Of a DNA stretch of 64,000 bases, positions 1-64,000 are shown one piece after another. Source of the stretch: Bryobacterales bacterium (GTDB lineage Bacteria; Acidobacteriota; Terriglobia; Bryobacterales; Bryobacteraceae); contig PLZX01000060.1 of the NCBI GenBank assembly GCA_003152325.1, positions 14,534 to 78,533 of the forward strand. The letters are read 5' to 3'. Within the stretch, counting starts at the first letter, position 1; each line of letters opens with the position of its first letter. The position numbers and the translations under genes were made by a program. The notes below the pieces were generated by a model. That model saw only the letters and a program-made list of their open reading frames with translations. It searched no databases and was not told where the DNA came from.

Positions 1-596
1 CGCGCCAGAATCGAACGTCCGAAAAGACCAATGGCGACCGCCATAATGACCCCCGCGAGCACCAAGGCGGATACCCACAGCGTTTTCCGGTCCGAAGAGG
101 CTATCACCGTAATCGCGCGCACCTTGGCAGCGAGCGGTGGCGCCGTAGCCTGATGGTCCGCCGCCATTTCCGAGCCAACCCGAGCGGGGACGATCAACTC
201 CACAGCCGGAGGCCTGAACTTGGGAATATACGAGCCCGAAGTCACGTCAATCCGGATCTCGCCTTCGTGCCCGGACTCGTGATAGTATTGCGCGATGCGC
301 TTGCGAACCTCCACTGCGGAGGTGCGCACAATCGGGTCGTCGTTGGTATCGTAAGTTGGTTTGCGCCCGAAGACGGCTACGCCAATCGCGCGCTCTTTCA
401 GGTACTCTCCGCGCCCCTCAATGGCTTCCGTGACGATGTATTTCAGCAGTGGTCCACAACGTTTGCTGTGCTTGAACAGAGTGCTCGCCAGAATTCGGTT
501 GAGTTGCTCGATTACAGCATTCCGGTTAACCGTCGTCTCCAAGGGCTGAGGCGCGGTCTCGTAGTTACCCCTAGCGAGAGAAACCGGCTCCGACAT
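1..596 (-). CDS. ToxR/CadC-like membrane-anchored regulator, N-terminal part only (C-terminus lies beyond window start); paralog of 22619..23893
   Basis: Hand translation of minus strand from ATG 596..594: MSEPVSLARGNYET...LFKHSKRCGPLLKYIVTEAIEGRGEYLKERAIGVAVFGRKPTYDTNDDPIVRTSAVEVRKRIAQYYHESGHEGEIRIDVTSGSYIPKF, then hydrophobic WVSALVLAGVIMAVAIGLF. Frame stays open to position 1. Aligns block by block with the 424-aa ORF at 22619..23893. Absent from the ORF track, probably because the window edge truncates it. Confidence 0.6.
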   Translation of the reverse strand, partial: MSEPVSLARGNYETAPQPLETTVNRNAVIEQLNRILASTLFKHSKRCGPLLKYIVTEAIEGRGEYLKERAIGVAVFGRKPTYDTNDDPIVRTSAVEVRKRIAQYYHESGHEGEIRIDVTSGSYIPKFRPPAVELIVPARVGSEMAADHQATAPPLAAKVRAITVIASSDRKTLWVSALVLAGVIMAVAIGLFGRSILA

Positions 597-822
597 GGCA
601 AACCTCTGTTGTGAACCCTCAGCTTAGCAGACGTACACTCACCCGTGTTCAACAGTGCCAAGATGCCCGCCAACTGTTTGATAGCAAATGGCTTACTATC
701 AGCAATACCGTACCGCACCTGTAGCGCTGGTGGCACGCCTGCTACATCTGGATTGTCGAGCGTATTTGAAGGTCGGGTTTCTTCTTCAGGTTCTCCGCGA
801 ACGGGAACTTGGATGATCTGGT

Positions 823-2124
823 ATGCGTCTGTGGCTACTTATCGCCGTTCTTGCGTATGAGTGCCTGAGTATTCTGGGCATCAGTTGGTACCTGTCCAGA
901 AAGCACGGCACCGCCGAGACTTTCCTCTTCGCCAACCGCAACCTTTCCTGGCCCACCCTGGCAATCACCATGGCCTTGACGGTTCTGGGAACACCGCACA
1001 TCCTGGGAATGTTCGAACAGACTTGGGACCTCGGCGCGGTCAGTCTTTGGTTCTCGTTTGCCCACGTCATTCTATTGGTCCTGGCCTGCGTGGCCACCGG
1101 GCGCTGGGTCCGGCGGCTGAACGTTTCTTCCATGCCGGAAGTGGTCCACCTCCTATTCGGCCCTGAGACCCGGCTCATCGCCTGCTGCGTGCTGATCCCG
1201 CTGGTTTGGGGAATCACCACGCTTGAACTGCAAGGCATGGGCATCATTCTCGCACTGCTCACCGGCTCCTCCATCCAGCATGGCGTCTTGATCGGCGCCG
1301 TGCTCGGCATGCTCTACGTCGTGCTTGCCGGCCTGCAGGAGATTGCCGCGCTGAACATCATCAACGCGGTGGTGAAGTATGCTGGGGTCATCATGGCTAC
1401 GGTGTGGTTGACGTTCCGTCTGCCCAAAGGCTGGGCCGGCGTCAGCCAGTATTACAAGGACGCCGGGCAGCCTCACATGCTGAGCATCTTCGGAACTTCG
1501 GAAACTCTCTTCTCCTATGGAATCGGCGTGGTGATCGCAACTTGTGTCTGCCAGGGGATCAGCCAGCAACTGTTGCAACCCGCCATGGCCGCGCGCGACG
1601 AAGAGACCGTCATGAAAGCCATGTGGCCCGCCACCATCATCAACGGTATGTTCGCGGTATTCACGGTGGCCATGGGCCTGGCGGCCAAGAGCATCCCCGA
1701 ATTTCGCCGGCTGGGACCAAAGATGGCAGCGCCGGCGATGCTGGCCACCTATCTGCCGGCCTGGCTGGTCGCAATGGTCCTGGCCGTGTTCCTGGGGTCG
1801 ATCCTCTCGGCCTTTTCCATGACCGTGCTCGCGCCGGCCACCATGTTCACCAGGGACATCTACATCAATCTGTTCAACCCGAAAGCCTCTCCCGCCACCG
1901 AAAAGCGTGTGGCCCGCGTCGCCATCGCCACGCTCATCCTGATGGCGGCGTCGATTGCCACCGTCCTGCCGCCCATCGTCGCGGCCATCAATTGGCTTTT
2001 TGCGTGGTCGGCGCCGGTGTTCGTAATGATCATCATAGGCCTGTTCTGGAAGCGTTCCACCAACTGCCGCGATTGCCACTTTCTTCGCAGCGTGGATCGT
2101 AAATATCGCCTGGTCATTCACTAG
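823..2124 (+). CDS. sodium:solute symporter (SSF) family transporter; apparent +1 frameshift near 2039-2062, with TM-like C-terminus continuing in another frame to 2275
   Basis: 433-aa ORF with many hydrophobic segments and an SSF-like N-terminus (FLFANRNLSWPTLAITMALTVLG). The last ~20 aa (NCRDCHFLRSVDRKYRLVIH) are not membrane-like. The +1 frame reads PTAAIATFFAAWIVNIAWSFTSLPAQLGLQIFAHSNAYATLAVSLVVGSALTAMIEGKPGYFKQISWIGTH to TAA 2273..2275. Confidence 0.75.
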   Translation: MRLWLLIAVLAYECLSILGISWYLSRKHGTAETFLFANRNLSWPTLAITMALTVLGTPHILGMFEQTWDLGAVSLWFSFAHVILLVLACVATGRWVRRLNVSSMPEVVHLLFGPETRLIACCVLIPLVWGITTLELQGMGIILALLTGSSIQHGVLIGAVLGMLYVVLAGLQEIAALNIINAVVKYAGVIMATVWLTFRLPKGWAGVSQYYKDAGQPHMLSIFGTSETLFSYGIGVVIATCVCQGISQQLLQPAMAARDEETVMKAMWPATIINGMFAVFTVAMGLAAKSIPEFRRLGPKMAAPAMLATYLPAWLVAMVLAVFLGSILSAFSMTVLAPATMFTRDIYINLFNPKASPATEKRVARVAIATLILMAASIATVLPPIVAAINWLFAWSAPVFVMIIIGLFWKRSTNCRDCHFLRSVDRKYRLVIH

Positions 2125-2276
2125 CCTGCCAGCCCAACTGGGGCTGCAGATCTTTGCGCATTCCAACGCATACGCCACTTTGGCGGTTTCTCTTGTCGTG
2201 GGATCCGCCCTGACGGCGATGATCGAGGGCAAACCGGGTTACTTCAAACAGATCAGCTGGATAGGGACACACTAAG

Positions 2277-2402
2277 ATGCTCTTCTGGAGACTGTTCTTC
2301 TCAGCGCTGGCGATCATCATTGCGGCCAACATTGTTGGCCAGATCATCATCAGCGCCGTCAGGCGAAGGCATCGAAGGGAGAGTTCAGAGAATCATGATT
2401 GA
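2277..2402 (+). CDS. possible 41-aa single-TM mini-protein
   Basis: Hand-translated: MLFWRLFFSALAIIIAANIVGQIIISAVRRRHRRESSENHD. Its ATG lies 1 nt after the TAA of the shifted symporter frame. Hydrophobic helix followed by a basic tail. Confidence 0.25.
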   Translation: MLFWRLFFSALAIIIAANIVGQIIISAVRRRHRRESSENHD

Positions 2403-2508
2403 ATCCACTTGGATGCTCGGCATCATCGCCTTCATGCTGATTCTAGGCGTAGTCGCGCTAGCCGGAGCCAGAATCAGGGCGAAGAGAGCTGATAGCGCTC
2501 AGCGATAG
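2395..2508 (+). CDS. possible 37-aa single-TM mini-protein
   Basis: MIESTWMLGIIAFMLILGVVALAGARIRAKRADSAQR, an internal Met of track ORF 2320..2508. The ATG overlaps the previous mini-ORF stop (ATGATTGA). Confidence 0.25.
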   Translation: MIESTWMLGIIAFMLILGVVALAGARIRAKRADSAQR

Positions 2509-2939
2509 TTTAGTGTGAACGAGCGTCCCGCTAACCCTGAACAACCAGAAAGATTCCTCGGCACTCCTGCCGACGCCCGCGCCTCCTGGTTCATTCCCAA
2601 ACCCGAGTTCAATTCATTCTTCCTCCAGAATGAATCACTTGCCGCGAATCTCTTGCACCATGCGTCTGCTACTCTAAAGCCAGGTAGGAGGCGTGACAAG
2701 ATGCCGACCCGTCATCCTCCCGCCTCCAATAGCGCGGCCGGCCGCAAAACTTCGTGCGTCACGAAACCGCCTGCACAGAACCGCGACTTGTCGCACGAGC
2801 GTAAGCGAGTCGGCCCGGGGTTGGGATTGAATCCCCTCAGCCAAGTCAACCAGAACGCCCAAACCGCCGAAGCTGTGGCGGTCTGTATCGCATAACTGAT
2901 ATCAGTTGCAACAAATCACCGAGTCGATTCGTCGCGAAG

Positions 2940-3608
2940 CTATTTCGCTGGGCGGCCAAATACTTCGGCCTCGATGTAATGATTCAAATCGTTGACGTTG
3001 TTCCCGGCGCTATACAAACGGACGTAACGGGCAGTTACTCCCTTGGTGTCCACTAGCTTTCCCTCGTATGTCTCGATGTAATTCATGTTCTTGCCGGCGC
3101 CCTGCTTGGCTTTGTTTCCGGTATCGTTGTTGAACCACGTCTGGAGGTTCTTGGTGAAGGCTTCATTATCAGCCGTCTGGACCACGACGCAGAAGTATAC
3201 TCTGGGCTGAAAATAATGCCAGAAGAGAATTCCGTAGATCTCGTGTGCGGAGCCTAAGTCGATGGTGACAGATTGAACTCCGGGCCCCAGTTCGACATAA
3301 TTGCCATCAACTTGGGTCTTGTCGCCGTCAGTGACCATAGTCAGGTCGCCGACCACCGGATCCTTTTCGGTGCTGGTGACTTTCTTCCCCTTGGCAACAT
3401 TTGTCACGCCGGCGGGAGCCAGGAACGGCGCACGTTCCTTGGTGGCTACCTTCTCCAGATTCGGAATGCTCAGATTCGCGGGAGTGCCTTCGTAGCCGGG
3501 CTTCGGCAATTCAACGGGAACCGGCACCAGCTTGGGCGCCTGTGCGTAAAGGCTGACGGCACTCAAGCAGAGTGCCGCAAAAGCCAGGGATTTTGTCGTC
3601 AAGTTCAT
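2940..3608 (-). CDS. secreted F5/8 type C (discoidin)-like carbohydrate-binding domain protein
   Basis: Start moved to internal ATG 3608 (MNLTTKSLAFAALCLSAVSLYAQAP, a Sec-type signal). C-terminal VTIDLGSAHEIYGILFWHY...ARYVRLYSAGNN...YIEAEVFGRP is typical of discoidin domains. Confidence 0.7.
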   Translation of the reverse strand: MNLTTKSLAFAALCLSAVSLYAQAPKLVPVPVELPKPGYEGTPANLSIPNLEKVATKERAPFLAPAGVTNVAKGKKVTSTEKDPVVGDLTMVTDGDKTQVDGNYVELGPGVQSVTIDLGSAHEIYGILFWHYFQPRVYFCVVVQTADNEAFTKNLQTWFNNDTGNKAKQGAGKNMNYIETYEGKLVDTKGVTARYVRLYSAGNNVNDLNHYIEAEVFGRPAK

Positions 3609-3648
3609 AATGATCGATGTCCTTTCCTTCGCCACTTTTTCTTTCGCG

Positions 3649-4650
3649 TCACGGTACGTGGGAAACAGACTGCTTCCCGTTCTCATCTTCCTGACCCTGT
3701 TCAATAAGCCATGCCTCCAATCCGGGAACCCTGCGGCAGCAGTCTTCAATCTCACCGCGGCCCAGGATCATAAATGCTGTTGAGAATACTTCCGCCACCG
3801 CGGCCGGCCAATCACTCACTGGCGTGTCGCTGGCGCCTAGAATGCCGGCCCGGCGGCAGAACGGGACAAGCGCGTCGATGTCCGCTGCAACCCAGGTCGC
3901 CAGGCGAAGCGGAGCAGCCTGGCCTTCTCTGGGATTCCGAATATGATCACCCTTCCGCAAACCCGATGCGCTCAGAACTCTTTGCCTCGCGTGAAGGAGG
4001 TTGAAGCTCTCTCCTTGCACTTCATCCGGCACGGTCATGGTCAGCGGCCAGCCTTCCCAACCGGAGGGCGGGTTCATCGCCAGCACCGAGCTATAGCCGG
4101 CGTGCAGGATCACCTGGTGGATGTCCCAATCGACTAGCACTTCCGCCATGCGGTCCAGGGCGTAGCCCTTCCCGATGCCGCCGAGGTCGAGGCGGATGCC
4201 ATCGGTTCCGGCACGGACCAAAAAGTCGCGGGGCAAAAGCTCAAGCCGCTGCAGGCCAGTGCCGAGCGAAATATCAAAAGCTCCGCCAGTCTCGGCATGC
4301 GCGATCTGCGCCAGCAGCAGGCACTCCATGGTCCACCGGCTGACCCGAACAGTCTCGCCCGCCGCCAGATTATTGATGCGGGAAATATCGCTGTTCTCGA
4401 TGAAGCGGCTCAGTTCCTGCTCGAGCCGGTCGGCCAGTCCAAAGGACGCCCGCGCGGCCTGGCGTGCATATTCCGGATCCGGATGGGCGCAGAAGATTTC
4501 AAAGACGGTGGCCATCGCCTGGTGGGAGAAACAATGCAACGCCTCTTCCAGGGAAGCCTGCTGGTCATCAGGCACCTGTAGCGACAGCTTCCGGAGGTTC
4601 AAACCTGCGCGCGGATCCATGGCTTTCGCGAGGCTTATGGATTTTCCCAT
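3649..4650 (-). CDS. apbE: FAD:protein FMN transferase (ApbE family)
   Basis: 333-aa ORF with the ApbE hallmark LDLGGIGKGYALD and an N-terminal AMATVFEI block. No obvious signal peptide or lipobox. Alternative start at MDPRAG (4620). Confidence 0.85.
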   Translation of the reverse strand: MGKSISLAKAMDPRAGLNLRKLSLQVPDDQQASLEEALHCFSHQAMATVFEIFCAHPDPEYARQAARASFGLADRLEQELSRFIENSDISRINNLAAGETVRVSRWTMECLLLAQIAHAETGGAFDISLGTGLQRLELLPRDFLVRAGTDGIRLDLGGIGKGYALDRMAEVLVDWDIHQVILHAGYSSVLAMNPPSGWEGWPLTMTVPDEVQGESFNLLHARQRVLSASGLRKGDHIRNPREGQAAPLRLATWVAADIDALVPFCRRAGILGASDTPVSDWPAAVAEVFSTAFMILGRGEIEDCCRRVPGLEAWLIEQGQEDENGKQSVSHVP

Positions 4651-6215
4651 AGCGACCTCACGACATAGCCTCTCATTTCGACCTGCGGCCGTAACTCGAC
4701 GTACCGGTCGAACAGACTCACGTACATCTCACGCTGACCTGGAGGCGGCAGGTCATACAGTTTTCGAACGAGCGCGGGTTCCATCTCCGGGCTGATGAGA
4801 ACCACCGGCGTCATGGGCGCCGTATCGGACACGCCGTTCCACCATTGCACCGTAGAGAACTTTCGCAAGTACCACGGCAAGGGCCATAAGTTCTCACGGC
4901 TGATAATGCTGACCGGCAGCGATGCGCGACCTCCCGGGTAAGAGGATGCCAGGAGTTCGAGATCCCGAACCATCAGGTAGACATCCTTCCCCGTGTGGGC
5001 GTATACCCAGGGGTTGCGCGGATCAGAGCCAAAGGGGACACTGCTCTCCCAGGCCTCCCAGCCAAGATGCGCAAGACCCGCACACAGGACAGCAAGTATC
5101 ACCACCTGGAAGGAGCGCTTCTGGACTGCGCGGACCAGCGAAACCGCGCCAACGCCGCCCAGCAAAATCATTCCATGCAGGAAGCCGAGCAGGTTCCAGG
5201 GAGCTTTATAGGGAATTAAAGAATAGACCACGATCATCAGTAGGGAGTAAATGCCCAGGAAACGGATCACCAAAACATTTGCTCCCGGTACGCCGTCTTT
5301 GCGGAACGCGGCGCGGATACCGAACAGGGCGAGTACGGCAATCAGAGCCTCGGACCAGAACGGACCGCCGGGGACGTGATACAAGAGCAGAAGACTAAGG
5401 TAATAATTCCAGGGGTGGACGTGAAATGTATTGATTCCCGAACCTCGCGCAAAGTAAGTCCGGTAGGCGAGAACGGAATCGATCACTCCCTGCGGATGCG
5501 TGAAAAATGCGGACATCAGCGCAGCCCCAACCACCACGGCGCTGCCCAGCGCGATCGCCAGATGCTGCCCGCAAATCAACTTGCGGCCCGCCACCAGAGT
5601 GGTTTTTTCGATAAGGATCAGCATCACCGCGGCCAGCACCATGCAGCTCAGCGGAATGATCACGGTCTCTTTAGTCGCATACATGAGCCCCGCGCAAACA
5701 CCCGCGGCGCAGGCCCACAGCGCACTTTTTCGCTCGCAATATTTCAAGAACAGCAACAGAGTACCAAAGGTCAGAAACACCAGCAGCATTTCGTGAATGT
5801 AGTACCGGCTGTAATAGACCATGGCCGGCGACACAGCGGTCAATAGTGCTGTCAGCGCGGCGGCATACAAGCCGAAATACGGAATCAGGAAGAAGTGCGC
5901 GCCCACCAGGAGCACGCCTAAAATAGCCGCCACGGATCGCAGCGTGACTTCGTTCAGATCGACGTAACGAGTGATGCCTTGAATCCGCGCCGCAGCGAGA
6001 GTCAGGTAATAAAGCGTGGGGCCATGATAATCTGCAGTTGAGTATTCGTAGCGGCCACGTTCCAGGAGCAGGCCGAATTTGTCGCCATTCACTGCCTCAT
6101 CGCAGTGCATGGGCCGCTCGGCTAGAAGTGGAAAACGAAAAGCGGCAGCGACCAACATGAGGCCCACGAAGATCATCGACGTGCGGAAGGGACTCGGTAT
6201 TGCGGTTGGAGGCAT
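4635..6215 (-). CDS. GT-C fold membrane glycosyltransferase (GT39/ArnT/PMT-like, TIGR03663-like)
   Basis: 526-aa polytopic membrane protein. Asp-Glu pair in the first loop (PMHCDEAVNG) as in PMT/ArnT-type enzymes. Large hydrophobic core followed by a soluble C-terminal domain. Confidence 0.6.
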   Translation of the reverse strand: MPPTAIPSPFRTSMIFVGLMLVAAAFRFPLLAERPMHCDEAVNGDKFGLLLERGRYEYSTADYHGPTLYYLTLAAARIQGITRYVDLNEVTLRSVAAILGVLLVGAHFFLIPYFGLYAAALTALLTAVSPAMVYYSRYYIHEMLLVFLTFGTLLLFLKYCERKSALWACAAGVCAGLMYATKETVIIPLSCMVLAAVMLILIEKTTLVAGRKLICGQHLAIALGSAVVVGAALMSAFFTHPQGVIDSVLAYRTYFARGSGINTFHVHPWNYYLSLLLLYHVPGGPFWSEALIAVLALFGIRAAFRKDGVPGANVLVIRFLGIYSLLMIVVYSLIPYKAPWNLLGFLHGMILLGGVGAVSLVRAVQKRSFQVVILAVLCAGLAHLGWEAWESSVPFGSDPRNPWVYAHTGKDVYLMVRDLELLASSYPGGRASLPVSIISRENLWPLPWYLRKFSTVQWWNGVSDTAPMTPVVLISPEMEPALVRKLYDLPPPGQREMYVSLFDRYVELRPQVEMRGYVVRSLWENP

Positions 6216-6228
6216 TACATTAGACTGC

Positions 6229-6840
6229 TCAGTCTTGGGCCCGCACTCGCCAACTCACCAGAGCAAAGTACGCGAACAGCAATCCGGCCGCGGCCAACGG
6301 TAGCGCGCAGGAGCGGTGGATCAGGAACAGGGTCTGCTGTTCATCGGGACTTGGCAGAGGAAACATTGCCGCCAGAATGGAGACCATGGTCGGCACTGCC
6401 AACGCGACTGCGACCCAGAAAAAAATCTTTCGCAGCACCACAGCCCAGGCGCCGCCGGGCTCGGACGCTTCCGAACGCAGTCGCAAGCGTTTCCAATCCG
6501 CGGCCGTGAATTGGTTGCGGTGCGCCCAGAATATTGCGATCAGCGTGCCGGTAATCGCAAACATCGGCGCGGCGATCACGTGCGCCATGAGCCGGTAACC
6601 GCTCAGGCTGTTCTGCTCCGTGAGAACGGACAGAAAGCCGCTCCCCGCCACTGCCGCAAAGCAGGCAAGCCCGGCGAGATTGACCGAGACCCGTAGCAAT
6701 TTGAATAAGGGACTCGCCGTCCCTCGCTCGCGGAGGACCGCCTTTCGACGGAGCAGGATCCGGCAGACGGCGTCCACTGCGATGATCGCCAGGATCGCTA
6801 CCAGAACGTCAACGACCGCGGTTCGATACATAAATTTCAT
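6229..6840 (-). CDS. hypothetical polytopic membrane protein, translationally coupled to the multiheme cytochrome
   Basis: Start moved to ATG 6840 (MKFMYRTAVVDVLVAILAIIAV), which overlaps the cytochrome stop as ATGA. About 5-6 hydrophobic segments. Conserved-looking His residues in MAHVIAAP, FWAHRNQF, LIHRSC. Confidence 0.5.
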   Translation of the reverse strand: MKFMYRTAVVDVLVAILAIIAVDAVCRILLRRKAVLRERGTASPLFKLLRVSVNLAGLACFAAVAGSGFLSVLTEQNSLSGYRLMAHVIAAPMFAITGTLIAIFWAHRNQFTAADWKRLRLRSEASEPGGAWAVVLRKIFFWVAVALAVPTMVSILAAMFPLPSPDEQQTLFLIHRSCALPLAAAGLLFAYFALVSWRVRAQD

Positions 6841-8759
6841 TGCGTCCCGGCAACCTTCGCCGACAGGCCGACCAGGCCTTTCAAAACGAAGCCCAATATA
6901 AATAAGAACAACACCGCCGCTGCTCCCAAACCAATGATCTTGAGCCAGGGTCGGTAGATCCAAGAACTCGCCAGGCTGGACTGATAAGCAATATCCAGCT
7001 TCTTCTCAAAGCGATTCATCTTCCAGGGACGTTCGCCGCCGAGTGGCGAATCGACCGTGACATTTCCGAAAAAGATGGCTGCATCGCTGGAATGGCAATC
7101 CTGGCAACCGCGCGCGCCCAAGGCCTGCGAGGCCGGGCGGACATCATGACCGAGAGGCCACAAATACGGCTGGGCCTGTTGATGATCTTCGGACTTCAAC
7201 CGGCCCGCGGTATCCAGGCGCCGAAGTTTGCCGCCCGCGATATACACGGCAGCTCCTCGGCCCGCACTTTCCTGGTCAAGCACGCGAAGAACCTGCGTCA
7301 CCCAGGCGTCGTCGATCTTAGGCCAACTGCCATCGAGAGCCGGCTCGCGGTTCAGCTTGGCCACATCCAGAACACGTTTGACATCTTTCGGATTGAGTGG
7401 CTCTACCTGTTCCGATTTCAGTCTGCCCCAAAACGCCGGCCAGACCATCCGGTAAGGCGCGAGTCTTCCATCTGCCTCTTGCGCGAAAACGGGGTAATAG
7501 ATATGAGGCAGCGCTTCGGTCGCCTTGTTGACGTTGTGCTCACTGAGGCCATGCGCCAACCCGTTCTTCATGCGGTGGGTATCGGCGTCGGGCCAAGGCC
7601 CGGAATGGCAGGCCGTGCATGACAACTTTTCCAAGTGGAGAGGAGGGATGCCTCCGTGATCGGGATGGGGCGCGCCCAAACTGCGTCCCATTCCGGAATG
7701 CGGGCCAGTGGCCGTTCCCATATGGCAGCCGCGACAAGAGAGAGAAGCCGCAAACGCATCTTTGGCGGCAGGTTCCCCTTCGTATCCGCGAGTCATCGCA
7801 TGGTCGAGACCGTTGCGGTGGCATTGCACGCAGGTCATGCCGCGCGCCAGGTGAACATCCTCACTGGCTTCCCACCGGGAATTGCCGGTCTGCTCCACGT
7901 CGATATTGGTGTGGCAGTAATAGCAGCGGCTGGCCTTCACTTCCCTCACCACATCGAAAGCGACCTTGTCTCCCGGCAAGAAACGATTGCGCGCATAGTG
8001 CACAGTGGGAATGTCCGACTGCAAGGCGTCCTCTACCGAATTCGGCAGCAGGTAGTCGAAGAGGCTGGTCATCTGCTTCGTCGAACCGGTCATCATGGCG
8101 ATACTGGTGGCGGCCGTCGGCGCGTAGCGGAAATTCTCCATGGCGACCTGCCGGGCGTACTCCGCCTGATCGTAGGTGGGTGAGGCATCATGACAAGCCA
8201 GGCAGTTCACTTCGAGGTTGCCGGATACCTTCCAACGAGCTTCCTCGGCGTGATTGTCGCCGCCATCACTCATCAATCCGCCAGGCATTCGCCCGCCGAA
8301 GTGCAAGGCAAATTCCCTGACGCCCATCCCAAGTTGCGCCGGCCTGTAGGTTCCCGGCCACGAACGGTACGACAAAGGAATCTGCGTCGCGGTCGCTCCG
8401 TCGATCAAGAGCCATGGCTGACCCTTCCTACCGGCGGGGACTCCCGGCATCGTCGCATTGAAATGCCAGCCCCGGGTGATGGCCCGCACATCGTGGCAAT
8501 CGCCGCCGCATGTCTGGAGAGTCGAAAAAGGCAGCGGCCTGCGGTCGTCCGGCTGGATGGTATCGCCTTCGGGATCTCTCAGCGGAATGATATGGACTGG
8601 CTGCGCCAAACTGCCGGCTGGGTTATCACCAAGCAACACTTTGGGCGGCGCAGCCGGTTGAGGGGGAGCGGCGGGTTGTTTTCGGTCGCTCGAGGCGGCT
8701 GGGTGAGATACCACCACAGCGGCGGTCAGCAGAACCACGGCTAGGGAAATCCGTGACAT
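6837..8759 (-). CDS. multiheme c-type cytochrome (7 CxxCH), signal peptide and C-terminal TM anchor
   Basis: Seven heme-binding motifs: CGGDCH, CLACH, CYYCH, CVQCH, CRGCH, CTACH, CQDCH. N-terminal MSRISLAVVLLTAAVVVSHPAASS. C-terminal hydrophobic IIGLGAAAVLFLFILGFVL. Confidence 0.85.
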   Translation of the reverse strand: MSRISLAVVLLTAAVVVSHPAASSDRKQPAAPPQPAAPPKVLLGDNPAGSLAQPVHIIPLRDPEGDTIQPDDRRPLPFSTLQTCGGDCHDVRAITRGWHFNATMPGVPAGRKGQPWLLIDGATATQIPLSYRSWPGTYRPAQLGMGVREFALHFGGRMPGGLMSDGGDNHAEEARWKVSGNLEVNCLACHDASPTYDQAEYARQVAMENFRYAPTAATSIAMMTGSTKQMTSLFDYLLPNSVEDALQSDIPTVHYARNRFLPGDKVAFDVVREVKASRCYYCHTNIDVEQTGNSRWEASEDVHLARGMTCVQCHRNGLDHAMTRGYEGEPAAKDAFAASLSCRGCHMGTATGPHSGMGRSLGAPHPDHGGIPPLHLEKLSCTACHSGPWPDADTHRMKNGLAHGLSEHNVNKATEALPHIYYPVFAQEADGRLAPYRMVWPAFWGRLKSEQVEPLNPKDVKRVLDVAKLNREPALDGSWPKIDDAWVTQVLRVLDQESAGRGAAVYIAGGKLRRLDTAGRLKSEDHQQAQPYLWPLGHDVRPASQALGARGCQDCHSSDAAIFFGNVTVDSPLGGERPWKMNRFEKKLDIAYQSSLASSWIYRPWLKIIGLGAAAVLFLFILGFVLKGLVGLSAKVAGTQ

Positions 8760-8761
8760 CG

Positions 8762-10129
8762 TCAGATCTCGAAGTCTTCCGGTTTGAATTCGAGCCGGGT
8801 ACGCGCCTCTACGGCCTGGTTGACCTTGAGCACTGTCACAGCAGTCTCATAGCCTATTTCTCCGGGACAGTTCAGCTTGGTTTTGCCTCGAACGGCCCCG
8901 AAGAAATTCTCCAAATGCGGCTGATGGTATTTCTTCCTCATCTGCACGGGGATGCCATAACTGGGAGGAGGAGCGGTTTCGCGGACATCCAATACCGCCG
9001 CGGGTTTGGCCAGCTTGACCTCTTCCACCGGCGCCAGCAACAGGCCGTCTTTGACGAAAGGCTTCCAATCCGGCGCGTTGGCTACGTCGCGATAAATTGA
9101 ACCACGGCCAGCCGATTCCGAAAGTTCCAGCGCGCCTTGATCGCCCATGAAGACTTCGTAATAACCGCCAAAACCATTGGTGGTGAGTGTCTGGTAGAAG
9201 GCGCGAACCACGCCGTGCGGCGTCTCGTAATCGTAGACCGCCATCACGGTGTCATACCATTCGTGCGTGGCTTTGCTGTAGTAATCCGTGCCGCCGCTAG
9301 CCATCACACCTTTCGGACGCGCATCCAGGTACCAGTTGAAAACGTCGATCTGATGCGAACCCAGATCCACAATCGGCCCGCCGCCCAAACCGCGGAACCA
9401 GCGCCAGTTGAGGAACTGCTGCATCGACTGGAAGCCGTATTTCTCCAGGATCTCCGGCTTGATGGCATACCGCTCCGGCATGGTGGCAAACTCGCGCTTG
9501 GCGCGGTTCCACTGTCCGTTGATAGTGGTCATCCTGCCCAACAGTTTGGCTTCTGCGATGAGCTTCTCATAACAGAACCGGTAGCGCGGATTGCTGCGGC
9601 GCTGGTGTCCGATTTGCAGCAACCTCCCGGTCTCGCGGGAGGTTTGCACCATGCGGCGCGCGTCCGCCAGGCTGTTGGACATCTCCTTCTCGCAGTAGAC
9701 GTCCAGCCCGGCTTTCATGCAGGCGATGGCGTGCTCGGCGTGCCAGAAATCCGGGGTGGCGATCAGAACGGCATCGATCTTTCCCTTCTCCTTGTCGAGT
9801 AACTCGCGGTAGTCCACATAGGCATTGTTGGGATGCCCGCTGTCTTTCATCAGGCGCGAAACGCGCCGCTGGTTGTAGTCCGTCCAGATATCGCAAACCG
9901 CAACAAAGCGCACGTCGGGAATCTGGAAAGAGGCGTCCAGCAGAACCTGCCCCTGGGCACCCGCGCCGATAAGCGCGACGCGAACTTCGTTCGAAGCCCG
10001 GTTGACCGCGGAGATAGGAGTGGCGGCGCCGGCCAGGGTCGCCCCGGCCACCGTAGCTGCCTTGAGGAACTCACGCCGATCCATCGATTTTGTGTCGTCC
10101 TGCAAACTCATGCATTTCTCTCCAGCCAC
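8762..10129 (-). CDS. Gfo/Idh/MocA family oxidoreductase with twin-arginine signal (Gfo1)
   Basis: MDRREFLKAATVAGATLAGAATPISA Tat motif. Rossmann block VRVALIGAGAQG. EKP motif (VYCEKEM). Stop lies 2 nt before the cytochrome ATG. Confidence 0.85.
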   Translation of the reverse strand: MAGEKCMSLQDDTKSMDRREFLKAATVAGATLAGAATPISAVNRASNEVRVALIGAGAQGQVLLDASFQIPDVRFVAVCDIWTDYNQRRVSRLMKDSGHPNNAYVDYRELLDKEKGKIDAVLIATPDFWHAEHAIACMKAGLDVYCEKEMSNSLADARRMVQTSRETGRLLQIGHQRRSNPRYRFCYEKLIAEAKLLGRMTTINGQWNRAKREFATMPERYAIKPEILEKYGFQSMQQFLNWRWFRGLGGGPIVDLGSHQIDVFNWYLDARPKGVMASGGTDYYSKATHEWYDTVMAVYDYETPHGVVRAFYQTLTTNGFGGYYEVFMGDQGALELSESAGRGSIYRDVANAPDWKPFVKDGLLLAPVEEVKLAKPAAVLDVRETAPPPSYGIPVQMRKKYHQPHLENFFGAVRGKTKLNCPGEIGYETAVTVLKVNQAVEARTRLEFKPEDFEI

Positions 10130-10216
10130 TCACACACTCATGGCAGCCTGCCTAGAGGTTTCGGCGATTTCGATCACACCAACGCTTGCGGGCTGACCGC
10201 GCGCAAGCGAGCGCGA

Positions 10217-11860
10217 TTACCCGATGAGACCTTCGGGCTTCCAACCCGGCCGGTATTCGCGGTTGAGGTATTTATTGGCCTCTTCGACGTTGGTGATTCT
10301 GCCTGCCGCGGAATCCCAGAGAAGCTTCTGGCCGCCCATTCGATAGGAGATGGCCACCAGATTGAAAGCTTCCGTGATGGGTTGCGCCAACAGGAAATCG
10401 CCGAAGGTCGGCGGTCCGCCCTTGATGGCTTCCACCCATGGACCAGCGTCGTTCGACCGGCCGGGGCCTGTGCCGCGCTGTTCGGGGCGCAACGGCGGAC
10501 GGCCTCCGGCGGCGCCGGCAGCCGCGCTGAAATTCATGTCCTGCAGCGGAGGAGGTGCTGCGATGCTTCTTTCCTTGCGGAATTCGGTGAACTTGCTTTC
10601 CGGAATGATTCGCGGGTTGTCACACTCAAATCCAGCGAGGATTTTTCCTTTGTCGCCCACCAGCATCATGCCTTCATTCGGCAAGGACCGGTCATCGGCC
10701 AACAGTTCGTCCGGCGTGGGCGGTCTCATGCCGCCGTCATACCAGAACAGGTCGAGAGCCGGCCGATCGCCCTTCTCGCGAAAACGCATTCGCGCGGTGC
10801 TGGCCAGGGGGAAGGAATAATCGTTGCGAATGCGGCTGACCGCATGGTTCGCCACCACCTGGCAGCCGCTGCTGATATTGGTCTCGACACTGAACGGGGC
10901 ATCCAGATTGAAGGTCTGGAAAACCGGCCAGTTACTGTAAATGCCCATGTCGTTGATGGCGCCGCCACCAAAGTCGTACCATCCACGGAAGGTCGTGTGG
11001 GTGTACCACGGATGATAGGGACGATCCAGAGCCGGTCCGAGCCACAAGTTCCAATCGAAGTCCTTGGGGATGGGCGGCTTTTCGGTCGGCAAGGTGAGGT
11101 ATTGAGGCCACACCGGGCGGCTGGACCAGTTGTGAATCTGGCGAAGCTGGCCGATGGCGCCTTCCTTGATCCAACCGGCGGCGGTTCGAAGTCCCAGCGA
11201 AATGCTGGCGGGCATATAGTGCGTCTTGAGCTTGGTCCGGCGGGCGGTTTCGATCACCAACCGGCCCTCATTGAGACGGTTCGCCATGGGCTTCGCCACC
11301 ACCACGTGCTTGCCCTTGTTCATGGCGGCGATGGCCACAATGGCATGCAGGTGATCCGGCGTGATGACCTTGACCGCATCCAGGTCCTTTTCTTTCTCCA
11401 GCAGTTCGCGGAAATCAACGTAGGTATTCACGCTGGGGAAGTTGTCGGTGCCGCGCTTTTTGGCGTAGAAAGTCTCGATGATTTCCTTTCCGACGTCTCG
11501 TCCGCCGGGCACCCAGTCCTTGCCTTCCCGCCAGTTCGGCTCGTCCAGCATCCGGCGGATGTCGTCGCGTACGCCATTGGGTGACCATTCCAGGTAGTTG
11601 CGGCCATCCTTTTCGACATCGCAGACCGCGGTCAAGTGGACCGACGGGTTTTCCAGTAAACTGGCAACCTCCCGGATGGCTTCAGTGCCGAAGCCAACGT
11701 GTGCCACGGTAATCTTGTCGCTGGGAGCAACATATCCCCGGCCCAGTACATGCCTCGGGACGATCGTGAAGGCGGCGGTGGTCAGGGCCGCGGATCCCAG
11801 AAATTTGCGTCGATTTATGTCAGATTCCATCTGGTCCTCTTTTGATTGCCAACTCCACAA
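10217..11860 (-). CDS. Gfo/Idh/MocA family oxidoreductase with twin-arginine signal and C-terminal extension (Gfo2)
   Basis: INRRKFLGSAALTTAAFTIVPRHVLG Tat motif. ITVAHVGFGTEA Rossmann block. HVVVAKPMA. Alternative start ATG 11830 (MESDINRRKF). Could also be a GH109-like NAD-dependent glycosidase. Confidence 0.8.
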   Translation of the reverse strand: MWSWQSKEDQMESDINRRKFLGSAALTTAAFTIVPRHVLGRGYVAPSDKITVAHVGFGTEAIREVASLLENPSVHLTAVCDVEKDGRNYLEWSPNGVRDDIRRMLDEPNWREGKDWVPGGRDVGKEIIETFYAKKRGTDNFPSVNTYVDFRELLEKEKDLDAVKVITPDHLHAIVAIAAMNKGKHVVVAKPMANRLNEGRLVIETARRTKLKTHYMPASISLGLRTAAGWIKEGAIGQLRQIHNWSSRPVWPQYLTLPTEKPPIPKDFDWNLWLGPALDRPYHPWYTHTTFRGWYDFGGGAINDMGIYSNWPVFQTFNLDAPFSVETNISSGCQVVANHAVSRIRNDYSFPLASTARMRFREKGDRPALDLFWYDGGMRPPTPDELLADDRSLPNEGMMLVGDKGKILAGFECDNPRIIPESKFTEFRKERSIAAPPPLQDMNFSAAAGAAGGRPPLRPEQRGTGPGRSNDAGPWVEAIKGGPPTFGDFLLAQPITEAFNLVAISYRMGGQKLLWDSAAGRITNVEEANKYLNREYRPGWKPEGLIG

Positions 11861-12140
11861 CTTCCGGCGTGCCTGGAGGCGTCCGTGGATAGAGGATCGC
11901 CTACATCAATGATTGTGTGGGGATTCCGACTTGCCCACAAGGTGCGCTACGGCCAATTGCCTACGCTGGGTGAGTACGCTACGAAAAGGCAGGAAAAAGC
12001 CCTTTGTGTCTGATTTTCCAAGAGATTGCACGGGCTGGCCCGGGGCCTGAAAGCGCACGTAAAGAACAGTTGTGCACGGGCGATTGGGAGTAAGAAAAGC
12101 GGAAGAGTGTACCGATTGACAGTTTACGGTTATTATTATA

Positions 12141-12156
12141 CGATACTCTAGTACCG
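12141..12156. promoter_or_regulatory. candidate operator box CGATACTCTAGTACCG
   Basis: Lies in the AT-rich divergent region between Gfo2 and the cupin operon. Matches 58761..58776 (CGATACTATCGTACCG) at 13 of 16 positions. Confidence 0.3.
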
Positions 12157-12206
12157 AGTTGTGGTACAGCAAAAGCCGATAGGGCCAACCTAAAGGAGCC
12201 AGCTAG

Positions 12207-12551
12207 ATGAAAAGGGTTGAGCTGAAGGACGCAAAGCCGTACTCCGCCCCTAAGCACTTTGATGTGACTACATTGAGGCTGCAGGGCAGAGAGGAATCGG
12301 GGGCGCAGAAGTTCTGGATGGGCTTATCGCACTTCCTTCCGAGCGGCGGGGCGGAGTTCGACGCTTCTCCGACCGAGAAAATCTACTTTGTGCTGGACGG
12401 AGAAGTGACCATCACCGATGTCAACAATCAGCGAATCGTTCTAAAGGCGTGGGATTCCATTCACATCGGGCCGAACGAGGGCCGCTCCATCTGCAATGAA
12501 ACCAAGCGGCCGGCCAGCATGCTGGTGGTGATCAACTACCCCGAAGCTTGA
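12207..12551 (+). CDS. cupin domain protein
   Basis: 114-aa ORF with a cupin_2-like core (GGAEFDASPTEKIYFVLDGEVTI...WDSIHIGPNEGR). Confidence 0.75.
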   Translation: MKRVELKDAKPYSAPKHFDVTTLRLQGREESGAQKFWMGLSHFLPSGGAEFDASPTEKIYFVLDGEVTITDVNNQRIVLKAWDSIHIGPNEGRSICNETKRPASMLVVINYPEA

Positions 12552-12575
12552 CGGGCCGAAGAAGGAGCTCTCCAG

Positions 12576-13367
12576 ATGAACCACGAAGTGGACCTGAACT
12601 ATGTGCGAAGCATGTTCAGTTTGGCCGGCAAGGTCGCTATTGTCACAGGCGGCTCCGGAGCTTTAGGTAAAGCCGTAGCCCAGTCACTGGCAGCATACTG
12701 CGCGGACGTGGTGGTCACGGGGCGCACGCCGGAAACACTGGAACCCGTCGTTAAGGCGGTTGAGGAGATGGGGCGCCGCGGACTGGCGGTCACTTGCGAT
12801 CCCAACAAGGAAGACAGCGTCGTCCGCATGGTGGAACGCACGGTGGAAGTTTTCGGGACGGTGGACATCCTGGTGACGGTAGCCGGGATGGCGAAACGCG
12901 CGCCCGCGGAAGACTTCCCGATCGACGAGTGGCAGCAGGTGATGGACGCCAACGTTCGCGGGACTTTTCTGTGCTGCAAACATGTTGGCAAGATATTCAA
13001 GGAAAAGAAACGGGGAAAGATCATCACCATTTCTTCCGTTCGGGCCTTTGCCGGGCACCCCGGGGGCTATGCCGCGTACGGCACCAGCAAGGGGGCGGTC
13101 AACCTGCTGACCAAGCAACTGGCTACGGAATGGGCTAAGTACAACATCAATGTGAACTCCATCGCGCCCTGCATCTTCTGGACCCCGCTCACGCAGGAAG
13201 TTCTGGAAAACAAGGCGCTGCATGACGTGTTCATGTCCCGCATCCCGATGGGCAGGGCGGCCGTAACGCAGGATTTCGCCGGCGCCGCCGTGTACCTTGC
13301 TTCGCCGGCTTCCGACTTCGTCACAGGACAGATTCTTTACGTGGATGGCGGAGCAACCGCCGGCTAA
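12576..13367 (+). CDS. SDR family oxidoreductase
   Basis: TGGSGALGKA cofactor motif. Catalytic Y-x3-K (YAAYGTSKGA). Length 263 aa. Confidence 0.9.
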   Translation: MNHEVDLNYVRSMFSLAGKVAIVTGGSGALGKAVAQSLAAYCADVVVTGRTPETLEPVVKAVEEMGRRGLAVTCDPNKEDSVVRMVERTVEVFGTVDILVTVAGMAKRAPAEDFPIDEWQQVMDANVRGTFLCCKHVGKIFKEKKRGKIITISSVRAFAGHPGGYAAYGTSKGAVNLLTKQLATEWAKYNINVNSIAPCIFWTPLTQEVLENKALHDVFMSRIPMGRAAVTQDFAGAAVYLASPASDFVTGQILYVDGGATAG

Positions 13368-13400
13368 ACCGGCACCAACCGACGACAGAGGAGAAATCAA

Positions 13401-14198
13401 ATGGCAATGAAACTTGTTGATCTCAGTCACCCCTTCGGTTCCGGGTGCCCGCTGTGGCCCTATTTCGAAGACGTCAAAATCGAGCGCGTACACTATCACG
13501 CCAAATCGGGTGTGCTTTCGCAGAAAGTCACTACCGTGATGCACTGCACAACGCATGCGGATTCCCCGGCGCATGTGATTGAGGGACTGGCGTTCACTCA
13601 CGAAATCCCGCTCGATCTTTATTACGGCACGGGAGTGGTGGTCGACATTCCGAAGAAGAAGTGGGAACTGATCACGGCCGAGGATCTGGAGAACGCGACA
13701 CCCAAGATCGAGAAGGGCGACATCGTCATCATCCATACGGGCTGGAATCGTTATTGGGGAGACAGCACGCAGTATTTCTGCTATTCGCCGGGCCTTGGGC
13801 GCGAAGCGGGTGAGTGGCTGGTTCAGAAGGGCGTCAAATCAGTTGGTGTGGACCAGCAGGCGCTGGATCACCCGCTGCATACCGCCATCGGGCCACACGG
13901 TCCCGGGCCCATTATGCCCGCGGTCAACGCCGAGTACAAAGCACTCACCGGACACGAAGTGAAGCAGGATTTCCCCGAGTGGGAACCCTGCCATCATGCC
14001 CTGCTGAGCCACGGGATTGTGGGCTGGGAAAACGTGGGCGGCGACATTGCGAAAGTGGTGGGGAAGCGCGTCACCATCATGGGCTTCCCGATCCGCTGGT
14101 ATATGGGCGACGGTTCCATCGTCCGGTTAGTGGCGATGATCGACGAAGCCGACATGAACCAGGTGCCGGATCGCATCTACAAGTACGGCGTCGTCTAG
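13401..14198 (+). CDS. cyclase family protein (kynurenine formamidase-like metal hydrolase)
   Basis: HCTTHADSPAH matches the HxGTHxDxPxH cyclase-family motif. Length 265 aa. Confidence 0.8.
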   Translation: MAMKLVDLSHPFGSGCPLWPYFEDVKIERVHYHAKSGVLSQKVTTVMHCTTHADSPAHVIEGLAFTHEIPLDLYYGTGVVVDIPKKKWELITAEDLENATPKIEKGDIVIIHTGWNRYWGDSTQYFCYSPGLGREAGEWLVQKGVKSVGVDQQALDHPLHTAIGPHGPGPIMPAVNAEYKALTGHEVKQDFPEWEPCHHALLSHGIVGWENVGGDIAKVVGKRVTIMGFPIRWYMGDGSIVRLVAMIDEADMNQVPDRIYKYGVV

Positions 14199-14206
14199 CC
14201 AAATTC

Positions 14207-15124
14207 ATGGAGCACATTGCGGTTATAGGCGCCGGGCTGATGGGCCACGGCATCGCGCAGGTATTCGCGGTGCACGGGCACACGGTCGCGATCCATGACC
14301 CGGTTGCGGAGGTCCTGGCGCAGGTGCCCGAGCGGGTACGGGCGAATCTGAGCGCGCTGGGCCTCGCCGAGGCAGCGGCTGATCGAATCACCTTGCAGTC
14401 AACGCTAGCAGGAGCAGTTTCCGCGGCGGATGTGGTCTTCGAAGCGGCTCCCGAGGACCTGAAACTGAAGCAAACGATCTTCTTCGAACTCGCCGCGGCC
14501 ACACCGCCGGGCTGCATTCTAGCCAGTAACACGTCCGTGATTCCGATCGCCGAGATTTCCGCTCGGGTAGTGGACGCGCGGCGCGTCGTGGGCACGCACT
14601 GGTGGAACCCGCCCTATCTGATACCTCTGGTGGAAGTGGTCCAGGCTACCCGCACGGAGCCGGCAACCGTGGTCCGGATGATGGACTTACTGAAACGCGC
14701 CGGCAAAGTACCCGTACACGTGAAGCGGGACGTTCCAGGCTTCGTCGGAAACCGCCTGCAGCATGCTCTTTGGCGCGAAGCCATCTCCATTGTCGCGGCG
14801 GGCATTTGCGACGCCGAGACGGTCGACCTGGTGGTGAAGAACAGTTTCGGCATGCGTCTTCCAGTGCTGGCGCCTCTGGAGAATGCGGACCTGGTGGGAT
14901 TGGATCTCACGCTCGCGATCCACAACACCATCCTGCGGCACCTGGAAACGTCCGGAGAGCCGAGCCCGCTGCTGCAGCAATATGTGGAACAGCAGCGGCT
15001 CGGGATGAAAAGCGGCCGGGGATTCTACGACTGGACACCCGAAGCCGCGCAGCAAGTGCGCGACCGCCTGACCGCGCATCTTCGCAGGGTCACGGAGATT
15101 GGTCCGGCGGGTGAATCGAAATAA
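14207..15124 (+). CDS. 3-hydroxyacyl-CoA dehydrogenase family NAD-binding protein
   Basis: Start moved to ATG 14207 (MEHIAVIGAGLMGHGIAQVF, a GxGxxG Rossmann motif). The upstream part of track ORF 13814.. overlaps the cyclase gene in another frame. Confidence 0.85.
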   Translation: MEHIAVIGAGLMGHGIAQVFAVHGHTVAIHDPVAEVLAQVPERVRANLSALGLAEAAADRITLQSTLAGAVSAADVVFEAAPEDLKLKQTIFFELAAATPPGCILASNTSVIPIAEISARVVDARRVVGTHWWNPPYLIPLVEVVQATRTEPATVVRMMDLLKRAGKVPVHVKRDVPGFVGNRLQHALWREAISIVAAGICDAETVDLVVKNSFGMRLPVLAPLENADLVGLDLTLAIHNTILRHLETSGEPSPLLQQYVEQQRLGMKSGRGFYDWTPEAAQQVRDRLTAHLRRVTEIGPAGESK

Positions 15125-16630
15125 TCCTGAATCCCGAAGTTCAAGTGCGGGCGGCCGGTAAGGTCTGAGACAACAGAGGGGTGGAAACCAAGACCGCGGA
15201 CAAATCTGTTCCGCGGGAAATCACCGCTCTGCTGTCCAGCGAGCGGCTGATCCTAGCGCGAGACCAAACGGGCGGTCACGCCCTTCGGTGGAGTGGCCGT
15301 CTTCGTTTCCTTTCTACAGAGGATCGATTTTGGTGGGTCAACTGCGGCAGCACATGCCGGTCCAGTGGAAGTCACCGAATCAGATGGATCCCAGCTCTAC
15401 GTTCGTAGCCTTCCTGATGACCCTGCTGGTGGGTGCCAAGCGCTTCGCTCACGCCGCCCTGTTGCGGGGCGACCAGGCCCTGCAGGCGCTGTTGGGAATG
15501 AAACGGTTTCCCATCGACGACACCATCCGCAACCTGTTCCGGGCGTTCAGCATGGGACACGTACAACGCCTTTACGAGCCGCTGACCGAATGGCAGATGC
15601 AACGGTTGCCGCTGCGCGCCGAGGGCTATACGTTGGATCTGGATTCGACCGTCTTGGAGCGCTACGGCAAGCAGGAGGGATCGCTGAAAGGTCACAGCCC
15701 ACGCAAACACGGCCGCCCCAGTCATCATCCTCTACTGGCCGTGCTGAGCGAAGCGCACTTCCTCCTCCACGGCTGGCTCCGCAGCGGCAACTGCGGAACC
15801 GCCTGTGGCGCGAAGGAATTTCTCAAAGAAGCTCTCGCGCTGTGGGGACAGCGCCAGAAGATCCGTCGGCTAAGAGCTGATTCCGGCTTCTTCGCGGACC
15901 AGCTGCTGGGCTTTTTGGAACAGCGCCAGCTGCCCTACATTGTAGTCGCCCGCCTAGACGAAATGGGTAAAGCGGAGTGCGCAACGAGTGGAACAGTGGC
16001 GGGAAGTGGATGAGAACTTCGCGGTGGGCGAGTTCCGGCTACGGTTGCATGGCTGGAATGTGGAGCGGCGATTCGTGGCCATTCGGGAACGAGTGCGTGA
16101 GGGTCGGGACAGCGTAGGCCGCAAACTGATCGACGTGCCGGGCTACACCTTCCGCGTCTTCGTCACTAGTTGCCCCGACGCTCCCGAGGAGATCTGGCGC
16201 GATTACAACCGGCGCGCCGACATGGAAAACCGGATTGCCGAATTGAAGCACGACCTGGGCGCCGATGGCTTTTGCCTGAAGGAGTTCTTCGCCACCGAAG
16301 CCGCCTTTCGCGCGGTCCTGCTGCTGTTCAATCTCCTGGCCGAGTTCCAACGCGCCGCCGCATTGCCGAGCTATCGGGCTCCGGCGACGGTCCGCATGCA
16401 GGTCCGCACTTGCAGAGCCATTCTCGGCCGTGCCGGCCGCCGCCTGGTGGTCCACCTCTCCCAGAGTTGGGGCGGACTGAAATCACGAATCCCCTTGCTG
16501 GACAGCATCCTGACTTGTGAATTTCCAACTTCGCCGAAGTTGACGCCGGCCCTGGAAACCTGACCCGGAACGCCGCCGCCAAAACTCCCGCCGAAAGGAG
16601 AATCTATCGCTCAACTTCGGAATTCAGGAT
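15124..16630. mobile_element. decayed IS1380-like insertion sequence (1507 bp) with 18-bp terminal inverted repeats and 4-bp AATA target duplication
   Basis: IRL 15124..15141 is atcctgaatcccgaagtt. The reverse complement of IRR 16613..16630 is atcctgaattccgaagtt, a 17/18 match. Flanking direct repeats aata at 15120..15123 and 16631..16634. The interior encodes a DDE transposase broken across several frames. Confidence 0.8.
15181..16563 (+). pseudogene. IS1380-family DDE transposase, disrupted by multiple frameshifts
   Basis: Transposase-like text is spread over at least 3 frames. The pieces are VTPFGGVAVFVSFLQRIDFGG (frame of 15293), then QLRQHMPVQWKSPNQ...LDLDSTVLERYGKQEG...RSGNCGTACGAKEFL...RADSGFF (15288..16013), then WREVDENFAVGEF...YNRRADMENRIAELKHDLG (15988..16563). 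There is also an in-frame TAG at 15254. Confidence 0.75.
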
Positions 16631-16647
16631 AATAGTTCTTGCAGGCG

Positions 16648-18120
16648 TCAGCCGAGTTCCCAGCCTTTGCGGAATTTCGGCTTCAGGAACGCATTGGCTT
16701 CGGGGCGGTTGGTGATCTTCATCTTCTGGCTGTCCCATTCCAACTTGCCTTCAAAGTGAACCGCCATGGCCGCCAGCTGCACGATCTCGGTCAACGGCGC
16801 TGAGACGGAGAAGTTGGAGCAGGCGGGATCGCCTCCCTTACAGGCGCGGATCCAATCGGCATAGTGTCCCGGAGAACGGGTCAACACTTGCGGCGGCAGC
16901 TTGTACTCGCTGTGGCGTGCCAGCGGCAGCAGACGGACATTGGCGCCGTAATTATCAGTGGTGAGGTATCCCTTGGTGCCGACGAAGATGGCTCCGCTCC
17001 CGGTTGGCGTGTTGATCGCCCTGCCCTCAAATGTGGGGGCGTAGGGCGAGGCGGCGCGCGGCGCTCCATTCTTTGGCGCGATGAACATGGGAAGTCCGGG
17101 GGATAAGTCACCGTTGCCGCCGAAAGCGCCCTTGCCGCTGATCAGGGGTTCACTCTCTGGAATCCCTTCGGGGCGGTAGACGGGACCATCCGCCGCGTCC
17201 GACCAAAAAACCTTGACAGGAGCGAGTGCGCCGCGAGCGGGGAATTGAAACTCGGTGACGGATCTCTTGGGGAACGCGTAGGAACCTCGGTTCTCCTGCT
17301 TGACCACTTCGACCGAACAGGAAGAGCCGCCCAGACGGAGAGCCATGTTGACGGCTCCCCACACGTGGCATGCGATGTCACCCAGCGCGCCGCTGCCGAA
17401 ATCGAACCAGCCTCGCCAATTGAAGGGACAATACGCGGGACTGTAAGGCCGCATGGCCGCGGGCCCCAGCCAGACGTCCCAATCGAAACCGGCAGGCACC
17501 TTCTCCTCAGCCGGGCGCTTGTCCATGCCTTGCGGCCAGATGGGACGGTCGGTCCAGCAATGAACCTCCCGAACATCGCCGATCTCGCCCGACCAGATGA
17601 TCTCGGCTGCAATCCGCTCTCCTTCAAACGAATAACCCTGGTTGCCCATCTGCGTGGCGACCTTGAACTTCTCGGCGGCATCCGCCAGAAAGCGCGCTTC
17701 CCAAATGGAATGCGTCAGCGGCTTTTCACAGTAGACATGCTTGCCGTGCTGAATAGCCGCGTGGACCGCGACGGCGTGAGTGTGATCGGGAGTGGTAACG
17801 ATGACGGCATCGATATTCCCACTCTCCTTATCCAGCATGCGCCGAAAATCCTTGTGCTTGGCCGCCTTTTCATACTGCTGAAAGGTTGCGGCGGCGCGCT
17901 CGTCGTCGGGATCCGCAAAGGCCACCATGTTCTCCGCGGCGCAGCCTGCGATGTTGAAAACCGCCCTGCCTCCGGCGCCGATGGCGGCAATGTTCAGTTT
18001 CTCATTCGGCGATTTGAAACCGAGCTGCTTGAGCGATGGCGTGCTTCCGAATCCGCCGGAGGGTACGGCCCCCGCCAGCAGTGCTCCATAGAAAAAATGC
18101 CTTCTAGAAAACTTATTCAC
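16648..18120 (-). CDS. Gfo/Idh/MocA family oxidoreductase with twin-arginine signal (Gfo3)
   Basis: MNKFSRRHFFYGALLAGAVPSGGFG Tat motif. LNIAAIGAGGRA Rossmann block. HVYCEKPL. Directly downstream (9-nt gap) of a9. Confidence 0.85.
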   Translation of the reverse strand: MNKFSRRHFFYGALLAGAVPSGGFGSTPSLKQLGFKSPNEKLNIAAIGAGGRAVFNIAGCAAENMVAFADPDDERAAATFQQYEKAAKHKDFRRMLDKESGNIDAVIVTTPDHTHAVAVHAAIQHGKHVYCEKPLTHSIWEARFLADAAEKFKVATQMGNQGYSFEGERIAAEIIWSGEIGDVREVHCWTDRPIWPQGMDKRPAEEKVPAGFDWDVWLGPAAMRPYSPAYCPFNWRGWFDFGSGALGDIACHVWGAVNMALRLGGSSCSVEVVKQENRGSYAFPKRSVTEFQFPARGALAPVKVFWSDAADGPVYRPEGIPESEPLISGKGAFGGNGDLSPGLPMFIAPKNGAPRAASPYAPTFEGRAINTPTGSGAIFVGTKGYLTTDNYGANVRLLPLARHSEYKLPPQVLTRSPGHYADWIRACKGGDPACSNFSVSAPLTEIVQLAAMAVHFEGKLEWDSQKMKITNRPEANAFLKPKFRKGWELG

Positions 18121-18129
18121 GGTTCCTCC

Positions 18130-18975
18130 CTACGCCTTTGCATATTTGGCAATCAACCGCTTGACTAGCGTGTGATGCGCCTTTACGACCTCGAGCGAAT
18201 CGGCATACTCGCCCAACTCGCCGCCTTCGAATTCCGTGGACATCCAGCCTCTGAAGCCGCCTGCCACCAGGGCTTTCACGATGCCATCGTAAGGTATTGC
18301 CGGAACATCGCCCTTGACCATCTGGTGGAACTTGCCGTGGACGTGGTTAATGTAGGGCGCCAGTTCCTTCAAAGTCGCGGGATTGGACGGCGGCGGCACC
18401 TCACCTTCCGGACCGACCGTGCCAGGCGCGACTTTTTCGAAAATGCTGCAGTCCGGGATCAGCCCCAGGTGCGGTGAAGAGATCTTCTTGACCTGCTGAA
18501 TCAACTCCTGCCCGAGGGGCGTTTCGAACATGATCGGTGTGTGCACCTCATACCCGATCTTGAGTTTGAGTTTCTCGGCGTACGGCAGCAGCCGCTCGAT
18601 CACCTTATAAATGAAGTATTGCGCGCGCACCACCGGGAAGCCCAGGCGCGCAGCGCCTTTCAGTTGCGGAATCGTATACTCGACCAGATCATCGTCGGTC
18701 AGGTCGCGATCGTGCCAGAAGAAGGGATCGGCGTACGCACCGTAAGAAGTGGGAACCAGGCTGTAGCGCTGGCAGGCGTTCTTGAACGTGGTCTCGAATT
18801 CCTTGGGGACGTTCGGAAAATCGCGGTGGTGCTGCGGACCGACGATCTCGACGCCCATGCCAGGGCCGAGTTCCGAGGCCTTTTTCATGCACTCGTCAAA
18901 CGACCATTTGTACGAGTAGAATTCAGTGGTGAAGCTGTATAGCGTGACGCCCACGCGGAAGGTGTTGGTTGCCAT
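18130..18975 (-). CDS. a9: xylose isomerase-like TIM-barrel protein (sugar phosphate isomerase/epimerase family), no signal; candidate glycoside lyase large subunit
   Basis: 281 aa. MATNTFRVGVTLYSF with no signal peptide. Motifs YEVHTP, LIPDCSIF, HVHGKFHQM, STEFEG. Lies 9 nt after the b9 stop, with a GAGG RBS. Confidence 0.8.
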   Translation of the reverse strand: MATNTFRVGVTLYSFTTEFYSYKWSFDECMKKASELGPGMGVEIVGPQHHRDFPNVPKEFETTFKNACQRYSLVPTSYGAYADPFFWHDRDLTDDDLVEYTIPQLKGAARLGFPVVRAQYFIYKVIERLLPYAEKLKLKIGYEVHTPIMFETPLGQELIQQVKKISSPHLGLIPDCSIFEKVAPGTVGPEGEVPPPSNPATLKELAPYINHVHGKFHQMVKGDVPAIPYDGIVKALVAGGFRGWMSTEFEGGELGEYADSLEVVKAHHTLVKRLIAKYAKA

Positions 18976-18984
18976 ATTGCGTCC

Positions 18985-19566
18985 TCAATCCACCTCTAGG
19001 CTTAGCCGCTTGGTGACCGCCTCATGAGGCCTTGCCCGCCCGCGCCCGCCGGTGCCGAACGGACCCTTCACGTTGATGTTGGCGGTAACTTCGTGTTCGC
19101 CCGGCGAAAGCGGGGTGACCCTGGGAACGAACAACTCCGCCCGGTCCAGAACAAACCACCAGGGGACGTCCTGCCAGCGGGTCCACTTGGTGAGCAGGTC
19201 GGGGACACGGTGGCTGTAACGATTGAGCGTCAGGATCATGTCCTTCGGGTCGAATTCTTCTCCGTCGACCGTCACCTCGAAACCTTCGACGCAGCAGAGA
19301 GGCTCGGCGCGATAGGGAACCATTCGCACTACCAACTGAAATCCCCTCTGTCCCTCGAGGGTGGTGTTCTTGAAGCCGTCTTCGCACAGCCAGAGAGGGC
19401 TTCGGAGCAGGTTCGGGTGCTGTTGCGGGCTGGGTTTGGGCGGCTGCTGCGCGACTGCTTGCGAAGTCGCGAGACCCGCGGTCAACGCCGCGCCGGTTGC
19501 CACCATCAGGCTACGCCGCGTGACGACGCCGGCTGAAAGGGAGCCAGGTGCTCTCTCGTTCTGCAT
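18985..19566 (-). CDS. b9: small partner protein carrying a Tat signal
   Basis: Start moved to ATG 19566, preceded by GGAGA. MQNERAPGSLSAGVVTRRSLMVATGAALTAGLATSQAVAQQ. C-terminal domain DGFKNTTLEGQRGFQLVV...VEGFEVTVDGEEFDP...SPGEHEV is alignable with b1-b8. Confidence 0.65.
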   Translation of the reverse strand: MQNERAPGSLSAGVVTRRSLMVATGAALTAGLATSQAVAQQPPKPSPQQHPNLLRSPLWLCEDGFKNTTLEGQRGFQLVVRMVPYRAEPLCCVEGFEVTVDGEEFDPKDMILTLNRYSHRVPDLLTKWTRWQDVPWWFVLDRAELFVPRVTPLSPGEHEVTANINVKGPFGTGGRGRARPHEAVTKRLSLEVD

Positions 19567-19607
19567 ATCATCTCCTTTCCTGAACGCGATCGGATTCCGT
19601 CGCGGGT

Positions 19608-20651
19608 TCACAACTTAAACAAGCGCTCCGCGTTGAGGTGATAGATTCTCTCGCGGTCTTCGTCGCTCATCGGAGTTCTCTCAAAGAACTGCACCGCCAG
19701 GTCTCCGTTCACGGCGGCAAAGTCCGTGGCGAAGAGGATGTGATCCGAGCCTATGGCGTTGATGGCGCAAGTCAGGGCCTCCGGATGGTAGTGTCCGCTG
19801 GTGCTGATGAAGATGTTCTCCTTGATATAGGCGGAGGGCGGCTTCTTGACTTTCCATGCCCTGGCGCCTTCATCCAGGCGACCTAGCCAGTAGGGAAGCA
19901 GCTCGCCGAGGTGGCCCAGGATCAGTTTCGCTTTAGGGAATTCGTCGAAAACGCCGCTGCCGATGATGCGAAGAACCTGCGTCCCGGTATAGATGGCGCC
20001 GGCCCACATCAGGTTCTGAACCTCGGCGTGGCCTTCCAGCAACTTGACGGATTCGGAATTGGGAATGTTGGGATGCAGGTAGAGGGGCACTTCGAGCGAA
20101 GCGGCGCACTCCCACAGCGGCCGGAAGGCCTGCGAGTCCAGGAATTCCCAATGCACGTGATCCTGGCCTTCGATCATGGCGCCGCGGAGCTTGAGTTTCG
20201 TGACGGCGCGCTCCAGTTCGGCAACGGCAGCCTTGGGATCCTGCGTGGGCAGAGCGGCCATGCCCGCAAAACGAGTGGGGTGCTTCACCACCGCTTCCGC
20301 CAGAATTTCATTGTTTACTTTGGCCAGATCCGTGGCTTTCGCCGCATCCGTGAGGAACTGGTAAGAGCTGTTCGAGATCACCTGCATGGTGACGCCCGCC
20401 GCATCCATTTCGCCCAGGCGGATGGCATCCAGATCAGCCTGGCGGTTTGCAGTCCCAGATGGGGTCCGCCCGGCGGCTTCGATGACGTTCAACGCCGTCC
20501 AGTGTTCTTCAACGCCGATCTTCTTGAACTGCTTGGGGGGCGGCGGCACCGCCTGCTGCGCGTGTAAGTTTCCCTGCAGCATCAACGGGGCGCCTGCCGC
20601 AAGAGCGGCCGTCCTGCCGAGAAATCCTCTTCTTCCGATTGCGCCGTTCAT
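19608..20651 (-). CDS. amidohydrolase_2 family protein (LigW/ACMSD-like) with Tat signal
   Basis: Start moved to ATG 20651 (MNGAIGRRGFLGRTAALAAGAPLMLQGNLHAQQ). IGVEEHW N-terminal metal motif, LYLHP, ATDF near the C-terminus. Confidence 0.8.
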   Translation of the reverse strand: MNGAIGRRGFLGRTAALAAGAPLMLQGNLHAQQAVPPPPKQFKKIGVEEHWTALNVIEAAGRTPSGTANRQADLDAIRLGEMDAAGVTMQVISNSSYQFLTDAAKATDLAKVNNEILAEAVVKHPTRFAGMAALPTQDPKAAVAELERAVTKLKLRGAMIEGQDHVHWEFLDSQAFRPLWECAASLEVPLYLHPNIPNSESVKLLEGHAEVQNLMWAGAIYTGTQVLRIIGSGVFDEFPKAKLILGHLGELLPYWLGRLDEGARAWKVKKPPSAYIKENIFISTSGHYHPEALTCAINAIGSDHILFATDFAAVNGDLAVQFFERTPMSDEDRERIYHLNAERLFKL

Positions 20652-20781
20652 TTTGAACTCCTGTAGTGACCAGACAATCACCGTGCCGCCATGCCAGGGA
20701 TCTCCAGGCATGGCGGTTTCCTAATTCAACGGCCTGAGCTCAGCAACTTGAGCGCAGCGGCCGGGCCGGAGCAGGCGGTGC

Positions 20782-21855
20782 TTACGCCACCTCACCGAAC
20801 AGCTTGCGCAACATAGCGTGGTGCCGGCGGAGCTGGTCGGAAGCGCGGAACAGATCGCGCGGACCCTCATACTCACTGGAGAAGTAGTGCTCGTAGCCGC
20901 CCTCAATGAAAGTCGGAATCACTTGCTCGTAGGGAATGCTGTACTCGTGCAAGTCCTCGGTCATCTCCCAGAACTTGCCGTGGACGTGGTAGACGTACGG
21001 CATCAACGGGAGCAGGTCCTTGGGATTGTTGTTGCTGAAGTGATAGACCCCGGCGAATGAGGCATACCGCAGTTCGGCTTCGTTGCCACCCATCTTCTTG
21101 ACTTCGGCTGTCGTCTTGTCCGGCCCCAGGTTGTTGATATAGGCGTTTCGGATGTATTGAATGATCTTCTCGCGCCCGCCCTGCCGCATCACGACGTCAT
21201 CGCGATACCTAGGCGGAGTCTTCGTGAAGATGCTCATGTCGGGCGTGAAGCCGAAGTGTTTTGTCTTGGTCCGGGTGATGATGTCCATCAGCTTGTGGAC
21301 GTCGTCCGAATTGAGGATGGCCGGCGAATGAAGTTCGATCGCGATCTTGACGTCGTATTCTTCCGCGTAAGGCAGGGCCTTTTCGATCAACTCCGGCACG
21401 GGGATGTCGGAGCTGCCGAAGGTGGGACGATTCACCTTGAATCCAAGGCGCTTGGCCAGTTTGAAATCGCGGACCATCATGTCCAGCGATTCCTTAACGG
21501 TCAACTGCCGGTCTTTGTGGAGCAGAGAATCCACGAAACTATCGAGACAGCTCGGCTTGGTTTTGTACTTATCCATCAGGCCGTGCCATTCCTCCACCCA
21601 GCGGTCGGTCGGGTTCGGATAGCCGTCAACGTGCGACTCTCCCAGAATTTCGATGCCTTCCGCGCCCATGTCGGCCACGTCGGCAATGCACTGCTCCAGG
21701 CTCATGGTTCCAGCCTGGAAGTCGCCGGTATAGCTGTACAACGTGACGCCGCGCTTGATCTTCGAAAGCGAAGCCGCCTTCGCCGGAGTATCAGAAAGGT
21801 ACGCAGCCGCTGCCGCCGCACCCGCCACCGTTTTCAGGAAATTTTTTCTTGTCAT
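20782..21855 (-). CDS. a1: Tat-signal xylose isomerase-like TIM-barrel protein, candidate glycoside lyase large subunit
   Basis: 357 aa. MTRKNFLKTVAGAAAAAAYLSDTPAKA. Motifs GVTLYSY, IELHSP, FTPDMSIF, HVHGKFWEM, SSEYEG. Confidence 0.8.
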   Translation of the reverse strand: MTRKNFLKTVAGAAAAAAYLSDTPAKAASLSKIKRGVTLYSYTGDFQAGTMSLEQCIADVADMGAEGIEILGESHVDGYPNPTDRWVEEWHGLMDKYKTKPSCLDSFVDSLLHKDRQLTVKESLDMMVRDFKLAKRLGFKVNRPTFGSSDIPVPELIEKALPYAEEYDVKIAIELHSPAILNSDDVHKLMDIITRTKTKHFGFTPDMSIFTKTPPRYRDDVVMRQGGREKIIQYIRNAYINNLGPDKTTAEVKKMGGNEAELRYASFAGVYHFSNNNPKDLLPLMPYVYHVHGKFWEMTEDLHEYSIPYEQVIPTFIEGGYEHYFSSEYEGPRDLFRASDQLRRHHAMLRKLFGEVA

Positions 21856-21893
21856 TTTGATTTCTCCTTACCTGAGTCCTTTGCTTCGGGCAA

Positions 21894-22289
21894 TCAAACC
21901 ACGAGTGGCATTTTCTTTTGGAAAAGGTAAGTGGAAGGCTTGATGGGCATGTAGGGGACGCGGATCTTCTCGACCACCTGCACATCGTGCATCCCCACTT
22001 TAAGGCCACCCACCTTGCTAACGGTGAGCGTCGCAACGTCGCGGAACGGCCAGCGTTGATCGGTAAGGTTGGTCAACTCGTCCAGAGTGAACGTCTGGTT
22101 GCCGAGGGAAAAACGGATCTGTTCGCGCTTGAACGTCTCTCCGTCGATGGTGACGTCAAAGCCCTCAACCAGCGAGAGGTAAACTCCTCGATAGTAGGCG
22201 GTGCGGAGTTGCAGTTGAAAGCCAGTCACCTGCCCTGCGCTGCTCACATTTTTGAATCCGCCTGGAAGCACCATGTCCTGCTCGGGCAT
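21894..22289 (-). CDS. b1: small partner protein (no signal)
   Basis: Start moved to ATG 22289, preceded by GGAGA. MPEQDMVLPGGFKNVSSAGQVTGFQLQLRTAYYRGVYLSLVEGFDVTIDGETF...ATLTVSKVGGLKVGMHDV...MPLVV. Confidence 0.7.
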   Translation of the reverse strand: MPEQDMVLPGGFKNVSSAGQVTGFQLQLRTAYYRGVYLSLVEGFDVTIDGETFKREQIRFSLGNQTFTLDELTNLTDQRWPFRDVATLTVSKVGGLKVGMHDVQVVEKIRVPYMPIKPSTYLFQKKMPLVV

Positions 22290-22351
22290 CGATTCTCCTT
22301 TCCTACGGCCACGCAGCGAGGCCGGCCGGAGCACAAGAACAACCCGCGATT

Positions 22352-22365
22352 CGATACAAGTGTCC
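22352..22365 (-). promoter_or_regulatory. candidate operator box GGACACTTGTATCG (gene orientation) upstream of b1
   Basis: Lies 62 nt upstream of the b1 ATG. Near-identical box GGACCACTTGTATCG at 51608..51622 upstream of b6. Confidence 0.3.
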
Positions 22366-22618
22366 TGCCAAAGTATACATGCGTGCGAGAGGATTTGGAA
22401 GGGTTTTGTGGTGTGAGGTGTTGGTTGTTGACGGACCGGAGGTTTTTCGGGAAGGGGTTGGTCGAGTTGAGTCAACCCCGACCGATTCGCTTACGCTCCC
22501 AGTTCTGTGGGGGTGCGTCGAACGAAGAGCGATCATCGCGATCCAAGAAGCGCTGGCTTTCAGCCGGCGGCAGCCAGGATTGGCTACCCGACAGAACAGG
22601 CGGTTCTGCGGCACATGT

Positions 22619-23893
22619 TTACCAGAAGTGGAAATCTACAATCCGCGGGGGGCCGACATTTCCGTTGATGACTTCCGTGCCAATTACCACCTGAAGGTTT
22701 TTTCTTTGCCAGCCCGCGGGCGCCTTCTTCGCCAGGGATTCCAGGTACTTGGACTGGGTTACAAACTCGCCTGCGGCCGTGGTGCCGTCCCTGCCCAGAC
22801 CGGCTAGAAGCAATACTGTCTGCTCCGTGCGAGGGTCGCTGAAGCGGGATATTACGGCCCAGTCTTCCGTGCGTCCCGAGTATGGCGCTGTGGGGTCGGC
22901 GCGCCATGGCGCCTGTGAACTCTTCTGACGGTCGACGATCTGCACCAGGCCGGTACTTGGATCTCGTTCGATGTAGAAACGCAATGCAGCGTTCAGACGC
23001 AGGGTCCAGGGATTGTTGATGGCGCCGATGAGAACGGAGGGCATCTTTCGCAAATCATCGAGGGTTAGCGACGCCGCGCGCCGGATTTCTACCTCTTTTC
23101 CGTCGGCCCCCAACATGGCGGAAACACGCGCCATGGTGATGGCGTCGGCGAAGCCTACCTGATCGGCGCGAAAGATCTCGAGCGAATTCAGCTCGTCGCC
23201 AGGCTTGGGAGGCTGGCCGGCATGAAGTGCCTGGTCCAGGCTTGTTCCAGCTCCCAGAATGATAGTGTCGGAGTTTCGCCAGATCGGCGTCCAGAAGGCT
23301 TTCCGCGGATCCTGGGGCCGCATGAGAACGCCCACGGCCGTAACCAGTGTGACCAAAATCACTCCCCCGATCAGCAAGGGTGTACGGTTACGAGCCTTTC
23401 TTGCGGACTGGGGAGCAATGGAAACACTGATATCCGGGGGAGTTTCAACGGCAGGCTGGGTGGAGACAGCCTGCTGCGCGGGCCCCGGATGCAGCGTTAC
23501 CGGCTCCAGGAAGCGGAATTCCGGAATGTACGATCCTGAAGCCACGTCAATCCGAAGTTCGGTTTCATGCCCAAGCTCGTGATAGTACTGGGCAAGGCGC
23601 TTGCGCACCTCCATGGCCGAGGTTCGGACAATCGGGTCTTCATTGGTATCGTAATCGGGCTGGCGTCCAAAAGCCGATATTCCGATGGTTCGTTCCTTCA
23701 ATTGCTCGCCGCGTCCCTCAAGCACTTCGCTCACCACGTAGCGTAGTAAAGAGTTGCAACGTTTGCTATTGCGGAACAGGTGGCTGGAGAGGATCTGCTC
23801 GAGTTGTGCGCGAATGGCGTCCCGATCCGCCTGCCTCTCCGGAGCGGAAGACGCAATCTCAGCGTCAGTGCCCGAAATGGTTCGTCCCTGCAT
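22619..23893 (-). CDS. ToxR/CadC-like membrane-anchored regulator (wHTH-like N-domain, one TM, periplasmic domain)
   Basis: 424 aa. N-domain LFRNSKRCNSLLRYVVSEVLEGRGEQLKERTIGISAFGRQPDYDTNEDPIVRTSAMEVRKRLAQYYHELGHETELRIDVASGSYIPEF parallels the OmpR/PhoB recognition-helix and wing pattern. TM segment TPLLIGGVILVTLVTAVGVLM. About 230 aa C-terminal domain. Confidence 0.55.
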   Translation of the reverse strand: MQGRTISGTDAEIASSAPERQADRDAIRAQLEQILSSHLFRNSKRCNSLLRYVVSEVLEGRGEQLKERTIGISAFGRQPDYDTNEDPIVRTSAMEVRKRLAQYYHELGHETELRIDVASGSYIPEFRFLEPVTLHPGPAQQAVSTQPAVETPPDISVSIAPQSARKARNRTPLLIGGVILVTLVTAVGVLMRPQDPRKAFWTPIWRNSDTIILGAGTSLDQALHAGQPPKPGDELNSLEIFRADQVGFADAITMARVSAMLGADGKEVEIRRAASLTLDDLRKMPSVLIGAINNPWTLRLNAALRFYIERDPSTGLVQIVDRQKSSQAPWRADPTAPYSGRTEDWAVISRFSDPRTEQTVLLLAGLGRDGTTAAGEFVTQSKYLESLAKKAPAGWQRKNLQVVIGTEVINGNVGPPRIVDFHFW

Positions 23894-24212
23894 GGCGGTG
23901 TATCGAAATTAGAGTCTAACATGCCCTACCCGTGGGCACGTTGCGGCAAGGCATGAACGGTGCAACACGGCTGCGTATAGGTCTGATTGCAGGCCGTTTA
24001 CGCCCGCGTTACTGTACCGCACGTAGGGAGGCAGGGCGACCCGCGCTAACATTGATCCGTTCGGTGTCTAGGCGTCCAGCGTGTTTACCCCAATCTCGGG
24101 TTGCGTGGATCATGATTGGGCACCGTCCGACATCGGCCAGGAATGGGCCGCGCGCCCAGCACTGGCGGCTTCCCCCCGCGGGCGGGATACCAGCGTGACA
24201 TAAGGAGAGAAA

Positions 24213-24608
24213 ATGTTCGACAAGTACATGCTGATCACCAGAGGTTTTCAGAACGTTACCCAGAATGGCCAGATCACCGGCTTTCAGATGAAGGTCCGCA
24301 TTACCTATTACAGAGGCGTGTTTTTGCCGCTCCTGACGGGTTTCGCCGTGACGGTGGATGGGGAGGAGTTCAAGCCGGAGCAGATGAGGTTTACCGTCAA
24401 CGACCACACCTACACCTTCGAGGAACTGGGGAAGGCGGAGAAGGTTCATTGGAATTTTGGCGACCCTGCGACCCTGACTGTTTTGAAACCGGGCGGCCTC
24501 AAACCTGGCATCCACCAGGTGGAAATTGTTGAAACCGTCAAGCCTTCGTACATGCCGGCCACGGGCTTCACCGGGCATACGAAGCGGAAGATCACTTTAG
24601 TGGCCTGA
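24213..24608 (+). CDS. b2: small partner protein (no signal)
   Basis: 131 aa. MFDKYMLITRGFQNVTQNGQITGFQMKVRITYYRGVFLPLLTGFAVTVDGEEFKP...WNFGDPATLTVLKPGGLKPGIHQV...KITLVA. AGGAGA RBS. Confidence 0.75.
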   Translation: MFDKYMLITRGFQNVTQNGQITGFQMKVRITYYRGVFLPLLTGFAVTVDGEEFKPEQMRFTVNDHTYTFEELGKAEKVHWNFGDPATLTVLKPGGLKPGIHQVEIVETVKPSYMPATGFTGHTKRKITLVA

Positions 24609-24648
24609 GGCGAGACAGATCCAGGGAACATTCACCAGGAGACTTCAT

Positions 24649-25728
24649 ATGACGCGAAAAGAATTCTTGAAAACAGTGACGGTGGCGGCAGCAGGAACGT
24701 TGATCCAGGCTGAGAACGCCGGCGCGCAGACGCCAAAGGCGAAGTTCAAGCGCGGCGTGACGCTGTACAGCTACCAGGAAGAGTACTACACGCATGCGAT
24801 GTCGCTCGAAGACTGCATCGCCGAAGTTGCGTCCATGGGAGCCGAAGGCGTCGAGGTGATTGCCGAAGAGATGGTACCCAACTATCCGGATCCGCCGGAA
24901 GCATGGGTGCAACACTGGCACGCGTTGATGGCAAAGTATCACACCAAACCGGCCTGTCTCGACACGTTTGTAGACGTTTACTGGGGCGGACGGCGGGATA
25001 TGACGGTCCAGGAATCGGTGGACACGCTGGCAGCGCAGTTGAAGCTGGCAAACCGGATGGGCTTCAAAGTAATGCGGCCGACTACCGGTCCGGTTCGCGA
25101 TTCCGCGCCGGAGATGATCGAGAAGGCCCTGCCGATCGCCGAGAAGTATGACGTTCGGATCACCCCGGAGATCCACGCACCTATTCCGACCAAGGGAAAG
25201 TTCATCGACTCCTACATGGAGATCATCGCCAAAACGAAGACCAAGTACCTGGGATTCAATCCGGACATGGGCATCTTCGCCAAGCGAATTCCGCGCATCG
25301 TACTTGCCCGGCACCTGCGGGACGGCGCGTCGGAGAAGGTCATTCAATACCTGGACCAGGCGTTCCAGGATGGCGTCAGCGCGGAAACCCGGGCAGCCGA
25401 AGCGGCCAAGATGAGCAACCGGGAAGAAGATGTGCGGGCAGCCTTGATGACGGGCGGTTACGGCCCCATTTCCAACAACCCCAGGGACCTGCTGGCCATC
25501 ATGCCGTACGTTTATAACGTTCACGGCAAGTTCTACGAAATGACGGACGATCTCAAGGAATACAGCATTCCTTACGACGAAGTGATGCCAATATTCATCG
25601 AAGGCGGCTACACCGGGTACATCAATAGCGAATACGAAGGGCAGCGCAACACCCAGGACGTGAAGGAGACGGATAGCTGCGAAGAGATCCGCCGCCACCA
25701 CGTGATGATGGCCCGGTTGATGGCGTAA
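24649..25728 (+). CDS. a2: Tat-signal xylose isomerase-like TIM-barrel protein
   Basis: 359 aa. MTRKEFLKTVTVAAAGTLIQAENAGAQ. Motifs GVTLYSY, PEIHAP, FNPDMGIF, NVHGKFYEM, NSEYEG. Confidence 0.8.
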   Translation: MTRKEFLKTVTVAAAGTLIQAENAGAQTPKAKFKRGVTLYSYQEEYYTHAMSLEDCIAEVASMGAEGVEVIAEEMVPNYPDPPEAWVQHWHALMAKYHTKPACLDTFVDVYWGGRRDMTVQESVDTLAAQLKLANRMGFKVMRPTTGPVRDSAPEMIEKALPIAEKYDVRITPEIHAPIPTKGKFIDSYMEIIAKTKTKYLGFNPDMGIFAKRIPRIVLARHLRDGASEKVIQYLDQAFQDGVSAETRAAEAAKMSNREEDVRAALMTGGYGPISNNPRDLLAIMPYVYNVHGKFYEMTDDLKEYSIPYDEVMPIFIEGGYTGYINSEYEGQRNTQDVKETDSCEEIRRHHVMMARLMA

Positions 25729-25785
25729 ACCGAGCAGCGCCCTGGTGAAAGTATCGAAACCGACTGAACCTGGAAGGGAGAAGAT

Positions 25786-26184
25786 ATGTTCGATGAAAGC
25801 GTAATCCACGGGGATCTAATCTATCGGGACGACGACCAGCTCTCCAGCGTCCGTTTCAAGATTCGGTTGCCCTGGTATCGATCGTTAACCGCATCGTGCA
25901 TCGAGGGAATTGACATCACCATTGGCGGAGCGGAGGTAAGCCGGAAGGATGTCGCCTTAACCCTGTACGGACTCACTCACAGCCTGGATGAAGTGGCTGG
26001 TCTGAGCGACGTCTTGTGGTTCGTCAGGGACGCGGTCGACGTTCATGTTCGCACCCCGACGCCCCTCAAACCTGGACCGCAAGATGTCAAGGTGGTCATG
26101 CGGGTGAGGATTCCCTACGGCCCAGATTTCAACGAGATCGCGATTTGTCAAAAGCGCCTCACTCTCGTGGGATCGGATTACTAA
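25786..26184 (+). CDS. b3: divergent small partner protein (no signal)
   Basis: 132 aa. MFDESVIHGDLIYRDDDQLSSVRFKIRLPWYRSLTASCIEGIDITIGGAEV...LKPGPQDVKV...RLTLVG. Same length and motif positions as the other b proteins but much more divergent. Confidence 0.6.
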   Translation: MFDESVIHGDLIYRDDDQLSSVRFKIRLPWYRSLTASCIEGIDITIGGAEVSRKDVALTLYGLTHSLDEVAGLSDVLWFVRDAVDVHVRTPTPLKPGPQDVKVVMRVRIPYGPDFNEIAICQKRLTLVGSDY

Positions 26185-26271
26185 GACCGACGATCCTAAT
26201 TCTTGAATTGGCCTGAGCGATGGCGCTAGGAGAGGACTTCTAGCGCCAGAAATTGAGGAAGGGAGACATCA

Positions 26272-27330
26272 ATGGATATGACGCGGAAACAATTCCTGGG
26301 AACGGCCGCGGGGGCCACGACCGCGGGGTTGGCTCTATCGGCCGCCGACGCGCTGGCAGGGACCAAGGCAAGAGAACCATTTCACCTAGGGGTCACGCTC
26401 TATAGCTTTAATGACGAGTTCTATCATTACAAGTACTCGTTTCACGATTGCATGGAGAAGGCTGGATCTCTGGGCCCGGGCACGGGACTCGAGTTAGTCG
26501 GGCCGCAGATGATCAATAGCTGGCCCGAGGTGTCGCTGGAATTCGAAAGAACGTTCAAGAGCCTGGTGGAACGATACAACCTGCGGCCTGTGTCTTACGG
26601 CGGCTATGCGGATCCAGAAAGGATCACCGGCAAGTCGCTGACAGACGCGGAGAATGCGGAGTACATTAAGCTTCAACTCCGCAGCGCGAAACAACTGGGG
26701 TTCCCGATTATCCGGGGAGGACGTGGCGATCTGGTGGCCTATGCGGAGAAATACGGTGTCAAGATGGCGCCGGAAATTCATTCGCCGCATATCATCGAAA
26801 GTCCGGAGACACAGAAGTTACTGGCGGAAGTCAGTAAGATCAACTCCCCGTTCTACGGAGTAACTCCTGATTGCGGCGTGTTCGCATCCAAATGCGCCAA
26901 GCCTTATCTGGACAAGTTTACGCAGATGGGCGTGCCTGCCCCGATCCGAACGCGCATCGTCGAAATGTGGCAGCAAAAGCTGCCGCTCGACAAGATGTTT
27001 GCCGAAGTCAAGGCTATGGGCGGCGACGAGATGGCGATGCTGATGGCCCGCGAATCGAAGATTTACTTCGGACAGGGCGATCCGAAAGCGCTACTCCAGA
27101 TCATGCCCTACGTCATTCACTGCCACGGGAAGTTTTTTGGCATGGACCCGAAGACTGGAGACGAACCTGCGGTGCCGTATCCGGAAATCATCGCCGCTTT
27201 CACGAAGGGCGGCTTCAAGGGAACCATGGTGTCCGAGTACGAAGGCCACCATTGGATGCCGGGCGGAGATGCCCTGTGGCAGGTCAAGACTCATCAGGCC
27301 ATGATCCGGAAGTTGTTCGCAAAAGCCTGA
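26272..27330 (+). CDS. a3: Tat-signal xylose isomerase-like TIM-barrel protein (a9/a10-like subfamily)
   Basis: 352 aa. MDMTRKQFLGTAAGATTAGLALSAADALA. Motifs GVTLYSF, PEIHSP, VTPDCGVF, HCHGKFFGM, VSEYEG. N-terminal region aligns best with a9 and a10 (YKYSFHDCMEKAGSLGPGTGLELVGPQ). Confidence 0.8.
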   Translation: MDMTRKQFLGTAAGATTAGLALSAADALAGTKAREPFHLGVTLYSFNDEFYHYKYSFHDCMEKAGSLGPGTGLELVGPQMINSWPEVSLEFERTFKSLVERYNLRPVSYGGYADPERITGKSLTDAENAEYIKLQLRSAKQLGFPIIRGGRGDLVAYAEKYGVKMAPEIHSPHIIESPETQKLLAEVSKINSPFYGVTPDCGVFASKCAKPYLDKFTQMGVPAPIRTRIVEMWQQKLPLDKMFAEVKAMGGDEMAMLMARESKIYFGQGDPKALLQIMPYVIHCHGKFFGMDPKTGDEPAVPYPEIIAAFTKGGFKGTMVSEYEGHHWMPGGDALWQVKTHQAMIRKLFAKA

Positions 27331-27382
27331 AGAAGCGAATTGCGCGCGGGCCAAGTATCGAAACTGAGCAAAGGAGAGAACG

Positions 27383-27772
27383 ATGCAATACAACATTCTC
27401 AACAGAGGATTCAAAAATGTTTCGCAGAACGGGCAGGTAAACGGATTCAAAATCGACGTCCTGTCCGGTTATTATCGCGGCGTCTACGTGACGTTGATTG
27501 AAGGATTCGATGTGACCGTGGATGGCAAAACCTTCCCGCGGGACCAGGTGCGCTGCACCTTCGGCAGCAAGACATACACGCAGGACCAGTTGGAAAAACT
27601 ATCCGACGTGCGCTGGCAATGCGACGAGCCGGTCACGCTGCTGGTTAGCAAGGCGGGGGGGCTGGAACCTGGGATGCATGACATCAAGGTGGTGGCGAAG
27701 ATCCGGGTTTCGTACATGCCGGTGCAGCCCAGTGTGTACAACTTTGAAGCCAGGATCCCATTGGTAGGATGA
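27383..27772 (+). CDS. b4: small partner protein (no signal)
   Basis: 129 aa. MQYNILNRGFKNVSQNGQVNGFKIDVLSGYYRGVYVTLIEGFDVTVDGKTFP...VTLLVSKAGGLEPGMHDI...IPLVG. Confidence 0.75.
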   Translation: MQYNILNRGFKNVSQNGQVNGFKIDVLSGYYRGVYVTLIEGFDVTVDGKTFPRDQVRCTFGSKTYTQDQLEKLSDVRWQCDEPVTLLVSKAGGLEPGMHDIKVVAKIRVSYMPVQPSVYNFEARIPLVG

Positions 27773-27809
27773 GGCGCGGCTAAGGTCAATCAAGAGTCGA
27801 GAGGAAAAT

Positions 27810-28943
27810 ATGGACATTACACGAAAAGAATTCTTCGGAACACTAGCAGCCGGGGCCGCCACGGCCTATCTGACAAACTCCGCCGCCGCTCCAGCGAACG
27901 CCGCACCGGCAGGCTCGTCGAAAATGAAGCTCGGCATCACCGCGTATAGCTACACTTACGACCTTCGGGCACGCGCCATGACCCTGGAAGACGTGGTCGC
28001 GGATGTCGCCGATATGGGGGGCGAGGGCGTGGAGATCCTGGGCGAGGCACACGTGCCGGGCTATCCGAATCCGCCGCAGAAGTGGGTGGAGCAGTGGTTC
28101 GCCTGGATGGAGAAGTATCACACCAAGCCCAGCGCGTACGACACGTTCGTCGACACGATGTTTTATAAGGACCGGCTGTTGACCGTGGACGAAGCCGTCG
28201 AACGCCTCGTGACCGATTTCAAACTGGCCAACCGGCTCGGCTTCAAAGTGCTGCGGCAGCAATGGCCGCCGTACAAGGCGGACAATCCAGCCGATCAGAT
28301 CTGGGCCCCGTATTGCAAGTCGGCAATGGCAATGCAGGTGATGCAGAAGGCGCTTCCCTTCGCCGAGAAGTATGACGTGAAGATGGCGGTGGAGCTGCAT
28401 TCGCCCACGCAATTGAAATCGGAATGGATTGACGATTTCCTGGAGGTTCTGAACAGAACCAAGACGAAGCATTTCGGCTTCTGCCCGGACATGAGCATCT
28501 TCGTCGAGCGGGCGCCCAAGAGCCACCTTACCGAACTGCGCCGCGAGGGGGCACGAGATAACATCCTCGATTACATCAACAGGGCTTACGAAGAGAACCT
28601 GGGGGCCGAGAAGACGGTCGCCGAGGTGGTGAAGATGGGTGGCAATGAGGCCGAACAGAAGTGGGGCTCGATGGCCGGCATCTATCACTTCAGCAAGAAC
28701 GACCCCAAGGACATGGCGCGGCTGGCACCTTATATTTATCACGTCCACGCGAAATTCTACGAGATGATGGACGACCTGCACGAGTACAGCATCCCGTACG
28801 AAACAGTGATTCCGGTGCTTGCCGCCGGCGGCTATAGCGGTTACCTCTCAAGCGAGTATGAAGGCGCACGCGAGGACTTCCAGACGTCGGCGCAGATCCG
28901 CCTGCAGCAAGTCATGCTGAAGCGATTGCTGGCAGCAGTCTAG
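27810..28943 (+). CDS. a4: Tat-signal xylose isomerase-like TIM-barrel protein
   Basis: 377 aa. MDITRKEFFGTLAAGAATAYLTNSAAAPANA. Motifs GITAYSY, VELHSP, FCPDMSIF, HVHAKFYEM, SSEYEG. Confidence 0.8.
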   Translation: MDITRKEFFGTLAAGAATAYLTNSAAAPANAAPAGSSKMKLGITAYSYTYDLRARAMTLEDVVADVADMGGEGVEILGEAHVPGYPNPPQKWVEQWFAWMEKYHTKPSAYDTFVDTMFYKDRLLTVDEAVERLVTDFKLANRLGFKVLRQQWPPYKADNPADQIWAPYCKSAMAMQVMQKALPFAEKYDVKMAVELHSPTQLKSEWIDDFLEVLNRTKTKHFGFCPDMSIFVERAPKSHLTELRREGARDNILDYINRAYEENLGAEKTVAEVVKMGGNEAEQKWGSMAGIYHFSKNDPKDMARLAPYIYHVHAKFYEMMDDLHEYSIPYETVIPVLAAGGYSGYLSSEYEGAREDFQTSAQIRLQQVMLKRLLAAV

Positions 28944-29064
28944 ATGAGATTTCGGCCTGATCGGCATTAAGGCGAATTGGGCGGTCTTTGGCGTGCGGCG
29001 CGTTTCCGATTCAGCTCAGATGAACCGGAAGCGTCAGTTCCAACAGGAGAAAGGACAAGAGCAG

Positions 29065-29529
29065 ATGCTAGAGAGAGAACCAGTTCAACAGCGAGGATTT
29101 AAGAACGTCTATAAGGATGGCCAGTGCGTCGGTTTCCAAATACTTTATAGATCGAGGTACTACCGGGGGATCTGGCTGTCCCTGTCTAAGGGGTTTTCCG
29201 TCCTGGTGGATGGCGAGTTGTTTCCGAGGGAGGCGATTACGGTCACCATCGGAGGCAAGACGTACACGCAGGATCAGATGACAAAGATCGGCGATGTTCA
29301 CTGGGGACGAAGTGAGCCGGCCATTCTGACAGTGGCCAAGCCGGGCGGCCTCAAGATGGGGGTGCACGAGGTTACAGTCAATTGGTCCCACCGTGTCTCC
29401 TACATGGCTCCAGTCCCCAAAGCCCCTAAACAGACTGAAGCGGCCGTAGTTGGCGGTCCTGGCGCGACAGGCATCGCCGGTGCTTTTGGCGGCGGCAACT
29501 GCACACGGGACCTGGTGTTGATGAGATGA
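29065..29529 (+). CDS. b5: small partner protein with Gly/Ala-rich C-terminal extension (no signal)
   Basis: Start moved to ATG 29065, after an AGGAGA/AAGGA RBS. MLEREPVQQRGFKNVYKDGQCVGFQILYRSRYYRGIWLSLSKGFSVLVDGELFP...AILTVAKPGGLKMGVHEV. Then an extra tail ...AAVVGGPGATGIAGAFGGGNCTRDLVLMR. Confidence 0.7.
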   Translation: MLEREPVQQRGFKNVYKDGQCVGFQILYRSRYYRGIWLSLSKGFSVLVDGELFPREAITVTIGGKTYTQDQMTKIGDVHWGRSEPAILTVAKPGGLKMGVHEVTVNWSHRVSYMAPVPKAPKQTEAAVVGGPGATGIAGAFGGGNCTRDLVLMR

Positions 29530-29560
29530 GGCGCAGCAGAGCGAAGAGGAGAAGACTGTT

Positions 29561-30562
29561 ATGACGCGAAAAGACTTTCTGAACACTGTTGCGGGCGGGG
29601 CTCTCGTTTCCGCCATATCCGCGACCACAACCACGACTGCTTCCGCGGCTCCCGAGAGGAAGGGTCCCAAGCGTGGCGTCTCTATTTACAGCTATGCGCA
29701 TGACTTCGACGTGACTGCGACCTTGGAAGACTGTCTCATGGAGGTTTCCGAATTGGGAACGCCGGGCCAGAAAATGGGCTTGGAGATTCTCGCCAACGGG
29801 CACATTGAAGGTTATCCCAAGCCGAGCGAAGCGTGGGTGAGGAACTGGCACGACATGTGCACCAAGTTCGACCTCCTCCCCGTGGAGTATGGCCACTGGA
29901 TAGACTCCAAACTGTATGCCGAAGGACCGGAAGGTTTGTTGGACACGAAAGAGTCGGTAGCGAAGCTTATTGATGACATTAAGCTGGGCAACAGGCTCGG
30001 ATTCACACGGGGCCGGACCAAACTCGGGATGATTGATAACGACGGAATGCCCACGCCGAACTGGCGGGAAATCATTAAAGGGGCTCTCCCCGCCGCGGAA
30101 AAGTACAACTTCCGGATGCTGACCGAGTTCCATTCACCCACGCCTTTGAAGGGACGGGTGATGGATGAGTATATGGACTTCATCACGAAGGAGAAGTGCA
30201 ATCCCTGGTTCGGACTGAACGTCGACTTTAGCGTGTTCCAGACCCAACGTGGAGAGGGAGGATTAGGAGGTCCGAGCACTGGGCCGGGACGGCCAGCGTT
30301 CACCATGCCGCTTTCCCAACCCGAGGACATCATCCCGTATCTGCCCTACGTGCATTGCTGTCACGCCAAGTTCAACGAGATTAACAGAGACTGTGTAGAC
30401 CAGACGATTCCATACCCGGCGATCATCAAGATTCTGGTGGAGCACCAGTGGGATGGCTACATGATGAGCGAATACGAGGGATTGGACAAGCTCACCGGCG
30501 GGTCCTGGTCCGCTGTTCGCAGACAGCACGTCATGCTGAAGCGCTTGCTGGGCGAGGCATAG
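29561..30562 (+). CDS. a5: Tat-signal xylose isomerase-like TIM-barrel protein
   Basis: 333 aa. MTRKDFLNTVAGGALVSAISATTTTTASA. Motifs GVSIYSY, TEFHSP, LNVDFSVF, CCHAKFNEI, MSEYEG. Confidence 0.8.
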   Translation: MTRKDFLNTVAGGALVSAISATTTTTASAAPERKGPKRGVSIYSYAHDFDVTATLEDCLMEVSELGTPGQKMGLEILANGHIEGYPKPSEAWVRNWHDMCTKFDLLPVEYGHWIDSKLYAEGPEGLLDTKESVAKLIDDIKLGNRLGFTRGRTKLGMIDNDGMPTPNWREIIKGALPAAEKYNFRMLTEFHSPTPLKGRVMDEYMDFITKEKCNPWFGLNVDFSVFQTQRGEGGLGGPSTGPGRPAFTMPLSQPEDIIPYLPYVHCCHAKFNEINRDCVDQTIPYPAIIKILVEHQWDGYMMSEYEGLDKLTGGSWSAVRRQHVMLKRLLGEA

Positions 30563-30617
30563 CAGATTAGCGCAAAGTACCGGGCGCCTTCCTGTGATCT
30601 GAATTTGACCGCCCGCT

Positions 30618-31589
30618 TCACAGCCCGAGCAGGCGTTCCGCGTTGCCGTGCGCAATCCGCGTCCTGTCGGAGGCGCTCACCGGCAATTGGTCCAGGAAGG
30701 TGCGCGCCTGCGCCATGGAACCGTAGGGGTAATCGGCCGAAAAGATAATTCGATCCACTCCAACCTGAAGGAGCAAATCGAGGAACGTCGGAATGAAGTT
30801 GAAGCCGCTGAAGGTGTAGTAAACGTTCTCACGAAGGTAGGCACTGACCGGCCGCTTGAGCCCCGTAATGGCCGTGGTCATGACATCGACTCGCGACGAC
30901 ATAAAGGGAAGCGCTTCGCCCATGTGGCCGATGATCAGTTGCAGAGCCGGAAATCGGTCGAAGGCTCCACCAAGGATCGTGCGGAGCACATGGATGGCGG
31001 TCTCGATGTGCCAGCCCCAACCAGCGCCGGCGAGCATGTAGGTGACGTCGGGCTTGAACCCTCCGTAGGACGCCTCAATCACCGGCTGCGGAGGTTGCGT
31101 GGGGTGCAGGTAAATGGGAACACCAAGCGATTCGGCGCGTTCGAGAATGGGCCAAAAGAAACTGTCATCCAGATACCGTCCCCGGTGGTGACCATTAATG
31201 ATCGCTCCCCGAAAACCGCACTGGCGGACCATGCATTCCAGTTCGTCGGCCGCCTGCTCAGGGGCCGCCAGCGGAAGCGCGGCGAATCCGGCAAACCGCG
31301 CTGGATAGCGCTCGACGGCGGCTGCGACGAAATCGTTCGCTTCTCGCGCGAGCGCCGCTGCCTCGACCGCGTCGCACTGCTCCAGACCTGGAGTGTTGAG
31401 CGACAGCACCTGCATATCGATTCCGGCGGCGTCCATCTCCGCGATTCGTTTGTCTCCGACATCGCGGAGCCGTTCGAGGATCTGAGCCATCCGGTCCCCG
31501 GGCAATGCCGCACGTTCCACGATTGGGCGACCTGGCCCACTCAGAAATCCTGGGGTCGCATAATGCTCTTCAAGGGTGATGGTTCGCAT
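30618..31589 (-). CDS. amidohydrolase_2 family protein (LigW/ACMSD-like), cytoplasmic
   Basis: Start moved to ATG 31589 (MRTITLEEHYATPGF). The 168 codons upstream in the track ORF are R/P-rich and overlap the MFS gene. Motifs IYLHP, IIGHMGE, SADYPY. Confidence 0.8.
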   Translation of the reverse strand: MRTITLEEHYATPGFLSGPGRPIVERAALPGDRMAQILERLRDVGDKRIAEMDAAGIDMQVLSLNTPGLEQCDAVEAAALAREANDFVAAAVERYPARFAGFAALPLAAPEQAADELECMVRQCGFRGAIINGHHRGRYLDDSFFWPILERAESLGVPIYLHPTQPPQPVIEASYGGFKPDVTYMLAGAGWGWHIETAIHVLRTILGGAFDRFPALQLIIGHMGEALPFMSSRVDVMTTAITGLKRPVSAYLRENVYYTFSGFNFIPTFLDLLLQVGVDRIIFSADYPYGSMAQARTFLDQLPVSASDRTRIAHGNAERLLGL

Positions 31590-31636
31590 GGCGTCGCACC
31601 TGTACGTGTGGGGTGGGCTTCGAGTGTCGCAAACGG

Positions 31637-33004
31637 CTACGGCGAGATGTCCTCCAGGCGGCGGCCGCGAGTCTCGGTGACGCCGAGTGCGAACCCGACG
31701 CCGGAAACCGCGATCAAGCCGAACAGGAGGAATACGCCAGCCACGCCGTAACTGGCGAGGATGGGACCAACCACTAAGGGGCCAGCCGCCGACGCTACCC
31801 GCAGCCAGGCGCTGGCGGCGCCGGTGCCCAGCGTGCGAAGCCGCGTCGGGTAGATCTCGGGCGTGTAGAGATAAACGAGCATCGAATTCGAAGTAATGAA
31901 CAGGAAGCTGGTCGAGGCAAGCAGGATCACCGGCCCGGGACTCTTCGCGCCGAGGAGACACAACACGAAAAGCGGCACTCCACCAAGCAGAAAGGCGGCA
32001 ATGAACCAGGGTTTGCGGCCTAAACGATCCACCGCCATGGCGCAAAGGAACGCGCCCGCGACGCCCGCGATGTTCGTCAAAACGCCATTCCAAAGAGCGT
32101 CGGCGACGCTGAGCTTATACACCGTGCGATAGATGGTGGGCAGCCAGGTGTTGATTCCGTAGGTGACAAAATACGTGGAGATCCACAGCCCCCAGACGAT
32201 GAGCGTGCGACGCCGGTAGATCCCCCGAAACAGTTCCGTCCAGGCAGTCTGTTGCGGCGGCTGGGAGGAGATTTCGATTGCCGGAACGGGGGGAAGCGAA
32301 ACGGCACCGTTGCGGGAGGCCGCGCGCTCCATGGACACAACCACCAGCTCTGCTTCGTCCATCCTGCCTTTAGAGACCAGCCAGCGTGGGGACTCCGGCA
32401 GGATTCGCTGCACAAACACGGCGAGCAATGCGGGGGCTCCTCCAATTAGAAACATGGAACGCCAGCCGAAGCGTGGCACTAACCAGAACCCCACAAGAGA
32501 TGCTCCGACCAAGCCCAGCGGGAAGATCAACTGGTACAGAAGAAAGGTGCGCCCGCGTTTCTTCGCCGTCAGCACTTCGTTGATGTAGGCTGCGGCGATC
32601 GGCACCTCGCCGCCGAGTCCGATGCCCTGGATGGTGCGAAAGACCAGGAGTGCCGAAACGCTCCACGAAGCGGCCGCAAAGAAGCTCATCAACGAGAAGA
32701 GCCCCATGGCATAAGCGGCCGCACGCAAGCGGCCTATCCGACCCGCCAGAGCGCCGAACAACAGCGCTCCTCCAATCTGCCCGACGAAGCCGGCGGAGAT
32801 CAGCAGACCAATCTGTTGCGGAGTCAGTTTCCATGCGCCCACTAGCACTGGCAGCACATAGGCAATGGAGAGCACGTCCAGCGCGTCGAAGAACGTTGCC
32901 GCGCCCATGACCAGGCACGCCTTGACGTGCCAGGCCGAAATGGGCAGCCGTTCGATTCGAGCCAGCAGCAGTGCTGCCTGTTGTGAATTCCTATCTGGTG
33001 TCAA
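31637..33004 (-). CDS. MFS transporter (metabolite/aromatic acid:H+ symporter-like)
   Basis: 455 aa, about 12 TM. GRIGRLRA loop motif, PESPRWL after TM6. Layout is typical of the sugar-porter/AAHS branch. Confidence 0.8.
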   Translation of the reverse strand: MTPDRNSQQAALLLARIERLPISAWHVKACLVMGAATFFDALDVLSIAYVLPVLVGAWKLTPQQIGLLISAGFVGQIGGALLFGALAGRIGRLRAAAYAMGLFSLMSFFAAASWSVSALLVFRTIQGIGLGGEVPIAAAYINEVLTAKKRGRTFLLYQLIFPLGLVGASLVGFWLVPRFGWRSMFLIGGAPALLAVFVQRILPESPRWLVSKGRMDEAELVVVSMERAASRNGAVSLPPVPAIEISSQPPQQTAWTELFRGIYRRRTLIVWGLWISTYFVTYGINTWLPTIYRTVYKLSVADALWNGVLTNIAGVAGAFLCAMAVDRLGRKPWFIAAFLLGGVPLFVLCLLGAKSPGPVILLASTSFLFITSNSMLVYLYTPEIYPTRLRTLGTGAASAWLRVASAAGPLVVGPILASYGVAGVFLLFGLIAVSGVGFALGVTETRGRRLEDISP

Positions 33005-33026
33005 AATGGCCGTCCAGATTCCCTGA

Positions 33027-34829
33027 TCAGAGCGCTGCTCGGTTTGCCGGAATTAGCGGAATCTGCAGGAACGAGTCGTACTCACCGCCGGCGTGGATGA
33101 CGTGGTCACCCCGGTTGATGGTCGGGATGGCGGGACCTACCGACGAAGCGGCGCCGCTCGCGATCACCACGCGCAATTGCTCACCGGCGTGCCACAACAT
33201 GCTTGCAGGCCACAGCGAAATTTCCACCGGAACAATTTGCGCGGGAGCCAGGGGCTCCGAGACCGTGTGAGTGAGATACGGCTCCCAAGGTGTCGAGCGC
33301 GCAGGATCCAGGCGCCGCTGCGAAACGCGGATCCGTCCCTTAGGCCCCGTGTAGGCGGGATTCGCCGGCGAGGTGACAATCTGTGCGACCTGTCCGGCGG
33401 CGTCCACTTTCTGAATGTCGACGAACAGATCCATATCGTCCGCTGCAGGCGCTTGTACCCAGAGGTGGAGCTTAAAGTACCCGGTCAGCTCCGTGTCACG
33501 GTCGAAACGATGATTGAATGCAACGTGCCCATCGGGCGATTCCGAGTTGTACCGCGCGGTTGCCGCCTTGGCGACGGGCGCTGGTGAAAGCCCATTGGCC
33601 TCCGCATCCAGGTAAAGCTTGGTGTACTGGGTCCGAGCCAGCGGAAATTCCTTTTCAGGACGGTAGAGAACGTCGTGGCCGCTTGGATCGAGGATCGTCA
33701 ACCGGACGCGCGGCGTCGACTCCCAGCCGTTCTTCACGCCTCTCAAGTAACGGTCGAAGAACTTCCTCAGATCTTCAGTCGCGGCGGAACTGTAAAGGTC
33801 GGGCCACTCATGTGAATTGTGAACGCGCAGCCATTTTTCGTTGGAAGCCAGGCGGCGGAAAGCGTTGAACGTACCGTGCGTGTGCAGCGAATTGGTCCAG
33901 GTGGCGCTGACATACGCAGGGATATGGATATTCTCAACGCGCGCGATCTTGTCTTCCCAATACTCATTCATCAAGGGGTACCGGCGGGCCATCGCGGCGG
34001 TATCTTCAACGCGGTTCTTGCCTCTCATGCGGCCAAGGATACCGTCGGTAAAGGCGAGATCCGGAATGCCTCCGCGCATCAGAGAATCGCGATACACGTC
34101 GTCGATGCCTTCCCACGGGGCGATGGCGGCGAGGTGCGGGGGTTGCTCGGCGGCAATGAACCATTGAGAAATGGCCAGCCAGGAATTTCCAGCCAGGCCG
34201 ATCTTGCCCTGGCACCAATCGCGCGCGGCCAGCCATTCGATGAGGTCGCGAGCATCGAGGGCGTCGAAGCGGCCCCAGCAGTGAATGTCGCCTTCGGAGT
34301 GCAAAGCACCGCGGATGTCTGGGTTCACCACGGCGTAGCCATGATTGCACCAGTAGGCCGGGTCAGGCGCCTCGAATTTCTCCATGGCGGAGACGGAACT
34401 CAGAGGCACGCCACCGCGATTGGGAAACGAGTCCATTCGGGCGTCGCCGGCCGACTTCCCGTATGGGCTCCAACAGACCACGGCGGGGACTTTGCCGCCC
34501 AACGCGGGACGGAAGATGTCGGTGTACAGCACTACGCCGTCACGCAGCTTCACCGGCACATCGCGTTCGAAAATGATGTCGCAGGGCAAGGGCAGGGCGC
34601 CGGGAATCTTGACGAATCCCTTGAGCAGGATGGTTTTGGTGGTTTGGAAATCAGGATATCCGGGTTCGGACGTACCTGCCGACGTAGCTTTCCGGAATTG
34701 CACCGGAATACTTCCGACTGCGTCACTCTGCGGCTCCGCGGATGTTTTCTTATCCGGCGCTCCGCGAAGAATCGCCTGGGATGCAACGCTCGCCAACAGA
34801 AAACCACGTCTTGAGAATTTTGAGTTCAT
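33027..34829 (-). CDS. CocE/NonD family hydrolase (S15 alpha/beta hydrolase) with Tat-type signal
   Basis: Start moved to ATG 34829 (MNSKFSRRGFLLASVASQAILRG). Motifs CWSPYGKS and GLAGNSWLAISQW (nucleophile elbow). Long C-terminal beta domain. Confidence 0.7.
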   Translation of the reverse strand: MNSKFSRRGFLLASVASQAILRGAPDKKTSAEPQSDAVGSIPVQFRKATSAGTSEPGYPDFQTTKTILLKGFVKIPGALPLPCDIIFERDVPVKLRDGVVLYTDIFRPALGGKVPAVVCWSPYGKSAGDARMDSFPNRGGVPLSSVSAMEKFEAPDPAYWCNHGYAVVNPDIRGALHSEGDIHCWGRFDALDARDLIEWLAARDWCQGKIGLAGNSWLAISQWFIAAEQPPHLAAIAPWEGIDDVYRDSLMRGGIPDLAFTDGILGRMRGKNRVEDTAAMARRYPLMNEYWEDKIARVENIHIPAYVSATWTNSLHTHGTFNAFRRLASNEKWLRVHNSHEWPDLYSSAATEDLRKFFDRYLRGVKNGWESTPRVRLTILDPSGHDVLYRPEKEFPLARTQYTKLYLDAEANGLSPAPVAKAATARYNSESPDGHVAFNHRFDRDTELTGYFKLHLWVQAPAADDMDLFVDIQKVDAAGQVAQIVTSPANPAYTGPKGRIRVSQRRLDPARSTPWEPYLTHTVSEPLAPAQIVPVEISLWPASMLWHAGEQLRVVIASGAASSVGPAIPTINRGDHVIHAGGEYDSFLQIPLIPANRAAL

Positions 34830-34899
34830 ATAGAGGTTCTTAACGTGGTTACAGGAGGACGGCTCCAATGGCCGCAAGAATTCTCGTGATCGGTCCGCA

Positions 34900-35784
34900 T
34901 CAGGCCTTCGAGTACTTGGCGATCGCATCTTTGACAATCTTGTGATGCACCTGGACGACCTCGAAGGAGTTCTGGTATTCGCCCAGTTCCCCGCCCTCGA
35001 ACTCAGTTGACATCCAACCCTTGAATCCGAGCTTGAGCAGAAGTTCCGTAATCTTGTCGAACGGAACCGCGGGAATCGTACCCTTCTCGGCCCAGTGAAA
35101 TTTCCCGTGCATGTGCATCATCCACGGCGCAACATCCACCAGGCGCTCGTAGTCCGCCGCCGGGATGCGTTGAGGACTCTGTCCCCCGCCTTCTCCACGG
35201 CCTCCGGTTCCCGGCGCTGGACCCGCCGGACCCTTTCCTCCGCGCTCCTTTCTCCGGTCTTCAAACATGTTGCAGTCCGGATTGAAGCCCAGCCATTCCG
35301 AGTTGATCCGCTTCACGGTTTCGACCATCGTGCCTTCGGGATTCATGAGGTTGCTTCCCGAAGTGATCTCCACCGCCAACTTCACCTTCATCTTCTCTGC
35401 TACCGGCGCCAATCTCTCCAGCAACGGATCACACCCCGGCGTCTGGATGCGGCAGAGCGGAAAACCCAATTTCTTCGTGGTCTGCATCTGGAGAATGTGA
35501 AAATCGAAGCGATCATCCAGATCCACCACGATGGCGGCTTCCGAGTACGCACCATACTGCGTGGGGGTCAACTCCCAACGCTCGCAGCCGCTCTTGAAGG
35601 CGCGCTCAAACTCGTTGGAGAGTCCCGGCCAACAGCGGTGGTGCATCGGTCCCACGATCTCGACGCCCTTGTCGCCTCCCGTCATCGAGGCCAGTTGCAT
35701 GCAGTCTTCGAAGGACCACTCATGATTAAGGTATTCGAGCTGCAAGCTGTATAGCGAAGCGCCAACCTTAAATGTGTTTGCCAT
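34900..35784 (-). CDS. a10: xylose isomerase-like TIM-barrel protein without signal; the His of the E-x-H motif is replaced
   Basis: Start at ATG 35784 (MANTFKVGASLYSL), after GGGAGGA. VEITSG where the other nine a proteins have E(I/L/V/F)H. Other motifs FNPDCNMF, HMHGKFHWA, STEFEG. Carries a G/P-rich insert KERGGKGPAGPAPGTGGRGEGGGQSP. Confidence 0.75.
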   Translation of the reverse strand: MANTFKVGASLYSLQLEYLNHEWSFEDCMQLASMTGGDKGVEIVGPMHHRCWPGLSNEFERAFKSGCERWELTPTQYGAYSEAAIVVDLDDRFDFHILQMQTTKKLGFPLCRIQTPGCDPLLERLAPVAEKMKVKLAVEITSGSNLMNPEGTMVETVKRINSEWLGFNPDCNMFEDRRKERGGKGPAGPAPGTGGRGEGGGQSPQRIPAADYERLVDVAPWMMHMHGKFHWAEKGTIPAVPFDKITELLLKLGFKGWMSTEFEGGELGEYQNSFEVVQVHHKIVKDAIAKYSKA

Positions 35785-35801
35785 ATTTTCCTCCCATTGC
35801 C

Positions 35802-36443
35802 TCAAAGAGCGAGATACGCTACTTCATCCGAGATTTTCAAACGCTCCTTGGCGCCATTTGTCGCCGTTCCAGCGTTGTAAGTGTTGGCATAGTTGTAGTC
35901 CACCGCCACTTCATGCTCTCCCGGCGAAATACTTCCTGGGACGAAAAGAGTTGCCCAGTCGAACACCCACCATTGCATGCCCAGAAGGTTTTTCAACTCG
36001 CTCGGCTTGTAGGCAGTGTTGTTGTACACAAAGATCATTGTGTTAGGGTCCACCGCCTTCCCGTCCAGAGACACGGTGAGATCTTTGACCGTATAGATGG
36101 GGATGCCGCGGTAGCCAGTCGGCTTGATCTGCACGGACCACCCGGCTTGCTTCTTGAACTTGGCGATCTTGATGCCCTCTTGCACATTGATGAGGCTGGT
36201 CAGCCGATGCTGGCCGCCGGTAGGGGCGCCAGCCAGAGCGTTGGCATCGCCGCCTCTCGTGAGCCGCTTCGGCAGCCATTCCAGCGGTGACCTTGCCGGC
36301 ACGCGCGCTCCACCAGTCGACGTCGCCTTGCTTGCCGCGCTCTGAGCGAAGCCGCTCGACGCCATGGCGCCGCCGCCAAGGGCTCCCGCGGTCAGGATCA
36401 AGGCCCTTCGGCTGATTCGACTTGTTCTTAGATACTCAGGCAT
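35802..36443 (-). CDS. b10: small partner protein carrying a Tat signal
   Basis: 213 aa. MPEYLRTSRISRRALILTAGALGGGAMASSGFAQSA. C-terminal domain ...GWSVQIKPTGYRGIPIYTVKDLTVSLDGKAVDP...SPGEHEVAV is alignable with b9. Confidence 0.6.
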   Translation of the reverse strand: MPEYLRTSRISRRALILTAGALGGGAMASSGFAQSAASKATSTGGARVPARSPLEWLPKRLTRGGDANALAGAPTGGQHRLTSLINVQEGIKIAKFKKQAGWSVQIKPTGYRGIPIYTVKDLTVSLDGKAVDPNTMIFVYNNTAYKPSELKNLLGMQWWVFDWATLFVPGSISPGEHEVAVDYNYANTYNAGTATNGAKERLKISDEVAYLAL

Positions 36444-36536
36444 TTCTTCCCCTTTTTCCTATGAATGGGACACCACCCGCTGTCAGCTTGGGGAGAGCAT
36501 CCCTGTTGAACCATGACCACGTCGCGTCTATGCGAC

Positions 36537-36570
36537 CGAGACCGGAGGCCCTAGGCGGCCGCCGGTCTCG
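36537..36570 (-). terminator. hairpin downstream of the TonB receptor gene (weak terminator candidate)
   Basis: cgagaccgg (36537..36545) pairs with ccggtctcg (36562..36570), a 9-bp stem with a 16-nt loop. No clear U-tract. Confidence 0.3.
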
Positions 36571-36595
36571 GTGTACATCGGTTTTACGTCGGTTG

Positions 36596-39500
36596 CTAGA
36601 AAATCAACTTGAGCGCAAATTGGAGCTGGCGCGGAATTGCAAAGGTATTCGTGCCGGTGATCTGTCCGAAAGCCCCCGCTGTGCTTGGAGCACCGCTGGA
36701 GGTATAGGAGGAAACAGCGGCGTTCGGTGTGCCGAAATTAGGTGTGTTGCTAATGTTGTAACCTTCGGCGCGGAACTGCAGCCTCACGGATTCCTTGATC
36801 TGGAAATCCTTAAAGAAAGAGAGGTCCAGGTGCCGGTACGGCGGCATGAAGAAGGCCATCTCCCCTTCGTTCCCCGCCGTCCCGAACGCCTGCTGCCGGA
36901 ACTGCGTGATGTCAAACCACTCGCCGGGGCCTTGGTTGAAGCTGGAAGCCGGTACGAGATCCATCCGTTCGCCGGAAGCGGTGTTGTTCTGGTTGTTGCG
37001 GCTGTCGGTAACGGTGAAGGGGATACCGGTCGAATAGACGTAGATCGTGTTGATCTGCCAACCCTTGGCAAGCACTCCCTCGACGCCTTTCAGATTCTGG
37101 CCGAACGGCAGCGAATAGCTGGCGGAGAATGTGAACCGGTGGCGCACCATGTACATGTTGTGGCCGTAATCGCGACCAAAATCGTTGACTACTTGCGTGC
37201 AGGAGCCGCAGGCGCCGCCCGGCCCGCCCGTATCAGACAGGTTGCTGGTGTAGGTGTAGTTGGAAGAAATCGACAGGCCTTTGCTCAAACTCCGCCTGAA
37301 CTCCACTTCAAGTGCATTGTAGTTGACGATCCCGTTGCTTTCCAGCAACTGAACCGCCGTGACCAGCGGTATCGAGCTGTAGTAAGGCTGGCAGGGGCTG
37401 GGAAGGCTCAGAGTTGTGGTGACGCCACATCCACCGCGCCCCAGCGGCGGCACCGGCAGGTTGACGTTGGCGACCACGCGGCCCAGGTTGCGAGTATATT
37501 GGCCGACGAAGCCGGCGCTGATGACGTTGCCGGCGATTTCCTTCTCCAGCGTAAGGTTCGCCATATAGACCGAGGCCCATCTGAAATTTTGAGCAATGGC
37601 GTTGGGCACGGACTTGGTACCGGTGGCGCCGCAACTGGCCACCAGGCAGGTCGAATCGGGGGCTAACGACGGCGCCGCGGTCCATCCCGCCAGGGCGTTC
37701 GTCGCGTTGTAGATGACTGTGGCGCTGGAGGTGTTGGGCGCGTTCTTCATTGACGCCGGGGAGGCCTGGTTGGTGGGGAAGTACGACATGCCGAAGCCGC
37801 CGCGCAGTACCATCCCATGCCCCAACGTCGCGGCAACGCCAATGCGCGGTTGGAAGTCGTGGAACTCTGTTTTCAATCCGACACTGGCGCCGTATCCGCC
37901 CGCGCCGGCCACCTGGACCATCCCGCTCGCCAGCATAGCGGCATTGGTCGGGTCAAAGTCGGAAATATTGTTGTGCTTCTCGTGGCTTGGCGTGAAGACG
38001 TCCCAGCGGAGTCCCAGATTCACAGTGAGCCAATGTGTGGCACGCCAGTCGTCCTGGATGAATTCTCCGAATTCGTTCGCCCGATACTGAGGCGCAGTCA
38101 AACTCATGTTGCGCGTGAATTGGAAGGGATCGCCCTCCAGCATTGCCGCAAAATCGTTGCCCGGTCCACTGCTCCCTTGGAACGAATACCTGGCCTTGAA
38201 CAGTTGTTGCTTAACGCTCCAGTCGCGGTGAATCAAGGTCGTGCCGACCTTAATGGAGTGCGCCCCTTTGGTCCAATTCAGGCTTGCGGAATACTGCTCG
38301 GTGGTGTCAAAGTATGCGGTCGGGAGGGCAAACTGGTCCCCCAGGCCAACATAGTCTCCGTCGTTGAAAGCCAGGAGCGCCAGGCCGTCGGTTCCGAATG
38401 CAGAACCGTTGATGTTGGCGGGGCCGCCAAACGCATTGTTGACAGCCTTGCCTGCGTTGAGCGTCTCCGAATCGGTCACGTAGCGGGAAAGTTGGCCGCC
38501 GAGTTGCAGGATCAGGCTCGGCGACAAGATGTGTGTATAGCCCAGCGTCAAGGCCTGCTGGCGCTGTTCCGCCGTGCCCGGAAATGTGGTGTTAAAGTTC
38601 ACACCGGTACCTTGCACCAACATTCCGGCCACGTTTACGGCCGGAATATTGCCTGCATTGGTGGTGGTGGTCTGATTGACGGAGTAGCGCCCGAAGAAGG
38701 TATTCTTATCGTTTATGTGGTAGTCGACGCGGGCGTCGCCCGTGTGGGCGAACTGGGTGCCGATCGGGCTGGATCGGTACAAACACGTGGTTCCCGTGCA
38801 AGCGGAAGACGGCAGCGAAGGATACAGGGCCGCATAATCCTGCGAAACCTGGTTGATGGAAGTCAACGGGATGATGTTGTTCGGCAAGGGAGTCCCGGAG
38901 ACAGTGTTGATCTGCTTGGTCAGGTCGGAGAAGTTCCCGAGCTGGGTGATCCCGTTGCAAGCGGCCCGGCCCAGTTCGCATGCGGTAGGAATCAGATCCG
39001 CCGCGGTGCTTGCCTGGATTCTGCGGAAACCTTCGTAATCCACGAAGAAGAACAGCTTGTCTTTCCGGATGGGGCCACCGAAGCTGCCGCCAAACTGGTT
39101 CTGCCGGAATTCCGGCTTTACGCCGGCCAGGGGGTTGCCGGCTTGCGGGATGTTGAAAAAGTTCTTGGCGTCGAACTTGTCGTTGCGCAGGAACTCAAAC
39201 AGCGATCCGTGGAACTTATTCGCTCCGGACTTGGTGATTTCGTTGACCACCGCGCCGCCCGCCCGGCCGACCGATGCCGGATACAGGCTGGTTTGAACCT
39301 GCACTTCGGCCAACCCGTCGATGGAAGGCTTCACGATTACCGTGCCGATGGCCCGCTCGTTGTTGTCCATGCCGTCCAGCAGGAAGTTGTTGGCGGAGTC
39401 GTTCTGCCCGTTGGCAGAGACCGTGGAAGTCTGGCGCCGGTCGTCGGGGCGGGCGCCGCCGCCGAGCGAACTCTGGTTGGACTCATTGATGCCAGCGCCG

Positions 39501-39982
39501 ATTTGCACCAGGGTGATGAAGTTGCGCCCGTTGGCGGGCAAATCCTGAACCGCCGCGCTTGAAACGGACGAGCCGACCGCCGCGCTGTCGGTTTGCAGAG
39601 CGATTGTCTGCTCTGCGACTTCCACTGATTGAGTGATTTCGCCTACCTGCATCTTGCCGTCGACGCGAACTCGATCGCCGGCCGTCAGCGCGACGCCGGT
39701 GTCAACGAACTTCTTAAAACCGGCAGCCTCGATGGTGACGGAATAGTTCCCGATTGGCAACAACGTGAACGCGAAGTCGCCAGCGGAACTTGTCGGCATG
39801 GTGCGCTTCGCACCCGTGCCGAGGTTTGTAACGGTGACAGTAGCCGTGGTCATTACGGCACCTGAGTTATCGGTTACGGTGCCCACGATATCCGCGGTGG
39901 CCTGCGCCAAGAGGCTAGTGGAGCAGAGCAGCAGCGCGCAAAACGTAACCAATAAAAGGAAAGCTCGATGTCTGACTAACAT
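36596..39982 (-). CDS. TonB-dependent receptor with N-terminal carboxypeptidase-regulatory-like domain
   Basis: 1128 aa. Signal MLVRHRAFLLLVTFCALLLCSTSLLAQA. GTVTDNSGAVMTTATVTVTN...AGDFAFTLLPIGNYSVTIEAAGFK (CarbopepD_reg-like). C-terminal FALKLIF with a terminal aromatic residue. Confidence 0.85.
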   Translation of the reverse strand: MLVRHRAFLLLVTFCALLLCSTSLLAQATADIVGTVTDNSGAVMTTATVTVTNLGTGAKRTMPTSSAGDFAFTLLPIGNYSVTIEAAGFKKFVDTGVALTAGDRVRVDGKMQVGEITQSVEVAEQTIALQTDSAAVGSSVSSAAVQDLPANGRNFITLVQIGAGINESNQSSLGGGARPDDRRQTSTVSANGQNDSANNFLLDGMDNNERAIGTVIVKPSIDGLAEVQVQTSLYPASVGRAGGAVVNEITKSGANKFHGSLFEFLRNDKFDAKNFFNIPQAGNPLAGVKPEFRQNQFGGSFGGPIRKDKLFFFVDYEGFRRIQASTAADLIPTACELGRAACNGITQLGNFSDLTKQINTVSGTPLPNNIIPLTSINQVSQDYAALYPSLPSSACTGTTCLYRSSPIGTQFAHTGDARVDYHINDKNTFFGRYSVNQTTTTNAGNIPAVNVAGMLVQGTGVNFNTTFPGTAEQRQQALTLGYTHILSPSLILQLGGQLSRYVTDSETLNAGKAVNNAFGGPANINGSAFGTDGLALLAFNDGDYVGLGDQFALPTAYFDTTEQYSASLNWTKGAHSIKVGTTLIHRDWSVKQQLFKARYSFQGSSGPGNDFAAMLEGDPFQFTRNMSLTAPQYRANEFGEFIQDDWRATHWLTVNLGLRWDVFTPSHEKHNNISDFDPTNAAMLASGMVQVAGAGGYGASVGLKTEFHDFQPRIGVAATLGHGMVLRGGFGMSYFPTNQASPASMKNAPNTSSATVIYNATNALAGWTAAPSLAPDSTCLVASCGATGTKSVPNAIAQNFRWASVYMANLTLEKEIAGNVISAGFVGQYTRNLGRVVANVNLPVPPLGRGGCGVTTTLSLPSPCQPYYSSIPLVTAVQLLESNGIVNYNALEVEFRRSLSKGLSISSNYTYTSNLSDTGGPGGACGSCTQVVNDFGRDYGHNMYMVRHRFTFSASYSLPFGQNLKGVEGVLAKGWQINTIYVYSTGIPFTVTDSRNNQNNTASGERMDLVPASSFNQGPGEWFDITQFRQQAFGTAGNEGEMAFFMPPYRHLDLSFFKDFQIKESVRLQFRAEGYNISNTPNFGTPNAAVSSYTSSGAPSTAGAFGQITGTNTFAIPRQLQFALKLIF

Positions 39983-40076
39983 GGTCCAACTCCCATTTCC
40001 GGCCCTGCTTTTGCGGGCCGAATCCAGTCTTTTGGTCTGAACTACGTGCCGAGACCGGCACCCCTATGTTCCACCA

Positions 40077-40089
40077 TACGATACATGCG
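40077..40089 (-). promoter_or_regulatory. candidate operator box CGCATGTATCGTA (gene orientation) upstream of the TonB receptor
   Basis: Lies 94 nt upstream of ATG 39982. Shares the 9-mer CGCATGTAT with 22375..22383 (upstream of b1). Shares GTATCGTA with 12139..12146 and 58890..58897. Confidence 0.3.
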
Positions 40090-40767
40090 ATCCGTTTTAG
40101 GATACACCAGGAATCAATTTCTGTACAGAGGAAATTGCGGACAAAGGCTGCTCCGTGACCCTGGGGCTTCGATAACCACCCTGAATACTTCCTTCCTAAG
40201 AAGCTTGAAGCTGCTTCGCCGGCAACCCCCGTTGGTTGCAGGCTAAGGCCCTGAACTTTTTATATCTAAAGGCATTTTGCGCTGGATGAGTGCAACGGAC
40301 AAGGTGTCCTACGGGAGTTTGTGAAGGAGGCGGATTTTGGTTCGGGGCGTTGCAGTTACAGCTGACTAAGGCCGGTCGGGACACGTACCGAGACGTTCTG
40401 AACGGTAACGCACGGGTGATACAGGGTGTGGCGGATCGCGGCGGGGCGGCGCGGATTGGCGGCTAGCAGAGAGAGATTTGAGCAGTTCACCCTTTAGAAC
40501 TAAAGAGATATGAATATCCATTGCCAACAAGGGCCTGCCGGCGCTCTCAGAGGCGCTCAACTGAGGGTTGACTCTCCTACGTACCTTGCGCCCGAAACCT
40601 AATGCCCGCAGAATTGGCTTGAGGCTTAGGAACGAAGCCGAATCGCACTAAATTGTAAAGACTCGAGTTCCAGTCGAGTCTTCGTTTCCATGGCTCAGGG
40701 CGGAAATCGCCTCTGCCGTTGCCCAGTGACCCCGTTTTGAGTCGCTTTCCGAGTCGAGGAGCACCTA

Positions 40768-42114
40768 ATGTTGCCAGATTATCTCGCAAAGGCAGTCCCG
40801 AATCCCGTTAGCAAGCGCGCTCCCTGGTATACCAACACGGCACCCAGCTATGCCGGGATTTTTCTTTGGATCGCATTTTACAAGACGATTGCCACTGGGA
40901 CCATCACCCAGGCGGGGGTCGGTCTGTGCCTGACGGCATTAGTGGTGGCTGCCGTGCTCTGCTACTTCCTCTACTACCGGGTGCCGGCGACGTTGGGCAT
41001 GAGCACAGGCTATCCCCTTTATGTCGTCGGGAGTTCCACCTTCGGCACCAAGGGCGGATACTTCATGCCGGGGTTGTTGATGGGACTTCTGCAGATCGGC
41101 TGGTTCGCCATCGCCACTCTGGTGTCCGCTGATTTCATCCTGAAGGGACTCGGCATTGATGCCCAGCCCGGCAGTATGCCGTTCATCATTACGGGGGTGG
41201 TGTGGGGGCTGGTGTTCGCCTGGGTGGGCGCGAAAGGGATTCAGTACGTTTCAAAAGTCGCCCTGCTACTGAATGCCATCCCCTTGCTGATGCTGCTGGT
41301 GGTGCTGTTCCAGACCGCGGGAGGGATAGGAAATTACCGGGTTCCGGCAGGACATGAGAACGCGTTTGGCGGCTTCACCACCATGATCGCGATCGTCGCC
41401 GGCTTCTTTGCAACGGCAGGCGCGGCGGGCGCGGACTTCGGAATGAACGCGCGGCACAAGACCGATGTCAAATGGGGCGGACTGGTGGGCGTCACGCTGG
41501 CCGCGATTATCGCCGGCGGACTACCGCTGATCACCATCGCGGGCGCGCATGGCGCAAATCCGGCACTGGCCGGCTTCGACTACGACAACATTCTGCAATC
41601 CATCGGCGGGCCGATTGCGGCGGCCATGTTCTTCCTGTTTGCGATCGCATCAATTCCACCTACGTGCTTCTGCATCTTTATCGCAGGCAACAGCTTCTCT
41701 ACTATGATCCCGGGCGTCCCGCGGGTGGCGTCGTCGATGGCGGCAGCGTTTGTGGGCATCATTCTGGCGGTTACGGGGATCGCGGCGAATCTGGCGTCGT
41801 TCTTCACCATTGTGGGGGCATCGTTCGGACCGATTTGCGGCGCGATGACGGCGGATTATCTACTCTCTGGACGACGCTGGGCGGGACCGAGGCAGGGCGT
41901 GAACCTGGCCGGATACCTGGCCTGGGCATTGGGCTTCATTGTGGGAATCCTGCCATTCCTTCCGCTGCCGGCGGAGGTGAAGCCGTACCTGCAACCGGCG
42001 GTGATCTACAGTTACATCACAGGATTCGTTGTGTACGCCGTGCTGGCGAAGGCCGGCCTGGAGCCGAAAGCCGCACCCATGACGGAACCGGTCCCGGCTG
42101 CCAGCCACGCTTAG
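40768..42114 (+). CDS. NCS1-type (purine-cytosine permease-like) transporter
   Basis: 448 aa, about 12 TM. N-terminal PWYTNTAPSYAGIFLWIAF and the overall layout resemble the CodB/CytX-like NCS1 family. GAGGA RBS. Confidence 0.55.
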   Translation: MLPDYLAKAVPNPVSKRAPWYTNTAPSYAGIFLWIAFYKTIATGTITQAGVGLCLTALVVAAVLCYFLYYRVPATLGMSTGYPLYVVGSSTFGTKGGYFMPGLLMGLLQIGWFAIATLVSADFILKGLGIDAQPGSMPFIITGVVWGLVFAWVGAKGIQYVSKVALLLNAIPLLMLLVVLFQTAGGIGNYRVPAGHENAFGGFTTMIAIVAGFFATAGAAGADFGMNARHKTDVKWGGLVGVTLAAIIAGGLPLITIAGAHGANPALAGFDYDNILQSIGGPIAAAMFFLFAIASIPPTCFCIFIAGNSFSTMIPGVPRVASSMAAAFVGIILAVTGIAANLASFFTIVGASFGPICGAMTADYLLSGRRWAGPRQGVNLAGYLAWALGFIVGILPFLPLPAEVKPYLQPAVIYSYITGFVVYAVLAKAGLEPKAAPMTEPVPAASHA

Positions 42115-42138
42115 GCGAGCAAGAAATAGGAGGATATT

Positions 42139-43098
42139 TTGAGAATCGGTGTCTTTACTCCACTGTTGTCGCAGCTTCCGCTTGAGGACGTGCTGACAAA
42201 ACTGGCGTCGCTTCAGATCCAGACCGTCGAACTCGGTACGGGCAATTATCCCGGCGACGCTCACTGCAAATTGTCCATGCTGGACAAGGCAGACGAGTTG
42301 GCTGTCTTCCAGGCGAAGCTGGCTGATCGTGGTTGTATGATCAGCGCGCTCAGCAGCCACGGCAATCCTCTTCATCCGGACGCGGATCGCGCGAAACACG
42401 ATCAGGAAGTTTCGCGGAAGACCATCCTGCTGGCTGAAAAGCTCGGGATCCCGGTGGTGGTCGATTTCTCCGGTTGCCCCGGCGATTCGCCGAAGGCGAA
42501 GTGGCCTAACTGGGTGACCTGTCCGTGGCCGCCGGATTATCTGGAGATTCTGAAGTGGCAGTGGGACGAAGTGGTTGCTCCCTACTGGACTGCGCATGCC
42601 AAGTTCGCAGCCGACCACGGCGTCAAAATTGCCATCGAGATGCATCCCGGTTTCGTGGTCTATAGCCCCGAGACCATGTTGAAGCTCATCTCCATCACAG
42701 GACCGTCGGTGGGCTGCAATTACGATCCAAGCCATATGTTCTGGCAGGGCATCGACCCGATCGCCGCGATTCGCGTTCTGGGCAACACGATTCTGCACGT
42801 GCACGCGAAAGACACACAGATGTATCCCGTCAACCTGCCCAAAACCGGTGTACTCGACACCAAACCTTATACGGACGAACGCAATCGCGGCTGGATCTTC
42901 CGGACGTGCGGCTACGGACACGGTGAAGAATGGTGGAGGGAATTCGTTTCCACGCTGCGCATGTTTGGCTATGACTATGCTCTCTCCATCGAGCACGAAG
43001 ACAGCCTGCTCTCCCCCGAAGAAGGCCTGCGGAAGGCAGCCACGTTCCTGCAGCAGATTGTGATTCGCGAACAGGCCGCTGCGGCCTGGTGGGTCTAA
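42139..43098 (+). CDS. sugar phosphate isomerase/epimerase (xylose isomerase-like TIM barrel), cytoplasmic, unpaired
   Basis: 319 aa, TTG start. Motifs IAIEMHPG, YDPSHMFWQG, HVHAKD, LSIEHED. No small partner gene upstream. Confidence 0.85.
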   Translation: MRIGVFTPLLSQLPLEDVLTKLASLQIQTVELGTGNYPGDAHCKLSMLDKADELAVFQAKLADRGCMISALSSHGNPLHPDADRAKHDQEVSRKTILLAEKLGIPVVVDFSGCPGDSPKAKWPNWVTCPWPPDYLEILKWQWDEVVAPYWTAHAKFAADHGVKIAIEMHPGFVVYSPETMLKLISITGPSVGCNYDPSHMFWQGIDPIAAIRVLGNTILHVHAKDTQMYPVNLPKTGVLDTKPYTDERNRGWIFRTCGYGHGEEWWREFVSTLRMFGYDYALSIEHEDSLLSPEEGLRKAATFLQQIVIREQAAAAWWV

Positions 43099-43107
43099 GG
43101 AACGGCG

Positions 43108-44262
43108 ATGAGAACCAGATTGAAGACGGCACTTCTGGGGACCGGATTTGTAGGGCGGGTCCACCTGGAAAACCTGCGGCGGATCGGCCAGGTGGATGTC
43201 ACCGCGCTGGGCACCGCCGATCCGGACCAGGCACACAAGCTTGCGGCGGAGTTTGGAATCGGGAGAGTGGAAACCGATTACCGCCGGATTCTGGAGGACC
43301 GCGAAATCGATGCGGTCCACATCTGTACGCCCAACTCTTTCCACGCGGCCATCGCTAGCGACGCGCTGCTGGCAGGAAAGCATGTGCTGTGTGAAAAGCC
43401 CTTAGCGACTTCAGCCGAGGCCGCACGCCAACTGGTGGCGCTGGCCGCCGAGAAGAAGCTTCGCAACTGCACCTGCCATAACCTCCGGTTCTATCCCCTG
43501 GTGCAGCAAATGCGGCGCATGCGGGAGAGCGGCGAGTTAGGTGAGATCCTGGTGGTTCAAGGCACCTATTCTCAAGACTGGCTCTTCCTCGATACGGACT
43601 GGAACTGGCGTCTGGACTCGAAGGAAAACGGCCCTTCGCGCACTATGGCCGATATTGGCTCGCACTGGTGCGATATGGCCGAACACGTCACGGGCCTACG
43701 AATTACTTCTCTTTGCGCGGACCTGCAAACGTTCCACAAGATGCGCAAACAGCCTAAGAGCCCCATTGAAACCTTCGCCGGCAAACTGCTGACGGCCGAG
43801 GATTACCACGAAGTTCCCATCGACACCGAGGATTTCGGCGCGATGGTATTTCGGATGGGAGATCGCACCCGCGGCGGCTTCACGGCCAGTCAGGTCTCGG
43901 CTGGGCGCAAGAACCGCCTGAATCTTGAAGTGTACGGATCAAAAGCGGGAGTGGCCTGGGACGGCGAACGTCCCAACGAGTTATGGATCGGTAAACGCAA
44001 TGCACCGAACCAGACACTGCTCAAAGATCCGTCTCTACTGGAGCCGCAAGCGCGCTGTTATGCGGACCTGCCGGGCGGACATGCCGAAGGGTATGCCGAT
44101 ACATTCAAGCAAGTCTTTCGCCGGTTCTATCAGTCCATTGAAGATCCTGGCGCAGAACCCGAATACCCGCAGTTCGCGGACGGCTTACGTCAGTTGACAG
44201 TCGTCGAATCCGAGTTGGAGAGCAGCCGGACGCATGCGTGGGTAGAGGTTCCCAAATCCTAG
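43108..44262 (+). CDS. Gfo/Idh/MocA family oxidoreductase, cytoplasmic (Gfo4)
   Basis: 384 aa. LKTALLGTGFVGRVH Rossmann block. HVLCEKPLA. No signal peptide. Confidence 0.85.
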   Translation: MRTRLKTALLGTGFVGRVHLENLRRIGQVDVTALGTADPDQAHKLAAEFGIGRVETDYRRILEDREIDAVHICTPNSFHAAIASDALLAGKHVLCEKPLATSAEAARQLVALAAEKKLRNCTCHNLRFYPLVQQMRRMRESGELGEILVVQGTYSQDWLFLDTDWNWRLDSKENGPSRTMADIGSHWCDMAEHVTGLRITSLCADLQTFHKMRKQPKSPIETFAGKLLTAEDYHEVPIDTEDFGAMVFRMGDRTRGGFTASQVSAGRKNRLNLEVYGSKAGVAWDGERPNELWIGKRNAPNQTLLKDPSLLEPQARCYADLPGGHAEGYADTFKQVFRRFYQSIEDPGAEPEYPQFADGLRQLTVVESELESSRTHAWVEVPKS

Positions 44263-44295
44263 AAGCTTGATTGACGACGCTGAGCAATACAATCT

Positions 44296-45189
44296 ATGAA
44301 ACTCGCAACTTTTGTTTTTGGAAACCAGGAGCGCGCCGGGATCGTTGTTGACGATTGCGTGGAGCCGTTGAACATCCCCAACATGCGGGCCCTTTTCGAA
44401 CTGGGCCCGCCGCAACTACACGCGCCCAAACTAACGACGGGTGAACGAATCCCGCTGAAGAACGTCACGCTGAAAGCGCCTATCATCCCCAAGAAGTTCT
44501 TCCATACGGCAGGCAATTTCCGCGAACACGCAGAGGAGGGGAAGAAGGCCAATTGGGTACATCCCATCAAGCCGTGGATCGTCTTCTTCCAGAACATCGA
44601 CGCGATCATTGGCCCGGACGCTCCTGTGATATATCCCGAGCATCTCACCGAAGAGCTGGACTACGAGCTGGAACTGGCGGTGATCCTCGCCAAGCCGGGC
44701 AAGCATTTTTCAGCGGCTGAAGCCGAGGAGTACATCGGTGGTTACGTCATCTTCAACGACATTACGGCGCGCGACATCCAGCGACGGGAAATGCAATCGG
44801 CGAACTTCTGCTTTAGCAAAAGCATTGACACATTTTGCCCCTTAGGCCCCTGGATTGTGACACCCGACGAGATCCCGAACCCGCGCGACCTCCGCATGGA
44901 ACTTCGTGTGAACGGGCAATCCCGCCAGGTTTCGCATTCCGGCAGGATGTCCGTGACCATTCCGGAAATTCTGGCGCAGTATTCGCCGCTTGGTTACTCC
45001 GCCGGCGACGTGCTCAGCACCGGAACGGTTTCCGGAGTGGCGGCCTTCAGTGACGATCCAGCCTCGAAGTATCTCAAGCCAGGCGACGTGGTGGAAGCCG
45101 AGATCGAACATATCGGGGTACTTCGCAATCCGATCATTTCCTGGGAGCAGGGTCACGGTGTCCCTGCCCCACCGAGAATTCGTTGGTGA
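44296..45189 (+). CDS. fumarylacetoacetate hydrolase (FAH) family protein
   Basis: 297 aa. Motifs DYELELAVI, NDITARD, KSIDTFCPLGPW. Confidence 0.85.
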   Translation: MKLATFVFGNQERAGIVVDDCVEPLNIPNMRALFELGPPQLHAPKLTTGERIPLKNVTLKAPIIPKKFFHTAGNFREHAEEGKKANWVHPIKPWIVFFQNIDAIIGPDAPVIYPEHLTEELDYELELAVILAKPGKHFSAAEAEEYIGGYVIFNDITARDIQRREMQSANFCFSKSIDTFCPLGPWIVTPDEIPNPRDLRMELRVNGQSRQVSHSGRMSVTIPEILAQYSPLGYSAGDVLSTGTVSGVAAFSDDPASKYLKPGDVVEAEIEHIGVLRNPIISWEQGHGVPAPPRIRW

Positions 45190-45193
45190 AAAG

Positions 45194-46378
45194 ATGCCAA
45201 AACTGAATCCAAATCAAATATGGTCCGGGGACTTGAACCGCATAGCCATGCCCAAGCCAGCGCCGGCCAGTGTCGGCCTGTACGACACGACGCTTCGCGA
45301 CGGCGAGCAGGCCGTGGGAGTGGTGTTCGGTCCTGAACAGAAACTCGAACTGGCGAAGCTGCTCGATTCGATGGGGATCGACCGCATTGAAGCCGGCTTC
45401 GCCCGCGTTTCAGAGGACGACAGCCGGGCGATCGAGATGATTCTCGCCGCCGGCCTCAAGGCGGAAGTCTGGGCCTTTGCCCGGGCGCTCATCGAAGATG
45501 TCGATGCGGTTGCGAAGCTGGGTTGCCGTTACACCATCATCGAAGCGCCGCTGGCAGACCGGAAGCTTAGCGCGCTCGGTGTGTCGAGGGAAAAGATTCT
45601 GCAGCGCATTACGGACTCCATCACTCACGCTAATCGGCAGGGCCTGTGCGTGGCCTTCTTTGGCGTGGACGGTTCGCGAGCAGACCTGCACTTTCTGGAA
45701 GCGGCGTACAAAACAGCGATCGATGCGGGTGCGAAGGAAGCGGTGGTGGTGGACACCATTGGCATCGCCGCACCTGAAAGCGTGGCATTCCTGGTGATGC
45801 GAGTCATTCAGTGGGTGGGGAAGGACGTCCCAGTCCATTTTCACGGACACAATGATTTCGGACTAGCGACGGCATCCGCAGTCGCGGCGGTGCAAGCGGG
45901 CGCATCGTGGATTCACGGCACGCTGGATGGCATTGGAGAGCGGGCGGGCAATGCCAATCTGGCTCAAGTGGCATTGGCACTAGGCGCCATCTACGGCACC
46001 GAGACCAACCTGCGCCTGGACCGGGTACGCGCGGCCTCGGCCCGGTTACGCGAAATTGCGAAATACGATCTGGAGCCGTGGAAGCCGGTGGTGGGTGACA
46101 ACCTCTTTATTCGTGAGACCGGCGCGGTAGCAGCGCAATTTCATATCCCAGAGGCCATTGAACCTTACTCCGCGGAGATTCTGGCGACCCGACGCGCGGT
46201 GGTGCTGGGTAAGAAGAGCGGGGTCGCTTCCATCCGAATCAAGTGTGAGGAATTGGGACTGGATGTACCCGAGGACCGGCACGCAGCATTGCTCGCAGCG
46301 GTCAAAGGACTGGCAATTCGGAAAAGGGGGCTGCTGACAGATGCCGAATTCCGGGAGCTCGCCGCAGTCAATCGGTAG
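45194..46378 (+). CDS. DRE-TIM metallolyase (2-isopropylmalate/homocitrate synthase-like, pyruvate carboxyltransferase domain)
   Basis: Start moved to ATG 45194 (MPKLNPNQIW). LYDTTLRDGEQ signature, HFHGHNDFGLATA. No LeuA-type regulatory domain at this length. Confidence 0.8.
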   Translation: MPKLNPNQIWSGDLNRIAMPKPAPASVGLYDTTLRDGEQAVGVVFGPEQKLELAKLLDSMGIDRIEAGFARVSEDDSRAIEMILAAGLKAEVWAFARALIEDVDAVAKLGCRYTIIEAPLADRKLSALGVSREKILQRITDSITHANRQGLCVAFFGVDGSRADLHFLEAAYKTAIDAGAKEAVVVDTIGIAAPESVAFLVMRVIQWVGKDVPVHFHGHNDFGLATASAVAAVQAGASWIHGTLDGIGERAGNANLAQVALALGAIYGTETNLRLDRVRAASARLREIAKYDLEPWKPVVGDNLFIRETGAVAAQFHIPEAIEPYSAEILATRRAVVLGKKSGVASIRIKCEELGLDVPEDRHAALLAAVKGLAIRKRGLLTDAEFRELAAVNR

Positions 46379-47726
46379 CGGAGGACACAGCGTGGATGGC
46401 CCCGCCATTGATGTCCGCGATGCGATTGAGAATGCACCGGTGGGGCGCTACCATTTGTTTCTCGCCTCGCTGATCGCTCTGATCGTTTTGTTTGAAGGCT
46501 ACGGGAACTTCAACGCAGCCTATGTGATTCCCTATGTGATGGGTCCGTGGCATCTGCTGCATGGACAGGCCGGCCTGCTGGTATCGAGCGGCATGATCGG
46601 CTTTGCATTCGGCTCCCTGGCGCAAGGCAAGTTCTCCGACCGCTTCGGACGCCGCATCATGATCCTATGCGCTCTGTGGGTGGCCACCGTCTTCAGTTTT
46701 GCGACAGCCACAGCGACCTCATTTCTCACCTTCTGCATCTGGCGATTCTGCACGGGAATTGGCTTGGGCGTTTTGCTGCCGCTCGGCATCACATACATGA
46801 ACGAGTATTCGCCGAAGCGGCTGAAACACACATTCTCCACCTGGGGATGGGGCTTGGGCTTTTCCGCCGGCGGAGTGGCCGCTTCGGCGGTCGGGGTGTT
46901 CCTGACTCCCTCGTTCGGCTGGCAATCTCTGTACTATGTCGCCAGTCTTTCGGTCGTCTTGGCGGTGGTATGCCACGTGGCGCTCCCGGAGTCGCTGCAA
47001 TTTCGAGCGATGCGCGGAGATACCGAAGGAATCGCTGCCGTACTCGGCCGCCTGGATCCCGCCAATGCGGAACGGTACCGCGCCCCGGGGGTCCGCTTCA
47101 CGTTTCCCGAGCGCAACGACCGGCCTGCGTCCATATCCTTATTATTGTCGCCGCGCTATCGCCGCACCAGCCTGGCCGTGTGGGCCGCCGCTTTCTTTAT
47201 CCTGTTCGCGGTCTATGGCCTCACTGGCTGGGTGCCGACTGCGATGATGCAACGGGGCGAGACATTTAGCGCCAGTTTCGCGTTCGGAGCCATGATCCTT
47301 GGAATGAATTTCTTCGGCACGCTGGGATGCGGATTCTGCGCGGACCGGTGGACCAATGGACGAACTGCCCTGATGTTGTGGTGGATTGGCGGCGCGCTGG
47401 CAATCGGTGTGCTCGCCGTCGCCAACGGACACTGGCTGAACCTGTTTTCCATGGCCTGCGCTGGATTCTTTGTATTAGGCGGACAGGGCACGCTGAATAA
47501 CCTCACCGCAAGCTGGTATGAAACCGAGGTGCGCGGCACCGCGGTTGGCATGATGCTGGGGATCGGACGATTCGGCGGCGTGCTCGGACCTTTCCTGCTC
47601 GGCCTGGTACAGCAAGCCTGGCCGGGTTCGCTAGGACTCTTTGTTTCCATCAGCGTGGCGGTTTTGGTGGGCGCAGCCTGCATCGCGTTCGCCGGTTCGC
47701 GGCCTGAGACTATTTCGATTCAGTAA
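46341..47726 (+). CDS. MFS transporter (aromatic acid:H+ symporter-like)
   Basis: 461 aa. Motifs FSDRFGRRIM, PESLQFRAMRGD. The start is uncertain because 46341 overlaps the previous gene by 38 nt. GTG 46391 is an alternative. Confidence 0.75.
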   Translation: MPNSGSSPQSIGSGGHSVDGPAIDVRDAIENAPVGRYHLFLASLIALIVLFEGYGNFNAAYVIPYVMGPWHLLHGQAGLLVSSGMIGFAFGSLAQGKFSDRFGRRIMILCALWVATVFSFATATATSFLTFCIWRFCTGIGLGVLLPLGITYMNEYSPKRLKHTFSTWGWGLGFSAGGVAASAVGVFLTPSFGWQSLYYVASLSVVLAVVCHVALPESLQFRAMRGDTEGIAAVLGRLDPANAERYRAPGVRFTFPERNDRPASISLLLSPRYRRTSLAVWAAAFFILFAVYGLTGWVPTAMMQRGETFSASFAFGAMILGMNFFGTLGCGFCADRWTNGRTALMLWWIGGALAIGVLAVANGHWLNLFSMACAGFFVLGGQGTLNNLTASWYETEVRGTAVGMMLGIGRFGGVLGPFLLGLVQQAWPGSLGLFVSISVAVLVGAACIAFAGSRPETISIQ

Positions 47727-47737
47727 GGGGATTGTTT

Positions 47738-48505
47738 ATGAAACGACTTCAAGATCGATATGCGTTAGTAACCGGAGCGGGCCGCGGCCTAGGCGCCGTA
47801 ATCGCCAAGTCCCTGGCGGAAGAAGGGGCGCACGTCGCCATACATTACAACAGTTCAGCCGAGGGAGCCGAGGCAGTCTCCGAAGCCATTCGACAGTCGG
47901 GTCGCGAGTCATTCACGGTACAGGGCGACATCACGAAGTGGGCGGACGTGAAGCACGTTGCCGAGACGGTGTTCTCTCGATTCGGCCGGCTGGACGTGCT
48001 TGTGAACAATGTGGGCGACATGGCTTCCGGTCAAAACTCCTGGCGGGAAATCACCGAAGAAGCCATCGACCATGTGCTGGCCGTCGATATCAAAGGCACC
48101 ATGCTGATGATCCACGAAGTTGGATCCAGAATGTTGGACCAGGGCAGCGGCTCGATTGTGAATATTGGTTCCCGGGTGGTAGCGGCCGGAAGCCCCCGTG
48201 CGCCGCAATATGCGGCCGGCAAATATGGAATCATCGGGCTGACGAAGTCCTACGCACTGGCCTTCGCGCCGAAAGTGCGAGTCAACACGCTGGGCCCCGG
48301 CTTCATTGAAACCGAGAGATTGCTCGCCCGCAAGGACTGGCAGACCGGGCGGCGGGAACAGATCCTCTCGCAGACTCCGCTCAAGCACATCGCGCAACCA
48401 GAGGATGTCATGGGGCCTGTGCTCTTCCTGGCCAGCGAGGATTCCCGGCACATTACCGGCGGCTTCCTGATCTGTGACGGCGGGCTGACCATGATGGGGG
48501 CTTAA
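47738..48505 (+). CDS. SDR family oxidoreductase (FabG-like)
   Basis: Start at ATG 47738, after AAGGGG. VTGAGRGLG cofactor motif. YAAGKYG (Y-x3-K). Confidence 0.9.
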   Translation: MKRLQDRYALVTGAGRGLGAVIAKSLAEEGAHVAIHYNSSAEGAEAVSEAIRQSGRESFTVQGDITKWADVKHVAETVFSRFGRLDVLVNNVGDMASGQNSWREITEEAIDHVLAVDIKGTMLMIHEVGSRMLDQGSGSIVNIGSRVVAAGSPRAPQYAAGKYGIIGLTKSYALAFAPKVRVNTLGPGFIETERLLARKDWQTGRREQILSQTPLKHIAQPEDVMGPVLFLASEDSRHITGGFLICDGGLTMMGA

Positions 48506-48541
48506 GGCGGCTCGCCCTGTCGGAATCATCCTTGAATAACA

Positions 48542-49336
48542 CTAACGGCCGCGATAGACTGGGCTGCGCTTCTCCAAGAACGCACGGATTCCTTCTGTCT
48601 TATCTTCGGAGGAAAAGAGAATCTGGAAGGCTTTGGCTTCGAGGCGCACACCGGACTCCAAAGTGGAGTTCATACTCTCGATCACCAGCTCCTTAATTTG
48701 GCGAACGGCCAAAGTGGGAGACGCCGCGATTCGCTTTGCAAGTTCCATCGAGCAGTCCAAGGTTTCCTGGTCCGGTACGACGGTGCTGACGAGCCCGAAC
48801 GAGAGCGCTTCGGCGGCGGAGATCATCTCGCCCGTCAACAACAGTTTCATGGCCCGAGCTTTGCCCACAGCTCGAGTCAGGCGCTGGGTCGCACCGGCCC
48901 CGGGCATCAGGCCAACTCGCACTTCCGGTTGCCCGAATCGGGCCGATTCTCCTGCGACAATGATGTCGGCCTGCATGGCCAGTTCGCAGCCTCCGCCCAA
49001 CGCGTATCCGTTCACGGCGGCAATGATCGGCTTGGGACACCCGGAAATCGCTGACCAAAGCTGGCGCAGGTTCCTTTGGGCGATGTCGACCGTGGTGGCA
49101 TTCAAGTACTCGCGGAGGTCGGCACCGCCACAAAATGCGCGATCGTCACCGGTGATGACAATACAATGCACGGCGTCGTCTTCAGTCAATTCGCGAAAAC
49201 GCTGGGAGAGCTGAATGCGCGTGGCCAGATTGAGGGCGTTGCGCACCTCGGGCCGATTGAGCCGTACCAGGGCAACTTGCGGGAAGGGACGTTCGACCAT
49301 CACGAAGTCGTTATTCGAGTCGTCAGAGGTGGGCAT
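48542..49336 (-). CDS. enoyl-CoA hydratase/isomerase (crotonase) family protein
   Basis: 264 aa. AAVNGYALGGGCELAMQADIIVA, GLMPGAGATQRL. Confidence 0.9.
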   Translation of the reverse strand: MPTSDDSNNDFVMVERPFPQVALVRLNRPEVRNALNLATRIQLSQRFRELTEDDAVHCIVITGDDRAFCGGADLREYLNATTVDIAQRNLRQLWSAISGCPKPIIAAVNGYALGGGCELAMQADIIVAGESARFGQPEVRVGLMPGAGATQRLTRAVGKARAMKLLLTGEMISAAEALSFGLVSTVVPDQETLDCSMELAKRIAASPTLAVRQIKELVIESMNSTLESGVRLEAKAFQILFSSEDKTEGIRAFLEKRSPVYRGR

Positions 49337-49339
49337 GTG

Positions 49340-50170
49340 TCAGTTTCCGGTGAATACGGGCGTCCGCTTTTCCAGAAGCGCATTTACTCCTTCCGCGTGA
49401 TCGGTCGTACCATGCGCCATAGCCTGATAGGCAGCCGCCAGGTTCAGCGTCTGATCCAGGCTTAGACTGTGGGACTCGCGCAAAAGACGTTTGGTCCATC
49501 GAAGGACGTACGGTGGGTTGGCGGCAATTCGTTCCGCAAGGTTCATGGCATCCTGCATGAGGGCTTCCGGGGCGAGTACGCGAGAAACGAGGCCGGCTTT
49601 GAGTGCCTCCTCGGCATCCAACGGTGCCCCGCCAAACGCCATCTCTGCCGCCCGGGAATATCCGACAATGCGTGGCAGGAACCATGTCCCTCCGAATCCA
49701 GGCACCAGACCGACCTTGCCGTAGCTTTCCGCAAACAGCGCCTTGGTCGACGCGATTCGAATGTCGCATGCACACGCCAGATCGCAGCCAGCACCAATCG
49801 CCGGCCCGTTGACAGCGGCGATGGTGGGTACGTCTATTTGGAATAGTGCACGAGGAATTCGCTGGATACCTCTCTCGTACTGACTCGCGATTTCCGGAGC
49901 CGTGCCGCCGAACATGCCTTCTTTGGCTTGCATCTGCCGGAGGTTGCCGCCTGAACAAAAAACGGTCCCGGTTGCGGTAAGGACCACAACCCGCACGGTC
50001 ATATCGGCATTGATTTTGCTTGCGGCCTTCTCGAATGCTTCGAAGAGTTCGTCACTCCCCAGAGAATTCCTTGTGGAGGGATCATTCAACGTCAGCACCG
50101 CTACGTGCTGGTGCGTGGCGAATTCCAGGATGTTGGTCATCGCATCACCTTCTTGAAGGCGCGTCGGCAT
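49340..50170 (-). CDS. enoyl-CoA hydratase/isomerase (crotonase) family protein
   Basis: 276 aa (alternative start ATG 50140, MTNILEF). AAVNGPAIGAGCDLACACDIRIA, GLVPGFGGTWFLPR. Confidence 0.85.
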   Translation of the reverse strand: MPTRLQEGDAMTNILEFATHQHVAVLTLNDPSTRNSLGSDELFEAFEKAASKINADMTVRVVVLTATGTVFCSGGNLRQMQAKEGMFGGTAPEIASQYERGIQRIPRALFQIDVPTIAAVNGPAIGAGCDLACACDIRIASTKALFAESYGKVGLVPGFGGTWFLPRIVGYSRAAEMAFGGAPLDAEEALKAGLVSRVLAPEALMQDAMNLAERIAANPPYVLRWTKRLLRESHSLSLDQTLNLAAAYQAMAHGTTDHAEGVNALLEKRTPVFTGN

Positions 50171-50288
50171 CCCGAACGATGCTTGGCTCCGCGATTGATT
50201 GCAGCTTGCATGAGAATGGCGTGCCCATCTCCAGTATCATTGATAAAATGTCGCATGATGGGTTCAATTCATCATACCGAATCGAAGG

Positions 50289-51536
50289 TTGATGCCACAC
50301 CAAGAATCTCATAACGCCCCCCGCGCCCTAAAGCACATGACATCTGCTCTGGATGGACTTCGCATACTCGATTTCTCGCATGCCTTGGCTGGTCCCTATT
50401 GCACCCTTCTCCTGGCCGACTATGGCGCCTGCGTATATAAGGTCGAACCGCCGGGCCACGGCGATATGGGTCGCGGCTGGGGTCCTCCATTCATCGGCGA
50501 TCATTCAGCTTTCTTTGCCGGCCTGAATCGCGGCAAGTTCGGCATTGCCATTGACCTCAAGCGGCCTGCCGGCATTGAGCTCTGCTTAAGTCTCATCGAG
50601 AAAATGGACGTGTTGATCGAGAACTTCCGGCCGGGGACCATGCAACGGCTGGGGTTGGGTTATGAAACGGTCCGCCCGCGGAACCCACGATTAATTTATT
50701 GCTCGATCTCCGGCTACGGGCAAGACGGTCCGTCGAGAGACGAGACTGCCATGGACCTGATTGTCCAATGCTCCAGCGGACTGATGAGTATCACAGGCAC
50801 GGAAGCAGGAGAGCAGGTTCGCTGCGGCCACGGCATTTCGGACGTGACGGCCGGGCTCTTTGCGGTGATCGGGATTCTGACGGCGCTCCGGGCGAGAGAA
50901 CAGACCGGCAATGGCCAGTATGTCGACGTCTCCATGCTTGACTCCATGATCTCCACGATGACCTCGAATTTCATGACGCATCTGGGATCAGGCAACACTC
51001 CGCGACCGCTCGGCACGGCCTTCCCCACGATCGTTCCTTATCGCGTCTATAGCGCGAGCGACCGGGCTTTCGGACTGGCGGTTGGCAGCGAGAAATTGTG
51101 GTCGGCTCTTTGCTGTGTGATGGAGAGGCTGGATCTGGAGAACCATCCGGACTATGCGACCAACGCGTTGCGCGTGCAGAATCGAGACTCCCTGGAGCCG
51201 GTGTTAGATGGCGTATTTCGGCAACGCAGCGCGGATGATTGGGTGAGCCGGCTGCAGGCGGCTGGAATTCCCTGTTCGCTGGTCCGAACATTTCCCGAGG
51301 TAGTCGAGAACCCGCAGACCAGCGTCCGAGAGATGTTCCCGGTTGTCGCGGACCCGGTAGCGGGCGATCATCGCGTCACGGGCACACCTGTGAAACTCTC
51401 CGACACGCCGGGCCGTCATGACGTGCCGGCACCGTCGTTAGGCCAACACACCCGAGAGGCTCTCGCGGAATTGCTGGGACTCGACCAAGCGGACCTCGAC
51501 GGACTGTTCGCGGCCGGCGTTTTGACAGGGTGCTAG
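50289..51536 (+). CDS. family III CoA-transferase (CaiB/BaiF)
   Basis: LDGLRILDFSHALAGPYCTLLLADYGA signature. Likely true start ATG 50337 (MTSALDG). Confidence 0.9.
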   Translation: MMPHQESHNAPRALKHMTSALDGLRILDFSHALAGPYCTLLLADYGACVYKVEPPGHGDMGRGWGPPFIGDHSAFFAGLNRGKFGIAIDLKRPAGIELCLSLIEKMDVLIENFRPGTMQRLGLGYETVRPRNPRLIYCSISGYGQDGPSRDETAMDLIVQCSSGLMSITGTEAGEQVRCGHGISDVTAGLFAVIGILTALRAREQTGNGQYVDVSMLDSMISTMTSNFMTHLGSGNTPRPLGTAFPTIVPYRVYSASDRAFGLAVGSEKLWSALCCVMERLDLENHPDYATNALRVQNRDSLEPVLDGVFRQRSADDWVSRLQAAGIPCSLVRTFPEVVENPQTSVREMFPVVADPVAGDHRVTGTPVKLSDTPGRHDVPAPSLGQHTREALAELLGLDQADLDGLFAAGVLTGC

Positions 51537-51607
51537 AGCGCACCGCGATCTCTTCAGAACCCAAAAAACTTCCTTTTCAGACACGCGTGTCTGGTGTACA
51601 CTATACT

Positions 51608-51622
51608 GGACCACTTGTATCG
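51608..51622 (+). promoter_or_regulatory. candidate operator box GGACCACTTGTATCG upstream of b6
   Basis: Lies 116 nt upstream of ATG 51739. Differs by one inserted base from the box upstream of b1 (22352..22365, opposite strand, same orientation relative to its gene). Confidence 0.3.
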
Positions 51623-51738
51623 CATGGTGAAGTGAGCGCAGTGAGCCGTCCCTCACCGCGCCACCGCTACCTGGCGCTTTTCAGGGCAGGCGACCCCGGA
51701 AAGAACAGGGACCAGAGCAGGGACAGAAAGGAAGCTGC

Positions 51739-52131
51739 ATGTTCGACAAGTACATGGTGATGACCCGAGGATTCCAGAACACTTCTCAGAACGGGAAAAT
51801 CATCGGATTCGAAATGAAGGTTCGTATCACCTATTATCGCGGCGTTTTCCTGCCACTCCTGACGGGATTCGACGTCGCAGTAGATGGGGAAAAGTTCAAG
51901 CCGGAAAACATGCGTTTCACGTATGGCGGCCACACCTATACGTTCGATGAAATCGGCAAGGCCGAGAAAGTGCATTGGGATTTTGGCGAGCCGGCCACAC
52001 TCACCATCCTGAAGCCGGGCGGGTTGAAGCCGGGCATCCACGATCTGGAGGTGGTTCAGACCGTCAAGCCATCGTATATGCCAAATGGTTTTACAGGCAG
52101 TACCAAGAGAAAGATCACGTTGGTGGCATGA
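51739..52131 (+). CDS. b6: small partner protein (no signal); close paralog of b2
   Basis: 130 aa. MFDKYMVMTRGFQNTSQNGKIIGFEMKVRITYYRGVFLPLLTGFDVAVDGEKFKP...WDFGEPATLTILKPGGLKPGIHDL...KITLVA. Confidence 0.75.
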   Translation: MFDKYMVMTRGFQNTSQNGKIIGFEMKVRITYYRGVFLPLLTGFDVAVDGEKFKPENMRFTYGGHTYTFDEIGKAEKVHWDFGEPATLTILKPGGLKPGIHDLEVVQTVKPSYMPNGFTGSTKRKITLVA

Positions 52132-52153
52132 CCGGGCACAGGAGGATTTGAAG

Positions 52154-53230
52154 ATGACTCGCAAACATTTTATACAAACACTCTCAGCCGCCGCCGCGGC
52201 GACCATGCTTCAGGGCGAAGGCCAGGCGCAAACGGCACGCACCACGGTGAAACGGGGCGTAACGCTATACAGCTACCAGGAAGAATATTACACGCATGCG
52301 ATGAACCTGGAGGATTGCATTGCGGAGGTGGCGTCGATGGGCGCCGAGGGAATCGAGATCATCGGGGAAGAGATGGTTCCGAATTACCCGAACCCTCCGG
52401 AAGCCTGGGTACAACACTTCAAGGCCCTACTGGCAAAGTATCACACCAAGCCCGCTTGCCTCGACACGTTTGTCGACATCACCTGGGGCGGACGGCGGAA
52501 CATGACCAAGCAGGAAGCCGTGGATACGCTGGTTGTCCAAATGAAGCTTGCCAAGCGGCTTGGATTCGATACGTTCCGGCCGGCGTTTGGCGGGCGGACC
52601 ACGAATCCGATGGAGCTGGTCAAGGCGGCGATTCCGCATTTGGAAGAAAACGACGTCCGGCTCGCGCTGGAAATCCACGCGCCTGCGCAACTCGATTCCG
52701 AACAGATCACGGGGTATCTGGATCTGATTTCGACCACGAAAACCAAGCATTTCGGCTTCACGCCGGACATGGGAATTTTCTGTAAGCGGGTTCCGCGCGT
52801 GATGTTCCAGAACTTCGTACGCCACGGCGCCACTGAGAAGGTGGTGGAGTATATCGACTCCGCATTCCAGAACGGAACGCCGAACGATCAGATTGTGGCT
52901 GAGATCGCGAAAATGGGCGCCAATGACAAGGACCGCGAGTGCGCCGCCCACGCCAGCGGCTACGGCCCCGCGAGCAACAATCCCAAGCAGCTCGCCAAGG
53001 TGCTGCCGTACAGCTACAACATCCACGGAAAGTTCTATGAAATGACGGAAGATCTGCACGAATACAGCATTCCGTACGACGACATCGTGCCCGTCCTGAA
53101 GGCCAGCACTTACGATCGCTACATCAACAGCGAATACGAAGGCCAACGCTGGACACAAGACGCCAAGGAAACCGACAGTTGCGAGGAGATCCGCCGCCAG
53201 CACGCCATGCTGCGGGAGCTTTTGGCTTAG
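52154..53230 (+). CDS. a6: Tat-signal xylose isomerase-like TIM-barrel protein; close paralog of a2
   Basis: Start moved to ATG 52154, after GGAGGA (MTRKHFIQTLSAAAAATMLQGEGQAQ). Motifs GVTLYSY, LEIHAP, FTPDMGIF, NIHGKFYEM, NSEYEG. Confidence 0.8.
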   Translation: MTRKHFIQTLSAAAAATMLQGEGQAQTARTTVKRGVTLYSYQEEYYTHAMNLEDCIAEVASMGAEGIEIIGEEMVPNYPNPPEAWVQHFKALLAKYHTKPACLDTFVDITWGGRRNMTKQEAVDTLVVQMKLAKRLGFDTFRPAFGGRTTNPMELVKAAIPHLEENDVRLALEIHAPAQLDSEQITGYLDLISTTKTKHFGFTPDMGIFCKRVPRVMFQNFVRHGATEKVVEYIDSAFQNGTPNDQIVAEIAKMGANDKDRECAAHASGYGPASNNPKQLAKVLPYSYNIHGKFYEMTEDLHEYSIPYDDIVPVLKASTYDRYINSEYEGQRWTQDAKETDSCEEIRRQHAMLRELLA

Positions 53231-53291
53231 GTCTCAGCGCTGAAGCGAACCGGCCTGAAAGAGCTTGCTGAAAAAAGCCAAAGCATAGCTG

Positions 53292-53380
53292 GCCGCCGAT
53301 GAACACAGATGAACGCGGATTGAAAACAATTGCCTTATCGGCGTTCATCAGCGTTCAGTTCATCAGCGTTCATCGGCGGC
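53292..53380. repeat. REP-like palindromic element built from GATGAAC heptamers
   Basis: Perfect 13-bp inverted arms: gccgccgatgaac (53292..53304) and gttcatcggcggc (53368..53380). GATGAAC at 53298 and 53308. GTTCATC at 53343, 53358 and 53368, plus a partial gttcag at 53353. Confidence 0.65.
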
Positions 53381-53469
53381 TCAATTTGCTCTTTCCGGAC
53401 TTCTTCAGCAACCTCCTGAAAGCCGGCCGGAATCTTAACCAAGACTTTTGAGAACCAAGGAGATGAACA

Positions 53470-53871
53470 ATGCTTGAAAAAGAAATGATCCAGGAAAAGG
53501 GATTCAAAAACATTTCCCGAAACGGACAGATCACCGGCTTTCAGGTAGCGGTTCGCACGCTCTACTATCGCGGTATCTGGGCCTCTCTGCTGGAGGGCGC
53601 CGAAGTCACCGTTGACGGGGAAAAGTTTCCCAAGGAACAAGTTACCTGGACCATCGGAACCCGTACTTTCACGGTTGCAGATTTCCCGAATGCGGCCAAT
53701 GTGCGCTGGCCCTTTGAGGAGACTGCCACGCTCACCATTAACAAGCCCGGCGGATTGAAACCGGGCTTCCACGATTTTGAGATCGCGGTGATCTTCCGGG
53801 CCTCCTACATGCCTATCGAGATGCAGCCCTGGATCAACCGGGCGAGTAGAAAACTGGTACTGGTGCAGTGA
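53470..53871 (+). CDS. b7: small partner protein (no signal)
   Basis: 133 aa. MLEKEMIQEKGFKNISRNGQITGFQVAVRTLYYRGIWASLLEGAEVTVDGEKFP...ATLTINKPGGLKPGFHDF...KLVLVQ. AAGGAG RBS. Confidence 0.75.
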   Translation: MLEKEMIQEKGFKNISRNGQITGFQVAVRTLYYRGIWASLLEGAEVTVDGEKFPKEQVTWTIGTRTFTVADFPNAANVRWPFEETATLTINKPGGLKPGFHDFEIAVIFRASYMPIEMQPWINRASRKLVLVQ

Positions 53872-53896
53872 GGCACAGGGCCAAAGGAGATATGAA

Positions 53897-54844
53897 ATGA
53901 CTCGGAAAAGCTTCCTTGAAGTGATGGCCGGCACCGCAGCCGTGGCTGCCATGCCTTTATCCGCCGCACCCGCACAGAAGTCTAAGATCAAGCTCGGTGT
54001 GACTTTGTATAGTTACACGGGCGACTACCAGGTCACGATGTCCCTGGAAGATTGCATCGCCGACGCGGCCGATCTTGGCGCTGAGGGGATTGAGATCCTG
54101 TCGGAGACGCACATCCCCGGTTATCCGAATCCGGACAGCAAGTGGATAGACCAGTGGCACAACTTGATGGCGAAGTACCAGACCAAGCCCACTTGTTATG
54201 ACTGCTGGATCGACTCCCGGCTGCATAAAGACCGCACGCTGACAGTGCAGGAGTCGCTCGACTTTCTTCTGATGGACATGAAGTTGGCCAACCGGCTGGG
54301 GTTCAAAATCATGAGGCCCAAGCTGGGCGTTGTGACGCCGGACCTGATGCCGGATCCGGCGTGGCGTGAGACGATTGAACGGGCACTTCCGATGGCGGAG
54401 AAGCTGAACGTCAAAATCGCGCCGGAGATCCACTCGCCAACCGCCCTGCAATCGAAGATCACCGACACTTACATGGAGTTGATCACCAAGACCAAAACGA
54501 AGTACTTTGGCTTCGTGATCGATTTCAGTGTCTTTCAGGTGCGGCCGCGCCGCGACGTACCACCACGGCCCAGGGCAGCCGGGGAGATCCCTTCAGAACT
54601 CGCGGAAGATCCGAAGCACCTGATCCCGCTGTTGCCTTATACGTTCCACTACCACGCCAAGTTTTTTGAGATGACCGATGAATTTCGCGAGTACAGCATA
54701 CCGTACGAGAAAGTGCTGCCGGTATTGGTGGAAAGCGGATTCGACGGTTACCTGTCGAGCGAATATGAGGGAATCCGAGAACTAGGCCGCGGCGCGGATC
54801 AACTGCGCCGCCAGCACTTAATGCTGCGGCAACTTCTGGCCTAG
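53897..54844 (+). CDS. a7: Tat-signal xylose isomerase-like TIM-barrel protein
   Basis: 315 aa. MTRKSFLEVMAGTAAVAAMPLSAAPA. Motifs GVTLYSY, PEIHSP, FVIDFSVF, HYHAKFFEM, SSEYEG. Confidence 0.8.
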   Translation: MTRKSFLEVMAGTAAVAAMPLSAAPAQKSKIKLGVTLYSYTGDYQVTMSLEDCIADAADLGAEGIEILSETHIPGYPNPDSKWIDQWHNLMAKYQTKPTCYDCWIDSRLHKDRTLTVQESLDFLLMDMKLANRLGFKIMRPKLGVVTPDLMPDPAWRETIERALPMAEKLNVKIAPEIHSPTALQSKITDTYMELITKTKTKYFGFVIDFSVFQVRPRRDVPPRPRAAGEIPSELAEDPKHLIPLLPYTFHYHAKFFEMTDEFREYSIPYEKVLPVLVESGFDGYLSSEYEGIRELGRGADQLRRQHLMLRQLLA

Positions 54845-54860
54845 GCCTGAAATGTTACAC

Positions 54861-54882
54861 GGGGCCGGCTCTTTCCGGCCCC
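54861..54882. terminator. GC-rich hairpin between convergent genes (bidirectional terminator candidate)
   Basis: ggggccgg (54861..54868), loop ctcttt, ccggcccc (54875..54882). Lies 16 nt after the a7 stop and 5 nt after the DoxX stop on the other strand. Confidence 0.55.
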
Positions 54883-54887
54883 GGTTA

Positions 54888-55370
54888 TTACAAGCCGGCG
54901 CGACTCGCGCCGATGGGGTCGGCCGCGGTTTCCGGCACCGCCTTTCGCCGCGAACGGAAGAGGTACCGGTCGAGGCTCCACTCTCCTGCACCAGTGAAGG
55001 AGAACAGCAGAAAAACGAAGCAATTCAGCACAGCGCTCTCTCCGCCATTGAACAGCGGGCACCATCCCAGTTGGCCGTGTGACAGGAAGTATGCCACTGC
55101 CATCTCACCAGACAGAATAAACGCCACGACCGGCGTGAAAAGACCAAGAATCAAGAGTGTGCCACCGCCGATGGCAAACGTTCCGGCGAGGACGTGCAGA
55201 ACGGCTTCGACGCCTGCTGAGACTCCCGGCGGCGGAGTGGCGTGGTGCCGCACTCCGGGCGGTACGATCCATCCCCACAACTGGCAACCGTGCAAGAAGA
55301 GCATCATGCCGAAAACGATGCGCACGATGGAAAGGACGTAAGGGGTGCAGGCAGCGAAGTTACGATGCAC
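54888..55370 (-). CDS. DoxX family membrane protein
   Basis: 160 aa, 4 hydrophobic segments. IVRIVFGMMLFLHG, LGLFTPVVAFILSGEMAVAYF, GGESAVLNCFVFLLFSFTGAGEWSLD. Confidence 0.75.
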   Translation of the reverse strand: MHRNFAACTPYVLSIVRIVFGMMLFLHGCQLWGWIVPPGVRHHATPPPGVSAGVEAVLHVLAGTFAIGGGTLLILGLFTPVVAFILSGEMAVAYFLSHGQLGWCPLFNGGESAVLNCFVFLLFSFTGAGEWSLDRYLFRSRRKAVPETAADPIGASRAGL

Positions 55371-55443
55371 GAAGTACCTCTTTCACTTTTGTGGCCTGGC
55401 ATAAGGAGCATTCCCCGACCACAGTTCGTTTTGCAGGAGCGAT

Positions 55444-57081
55444 TCATTTCGCCGGGCTCACGGAGCCTGTGTATTTCAAGACGCGCATACCGGCGGTCCC
55501 GTCCGTTACATAGAGATAGCCCTTCGGCCCTAGAACGACGTCGTAGGTGTCCGCACCGGCATACGCGCGGTCTTCCGCGGGAAGATCCCGATCAATCCGG
55601 TACTCGTAATATCCGGTTTCCACAGGATGGCGCGGGTCGGAAATGTCCATCACCCGCAACCCCATCCCATACCACGCCATAAAATACAGTCCGCTTCCGA
55701 GAGCATTGCCGAGATGCGAGGAGGCGCTGCGCTTGGGAAAACGCGAAGGGTCGGCCGATTGTTGGGGTTTGTCGGCGCTGCAGTTGGTGTTCTGATCGGT
55801 GGTGAAGTGGGAGAGAAGCTTGGGATTTTTGGGATCGGCTACGTCGTATATGCGGGCATGGCCGTACGGGCACGTGAAATATTCATCACTGACCATGAGC
55901 AGGTTGGTGCCGGGCACCATTTTCCCGGAGTGGGTATTCCCGCATGCCGCATCCTTCCCTCCCGCAGCTTTACGGCAGGCCTCAATATCCGGGTTGGTCG
56001 GGTCTGATCCCGGGACCATATAGTCGGTCCGGGAAAGCAACTTGGGGTGGGCGGGGTCCGCGATATCCAATAGGATGAGGCCAGCCTGGTGGTACGCAAG
56101 GTAGGCAACATTGCCTTCGATGCTCACGTAGTGCAAGGCCACGTATTTCGTCCACCTTCCGTCCGGGTTTTTGAAGACCGGGTAATAGGGTGTCTCCGGC
56201 TGAGTCCAATCGCGAGCCGCGTCTTCTTCCGGGGTCTTCTGGCCCTTGACCCACCATTTGCCGGCCTCTTTCGGGTGCCTTGGGTCGGTGGCATCGAGAA
56301 TGACCAGAATCCTTCCGACGAAGCCCTTGTATTCCGTCCCCAGATAGAGAAACCGGCCCTTGAAGTTGAAGTGATGAGAGCCGCGCGCATCCGCCCATAG
56401 ACCGGTCGCGCGATCGGGCGGTGTCGTGGGCGCTTCCCAGTAGGAGAGGAACTTCGGGGTGGCGGGGTCGGAAATGTCGTAGAATTTGACGCCGTGATAA
56501 CCGGCCTGGCGGTCCGTACCTCCGCGCAATCGCTCCTGGTTGACGGCGAGAATCTTCCCCGGCGCTTCCGCGACGTAGTGCGTGTGCGTGTTCCAGCCGG
56601 GATCCCAGCAGCCGGGAGCCTTCTTGCCCGCCGCGATATCGGGATCGCTCCAATTGACCATGCAAGGGATCTTGACGGGTAGGTTGGGGAACCGGTAATC
56701 CGGCGAGAAGACAATATGGTTCATGGGCGGTGCGGGCGAACGAACCGGATCATACGCGTAAACCGTGGCAAGGCGCCGGGGCTTCTCGGGATTCACCAGG
56801 TCGACGGTCATGAAGCAGCGGTTGGCCGCCGGATCGCCAGGAGCAAGCGGCGAGGGATCGTAACAGCCGGAATAGAGATACCTTCCATCGGTGTTGGGCC
56901 AAGGCGCCAGTTTGGAATAGGCGATCAGATCCGGTTTGCCGTCTGCCAGGGTCGCGACGCCGACCCGTTCGATGTTCCACGCGCGCTCCTGGGGTCCGGC
57001 CTGAGCGTGGCACGCGGGGATCAGGCTTCCGAACAACGCGCAAGCGACCATGACTGGCTCCACAAACTTCAATCTGCTCAT
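55444..57081 (-). CDS. secreted LVIVD-repeat beta-propeller protein
   Basis: Signal MSRLKFVEPVMVACALFGSLIPACHAQA. Six repeats of the xxxxD(I/V)xDPxxPK type: MTVDLVNPEKPRRL, VKFYDISDPATPKFL, LVILDATDPRHPKEA, LILLDIADPAHPKLL, ARIYDVADPKNPKLL, LRVMDISDPRHPVET. Confidence 0.7.
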   Translation of the reverse strand: MSRLKFVEPVMVACALFGSLIPACHAQAGPQERAWNIERVGVATLADGKPDLIAYSKLAPWPNTDGRYLYSGCYDPSPLAPGDPAANRCFMTVDLVNPEKPRRLATVYAYDPVRSPAPPMNHIVFSPDYRFPNLPVKIPCMVNWSDPDIAAGKKAPGCWDPGWNTHTHYVAEAPGKILAVNQERLRGGTDRQAGYHGVKFYDISDPATPKFLSYWEAPTTPPDRATGLWADARGSHHFNFKGRFLYLGTEYKGFVGRILVILDATDPRHPKEAGKWWVKGQKTPEEDAARDWTQPETPYYPVFKNPDGRWTKYVALHYVSIEGNVAYLAYHQAGLILLDIADPAHPKLLSRTDYMVPGSDPTNPDIEACRKAAGGKDAACGNTHSGKMVPGTNLLMVSDEYFTCPYGHARIYDVADPKNPKLLSHFTTDQNTNCSADKPQQSADPSRFPKRSASSHLGNALGSGLYFMAWYGMGLRVMDISDPRHPVETGYYEYRIDRDLPAEDRAYAGADTYDVVLGPKGYLYVTDGTAGMRVLKYTGSVSPAK

Positions 57082-57142
57082 GTTGAATCTCCTTATGACC
57101 GCCGGGGCGGTACTGATTCTTGAGCGAACGACGACGCTGGCC

Positions 57143-58240
57143 TTACACTTCTCCGAGCAATCTTCTGAGCATCACGTGGTGCCGGCGGATCTGTTCCAAC
57201 TCGTCGTAAGGATCCGTTGAAATATCCTGTTTGTCGCGCTGTCCTTCGTACTCGCTGGCAAGCGATGCGTTAAAGCCGGCCTCTATGAGAACTGGCATGA
57301 CCTCGTTGTAGGGAATGCTGGACTCGTGGCAGTCTTCTGTCATATTCCAGAACTTGGCGTGGCAGTGCCGGATGTATGGCTTCAGCGGAATAAGGGATTT
57401 GGGATCCTGCATCACGATGTTGTAGACCTGATCCACGTAGCGGGTGTCGCCGGGCTTGGGGTTCATTTTGGCGACTTCGTTCCGTGCCTGCTCCCTGGAT
57501 TGGCCGGCTTCGCGTGCATCTTCGATGTAACTGGCAATGTCCCTGGTCAATACGCCTTCGCGAATATTGCGCTCACGGGTTGCCGGGTTGGGCCGTTTCT
57601 GGAAGATGCTGAAGTCCGGGATGATGCCGACGTTTTGCGTCTTATTTCTTTCGATCATCTCCACCCAGAGGGTTATCAGCTTGGAGGCGATCTGGTTGGG
57701 CGCGTGGATTTCAAAGCCCATCCAGACCCCATACTTCTCTGCCAGCGGAATGGCTTTTTCAACCACGTCGATGGGAGTTCCGATTAGCAGGCGCATGTTT
57801 TTGAAGCCTAATCGGTTTGCCAGTTTCAGGTCCCTCTCCATCATGGCGACGCCCTTGTCGATGGGCTGGTCCTGGCCTTTGATCATCACCGTCTCCTGAA
57901 ACTGGGTGTATGTGTCGGCTTCCAGACCATACTTCTGCATCCAGTTCTTGAACTGGGTGACCCAGGCCTCAGGCGGATTCGGAAAATCGACAACCATCTC
58001 TTCCGCCAGCATTTCGATGGAAGAGGCACCTATGGAGCCGGCTTCCCGAAGGCAATCTTCCAAGCTCATCACCCGGGTGTAATATACCTCCTGGTAGCTA
58101 TAGAGCGTGATGCCGCGCCGCAGATTGGACTTTGGTGCGGCGTCCGCGACGGAGGATGCGGCGAGGGCCGCGGTTGCACCGGCGACCGTCTGCAAGAATG
58201 TTTTGCGTGTCATATCCATATGTCTCAGCTCCTTGTTCAT
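57143..58240 (-). CDS. a8: Tat-signal xylose isomerase-like TIM-barrel protein
   Basis: 365 aa. MNKELRHMDMTRKTFLQTVAGATAALAASSVADA. Motifs GITLYSY, FEIHAP, IIPDFSIF, HCHAKFWNM, ASEYEG. The ATG overlaps the b8 stop (ATGA). Confidence 0.8.
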   Translation of the reverse strand: MNKELRHMDMTRKTFLQTVAGATAALAASSVADAAPKSNLRRGITLYSYQEVYYTRVMSLEDCLREAGSIGASSIEMLAEEMVVDFPNPPEAWVTQFKNWMQKYGLEADTYTQFQETVMIKGQDQPIDKGVAMMERDLKLANRLGFKNMRLLIGTPIDVVEKAIPLAEKYGVWMGFEIHAPNQIASKLITLWVEMIERNKTQNVGIIPDFSIFQKRPNPATRERNIREGVLTRDIASYIEDAREAGQSREQARNEVAKMNPKPGDTRYVDQVYNIVMQDPKSLIPLKPYIRHCHAKFWNMTEDCHESSIPYNEVMPVLIEAGFNASLASEYEGQRDKQDISTDPYDELEQIRRHHVMLRRLLGEV

Positions 58241-58734
58241 TGCACCAAAGTCATCTTCTTGGTAGTAAGAGGCAGGATTGCCGGGGGCTCGCCGTAGTGA
58301 GTCACACCGTCCGGACCAACCGGACGCTCCGGCGTGGCATATAGACCTTCCTTGTCGATGCGCGGTCTGTAGGAGTTCCTGATGAAGAGGCCGAGTTGCA
58401 CGGTGTGGCTCCCTGGCTTCAGACCGCCCGGCTTGCTGATGGTGAGTGTAGCGGGATCACCAAAGAACCATCTGACATTGGTCGTTTTCGCCAACTCCGC
58501 GAAGGTGAAAGTGAGACGATTACTGGGAATGTTTGGTCCGTGCTGCGCGACCGAGAAAGTCATTTTGTCGAGCGGAATCTCTTCGCCATCGACAATCAGC
58601 TTCAGCGTGTCCACCTGGGACAGATAAACACCGCGGTAGTAGTCGATACGGATGTTCACTTGAAAGCCGTCAACCTGTCCGGCATGGCTGACGTTTTTGA
58701 AGTCCTGCACCATGATCATGTATTTTTCAAACAT
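58237..58734 (-). CDS. b8: small partner protein (no signal) with internal insert and C-terminal extension
   Basis: 165 aa. MFEKYMIMVQDFKNVSHAGQVDGFQVNIRIDYYRGVYLSQVDTLKLIVDGEEIP...WFFGDPATLTISKPGGLKPGSHTV...KMTLVQ. Confidence 0.75.
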   Translation of the reverse strand: MFEKYMIMVQDFKNVSHAGQVDGFQVNIRIDYYRGVYLSQVDTLKLIVDGEEIPLDKMTFSVAQHGPNIPSNRLTFTFAELAKTTNVRWFFGDPATLTISKPGGLKPGSHTVQLGLFIRNSYRPRIDKEGLYATPERPVGPDGVTHYGEPPAILPLTTKKMTLVQ

Positions 58735-58760
58735 GCGGAGTCTTGTCCTTTTCGATTTGC

Positions 58761-58776
58761 CGATACTATCGTACCG
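58761..58776. promoter_or_regulatory. candidate operator box CGATACTATCGTACCG
   Basis: Lies 27 nt upstream of the b8 ATG. Followed by the palindrome GTATCTTGATAC (58776..58787) and by GATACTCTAATA. A further box, CGATACTGATGTATC, is at 58892..58906. Confidence 0.3.
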
Positions 58777-58999
58777 TATCTTGATACTCTAATAAAGCTC
58801 GATCGGGGGACTAATAGTCGGCGGATTCCCTCGTCCGAACCCGCCCGCAACTACCAAAAACAGGCATTGCATTTGGATATGTACTGTATTACGATACTGA
58901 TGTATCTAAATAATTCCACTAGCCTCATCGACCCTGCCGCGCGCCAACGCGGCGGGGATCCTCGCCGGTCCTGCCGGAACGGAGCAGCTAATCATCCTT

Positions 59000-60331
59000 A
59001 TGAATCCACCGAACGGGATCGACCTGCCACCGCGGGCCGCTGACTTCAGGCGGCTACGCGCCACGCCCGCGCCGGCTTTTCGAACGATTGCGGGCTTCAT
59101 GATTGCCTGCCTGGCGGGGCTCGCCATGTCGGGTTGCACCAAACCCAGAGCAGCGACAGGCGGGGCTGGCCCCGCGGACGTTGAAGTAGTCCAGGTAGCG
59201 CAAAGCGACGTGCCGATCTATGGAGAGTGGGTGGGAACACTGGAGGGGTTGGTAAACGCTGACGTCAAGGCGCAGATCAGCGGCTACTTGATGAAGCAAG
59301 CTTACACCGAAGGGGCATTCGTCCGGCAGGGACAATTGCTATTCGAGATAGACGCGCGGCCATTCCAAGCGGCGGTAGACCAGGTAACCGGACAACTGGC
59401 GCTCGCGAACAGCCAGGTAGCGCAGACCACCGCGCAACTGGCGCAGGCGGAGGCGCAATTGAAGGTGGCCGAAGCGAACCAGCACAGAATCCAGCGTGAT
59501 GTGGAACGGTACACGCCGCTGGTCAAACAGGAAGCCGTCACCCAGCAGGACCTCGACAACGCCAGTGAGAACAACCTGGCCGCAATGGCTCAAGTTCAAA
59601 CGGCCAAGGCTGCGATCGAAATTGCGAAGGCGCAGGTTCAAGCGTCGCACGCCGCAGTCCAATCGGTAAAAGCTGCCATGGAAACCGCGTCGCTCAATCT
59701 TGGTTTCACGCGGCTGATATCGCCGATTGACGGGATCGCGGGAGCCGCGCAACAGCAGGTCGGGAACCTGGTGAGCCCCAACAGTCCCGCGGTGGCAACG
59801 GTCTCGACGCTGGATCCCATTAAAGTGTTCTTTACGGTCAGTGAACGGGAATACCTGGATTACTCAAAGCTCTTCACAGCCAGCGGATCCGGAGCGCCGC
59901 TGGAGCTGGTTCTGGCGAATGGAAAGGTGTACCCGCACCCCGGCAAGTTCTTCTTCACCGACCGCCAAGTGAACTCCACCACGGGCGCTATCCGGCTGGC
60001 CGGCCTTTTCCCGAATCCGGGGAACGTCATGCGGCCTGGCCAGTACGGCCGCGTGCGCGGTGTGACCTCGACCAAAAAAGGGGCGCTATTAATTCCACAG
60101 CGGGCCGTTACGGAACTACAAGGCGTTTACCAGGTGGCGGTAGTGAACGGTGAGAACAAGGTTCAGATCAAGACAGTGAGCCTGGGGGAGCGCGTTGGCG
60201 GCCTGTGGATTGTACAGAGCGGCCTGGCACTCGGCGAACGCGTGGTCTCCGAAGGGCTGCAGAAAGTTCGCCCGGGATCGCAGGTGAATCCGCGGCCGTT
60301 TCATCCACTTGCCGCGACGAAGGATGAGTAG
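59000..60331 (+). CDS. RND efflux periplasmic adaptor (MFP) lipoprotein
   Basis: 443 aa. Lipobox-like LAMSGC. LFEIDARPFQAAVDQ and long coiled-coil Q/A-rich hairpin. Alternative start ATG 59099. Confidence 0.85.
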   Translation: MNPPNGIDLPPRAADFRRLRATPAPAFRTIAGFMIACLAGLAMSGCTKPRAATGGAGPADVEVVQVAQSDVPIYGEWVGTLEGLVNADVKAQISGYLMKQAYTEGAFVRQGQLLFEIDARPFQAAVDQVTGQLALANSQVAQTTAQLAQAEAQLKVAEANQHRIQRDVERYTPLVKQEAVTQQDLDNASENNLAAMAQVQTAKAAIEIAKAQVQASHAAVQSVKAAMETASLNLGFTRLISPIDGIAGAAQQQVGNLVSPNSPAVATVSTLDPIKVFFTVSEREYLDYSKLFTASGSGAPLELVLANGKVYPHPGKFFFTDRQVNSTTGAIRLAGLFPNPGNVMRPGQYGRVRGVTSTKKGALLIPQRAVTELQGVYQVAVVNGENKVQIKTVSLGERVGGLWIVQSGLALGERVVSEGLQKVRPGSQVNPRPFHPLAATKDE

Positions 60332-60333
60332 CC

Positions 60334-63300
60334 ATGTCCAGGTTCTTTATCCACCGCCCCATCGTCGCGATCGTCATCTCCATTCTGATGGTTCTGGCGG
60401 GCGCGGTCACCGTCGTCAACTTGCCGGTGGCTCAGTTTCCGAGCATTGTGCCGCCGGAAATTCAAGTTGGCGCATTCTATGTCGGCTCAGATGCGCAAAC
60501 GGTGGAGCAATCGGTTGCGGCGCCCATCGAGCAGCAGATGAGCGGCGTGGACAGCATGAATTACATGTACTCGATCAATTCGAGTGCGAACGGCCAGATG
60601 AACCTGGTGGTGAATTTCGATGTGAAGACAGATCCCAACCTGGATCTGATTCTGGCGCAGAGCCGGACAACATTAGCGGCAGCGGCACTGCCCACGGACG
60701 TGACGAATTACGGCATCACGGTGAAGAAGTCCGTGATCGCGCCGCTGATGTTCATCGCGTTGTACTCGCCAAATGGAACCCGCGACCCACGGTTCTTGGC
60801 GAACTACGCCGTCATCAATCTCAACGACCAGTTCACTCGCATACCGGGCATCGGCAGCGTGCAGGTATTCGGGGCCGGCCAGTACGCGATGCGTTTGTGG
60901 GTCAAACCAGACCGCCTGGCAAAGCTCGGCATCACCGTACCGGACATTGTTAGCGCCGTCCAAACGCAGAACACGGTGAATCCGGCCGGACAGGTCGGCG
61001 GTGAACCAGTGCCTCAAGGACAGGAATTCAACTATTCGGTTCGCGCGCAGGGCCGGCTGGTATCGGCCGATGAGTTCGGTAACATCATCATCCGCGAGAC
61101 GCCGGACGGCGGCATCGTGCGCGTCCGAGATGTAGCGCGGGTTGAGTTAGGAGTGGCCGACTACACCGCGCGAGGCCGGTTCAACGGCAAGCCGACCGCG
61201 AACATCGCGCTCTACCAATTGCCCGGCTCGAACGCCGTACAGGCCGCCGCCAGCGTGAAGAAACTTTTGAAGGAGGTCAAACAGCGATTCCCCGAGGATG
61301 TCGACTATTCGGTGGCACTCGATACCACTCGAGCGGTAACGGAAGGCATGCGTGAAATCCTGGTAACGCTGGTCATCGCGGTGGCGCTGGTGTTGCTGGT
61401 GGTCTACATTTTTCTACAAAGCTGGCGCGCCACCCTCATTCCTCTGCTGGCGGTGCCGGTCTCATTGGTCGGCACGTTTGCGTTCTTCCCGGTCTTTGGA
61501 TTTTCCATCAATACGCTTTCCATGTTCGGCCTGGTGCTGGCAATCGGACTGGTGGTAGATGATGCCATCGTGGTGGTGGAAGCGGTGGAGCGTCACATCG
61601 AAGAAGGCATGGCTCCAAAGCCAGCGGCGTTGCGGGCGATGCAGGAAATCTCCGGTCCGTTGATCGGCATCGCGCTGGTGCTCAGTGCGGTATTCGTGCC
61701 CACCGCCTTCGTCCCGGGCATCACCGGCAGGCTGTATCAGCAATTCGCGGTAACCATCGCCATCTCGGTAATTCTCTCCGCCTTCAATGCCCTCACGCTT
61801 AGCCCGGCACTGGCGGCGCTGCTCCTGCGTCCGAAGGTCAAGAGCCGTGGTCTGCTGAGCCGGGGCTTCGATTGGTTCAACCGGATGTACCGGAGCGGCA
61901 CTGAAAAATACGTGCGGCTGTGCGGTGCTCTGGTCCGCAAGACGGTTCTGGTGGCGCTGGCTCTGGTAGTCTTCGGAGCGGCGGGAGCCTTCTTTGGAAC
62001 CCGGCTGCCCACCAGCTTCCTGCCCGATGAAGACCAGGGTTACCTTTACGTAAACCTCTCGTTGCCGAATGCGGCGTCTCTGCAAAGGACCGATGCCGTT
62101 TGCTCGGAAATCGAAAAGATTCTGGCTGAGACTCCGGGAGTGGAAAGTTCCACCACCGTAATCGGCTTCAGTTTGCTGAGCTTCGTGCGCAGCAGCTATG
62201 GCGCGTTCATGTCAGTCACATTGAAGGATTGGGGAGATCGCAGGAGCCGGGCGGAGCAGTATCAGCAGATCCGCGAGCACCTGAACCGTGCGCTGGCCAA
62301 GCTTCCGGAGGGAACGGCCTTCACATTTGCACCGCCGGCGATTCCTGGCGTAGGAACTTCCGGCGGCTTCACCTTCATGCTGGAAGACCGGGCCGGCAGA
62401 GACGTTCAGTTCCTGGCGGACAATCTGGCCACATTCCTGGCTGCGGCTCGCAAGCGGCCGGAAATCGCCAGCGTGAACAGTCTCTGGGTTCCGAACGTCC
62501 CGCAACTCTTCGTCAATGTGGATCGGGACAAGGTCTTCAAACTTGGTGTGCCGCTCAACGACGTCTATCGCACCATCCAGACTTTTATGGGTGGTTCGTT
62601 CGTAAACTACTTCAACCGGTTCGGACGACAGTGGCAGGTTTACGTGGAGGCCGAGGGGGACTATCGCACCAAGGCGGAGAACGTCGGCCAGTTTTACGTG
62701 CGGAACAACCAGGGCGGCATGGTGCCGCTCTCAGCGCTGAGCAATATTGAGTCGCGGTCCGGGCCGGAATATACGGTGCGTTACAACCTATACCGCTCGG
62801 CGCAGATTACGGGCAGTGCCGCCCCCGGTTTCAGTTCCGCCCAGGCGATGGCGGCGCTCGAAGACGTGTATGCGCAAACCATGCCGCGCGAAATGGGATT
62901 CGACTATATGGGCATGTCCTTCCAGGAAAAGAAGGCGCAGGAGGGCCTGCCGGCATCGGCCATCTTCGGATTCTCGCTGGTCTTTGTGTTCCTGATTCTG
63001 GCGGCGCTTTATGAAAGCTGGTCGCTGCCGTTCAGCGTTCTGCTCAGTACGCCGGTTGCGGTCTTTGGCGCCTTTGCGGCTCTCTGGTTGCGCCGCGTAG
63101 TGGCCGGACTCCTGATGCCCGGCAATGTCGCACAGATCGAGAACGATGTGTACTCGCAGATCGGACTGGTAATGCTGATCGGGCTTGCCGGCAAGAACGC
63201 CATCCTCATTGTCGAGTTCGCCAAGAAGGCGCACGAGGAAGGAAGGCCTATGATCGAGGCCGCGCTGGAAGGAGCCCGCTTGCGGTTGCGTCCCATCCTG

Positions 63301-63534
63301 ATGACGTCGTTTGCGTTCATTCTAGGCTGCGTGCCGCTGTGGATTGCCTCGGGCGCGGGGTCGGTGGGACGGCAGATCATGGGAACCACCGTCATTGGCG
63401 GCATGCTGGCAGCCAGCGTGATCGGCGTCTTCTTTATCCCGGCGATCTTCCTACTGGTGGGAACCGTAGCGGGCACAGGAAAGAAGCGCGTGGTCTCCAT
63501 CGACCCGGAACCAGCGCCGGCGGACGGAGAGTGA
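60334..63534 (+). CDS. RND efflux permease (AcrB/MexB-like, HAE1)
   Basis: 1066 aa. MSRFFIHRPIVAIVISILMVLAGAVTVVNLPVAQFPSI. 12-TM RND architecture. Starts 2 nt after the MFP stop. Confidence 0.9.
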   Translation: MSRFFIHRPIVAIVISILMVLAGAVTVVNLPVAQFPSIVPPEIQVGAFYVGSDAQTVEQSVAAPIEQQMSGVDSMNYMYSINSSANGQMNLVVNFDVKTDPNLDLILAQSRTTLAAAALPTDVTNYGITVKKSVIAPLMFIALYSPNGTRDPRFLANYAVINLNDQFTRIPGIGSVQVFGAGQYAMRLWVKPDRLAKLGITVPDIVSAVQTQNTVNPAGQVGGEPVPQGQEFNYSVRAQGRLVSADEFGNIIIRETPDGGIVRVRDVARVELGVADYTARGRFNGKPTANIALYQLPGSNAVQAAASVKKLLKEVKQRFPEDVDYSVALDTTRAVTEGMREILVTLVIAVALVLLVVYIFLQSWRATLIPLLAVPVSLVGTFAFFPVFGFSINTLSMFGLVLAIGLVVDDAIVVVEAVERHIEEGMAPKPAALRAMQEISGPLIGIALVLSAVFVPTAFVPGITGRLYQQFAVTIAISVILSAFNALTLSPALAALLLRPKVKSRGLLSRGFDWFNRMYRSGTEKYVRLCGALVRKTVLVALALVVFGAAGAFFGTRLPTSFLPDEDQGYLYVNLSLPNAASLQRTDAVCSEIEKILAETPGVESSTTVIGFSLLSFVRSSYGAFMSVTLKDWGDRRSRAEQYQQIREHLNRALAKLPEGTAFTFAPPAIPGVGTSGGFTFMLEDRAGRDVQFLADNLATFLAAARKRPEIASVNSLWVPNVPQLFVNVDRDKVFKLGVPLNDVYRTIQTFMGGSFVNYFNRFGRQWQVYVEAEGDYRTKAENVGQFYVRNNQGGMVPLSALSNIESRSGPEYTVRYNLYRSAQITGSAAPGFSSAQAMAALEDVYAQTMPREMGFDYMGMSFQEKKAQEGLPASAIFGFSLVFVFLILAALYESWSLPFSVLLSTPVAVFGAFAALWLRRVVAGLLMPGNVAQIENDVYSQIGLVMLIGLAGKNAILIVEFAKKAHEEGRPMIEAALEGARLRLRPILMTSFAFILGCVPLWIASGAGSVGRQIMGTTVIGGMLAASVIGVFFIPAIFLLVGTVAGTGKKRVVSIDPEPAPADGE

Positions 63535-63535
63535 G

Positions 63536-64000
63536 ATGCGGCAGCCGCTGATTGTCCTCACCGTAGTGATCGCGATATCACTCACAGGCTGTGTGGTTGG
63601 CCCGAACTACAACCGACCGAAAATCGACACGCCCGACACGTTCCGCGCTCCCGCTCCGCTCTCCGCCACCGAATCGGCTTCGTTAGCGGACCTCAAATGG
63701 TGGGAAGTTTTTCAGGATCCGCGGCTCCAGGAACTGGTGCGCGTCGCGCTGGCGCAGAATTACGATCTCCGGGATGCGGCCGCCCGGGTAGAACAGGCAC
63801 GCGCGCGTTTGGGTGTAACCGAATCTTATCAACTGCCGAACGCCGGCGCGTCCGGGAGTGTGGACTCGGCCCGTCTCAGCCGGAATGGCGCGACGCCGTT
63901 GCCTCCGGCAATCATGCCGAATCAGAATCGGACGTTCGGCACGGCGACGCTGAATCTGCTCTCCTTCGAAATTGACCTTTGGGGACGGCTGCGGCGTGCG
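63536..64000 (+). CDS. RND efflux outer-membrane factor lipoprotein (NodT family), 5-prime partial in window
   Basis: Hand translation from ATG 63536: MRQPLIVLTVVIAISLTGCVVGPNYNRPKIDTPDTFRAP...WWEVFQDPRLQELVRVALAQNYDLR. Lipobox LTGC. Frame is open to the window end. Confidence 0.8.
   Translation, partial: MRQPLIVLTVVIAISLTGCVVGPNYNRPKIDTPDTFRAPAPLSATESASLADLKWWEVFQDPRLQELVRVALAQNYDLRDAAARVEQARARLGVTESYQLPNAGASGSVDSARLSRNGATPLPPAIMPNQNRTFGTATLNLLSFEIDLWGRLRRA

Follow-up and report, generated by a model that had tools for sequence, protein, structure and literature searches.

Single Tat-type leaders in ten C-glycoside deglycosidase pairs of a Bryobacterales bacterium, with a T-R-K form of the leader on eight alpha subunits

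How might a two-subunit enzyme leave the cytoplasm when only one of its subunits appears to carry an export signal? The question is raised by a 64,000 nt stretch of DNA (hereafter, the window) from a Bryobacterales bacterium (Acidobacteriota; Terriglobia; GCA_003152325.1, contig PLZX01000060.1, 14,534-78,533). The host is a soil Acidobacterium of the Terriglobia type. With an alpha and a beta query of each type, tblastn returned exactly ten alpha and ten beta C-glycoside deglycosidase (CGD) genes in the window, ordered beta then alpha in 10/10 pairs. The original prediction placed them in 18130-36443. Seven pairs do lie there, but three more are found at 51739-53230, 53470-54844 and 57143-58734, so that interval holds only part of the CGD set. 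The genes and their evidence are as follows:

18130..18975, minus strand: a9, CGD alpha without leader (MATNTFRVGVTLYSF); start analysis, Pfam, PDB 7BVR_A match
18985..19566, minus strand: b9, CGD beta with canonical RR leader MQNERAPGSLSAGVVTRRSLMVATGAALTAGLATSQAVA (leader ~19450-19566); CGDB at residues 60-167
20782..21855, minus strand: a1, CGD alpha, leader MTRKNFLKTVAGAAAAAAYLSDTPAKA (~21775-21855); tblastn, start analysis
21894..22289, minus strand: b1, CGD beta without leader (MPEQDMVLPGGFKNV); tblastn, start analysis
24213..24608, plus strand: b2, CGD beta without leader; Pfam CGDB at residues 2-113, E = 3.7e-39
24649..25728, plus strand: a2, CGD alpha, leader MTRKEFLKTVTVAAAGTLIQAENAGA (~24649-24726); PF01261, 8QVC_A
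25786..26184, plus strand: b3, CGD beta without leader; Pfam CGDB at residues 14-111
26272..27330, plus strand: a3, alpha of the a9/a10 subfamily, leader-bearing, MDMTRKQFLGTAAGATTAGLALSAADALA (~26272-26358)
27383..27772, plus strand: b4, CGD beta without leader; tblastn, start analysis
27810..28943, plus strand: a4, CGD alpha, leader MDITRKEFFGTLAAGAATAYLTNSAAAPANA (~27810-27902); tblastn, start analysis
29065..29529, plus strand: b5, CGD beta without leader, upstream in-frame stretch hydrophilic; Pfam CGDB at residues 3-113
29561..30562, plus strand: a5, CGD alpha, leader MTRKDFLNTVAGGALVSAISATTTTTASA (~29561-29647); start analysis, Pfam
34900..35784, minus strand: a10, CGD alpha without leader (MANTFKVGASLYSL); start analysis, Pfam, alpha alignment
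35802..36443, minus strand: b10, CGD beta with canonical RR leader MPEYLRTSRISRRALILTAGALGGGAMASSGFAQSA (~36336-36443); start analysis, Pfam
51739..52131, plus strand: b6, CGD beta without leader, beyond 18130-36443; tblastn, start analysis
52154..53230, plus strand: a6, CGD alpha, leader MTRKHFIQTLSAAAAATMLQGEGQAQ, no clear AxA site; tblastn, start analysis
53470..53871, plus strand: b7, CGD beta without leader; tblastn, start analysis
53897..54844, plus strand: a7, CGD alpha, leader MTRKSFLEVMAGTAAVAAMPLSAAPA; tblastn, start analysis
57143..58219, minus strand: a8, CGD alpha, leader MDMTRKTFLQTVAGATAALAASSVADA; tblastn, start analysis
58237..58734, minus strand: b8, CGD beta without leader; tblastn, start analysis

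The ten pairs are C-glycoside deglycosidases. Pfam assigned the alphas to PF01261 and the betas to PF19906 (CGDB), and the closest solved structures are all CGDs (8QVC, 7BVR/7EXZ, 7DNM and 7BVS). Subunit a2 aligned with 8QVC_A (E = 1e-79) from query residue 31 onwards, and therefore its first 30 residues are an add-on; a9 aligned with 7BVR_A (DgpC; E = 3e-41) from residue 6. Five alignment columns (E174, D206, H292, K294 and E330) are invariant in 10/10 window alphas. Their spacing (32, 86, 2, 36) is similar to that of the Mn2+ ligands of AgCGD2 (E147, D179, H269, K271 and E305; PMC8563793), and they are consistent with that ligand set. A CGD combines an alpha TIM barrel that binds Mn2+ with a small beta-sandwich subunit; the active site lies at the interface, the heterocomplex is obligate, and subunits are not interchangeable between enzymes (PMC8563793). 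DgpB/DgpC (PuCGD), DfgA/B (EuCGD), CarB/CarC (MiCGD), AgCGD2 and 8QVC/8QRZ belong to the same families and, like the window pairs, are encoded by adjacent genes (PMC8563793). Two features set the window apart: the characterised CGDs are leaderless, whereas every window pair has one Tat-type leader, and ten paralogous pairs are gathered within one 64-kb stretch. The CGD papers found describe no signal peptide, Tat or periplasm for any CGD, and those read do not treat one as exported.

Exactly one partner bears a leader in 10/10 window pairs, as had been predicted, with the leader on alpha in eight pairs and on beta in two. Were ten signals distributed randomly on the 20 proteins, one per pair would be expected with p = 2^10/C(20,10) = 0.0055, an estimate that overstates independence because the genes are paralogues. 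In b1-b8 the CGDB domain is entered at residues 2-14, and no hydrophobic N-terminal stretch was found even when reading back to the upstream stop, in agreement with the prediction that these subunits are signal-free. Start analysis likewise bore out the reversed pairs b9/a9 and b10/a10, with an RR leader on beta and none on alpha. Among the window and 109 loci, 136 pairs have no leader, 17 have one on alpha only, about 8 distinct pairs have one on beta only, and 0 have both; extra pairs in L110 and L112 agree with the single-leader pattern. In total, about 25 distinct leader-bearing pairs from 113 related loci and the window have a single leader each. The count of zero two-leader pairs is statistically weak, since most pairs in other phyla are leaderless. 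Across the public data examined, predicted leaders follow the rule of one per pair.

The leaders of a1-a8 follow the pattern M(D[MI])TRKxF[LFI] (MTRKNFL, MTRKEFL, MDMTRKQFL, MDITRKEFF, MTRKDFL, MTRKHFI, MTRKSFL and (MD)MTRKTFL), then an h-region rich in Ala, Gly and Thr and, in most of them, an AxA site, and start analysis upheld the T-R-K leaders and Ala-rich h-regions originally described. A GGAG-type Shine-Dalgarno lies 5-10 nt 5' of 7/8 leader ATGs (for a8, at the MDM start), while the a4 start is preceded merely by GAGAGGAAAAT, with no GGAG-type Shine-Dalgarno. None of the later starts in the eight alphas retains the conserved first strand K-R-G-V-T-L-Y-S-Y. With a Shine-Dalgarno at 7/8 and no workable later start, the TRK starts stand against the concern that they were mis-called. 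A window-wide scan found N-terminal RK leaders exclusively on the eight alphas. The other seven Tat-like leaders (three Gfo/Idh/MocA proteins, one amidohydrolase, S15/CocE, b9 and b10) are all RR, just as predicted; the exact p for 8/8 versus 0/7 is 1/6435, which again overstates independence for paralogous genes. No tat genes were found within the 64-kb window.

If the TRK leader is a form of the twin-arginine leader, then its homologues are expected to show RR in its place. The corresponding position reads RK in 39 and RR in 33 of the best 120 a2 homologues; a further 24 lack a leader and 10 are beta-alpha fusions. RQ, RS and RT occur once each. RR forms are nested within RK clades in the neighbour-joining (NJ) tree (P0002, 86% identical to a2, P0017 and P0065). 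A survey of orthologues, suggested with the original prediction, found RK retained in 50 protein clusters (90% identity) and interchanging with RR. By this comparison the TRK leader is homologous to the canonical RR leader, and it would itself be a twin-arginine leader, since orthologues carry RR in its place. The same conservation bears on whether the leaders are vestigial or their starts mis-called, leaving all ten enzymes in the cytoplasm like characterised CGDs. The CGDs examined biochemically (from Actinobacteria, Firmicutes and Deinococcus) do all lack leaders, solved chains start at the barrel, and the majority of public pairs lack leaders on both subunits. However, Shine-Dalgarno sequences precede the leader ATGs, the amino-acid motif is conserved in the 50 clusters despite synonymous codon change, and true leader loss decays visibly (P0127, P0128 and the P0121 fusion). 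We regard a cytoplasmic location as very improbable.

T-R-K-x-F-L agrees with the Tat consensus at 6/7 positions, including the T that caps a helix and the TatC-packing Phe (PMC13323110). As a rule, E. coli tolerates even a conservative R-to-K change in the motif poorly (PMC7317946), and 34/34 validated Tat substrates of P. aeruginosa have strict RR (PMC6085387). For TorA, export is reported to persist when the second Arg is changed to K, N or Q (DeLisa 2002, as cited in PMC1182353), a tolerance mirrored by the RK and RQ variants among the homologues. One invariant Arg is also absent in Salmonella TtrB (K-R), the plant Rieske protein (K-R) and E. coli penicillin amidase (R-N-R) (PMC1182353, PMC7317946). 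In TtrB and the Rieske protein, however, the first Arg is replaced, whereas the window alphas change the second (R-K; rarely R-Q, R-S or R-T in homologues), and the variant typifies an entire paralogue family (50 clusters) instead of one protein. We found no natural precedent for a second-Arg change in the literature, only the mutational TorA case.

The missing second Arg, the very short n-region and the generic TAT_signal model TIGR01409, which scores none of the TRK leaders, could all be read as signs of a Sec or dual Sec/Tat signal, with alpha crossing unfolded and beta unneeded or otherwise routed. The TRK leaders matched only the formate_TAT, MelC1 and BagZ profiles in their leader regions, all weakly and sub-threshold (E = 2e-4 to 0.1), and the a5 leader gave a weak match to the formate_TAT model TIGR02811 (21.4 bits). 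Leader hydrophobicity was compared using a neighbouring gene as Sec contrast:

36596..39982, minus strand: large outer-membrane receptor-like protein, seemingly TonB-receptor-like as read off its sequence, with a Sec-type Leu-rich leader (MLVRHRAFLLLVTFCALLLCSTSLLAQA)

On the Kyte-Doolittle scale, the most hydrophobic 10-residue stretch scores 1.5-2.05 in TRK leaders, 1.55-1.98 in window RR leaders and 2.4-3.15 in window Sec-type leaders, so that the TRK h-regions resemble the RR leaders and not the Sec leaders. Tat and Sec hydrophobicities do overlap, and, given a compatible passenger, more than half of the Tat leaders in E. coli can engage Sec (PMC7317946). Nevertheless, b1-b8 are signal-free while CGD activity requires the alpha-beta interface, the reversed pairs carry an unambiguous RR leader, and basic residues are dense in the early mature region. 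Sec n-regions are moreover unconstrained in sequence (PMC7317946), whereas T-R-K-x-F-L is conserved across clusters and swaps with RR. A Sec or dual Sec/Tat signal is thus unlikely.

The h-regions comprise 13-30 uncharged residues, long enough to consider that the leaders are uncleaved signal anchors, perhaps Tat-inserted, that hold the enzyme on the cytoplasmic membrane and yield no soluble periplasmic product. Tat-inserted membrane-anchored proteins are described in PMC10924467, and a6 has no clear AxA site. But AxA-type sites occur in 7/8 leaders, 20-30 residues in, preceded by helix-breaking Pro, Gly or Ser, and the early mature region beyond them is rich in Lys/Arg. Because the h-regions are Ala/Gly/Thr-rich and low in hydrophobicity, they would make poor stable transmembrane helices, and we consider anchoring quite improbable.

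A point absent from the original prediction concerns codon use: the motif Lys is encoded by AAA in 8/8 window leaders, and also in L001 and L012. Elsewhere in the same genes AAG:AAA is 160:49 (~23% AAA), which puts the chance of 8/8 at 0.234^8, ~1e-5. The leaders differ synonymously at the Thr, Arg and Phe codons of the motif, so common descent does not by itself account for an unvarying AAA. Lys may be kept mainly by nucleotide-level selection, an account that complements the export reading and is not a rival to it: with the motif as early as codons 3-4, a 5' coding end that is A-rich and unstructured would be favoured, and AAA would be the cheapest basic codon, with Tat tolerating it in second place. 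In Bryobacterales RR leaders the second Arg is AGA, one transition away from AAA; 4/8 TRK leaders use the rare codons CGA or AGA for the first Arg; and in b9, b10 and the Gfo proteins the RR leader is set farther from the start codon than the TRK motif. On the other hand, an RR pair at codons 3-4 is still written with CGT, CGA or CGC in Steroidobacteraceae, residues 3-4 of E. coli MdoD are likewise RR (PMC13323110), and AGA would keep the 5' end nearly as A-rich as AAA does. Such nucleotide-level selection may lie partly behind the Lys; as its main cause, we hold it only tentatively, at somewhat less than an even chance.

In the reversed pairs, the likeliest start of b9 is the ATG at 19566 rather than the V start quoted earlier; its leader scores 14.3 bits with TIGR01409, under the model cut-off. 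A conserved segment of ~45 residues separates leader and CGDB domain in b10, and an xSRRxL leader occurs in 16/16 b10 homologues with an intact N-terminus. The combination of a beta-borne RR leader and a leaderless alpha is seen again in independent metagenome contigs. As had been proposed, a3 belongs to the a9/a10 subfamily while bearing a leader itself: it is ~48% identical to a9 versus ~26% to other alphas, and the NJ tree agrees. Its orthologues P0122, P0124, P0125 and P0126 have full TRK leaders, and in P0123 the TRK motif persists but the h-region is weaker. The proposal that the signal had moved between subunits in this subfamily fared less well. In the nearest relatives of the a3 clade, and in those of the a9/a10 clades, neither subunit has a leader, so the distribution is better described as separate gains.

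A single leader per pair implies assembly inside the cell and joint export. Since a CGD is an obligate alpha-beta Mn2+ enzyme with an interface active site, the best reading is co-export of the assembled complex by the hitchhiker route, which we consider probable; export itself, Tat dependence, co-transport and leader cleavage are inferred from the sequences. Each pair would be produced from a beta-alpha bicistron, fold, take up metal and heterodimerise in the cytoplasm, and then pass through the Tat translocase to the periplasm by one subunit's signal peptide, with the leaderless partner riding along. In eight pairs that signal would be the alpha T-R-K-x-F-L, a natural twin-arginine variant whose Lys, replacing the second Arg, could still pair with TatC's conserved glutamate; in two it would be a canonical S/T-R-R-x-L leader on beta.

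Signal-free partners are co-exported in Tat hitchhiker complexes (PMC4273604, PMC6719666). NiFe hydrogenase-2 HybO/HybC, DmsA/DmsB, PaoABC and MelC1/MelC2 are, like the window pairs, stable cofactor- or metal-containing hetero-oligomers with one signal-bearing subunit, and Burkholderia FAD-glucose dehydrogenase and Rhizobium glycoside 3-dehydrogenase carry the Tat signal on the small subunit. Within each of these hitchhiker families, to our knowledge, the signal always sits on the same subunit, whereas here its carrier varies among paralogous pairs in a single genome (alpha in eight pairs, beta in two). Co-export is established for the known hitchhikers and predicted for the window pairs, which have no evident dedicated chaperone gene. 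CGD enzymes and Tat hitchhiking are each already known, and the window set is a variant of both.

The surrounding genes suggest a pathway. An MFS sugar transporter gene lies near the CGD pairs, the receptor-like outer-membrane protein adjoins them, and three oxidoreductases have RR leaders:

8762..10111, minus strand: Gfo/Idh/MocA oxidoreductase, RR leader (…MDRREFLKAATVAGATLAGA); TIGR01409, 28.6 bits
10217..11830, minus strand: Gfo/Idh/MocA oxidoreductase, RR leader (MESDINRRKFLGSAALTTAAF)
16648..18120, minus strand: Gfo/Idh/MocA oxidoreductase, RR leader (MNKFSRRHFFYGALLAGAV)

The last of these is likely a periplasmic glycoside 3-dehydrogenase. In Bacteroides, an analogous Gfo enzyme with a Tat signal is taken as periplasmic, and the AL/BT2157-2160 cluster, which cleaves glycosides in the periplasm by oxidation and elimination, combines this Gfo/Idh/MocA 3-dehydrogenase with xylose-isomerase-like TIM barrels (bioRxiv 2024.03.25.586180). 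Those isomerase-like proteins have Sec or lipoprotein signals and no CGDB partner, whereas the window has two-subunit CGDs with Tat-type leaders. A GlycDH paired with a 'TAT-pathway signal protein' belongs to the same 3-oxidation/elimination pathway (PMC10628242). In the Bryobacterales bacterium, periplasmic CGDs would act downstream of the Tat-exported Gfo/Idh/MocA 3-dehydrogenases encoded nearby.

The window holds exactly ten alpha and ten beta genes, found by tblastn with one representative per type. Their order is always beta then alpha, with intergenic gaps of 9-87 nt. Seven pairs lie within 18130-36443, and three more lie at 51739-53230, 53470-54844 and 57143-58734. The ten alphas are mutually alignable, at 23-60% identity. 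In the Pfam scan, PF01261 (xylose-isomerase-like TIM barrel) was found in 5/5 alphas scanned, and PF19906 (CGDB/DUF6379, "C-glycoside deglycosidase beta subunit") in 5/5 betas scanned, at E = 4e-39 to 2e-15. PDB C-glycoside deglycosidase (CGD) alpha chains were matched at E = 1e-79 to 3e-36, the nearest solved structures being the known CGDs 8QVC (E = 1e-79), 7BVR/7EXZ (DgpB-C), 7DNM (AgCGD2) and 7BVS (EuCGD), while b9 was matched by PDB beta chains. Five residues (E174, D206, H292, K294 and E330 in a2 numbering) are invariant in the alignment of all ten alphas, and their spacing is near that of the AgCGD2 Mn2+ ligands, E147/D179/H269/K271/E305 (PMC8563793), the mapping being by spacing and motif and not by structural superposition. 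By domain content, structure matches and ligand set, the ten pairs are assigned to the CGD alpha/beta family. CGD is an obligate heterocomplex: activity requires the alpha-beta interface, and a subunit of one enzyme cannot stand in for that of another (PMC8563793).

With ten paralogous pairs within 64 kb, the locus is unusually large for glycoside deglycosylation. The best relative among GTDB species representatives was a Terriglobia MAG, at 82% identity; the genome scan used a narrower alpha alignment, as the ten-alpha alignment had no stretch conserved enough for searching. The alphas also differ in an insertion of ~60 residues that separates the Asp ligand from the His ligand (columns ~245-300 of alignment A1) and corresponds to the lid region of CGD structures. 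It is present in a1-a4, a6 and a8, shortened in a5 and a7, and mostly missing from a9 (18130-18975, 281 residues) and a10 (34900-35784, 294 residues). The substrate range of the insertion-poor alphas may differ from that of the others.

The original prediction gave each pair a single N-terminal export leader, with an Arg-Lys (RK) motif on a1-a8, leaderless partners b1-b8, and a reversed arrangement in pairs 9 and 10. All of this held on closer analysis. The eight alphas open with M(D[MI])-T-R-K-x-F-[LFI] (the TRK leader), followed by an uncharged Ala/Gly/Thr-rich stretch of 13-30 residues and, in 7/8 leaders, an AxA-type site. A GGAG-type ribosome-binding site lies upstream of 7/8 of the leader ATGs; in a8 the ATG so preceded is that of the MDM start, and the exception is a4, with no more than GAGAGGAAAAT. 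Any downstream start would cost the leader-bearing alphas their first barrel strand. Alignments to the solved CGD alpha chains begin at a2 residue 31, which makes the alpha leader an N-terminal add-on. In their partners b1-b8 the CGDB domain begins at residues 2-14, and no hydrophobic N-terminal stretch precedes it, not even in the frame extended back to the preceding stop codon. In the reversed pairs, a9 and a10 are without a leader, and b9 and b10 carry RR leaders of 36-39 residues, reading T-R-R-S-L-M in b9 (whose start is most likely the ATG at 19566) and S-R-R-A-L-I in b10. The claim that RK is specific to the alphas also survived: a scan of the whole window found N-terminal RK leaders on the eight alphas only, the RR leaders belonging to three Gfo/Idh/MocA oxidoreductases, one amidohydrolase, an S15/CocE-type hydrolase, b9 and b10.

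The b10 family has further features of its own. The public gene call P0228, identical to window b10 (35802-36443), is started inside the gene (LILTAG…), leaving out the RR motif; such Tat leaders can be hidden by automated calling of starts. A conserved segment of ~45 residues (window 36160-36300, b10 residues ~48-95), shared with the homologues P0230-P0247 and absent from other betas, separates the RR leader from the CGDB domain; its pattern is RSP[LV][ED]WLPK…RGGD…AGAP[ST]G[GA]QH[RH]LTS[LF]IN.

Are the TRK leaders Tat signals? The strict Arg-Arg pair is present in b9 and b10 and lacks its second Arg in the eight alpha leaders. Four lines of evidence, namely motif, composition, homology and precedent, say yes. 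As to motif, T-R-K-x-F-L departs from the consensus S/T-R-R-x-F-L-K at a single position. In the structure of TatBC with a signal peptide, the Phe packs into TatC, a residue caps the helix, and TatC E103 makes a salt bridge to the second Arg (PMC13323110). The TRK motif keeps both the helix-capping residue and the TatC-packing Phe, and Lys in place of the second Arg could keep the E103 contact. As to composition, the TRK leaders have the moderately hydrophobic, Gly/Ala/Thr-rich h-region and, in 7/8, the AxA-type c-region of Tat signals. Their top 10-residue Kyte-Doolittle windows score 1.5-2.05, against 1.55-1.98 for the window RR leaders and 2.4-3.15 for the three Sec-type leaders of the window, all of these comparison sets being small.

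Homology to RR leaders is the strongest line. Of the best 120 a2 homologues, 39 show RK at this position and 33 show RR, ahead of the same x-F-L and h-region; P0002, a public protein 86% identical to a2, reads MRRREFLQT. The conservation survey proposed with the original prediction showed RK to be kept in 50 clusters and to interchange with RR. A tree of 230 alphas, built by neighbour joining, places RK in several old paralogue clades, within which RR is nested three times; RQ, RS and RT appear once each. A separate Bryobacterales/Steroidobacteraceae alpha clade is RR throughout. As to precedent, this variation, confined to the second position, agrees with mutational work on the TorA leader, in which, as summarised in PMC1182353, the second Arg could be replaced by K, N or Q with export retained (DeLisa 2002). 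Against the Tat reading, R-to-K changes are poorly tolerated in general in E. coli (PMC7317946), and RR is kept in 34/34 validated P. aeruginosa Tat substrates (PMC6085387).

Profile searches bear on the same question. The generic TAT_signal profile TIGR01409 (NCBIfam) scored none of the TRK leaders, whose sole profile matches were weak, sub-threshold ones to Tat-leader regions of other families. However, only one RR leader scored well with TIGR01409, that of the Gfo/Idh/MocA oxidoreductase gene at 8762..10111 (-), at 28.6 bits; b9 reached 14.3 bits against a cut-off of 16.7, and the RR leader of the S15 protein was also missed. Pfam gave no TAT_signal match on any leader, RR leaders included. 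Since the profile misses RR leaders of the window too, it is insensitive, and we treated missing recognition as a property of the model, evidence neither for nor against Tat leaders.

The rule of one signal per pair held for 10/10 window pairs, and the tally was extended to every alpha-beta pair of the window and 109 related loci from genomes and metagenomes. No pair had leaders on both subunits once two spurious automatic calls were removed: the beta "leaders" of loci L060 and L082 were rejected by eye as upstream reading outside the gene. A motif "RH" at L079 was likewise rejected as a misread of MTRHNLMTRKEFL. Some pairings in the tightly packed window array were assigned automatically as alpha-beta instead of beta-alpha, which leaves the count of double leaders unaffected. 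An alpha-only leader was found in 17 pairs (11 RK, 6 RR) and a beta-only RR leader in ~8 distinct pairs; in the window and the public loci ~25 distinct leader-bearing pairs have one leader each. Both subunits are leaderless in the other 136 pairs, most of which come from Chloroflexota, Bacteroidota, Bacillota, Burkholderiaceae and Actinomycetota. The combination of leaderless alpha and RR-bearing beta recurs in the independent contigs L079, L087, L090, L091 and L112, and x-S-R-R-x-L is present in 16/16 b10 homologues with an intact N-terminus.

Because CGD activity needs the interface and subunits are not interchangeable, exporting one subunit only makes sense if its partner travels along. In Tat hitchhiker export, the leaderless subunit would be carried by its leader-bearing partner. 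Such co-export of assembled CGD pairs is the best reading of the leader distribution, and we consider it probable. Tat is commonly used for the export of folded cofactor and metal proteins, and exporting a folded Mn2+ CGD would fit this usual rationale. The pairs also have the make-up of hitchhiker complexes, a stable hetero-oligomer with one signal-bearing subunit, the obligate heterocomplex being taken from PMC8563793.

The original prediction further placed a3 in the a9/a10 subfamily and proposed that the signal had moved between subunits within it. The kinship was upheld: a3 groups with a9 and a10, with ~48% identity to a9 versus ~26% for other alphas, and the tree agrees. The leader does sit on different subunits within the subfamily; a literal move fared less well, and separate gains seem likelier, on alpha in the a3 clade and on beta in the a9 and a10 clades, because the nearest other subfamily members are leaderless on both subunits. 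The TRK leader is found on a3 and its orthologues P0122 and P0124-P0126, and P0123 has the TRK motif with a weaker h-region. The a4 and a8 leaders are much like the a3-type one (MDMTRKQFLGTAAGA), whose source may therefore have been a neighbouring paralogue. A chimeric a3, in which the leader and lid of subfamily 1 were joined to a core of subfamily 2, was set aside, as leaderless subfamily-2 relatives are similar in length.

Other a3-clade proteins have altered leaders. The b3 and a3 orthologues are fused in the 473-residue P0121 (L110:10001-11422), seen on 8 contigs. This protein has no N-terminal signal. Its linker (…LTLVGRDWCPSDDFAGSAIGTAAVAKAASPAEPFQMGVTLYSF) retains the a3-type h-region, but TRK and the stop codon of beta are gone; the former leader therefore appears to have been reused as an interdomain linker. 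The close a3 relatives P0127 and P0128 have extensions like decayed leaders, e.g. MERAKKESLGKAAKAETAAATK, with a charged h-region and no TRK, which suggests that export was recently lost in some lineages.

Next, we considered why the second position is Lys. All eight window leaders and two public ones encode it by AAA, while AAG:AAA is 160:49 elsewhere in the same genes; by our own arithmetic, the chance of 8/8 AAA is ~1e-5.

Lys codons of the TRK motif (window positions)
21844-21846, TRK Lys codon
24658-24660, TRK Lys codon
26287-26289, TRK Lys codon
27825-27827, TRK Lys codon
29570-29572, TRK Lys codon
52163-52165, TRK Lys codon
53906-53908, TRK Lys codon
58202-58204, TRK Lys codon

Thr, Arg and Phe in the motif are encoded by varying synonymous codons, and the first Arg uses rare CGA or AGA in 4/8 leaders. 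In Bryobacterales RR leaders the second Arg is AGA, one transition from AAA. Because the motif lies at codons 3-4, AAA may be favoured at the nucleotide level by selection for A-richness at the 5' end of the coding sequence, with Tat tolerating Lys there; this would complement the export model and not replace it. Redox Tat substrates use dedicated proofreading chaperones, and RK could instead be an adaptively weakened signal whose lower TatC affinity delays targeting until alpha holds Mn2+ and beta, replacing such chaperones; leader swapping and the fusion linker would then reflect a portable module exchanged among paralogues by recombination. We regard this as unlikely.

Near the CGD pairs lie three RR-leader Gfo/Idh/MocA oxidoreductases and an MFS sugar transporter. 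In Bacteroides, a periplasmic oxidation-then-elimination route includes a Gfo enzyme with a Tat signal (bioRxiv 2024.03.25.586180); the gene context here fits such a route, which would likewise run in the periplasm. The locus also has two Amidohydro_2 proteins, of which one carries an RR leader and the other does not, and the S15/CocE hydrolase with its RR leader, and a large, putatively receptor-like outer-membrane protein adjoins. Between pairs 1 and 2, a 424-residue ORF (22619-23893, -) has no Pfam match at E <= 0.001; its N-terminus looks like that of a DNA-binding regulator, and a single hydrophobic segment lies in the middle of the protein.

Our literature search for periplasmic or Tat-exported CGDs found no mention of a signal peptide, Tat or the periplasm for any CGD. 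Known Tat hitchhiker complexes include HybOC, DmsAB and PaoABC (PMC4273604, PMC6719666), and the FAD-dependent glucoside 3-dehydrogenase with its small "TAT-pathway signal protein", a hitchhiker pair acting in the same pathway as CGDs (PMC10628242). Recorded natural twin-arginine variants are TtrB and Rieske, both K-R, and R-N-R with an inserted residue (PMC1182353, PMC7317946); TtrB and Rieske replace the first Arg, whereas the CGD alphas replace the second. The CGD enzymes and the hitchhiker mechanism are themselves already known kinds. We know of no other whole family that has R-K, nor of one whose signal-bearing subunit differs between paralogues.

Anyone expressing these enzymes must delete the leader, or co-express the two subunits, if active protein is wanted. 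Second-position variants of the twin-arginine motif (RK, RQ, RS and RT) occur naturally in large number among the alphas. TATFIND and default TatP are rule-based predictors requiring RR; since such predictors would miss these leaders, the number of Tat substrates in Acidobacteria may be set too low. With a single Tat signal on either subunit of one enzyme family, the CGD pairs form a natural experiment for the hitchhiker principle, and the finding would change the picture of plant polyphenol glycoside uptake and turnover in soil.
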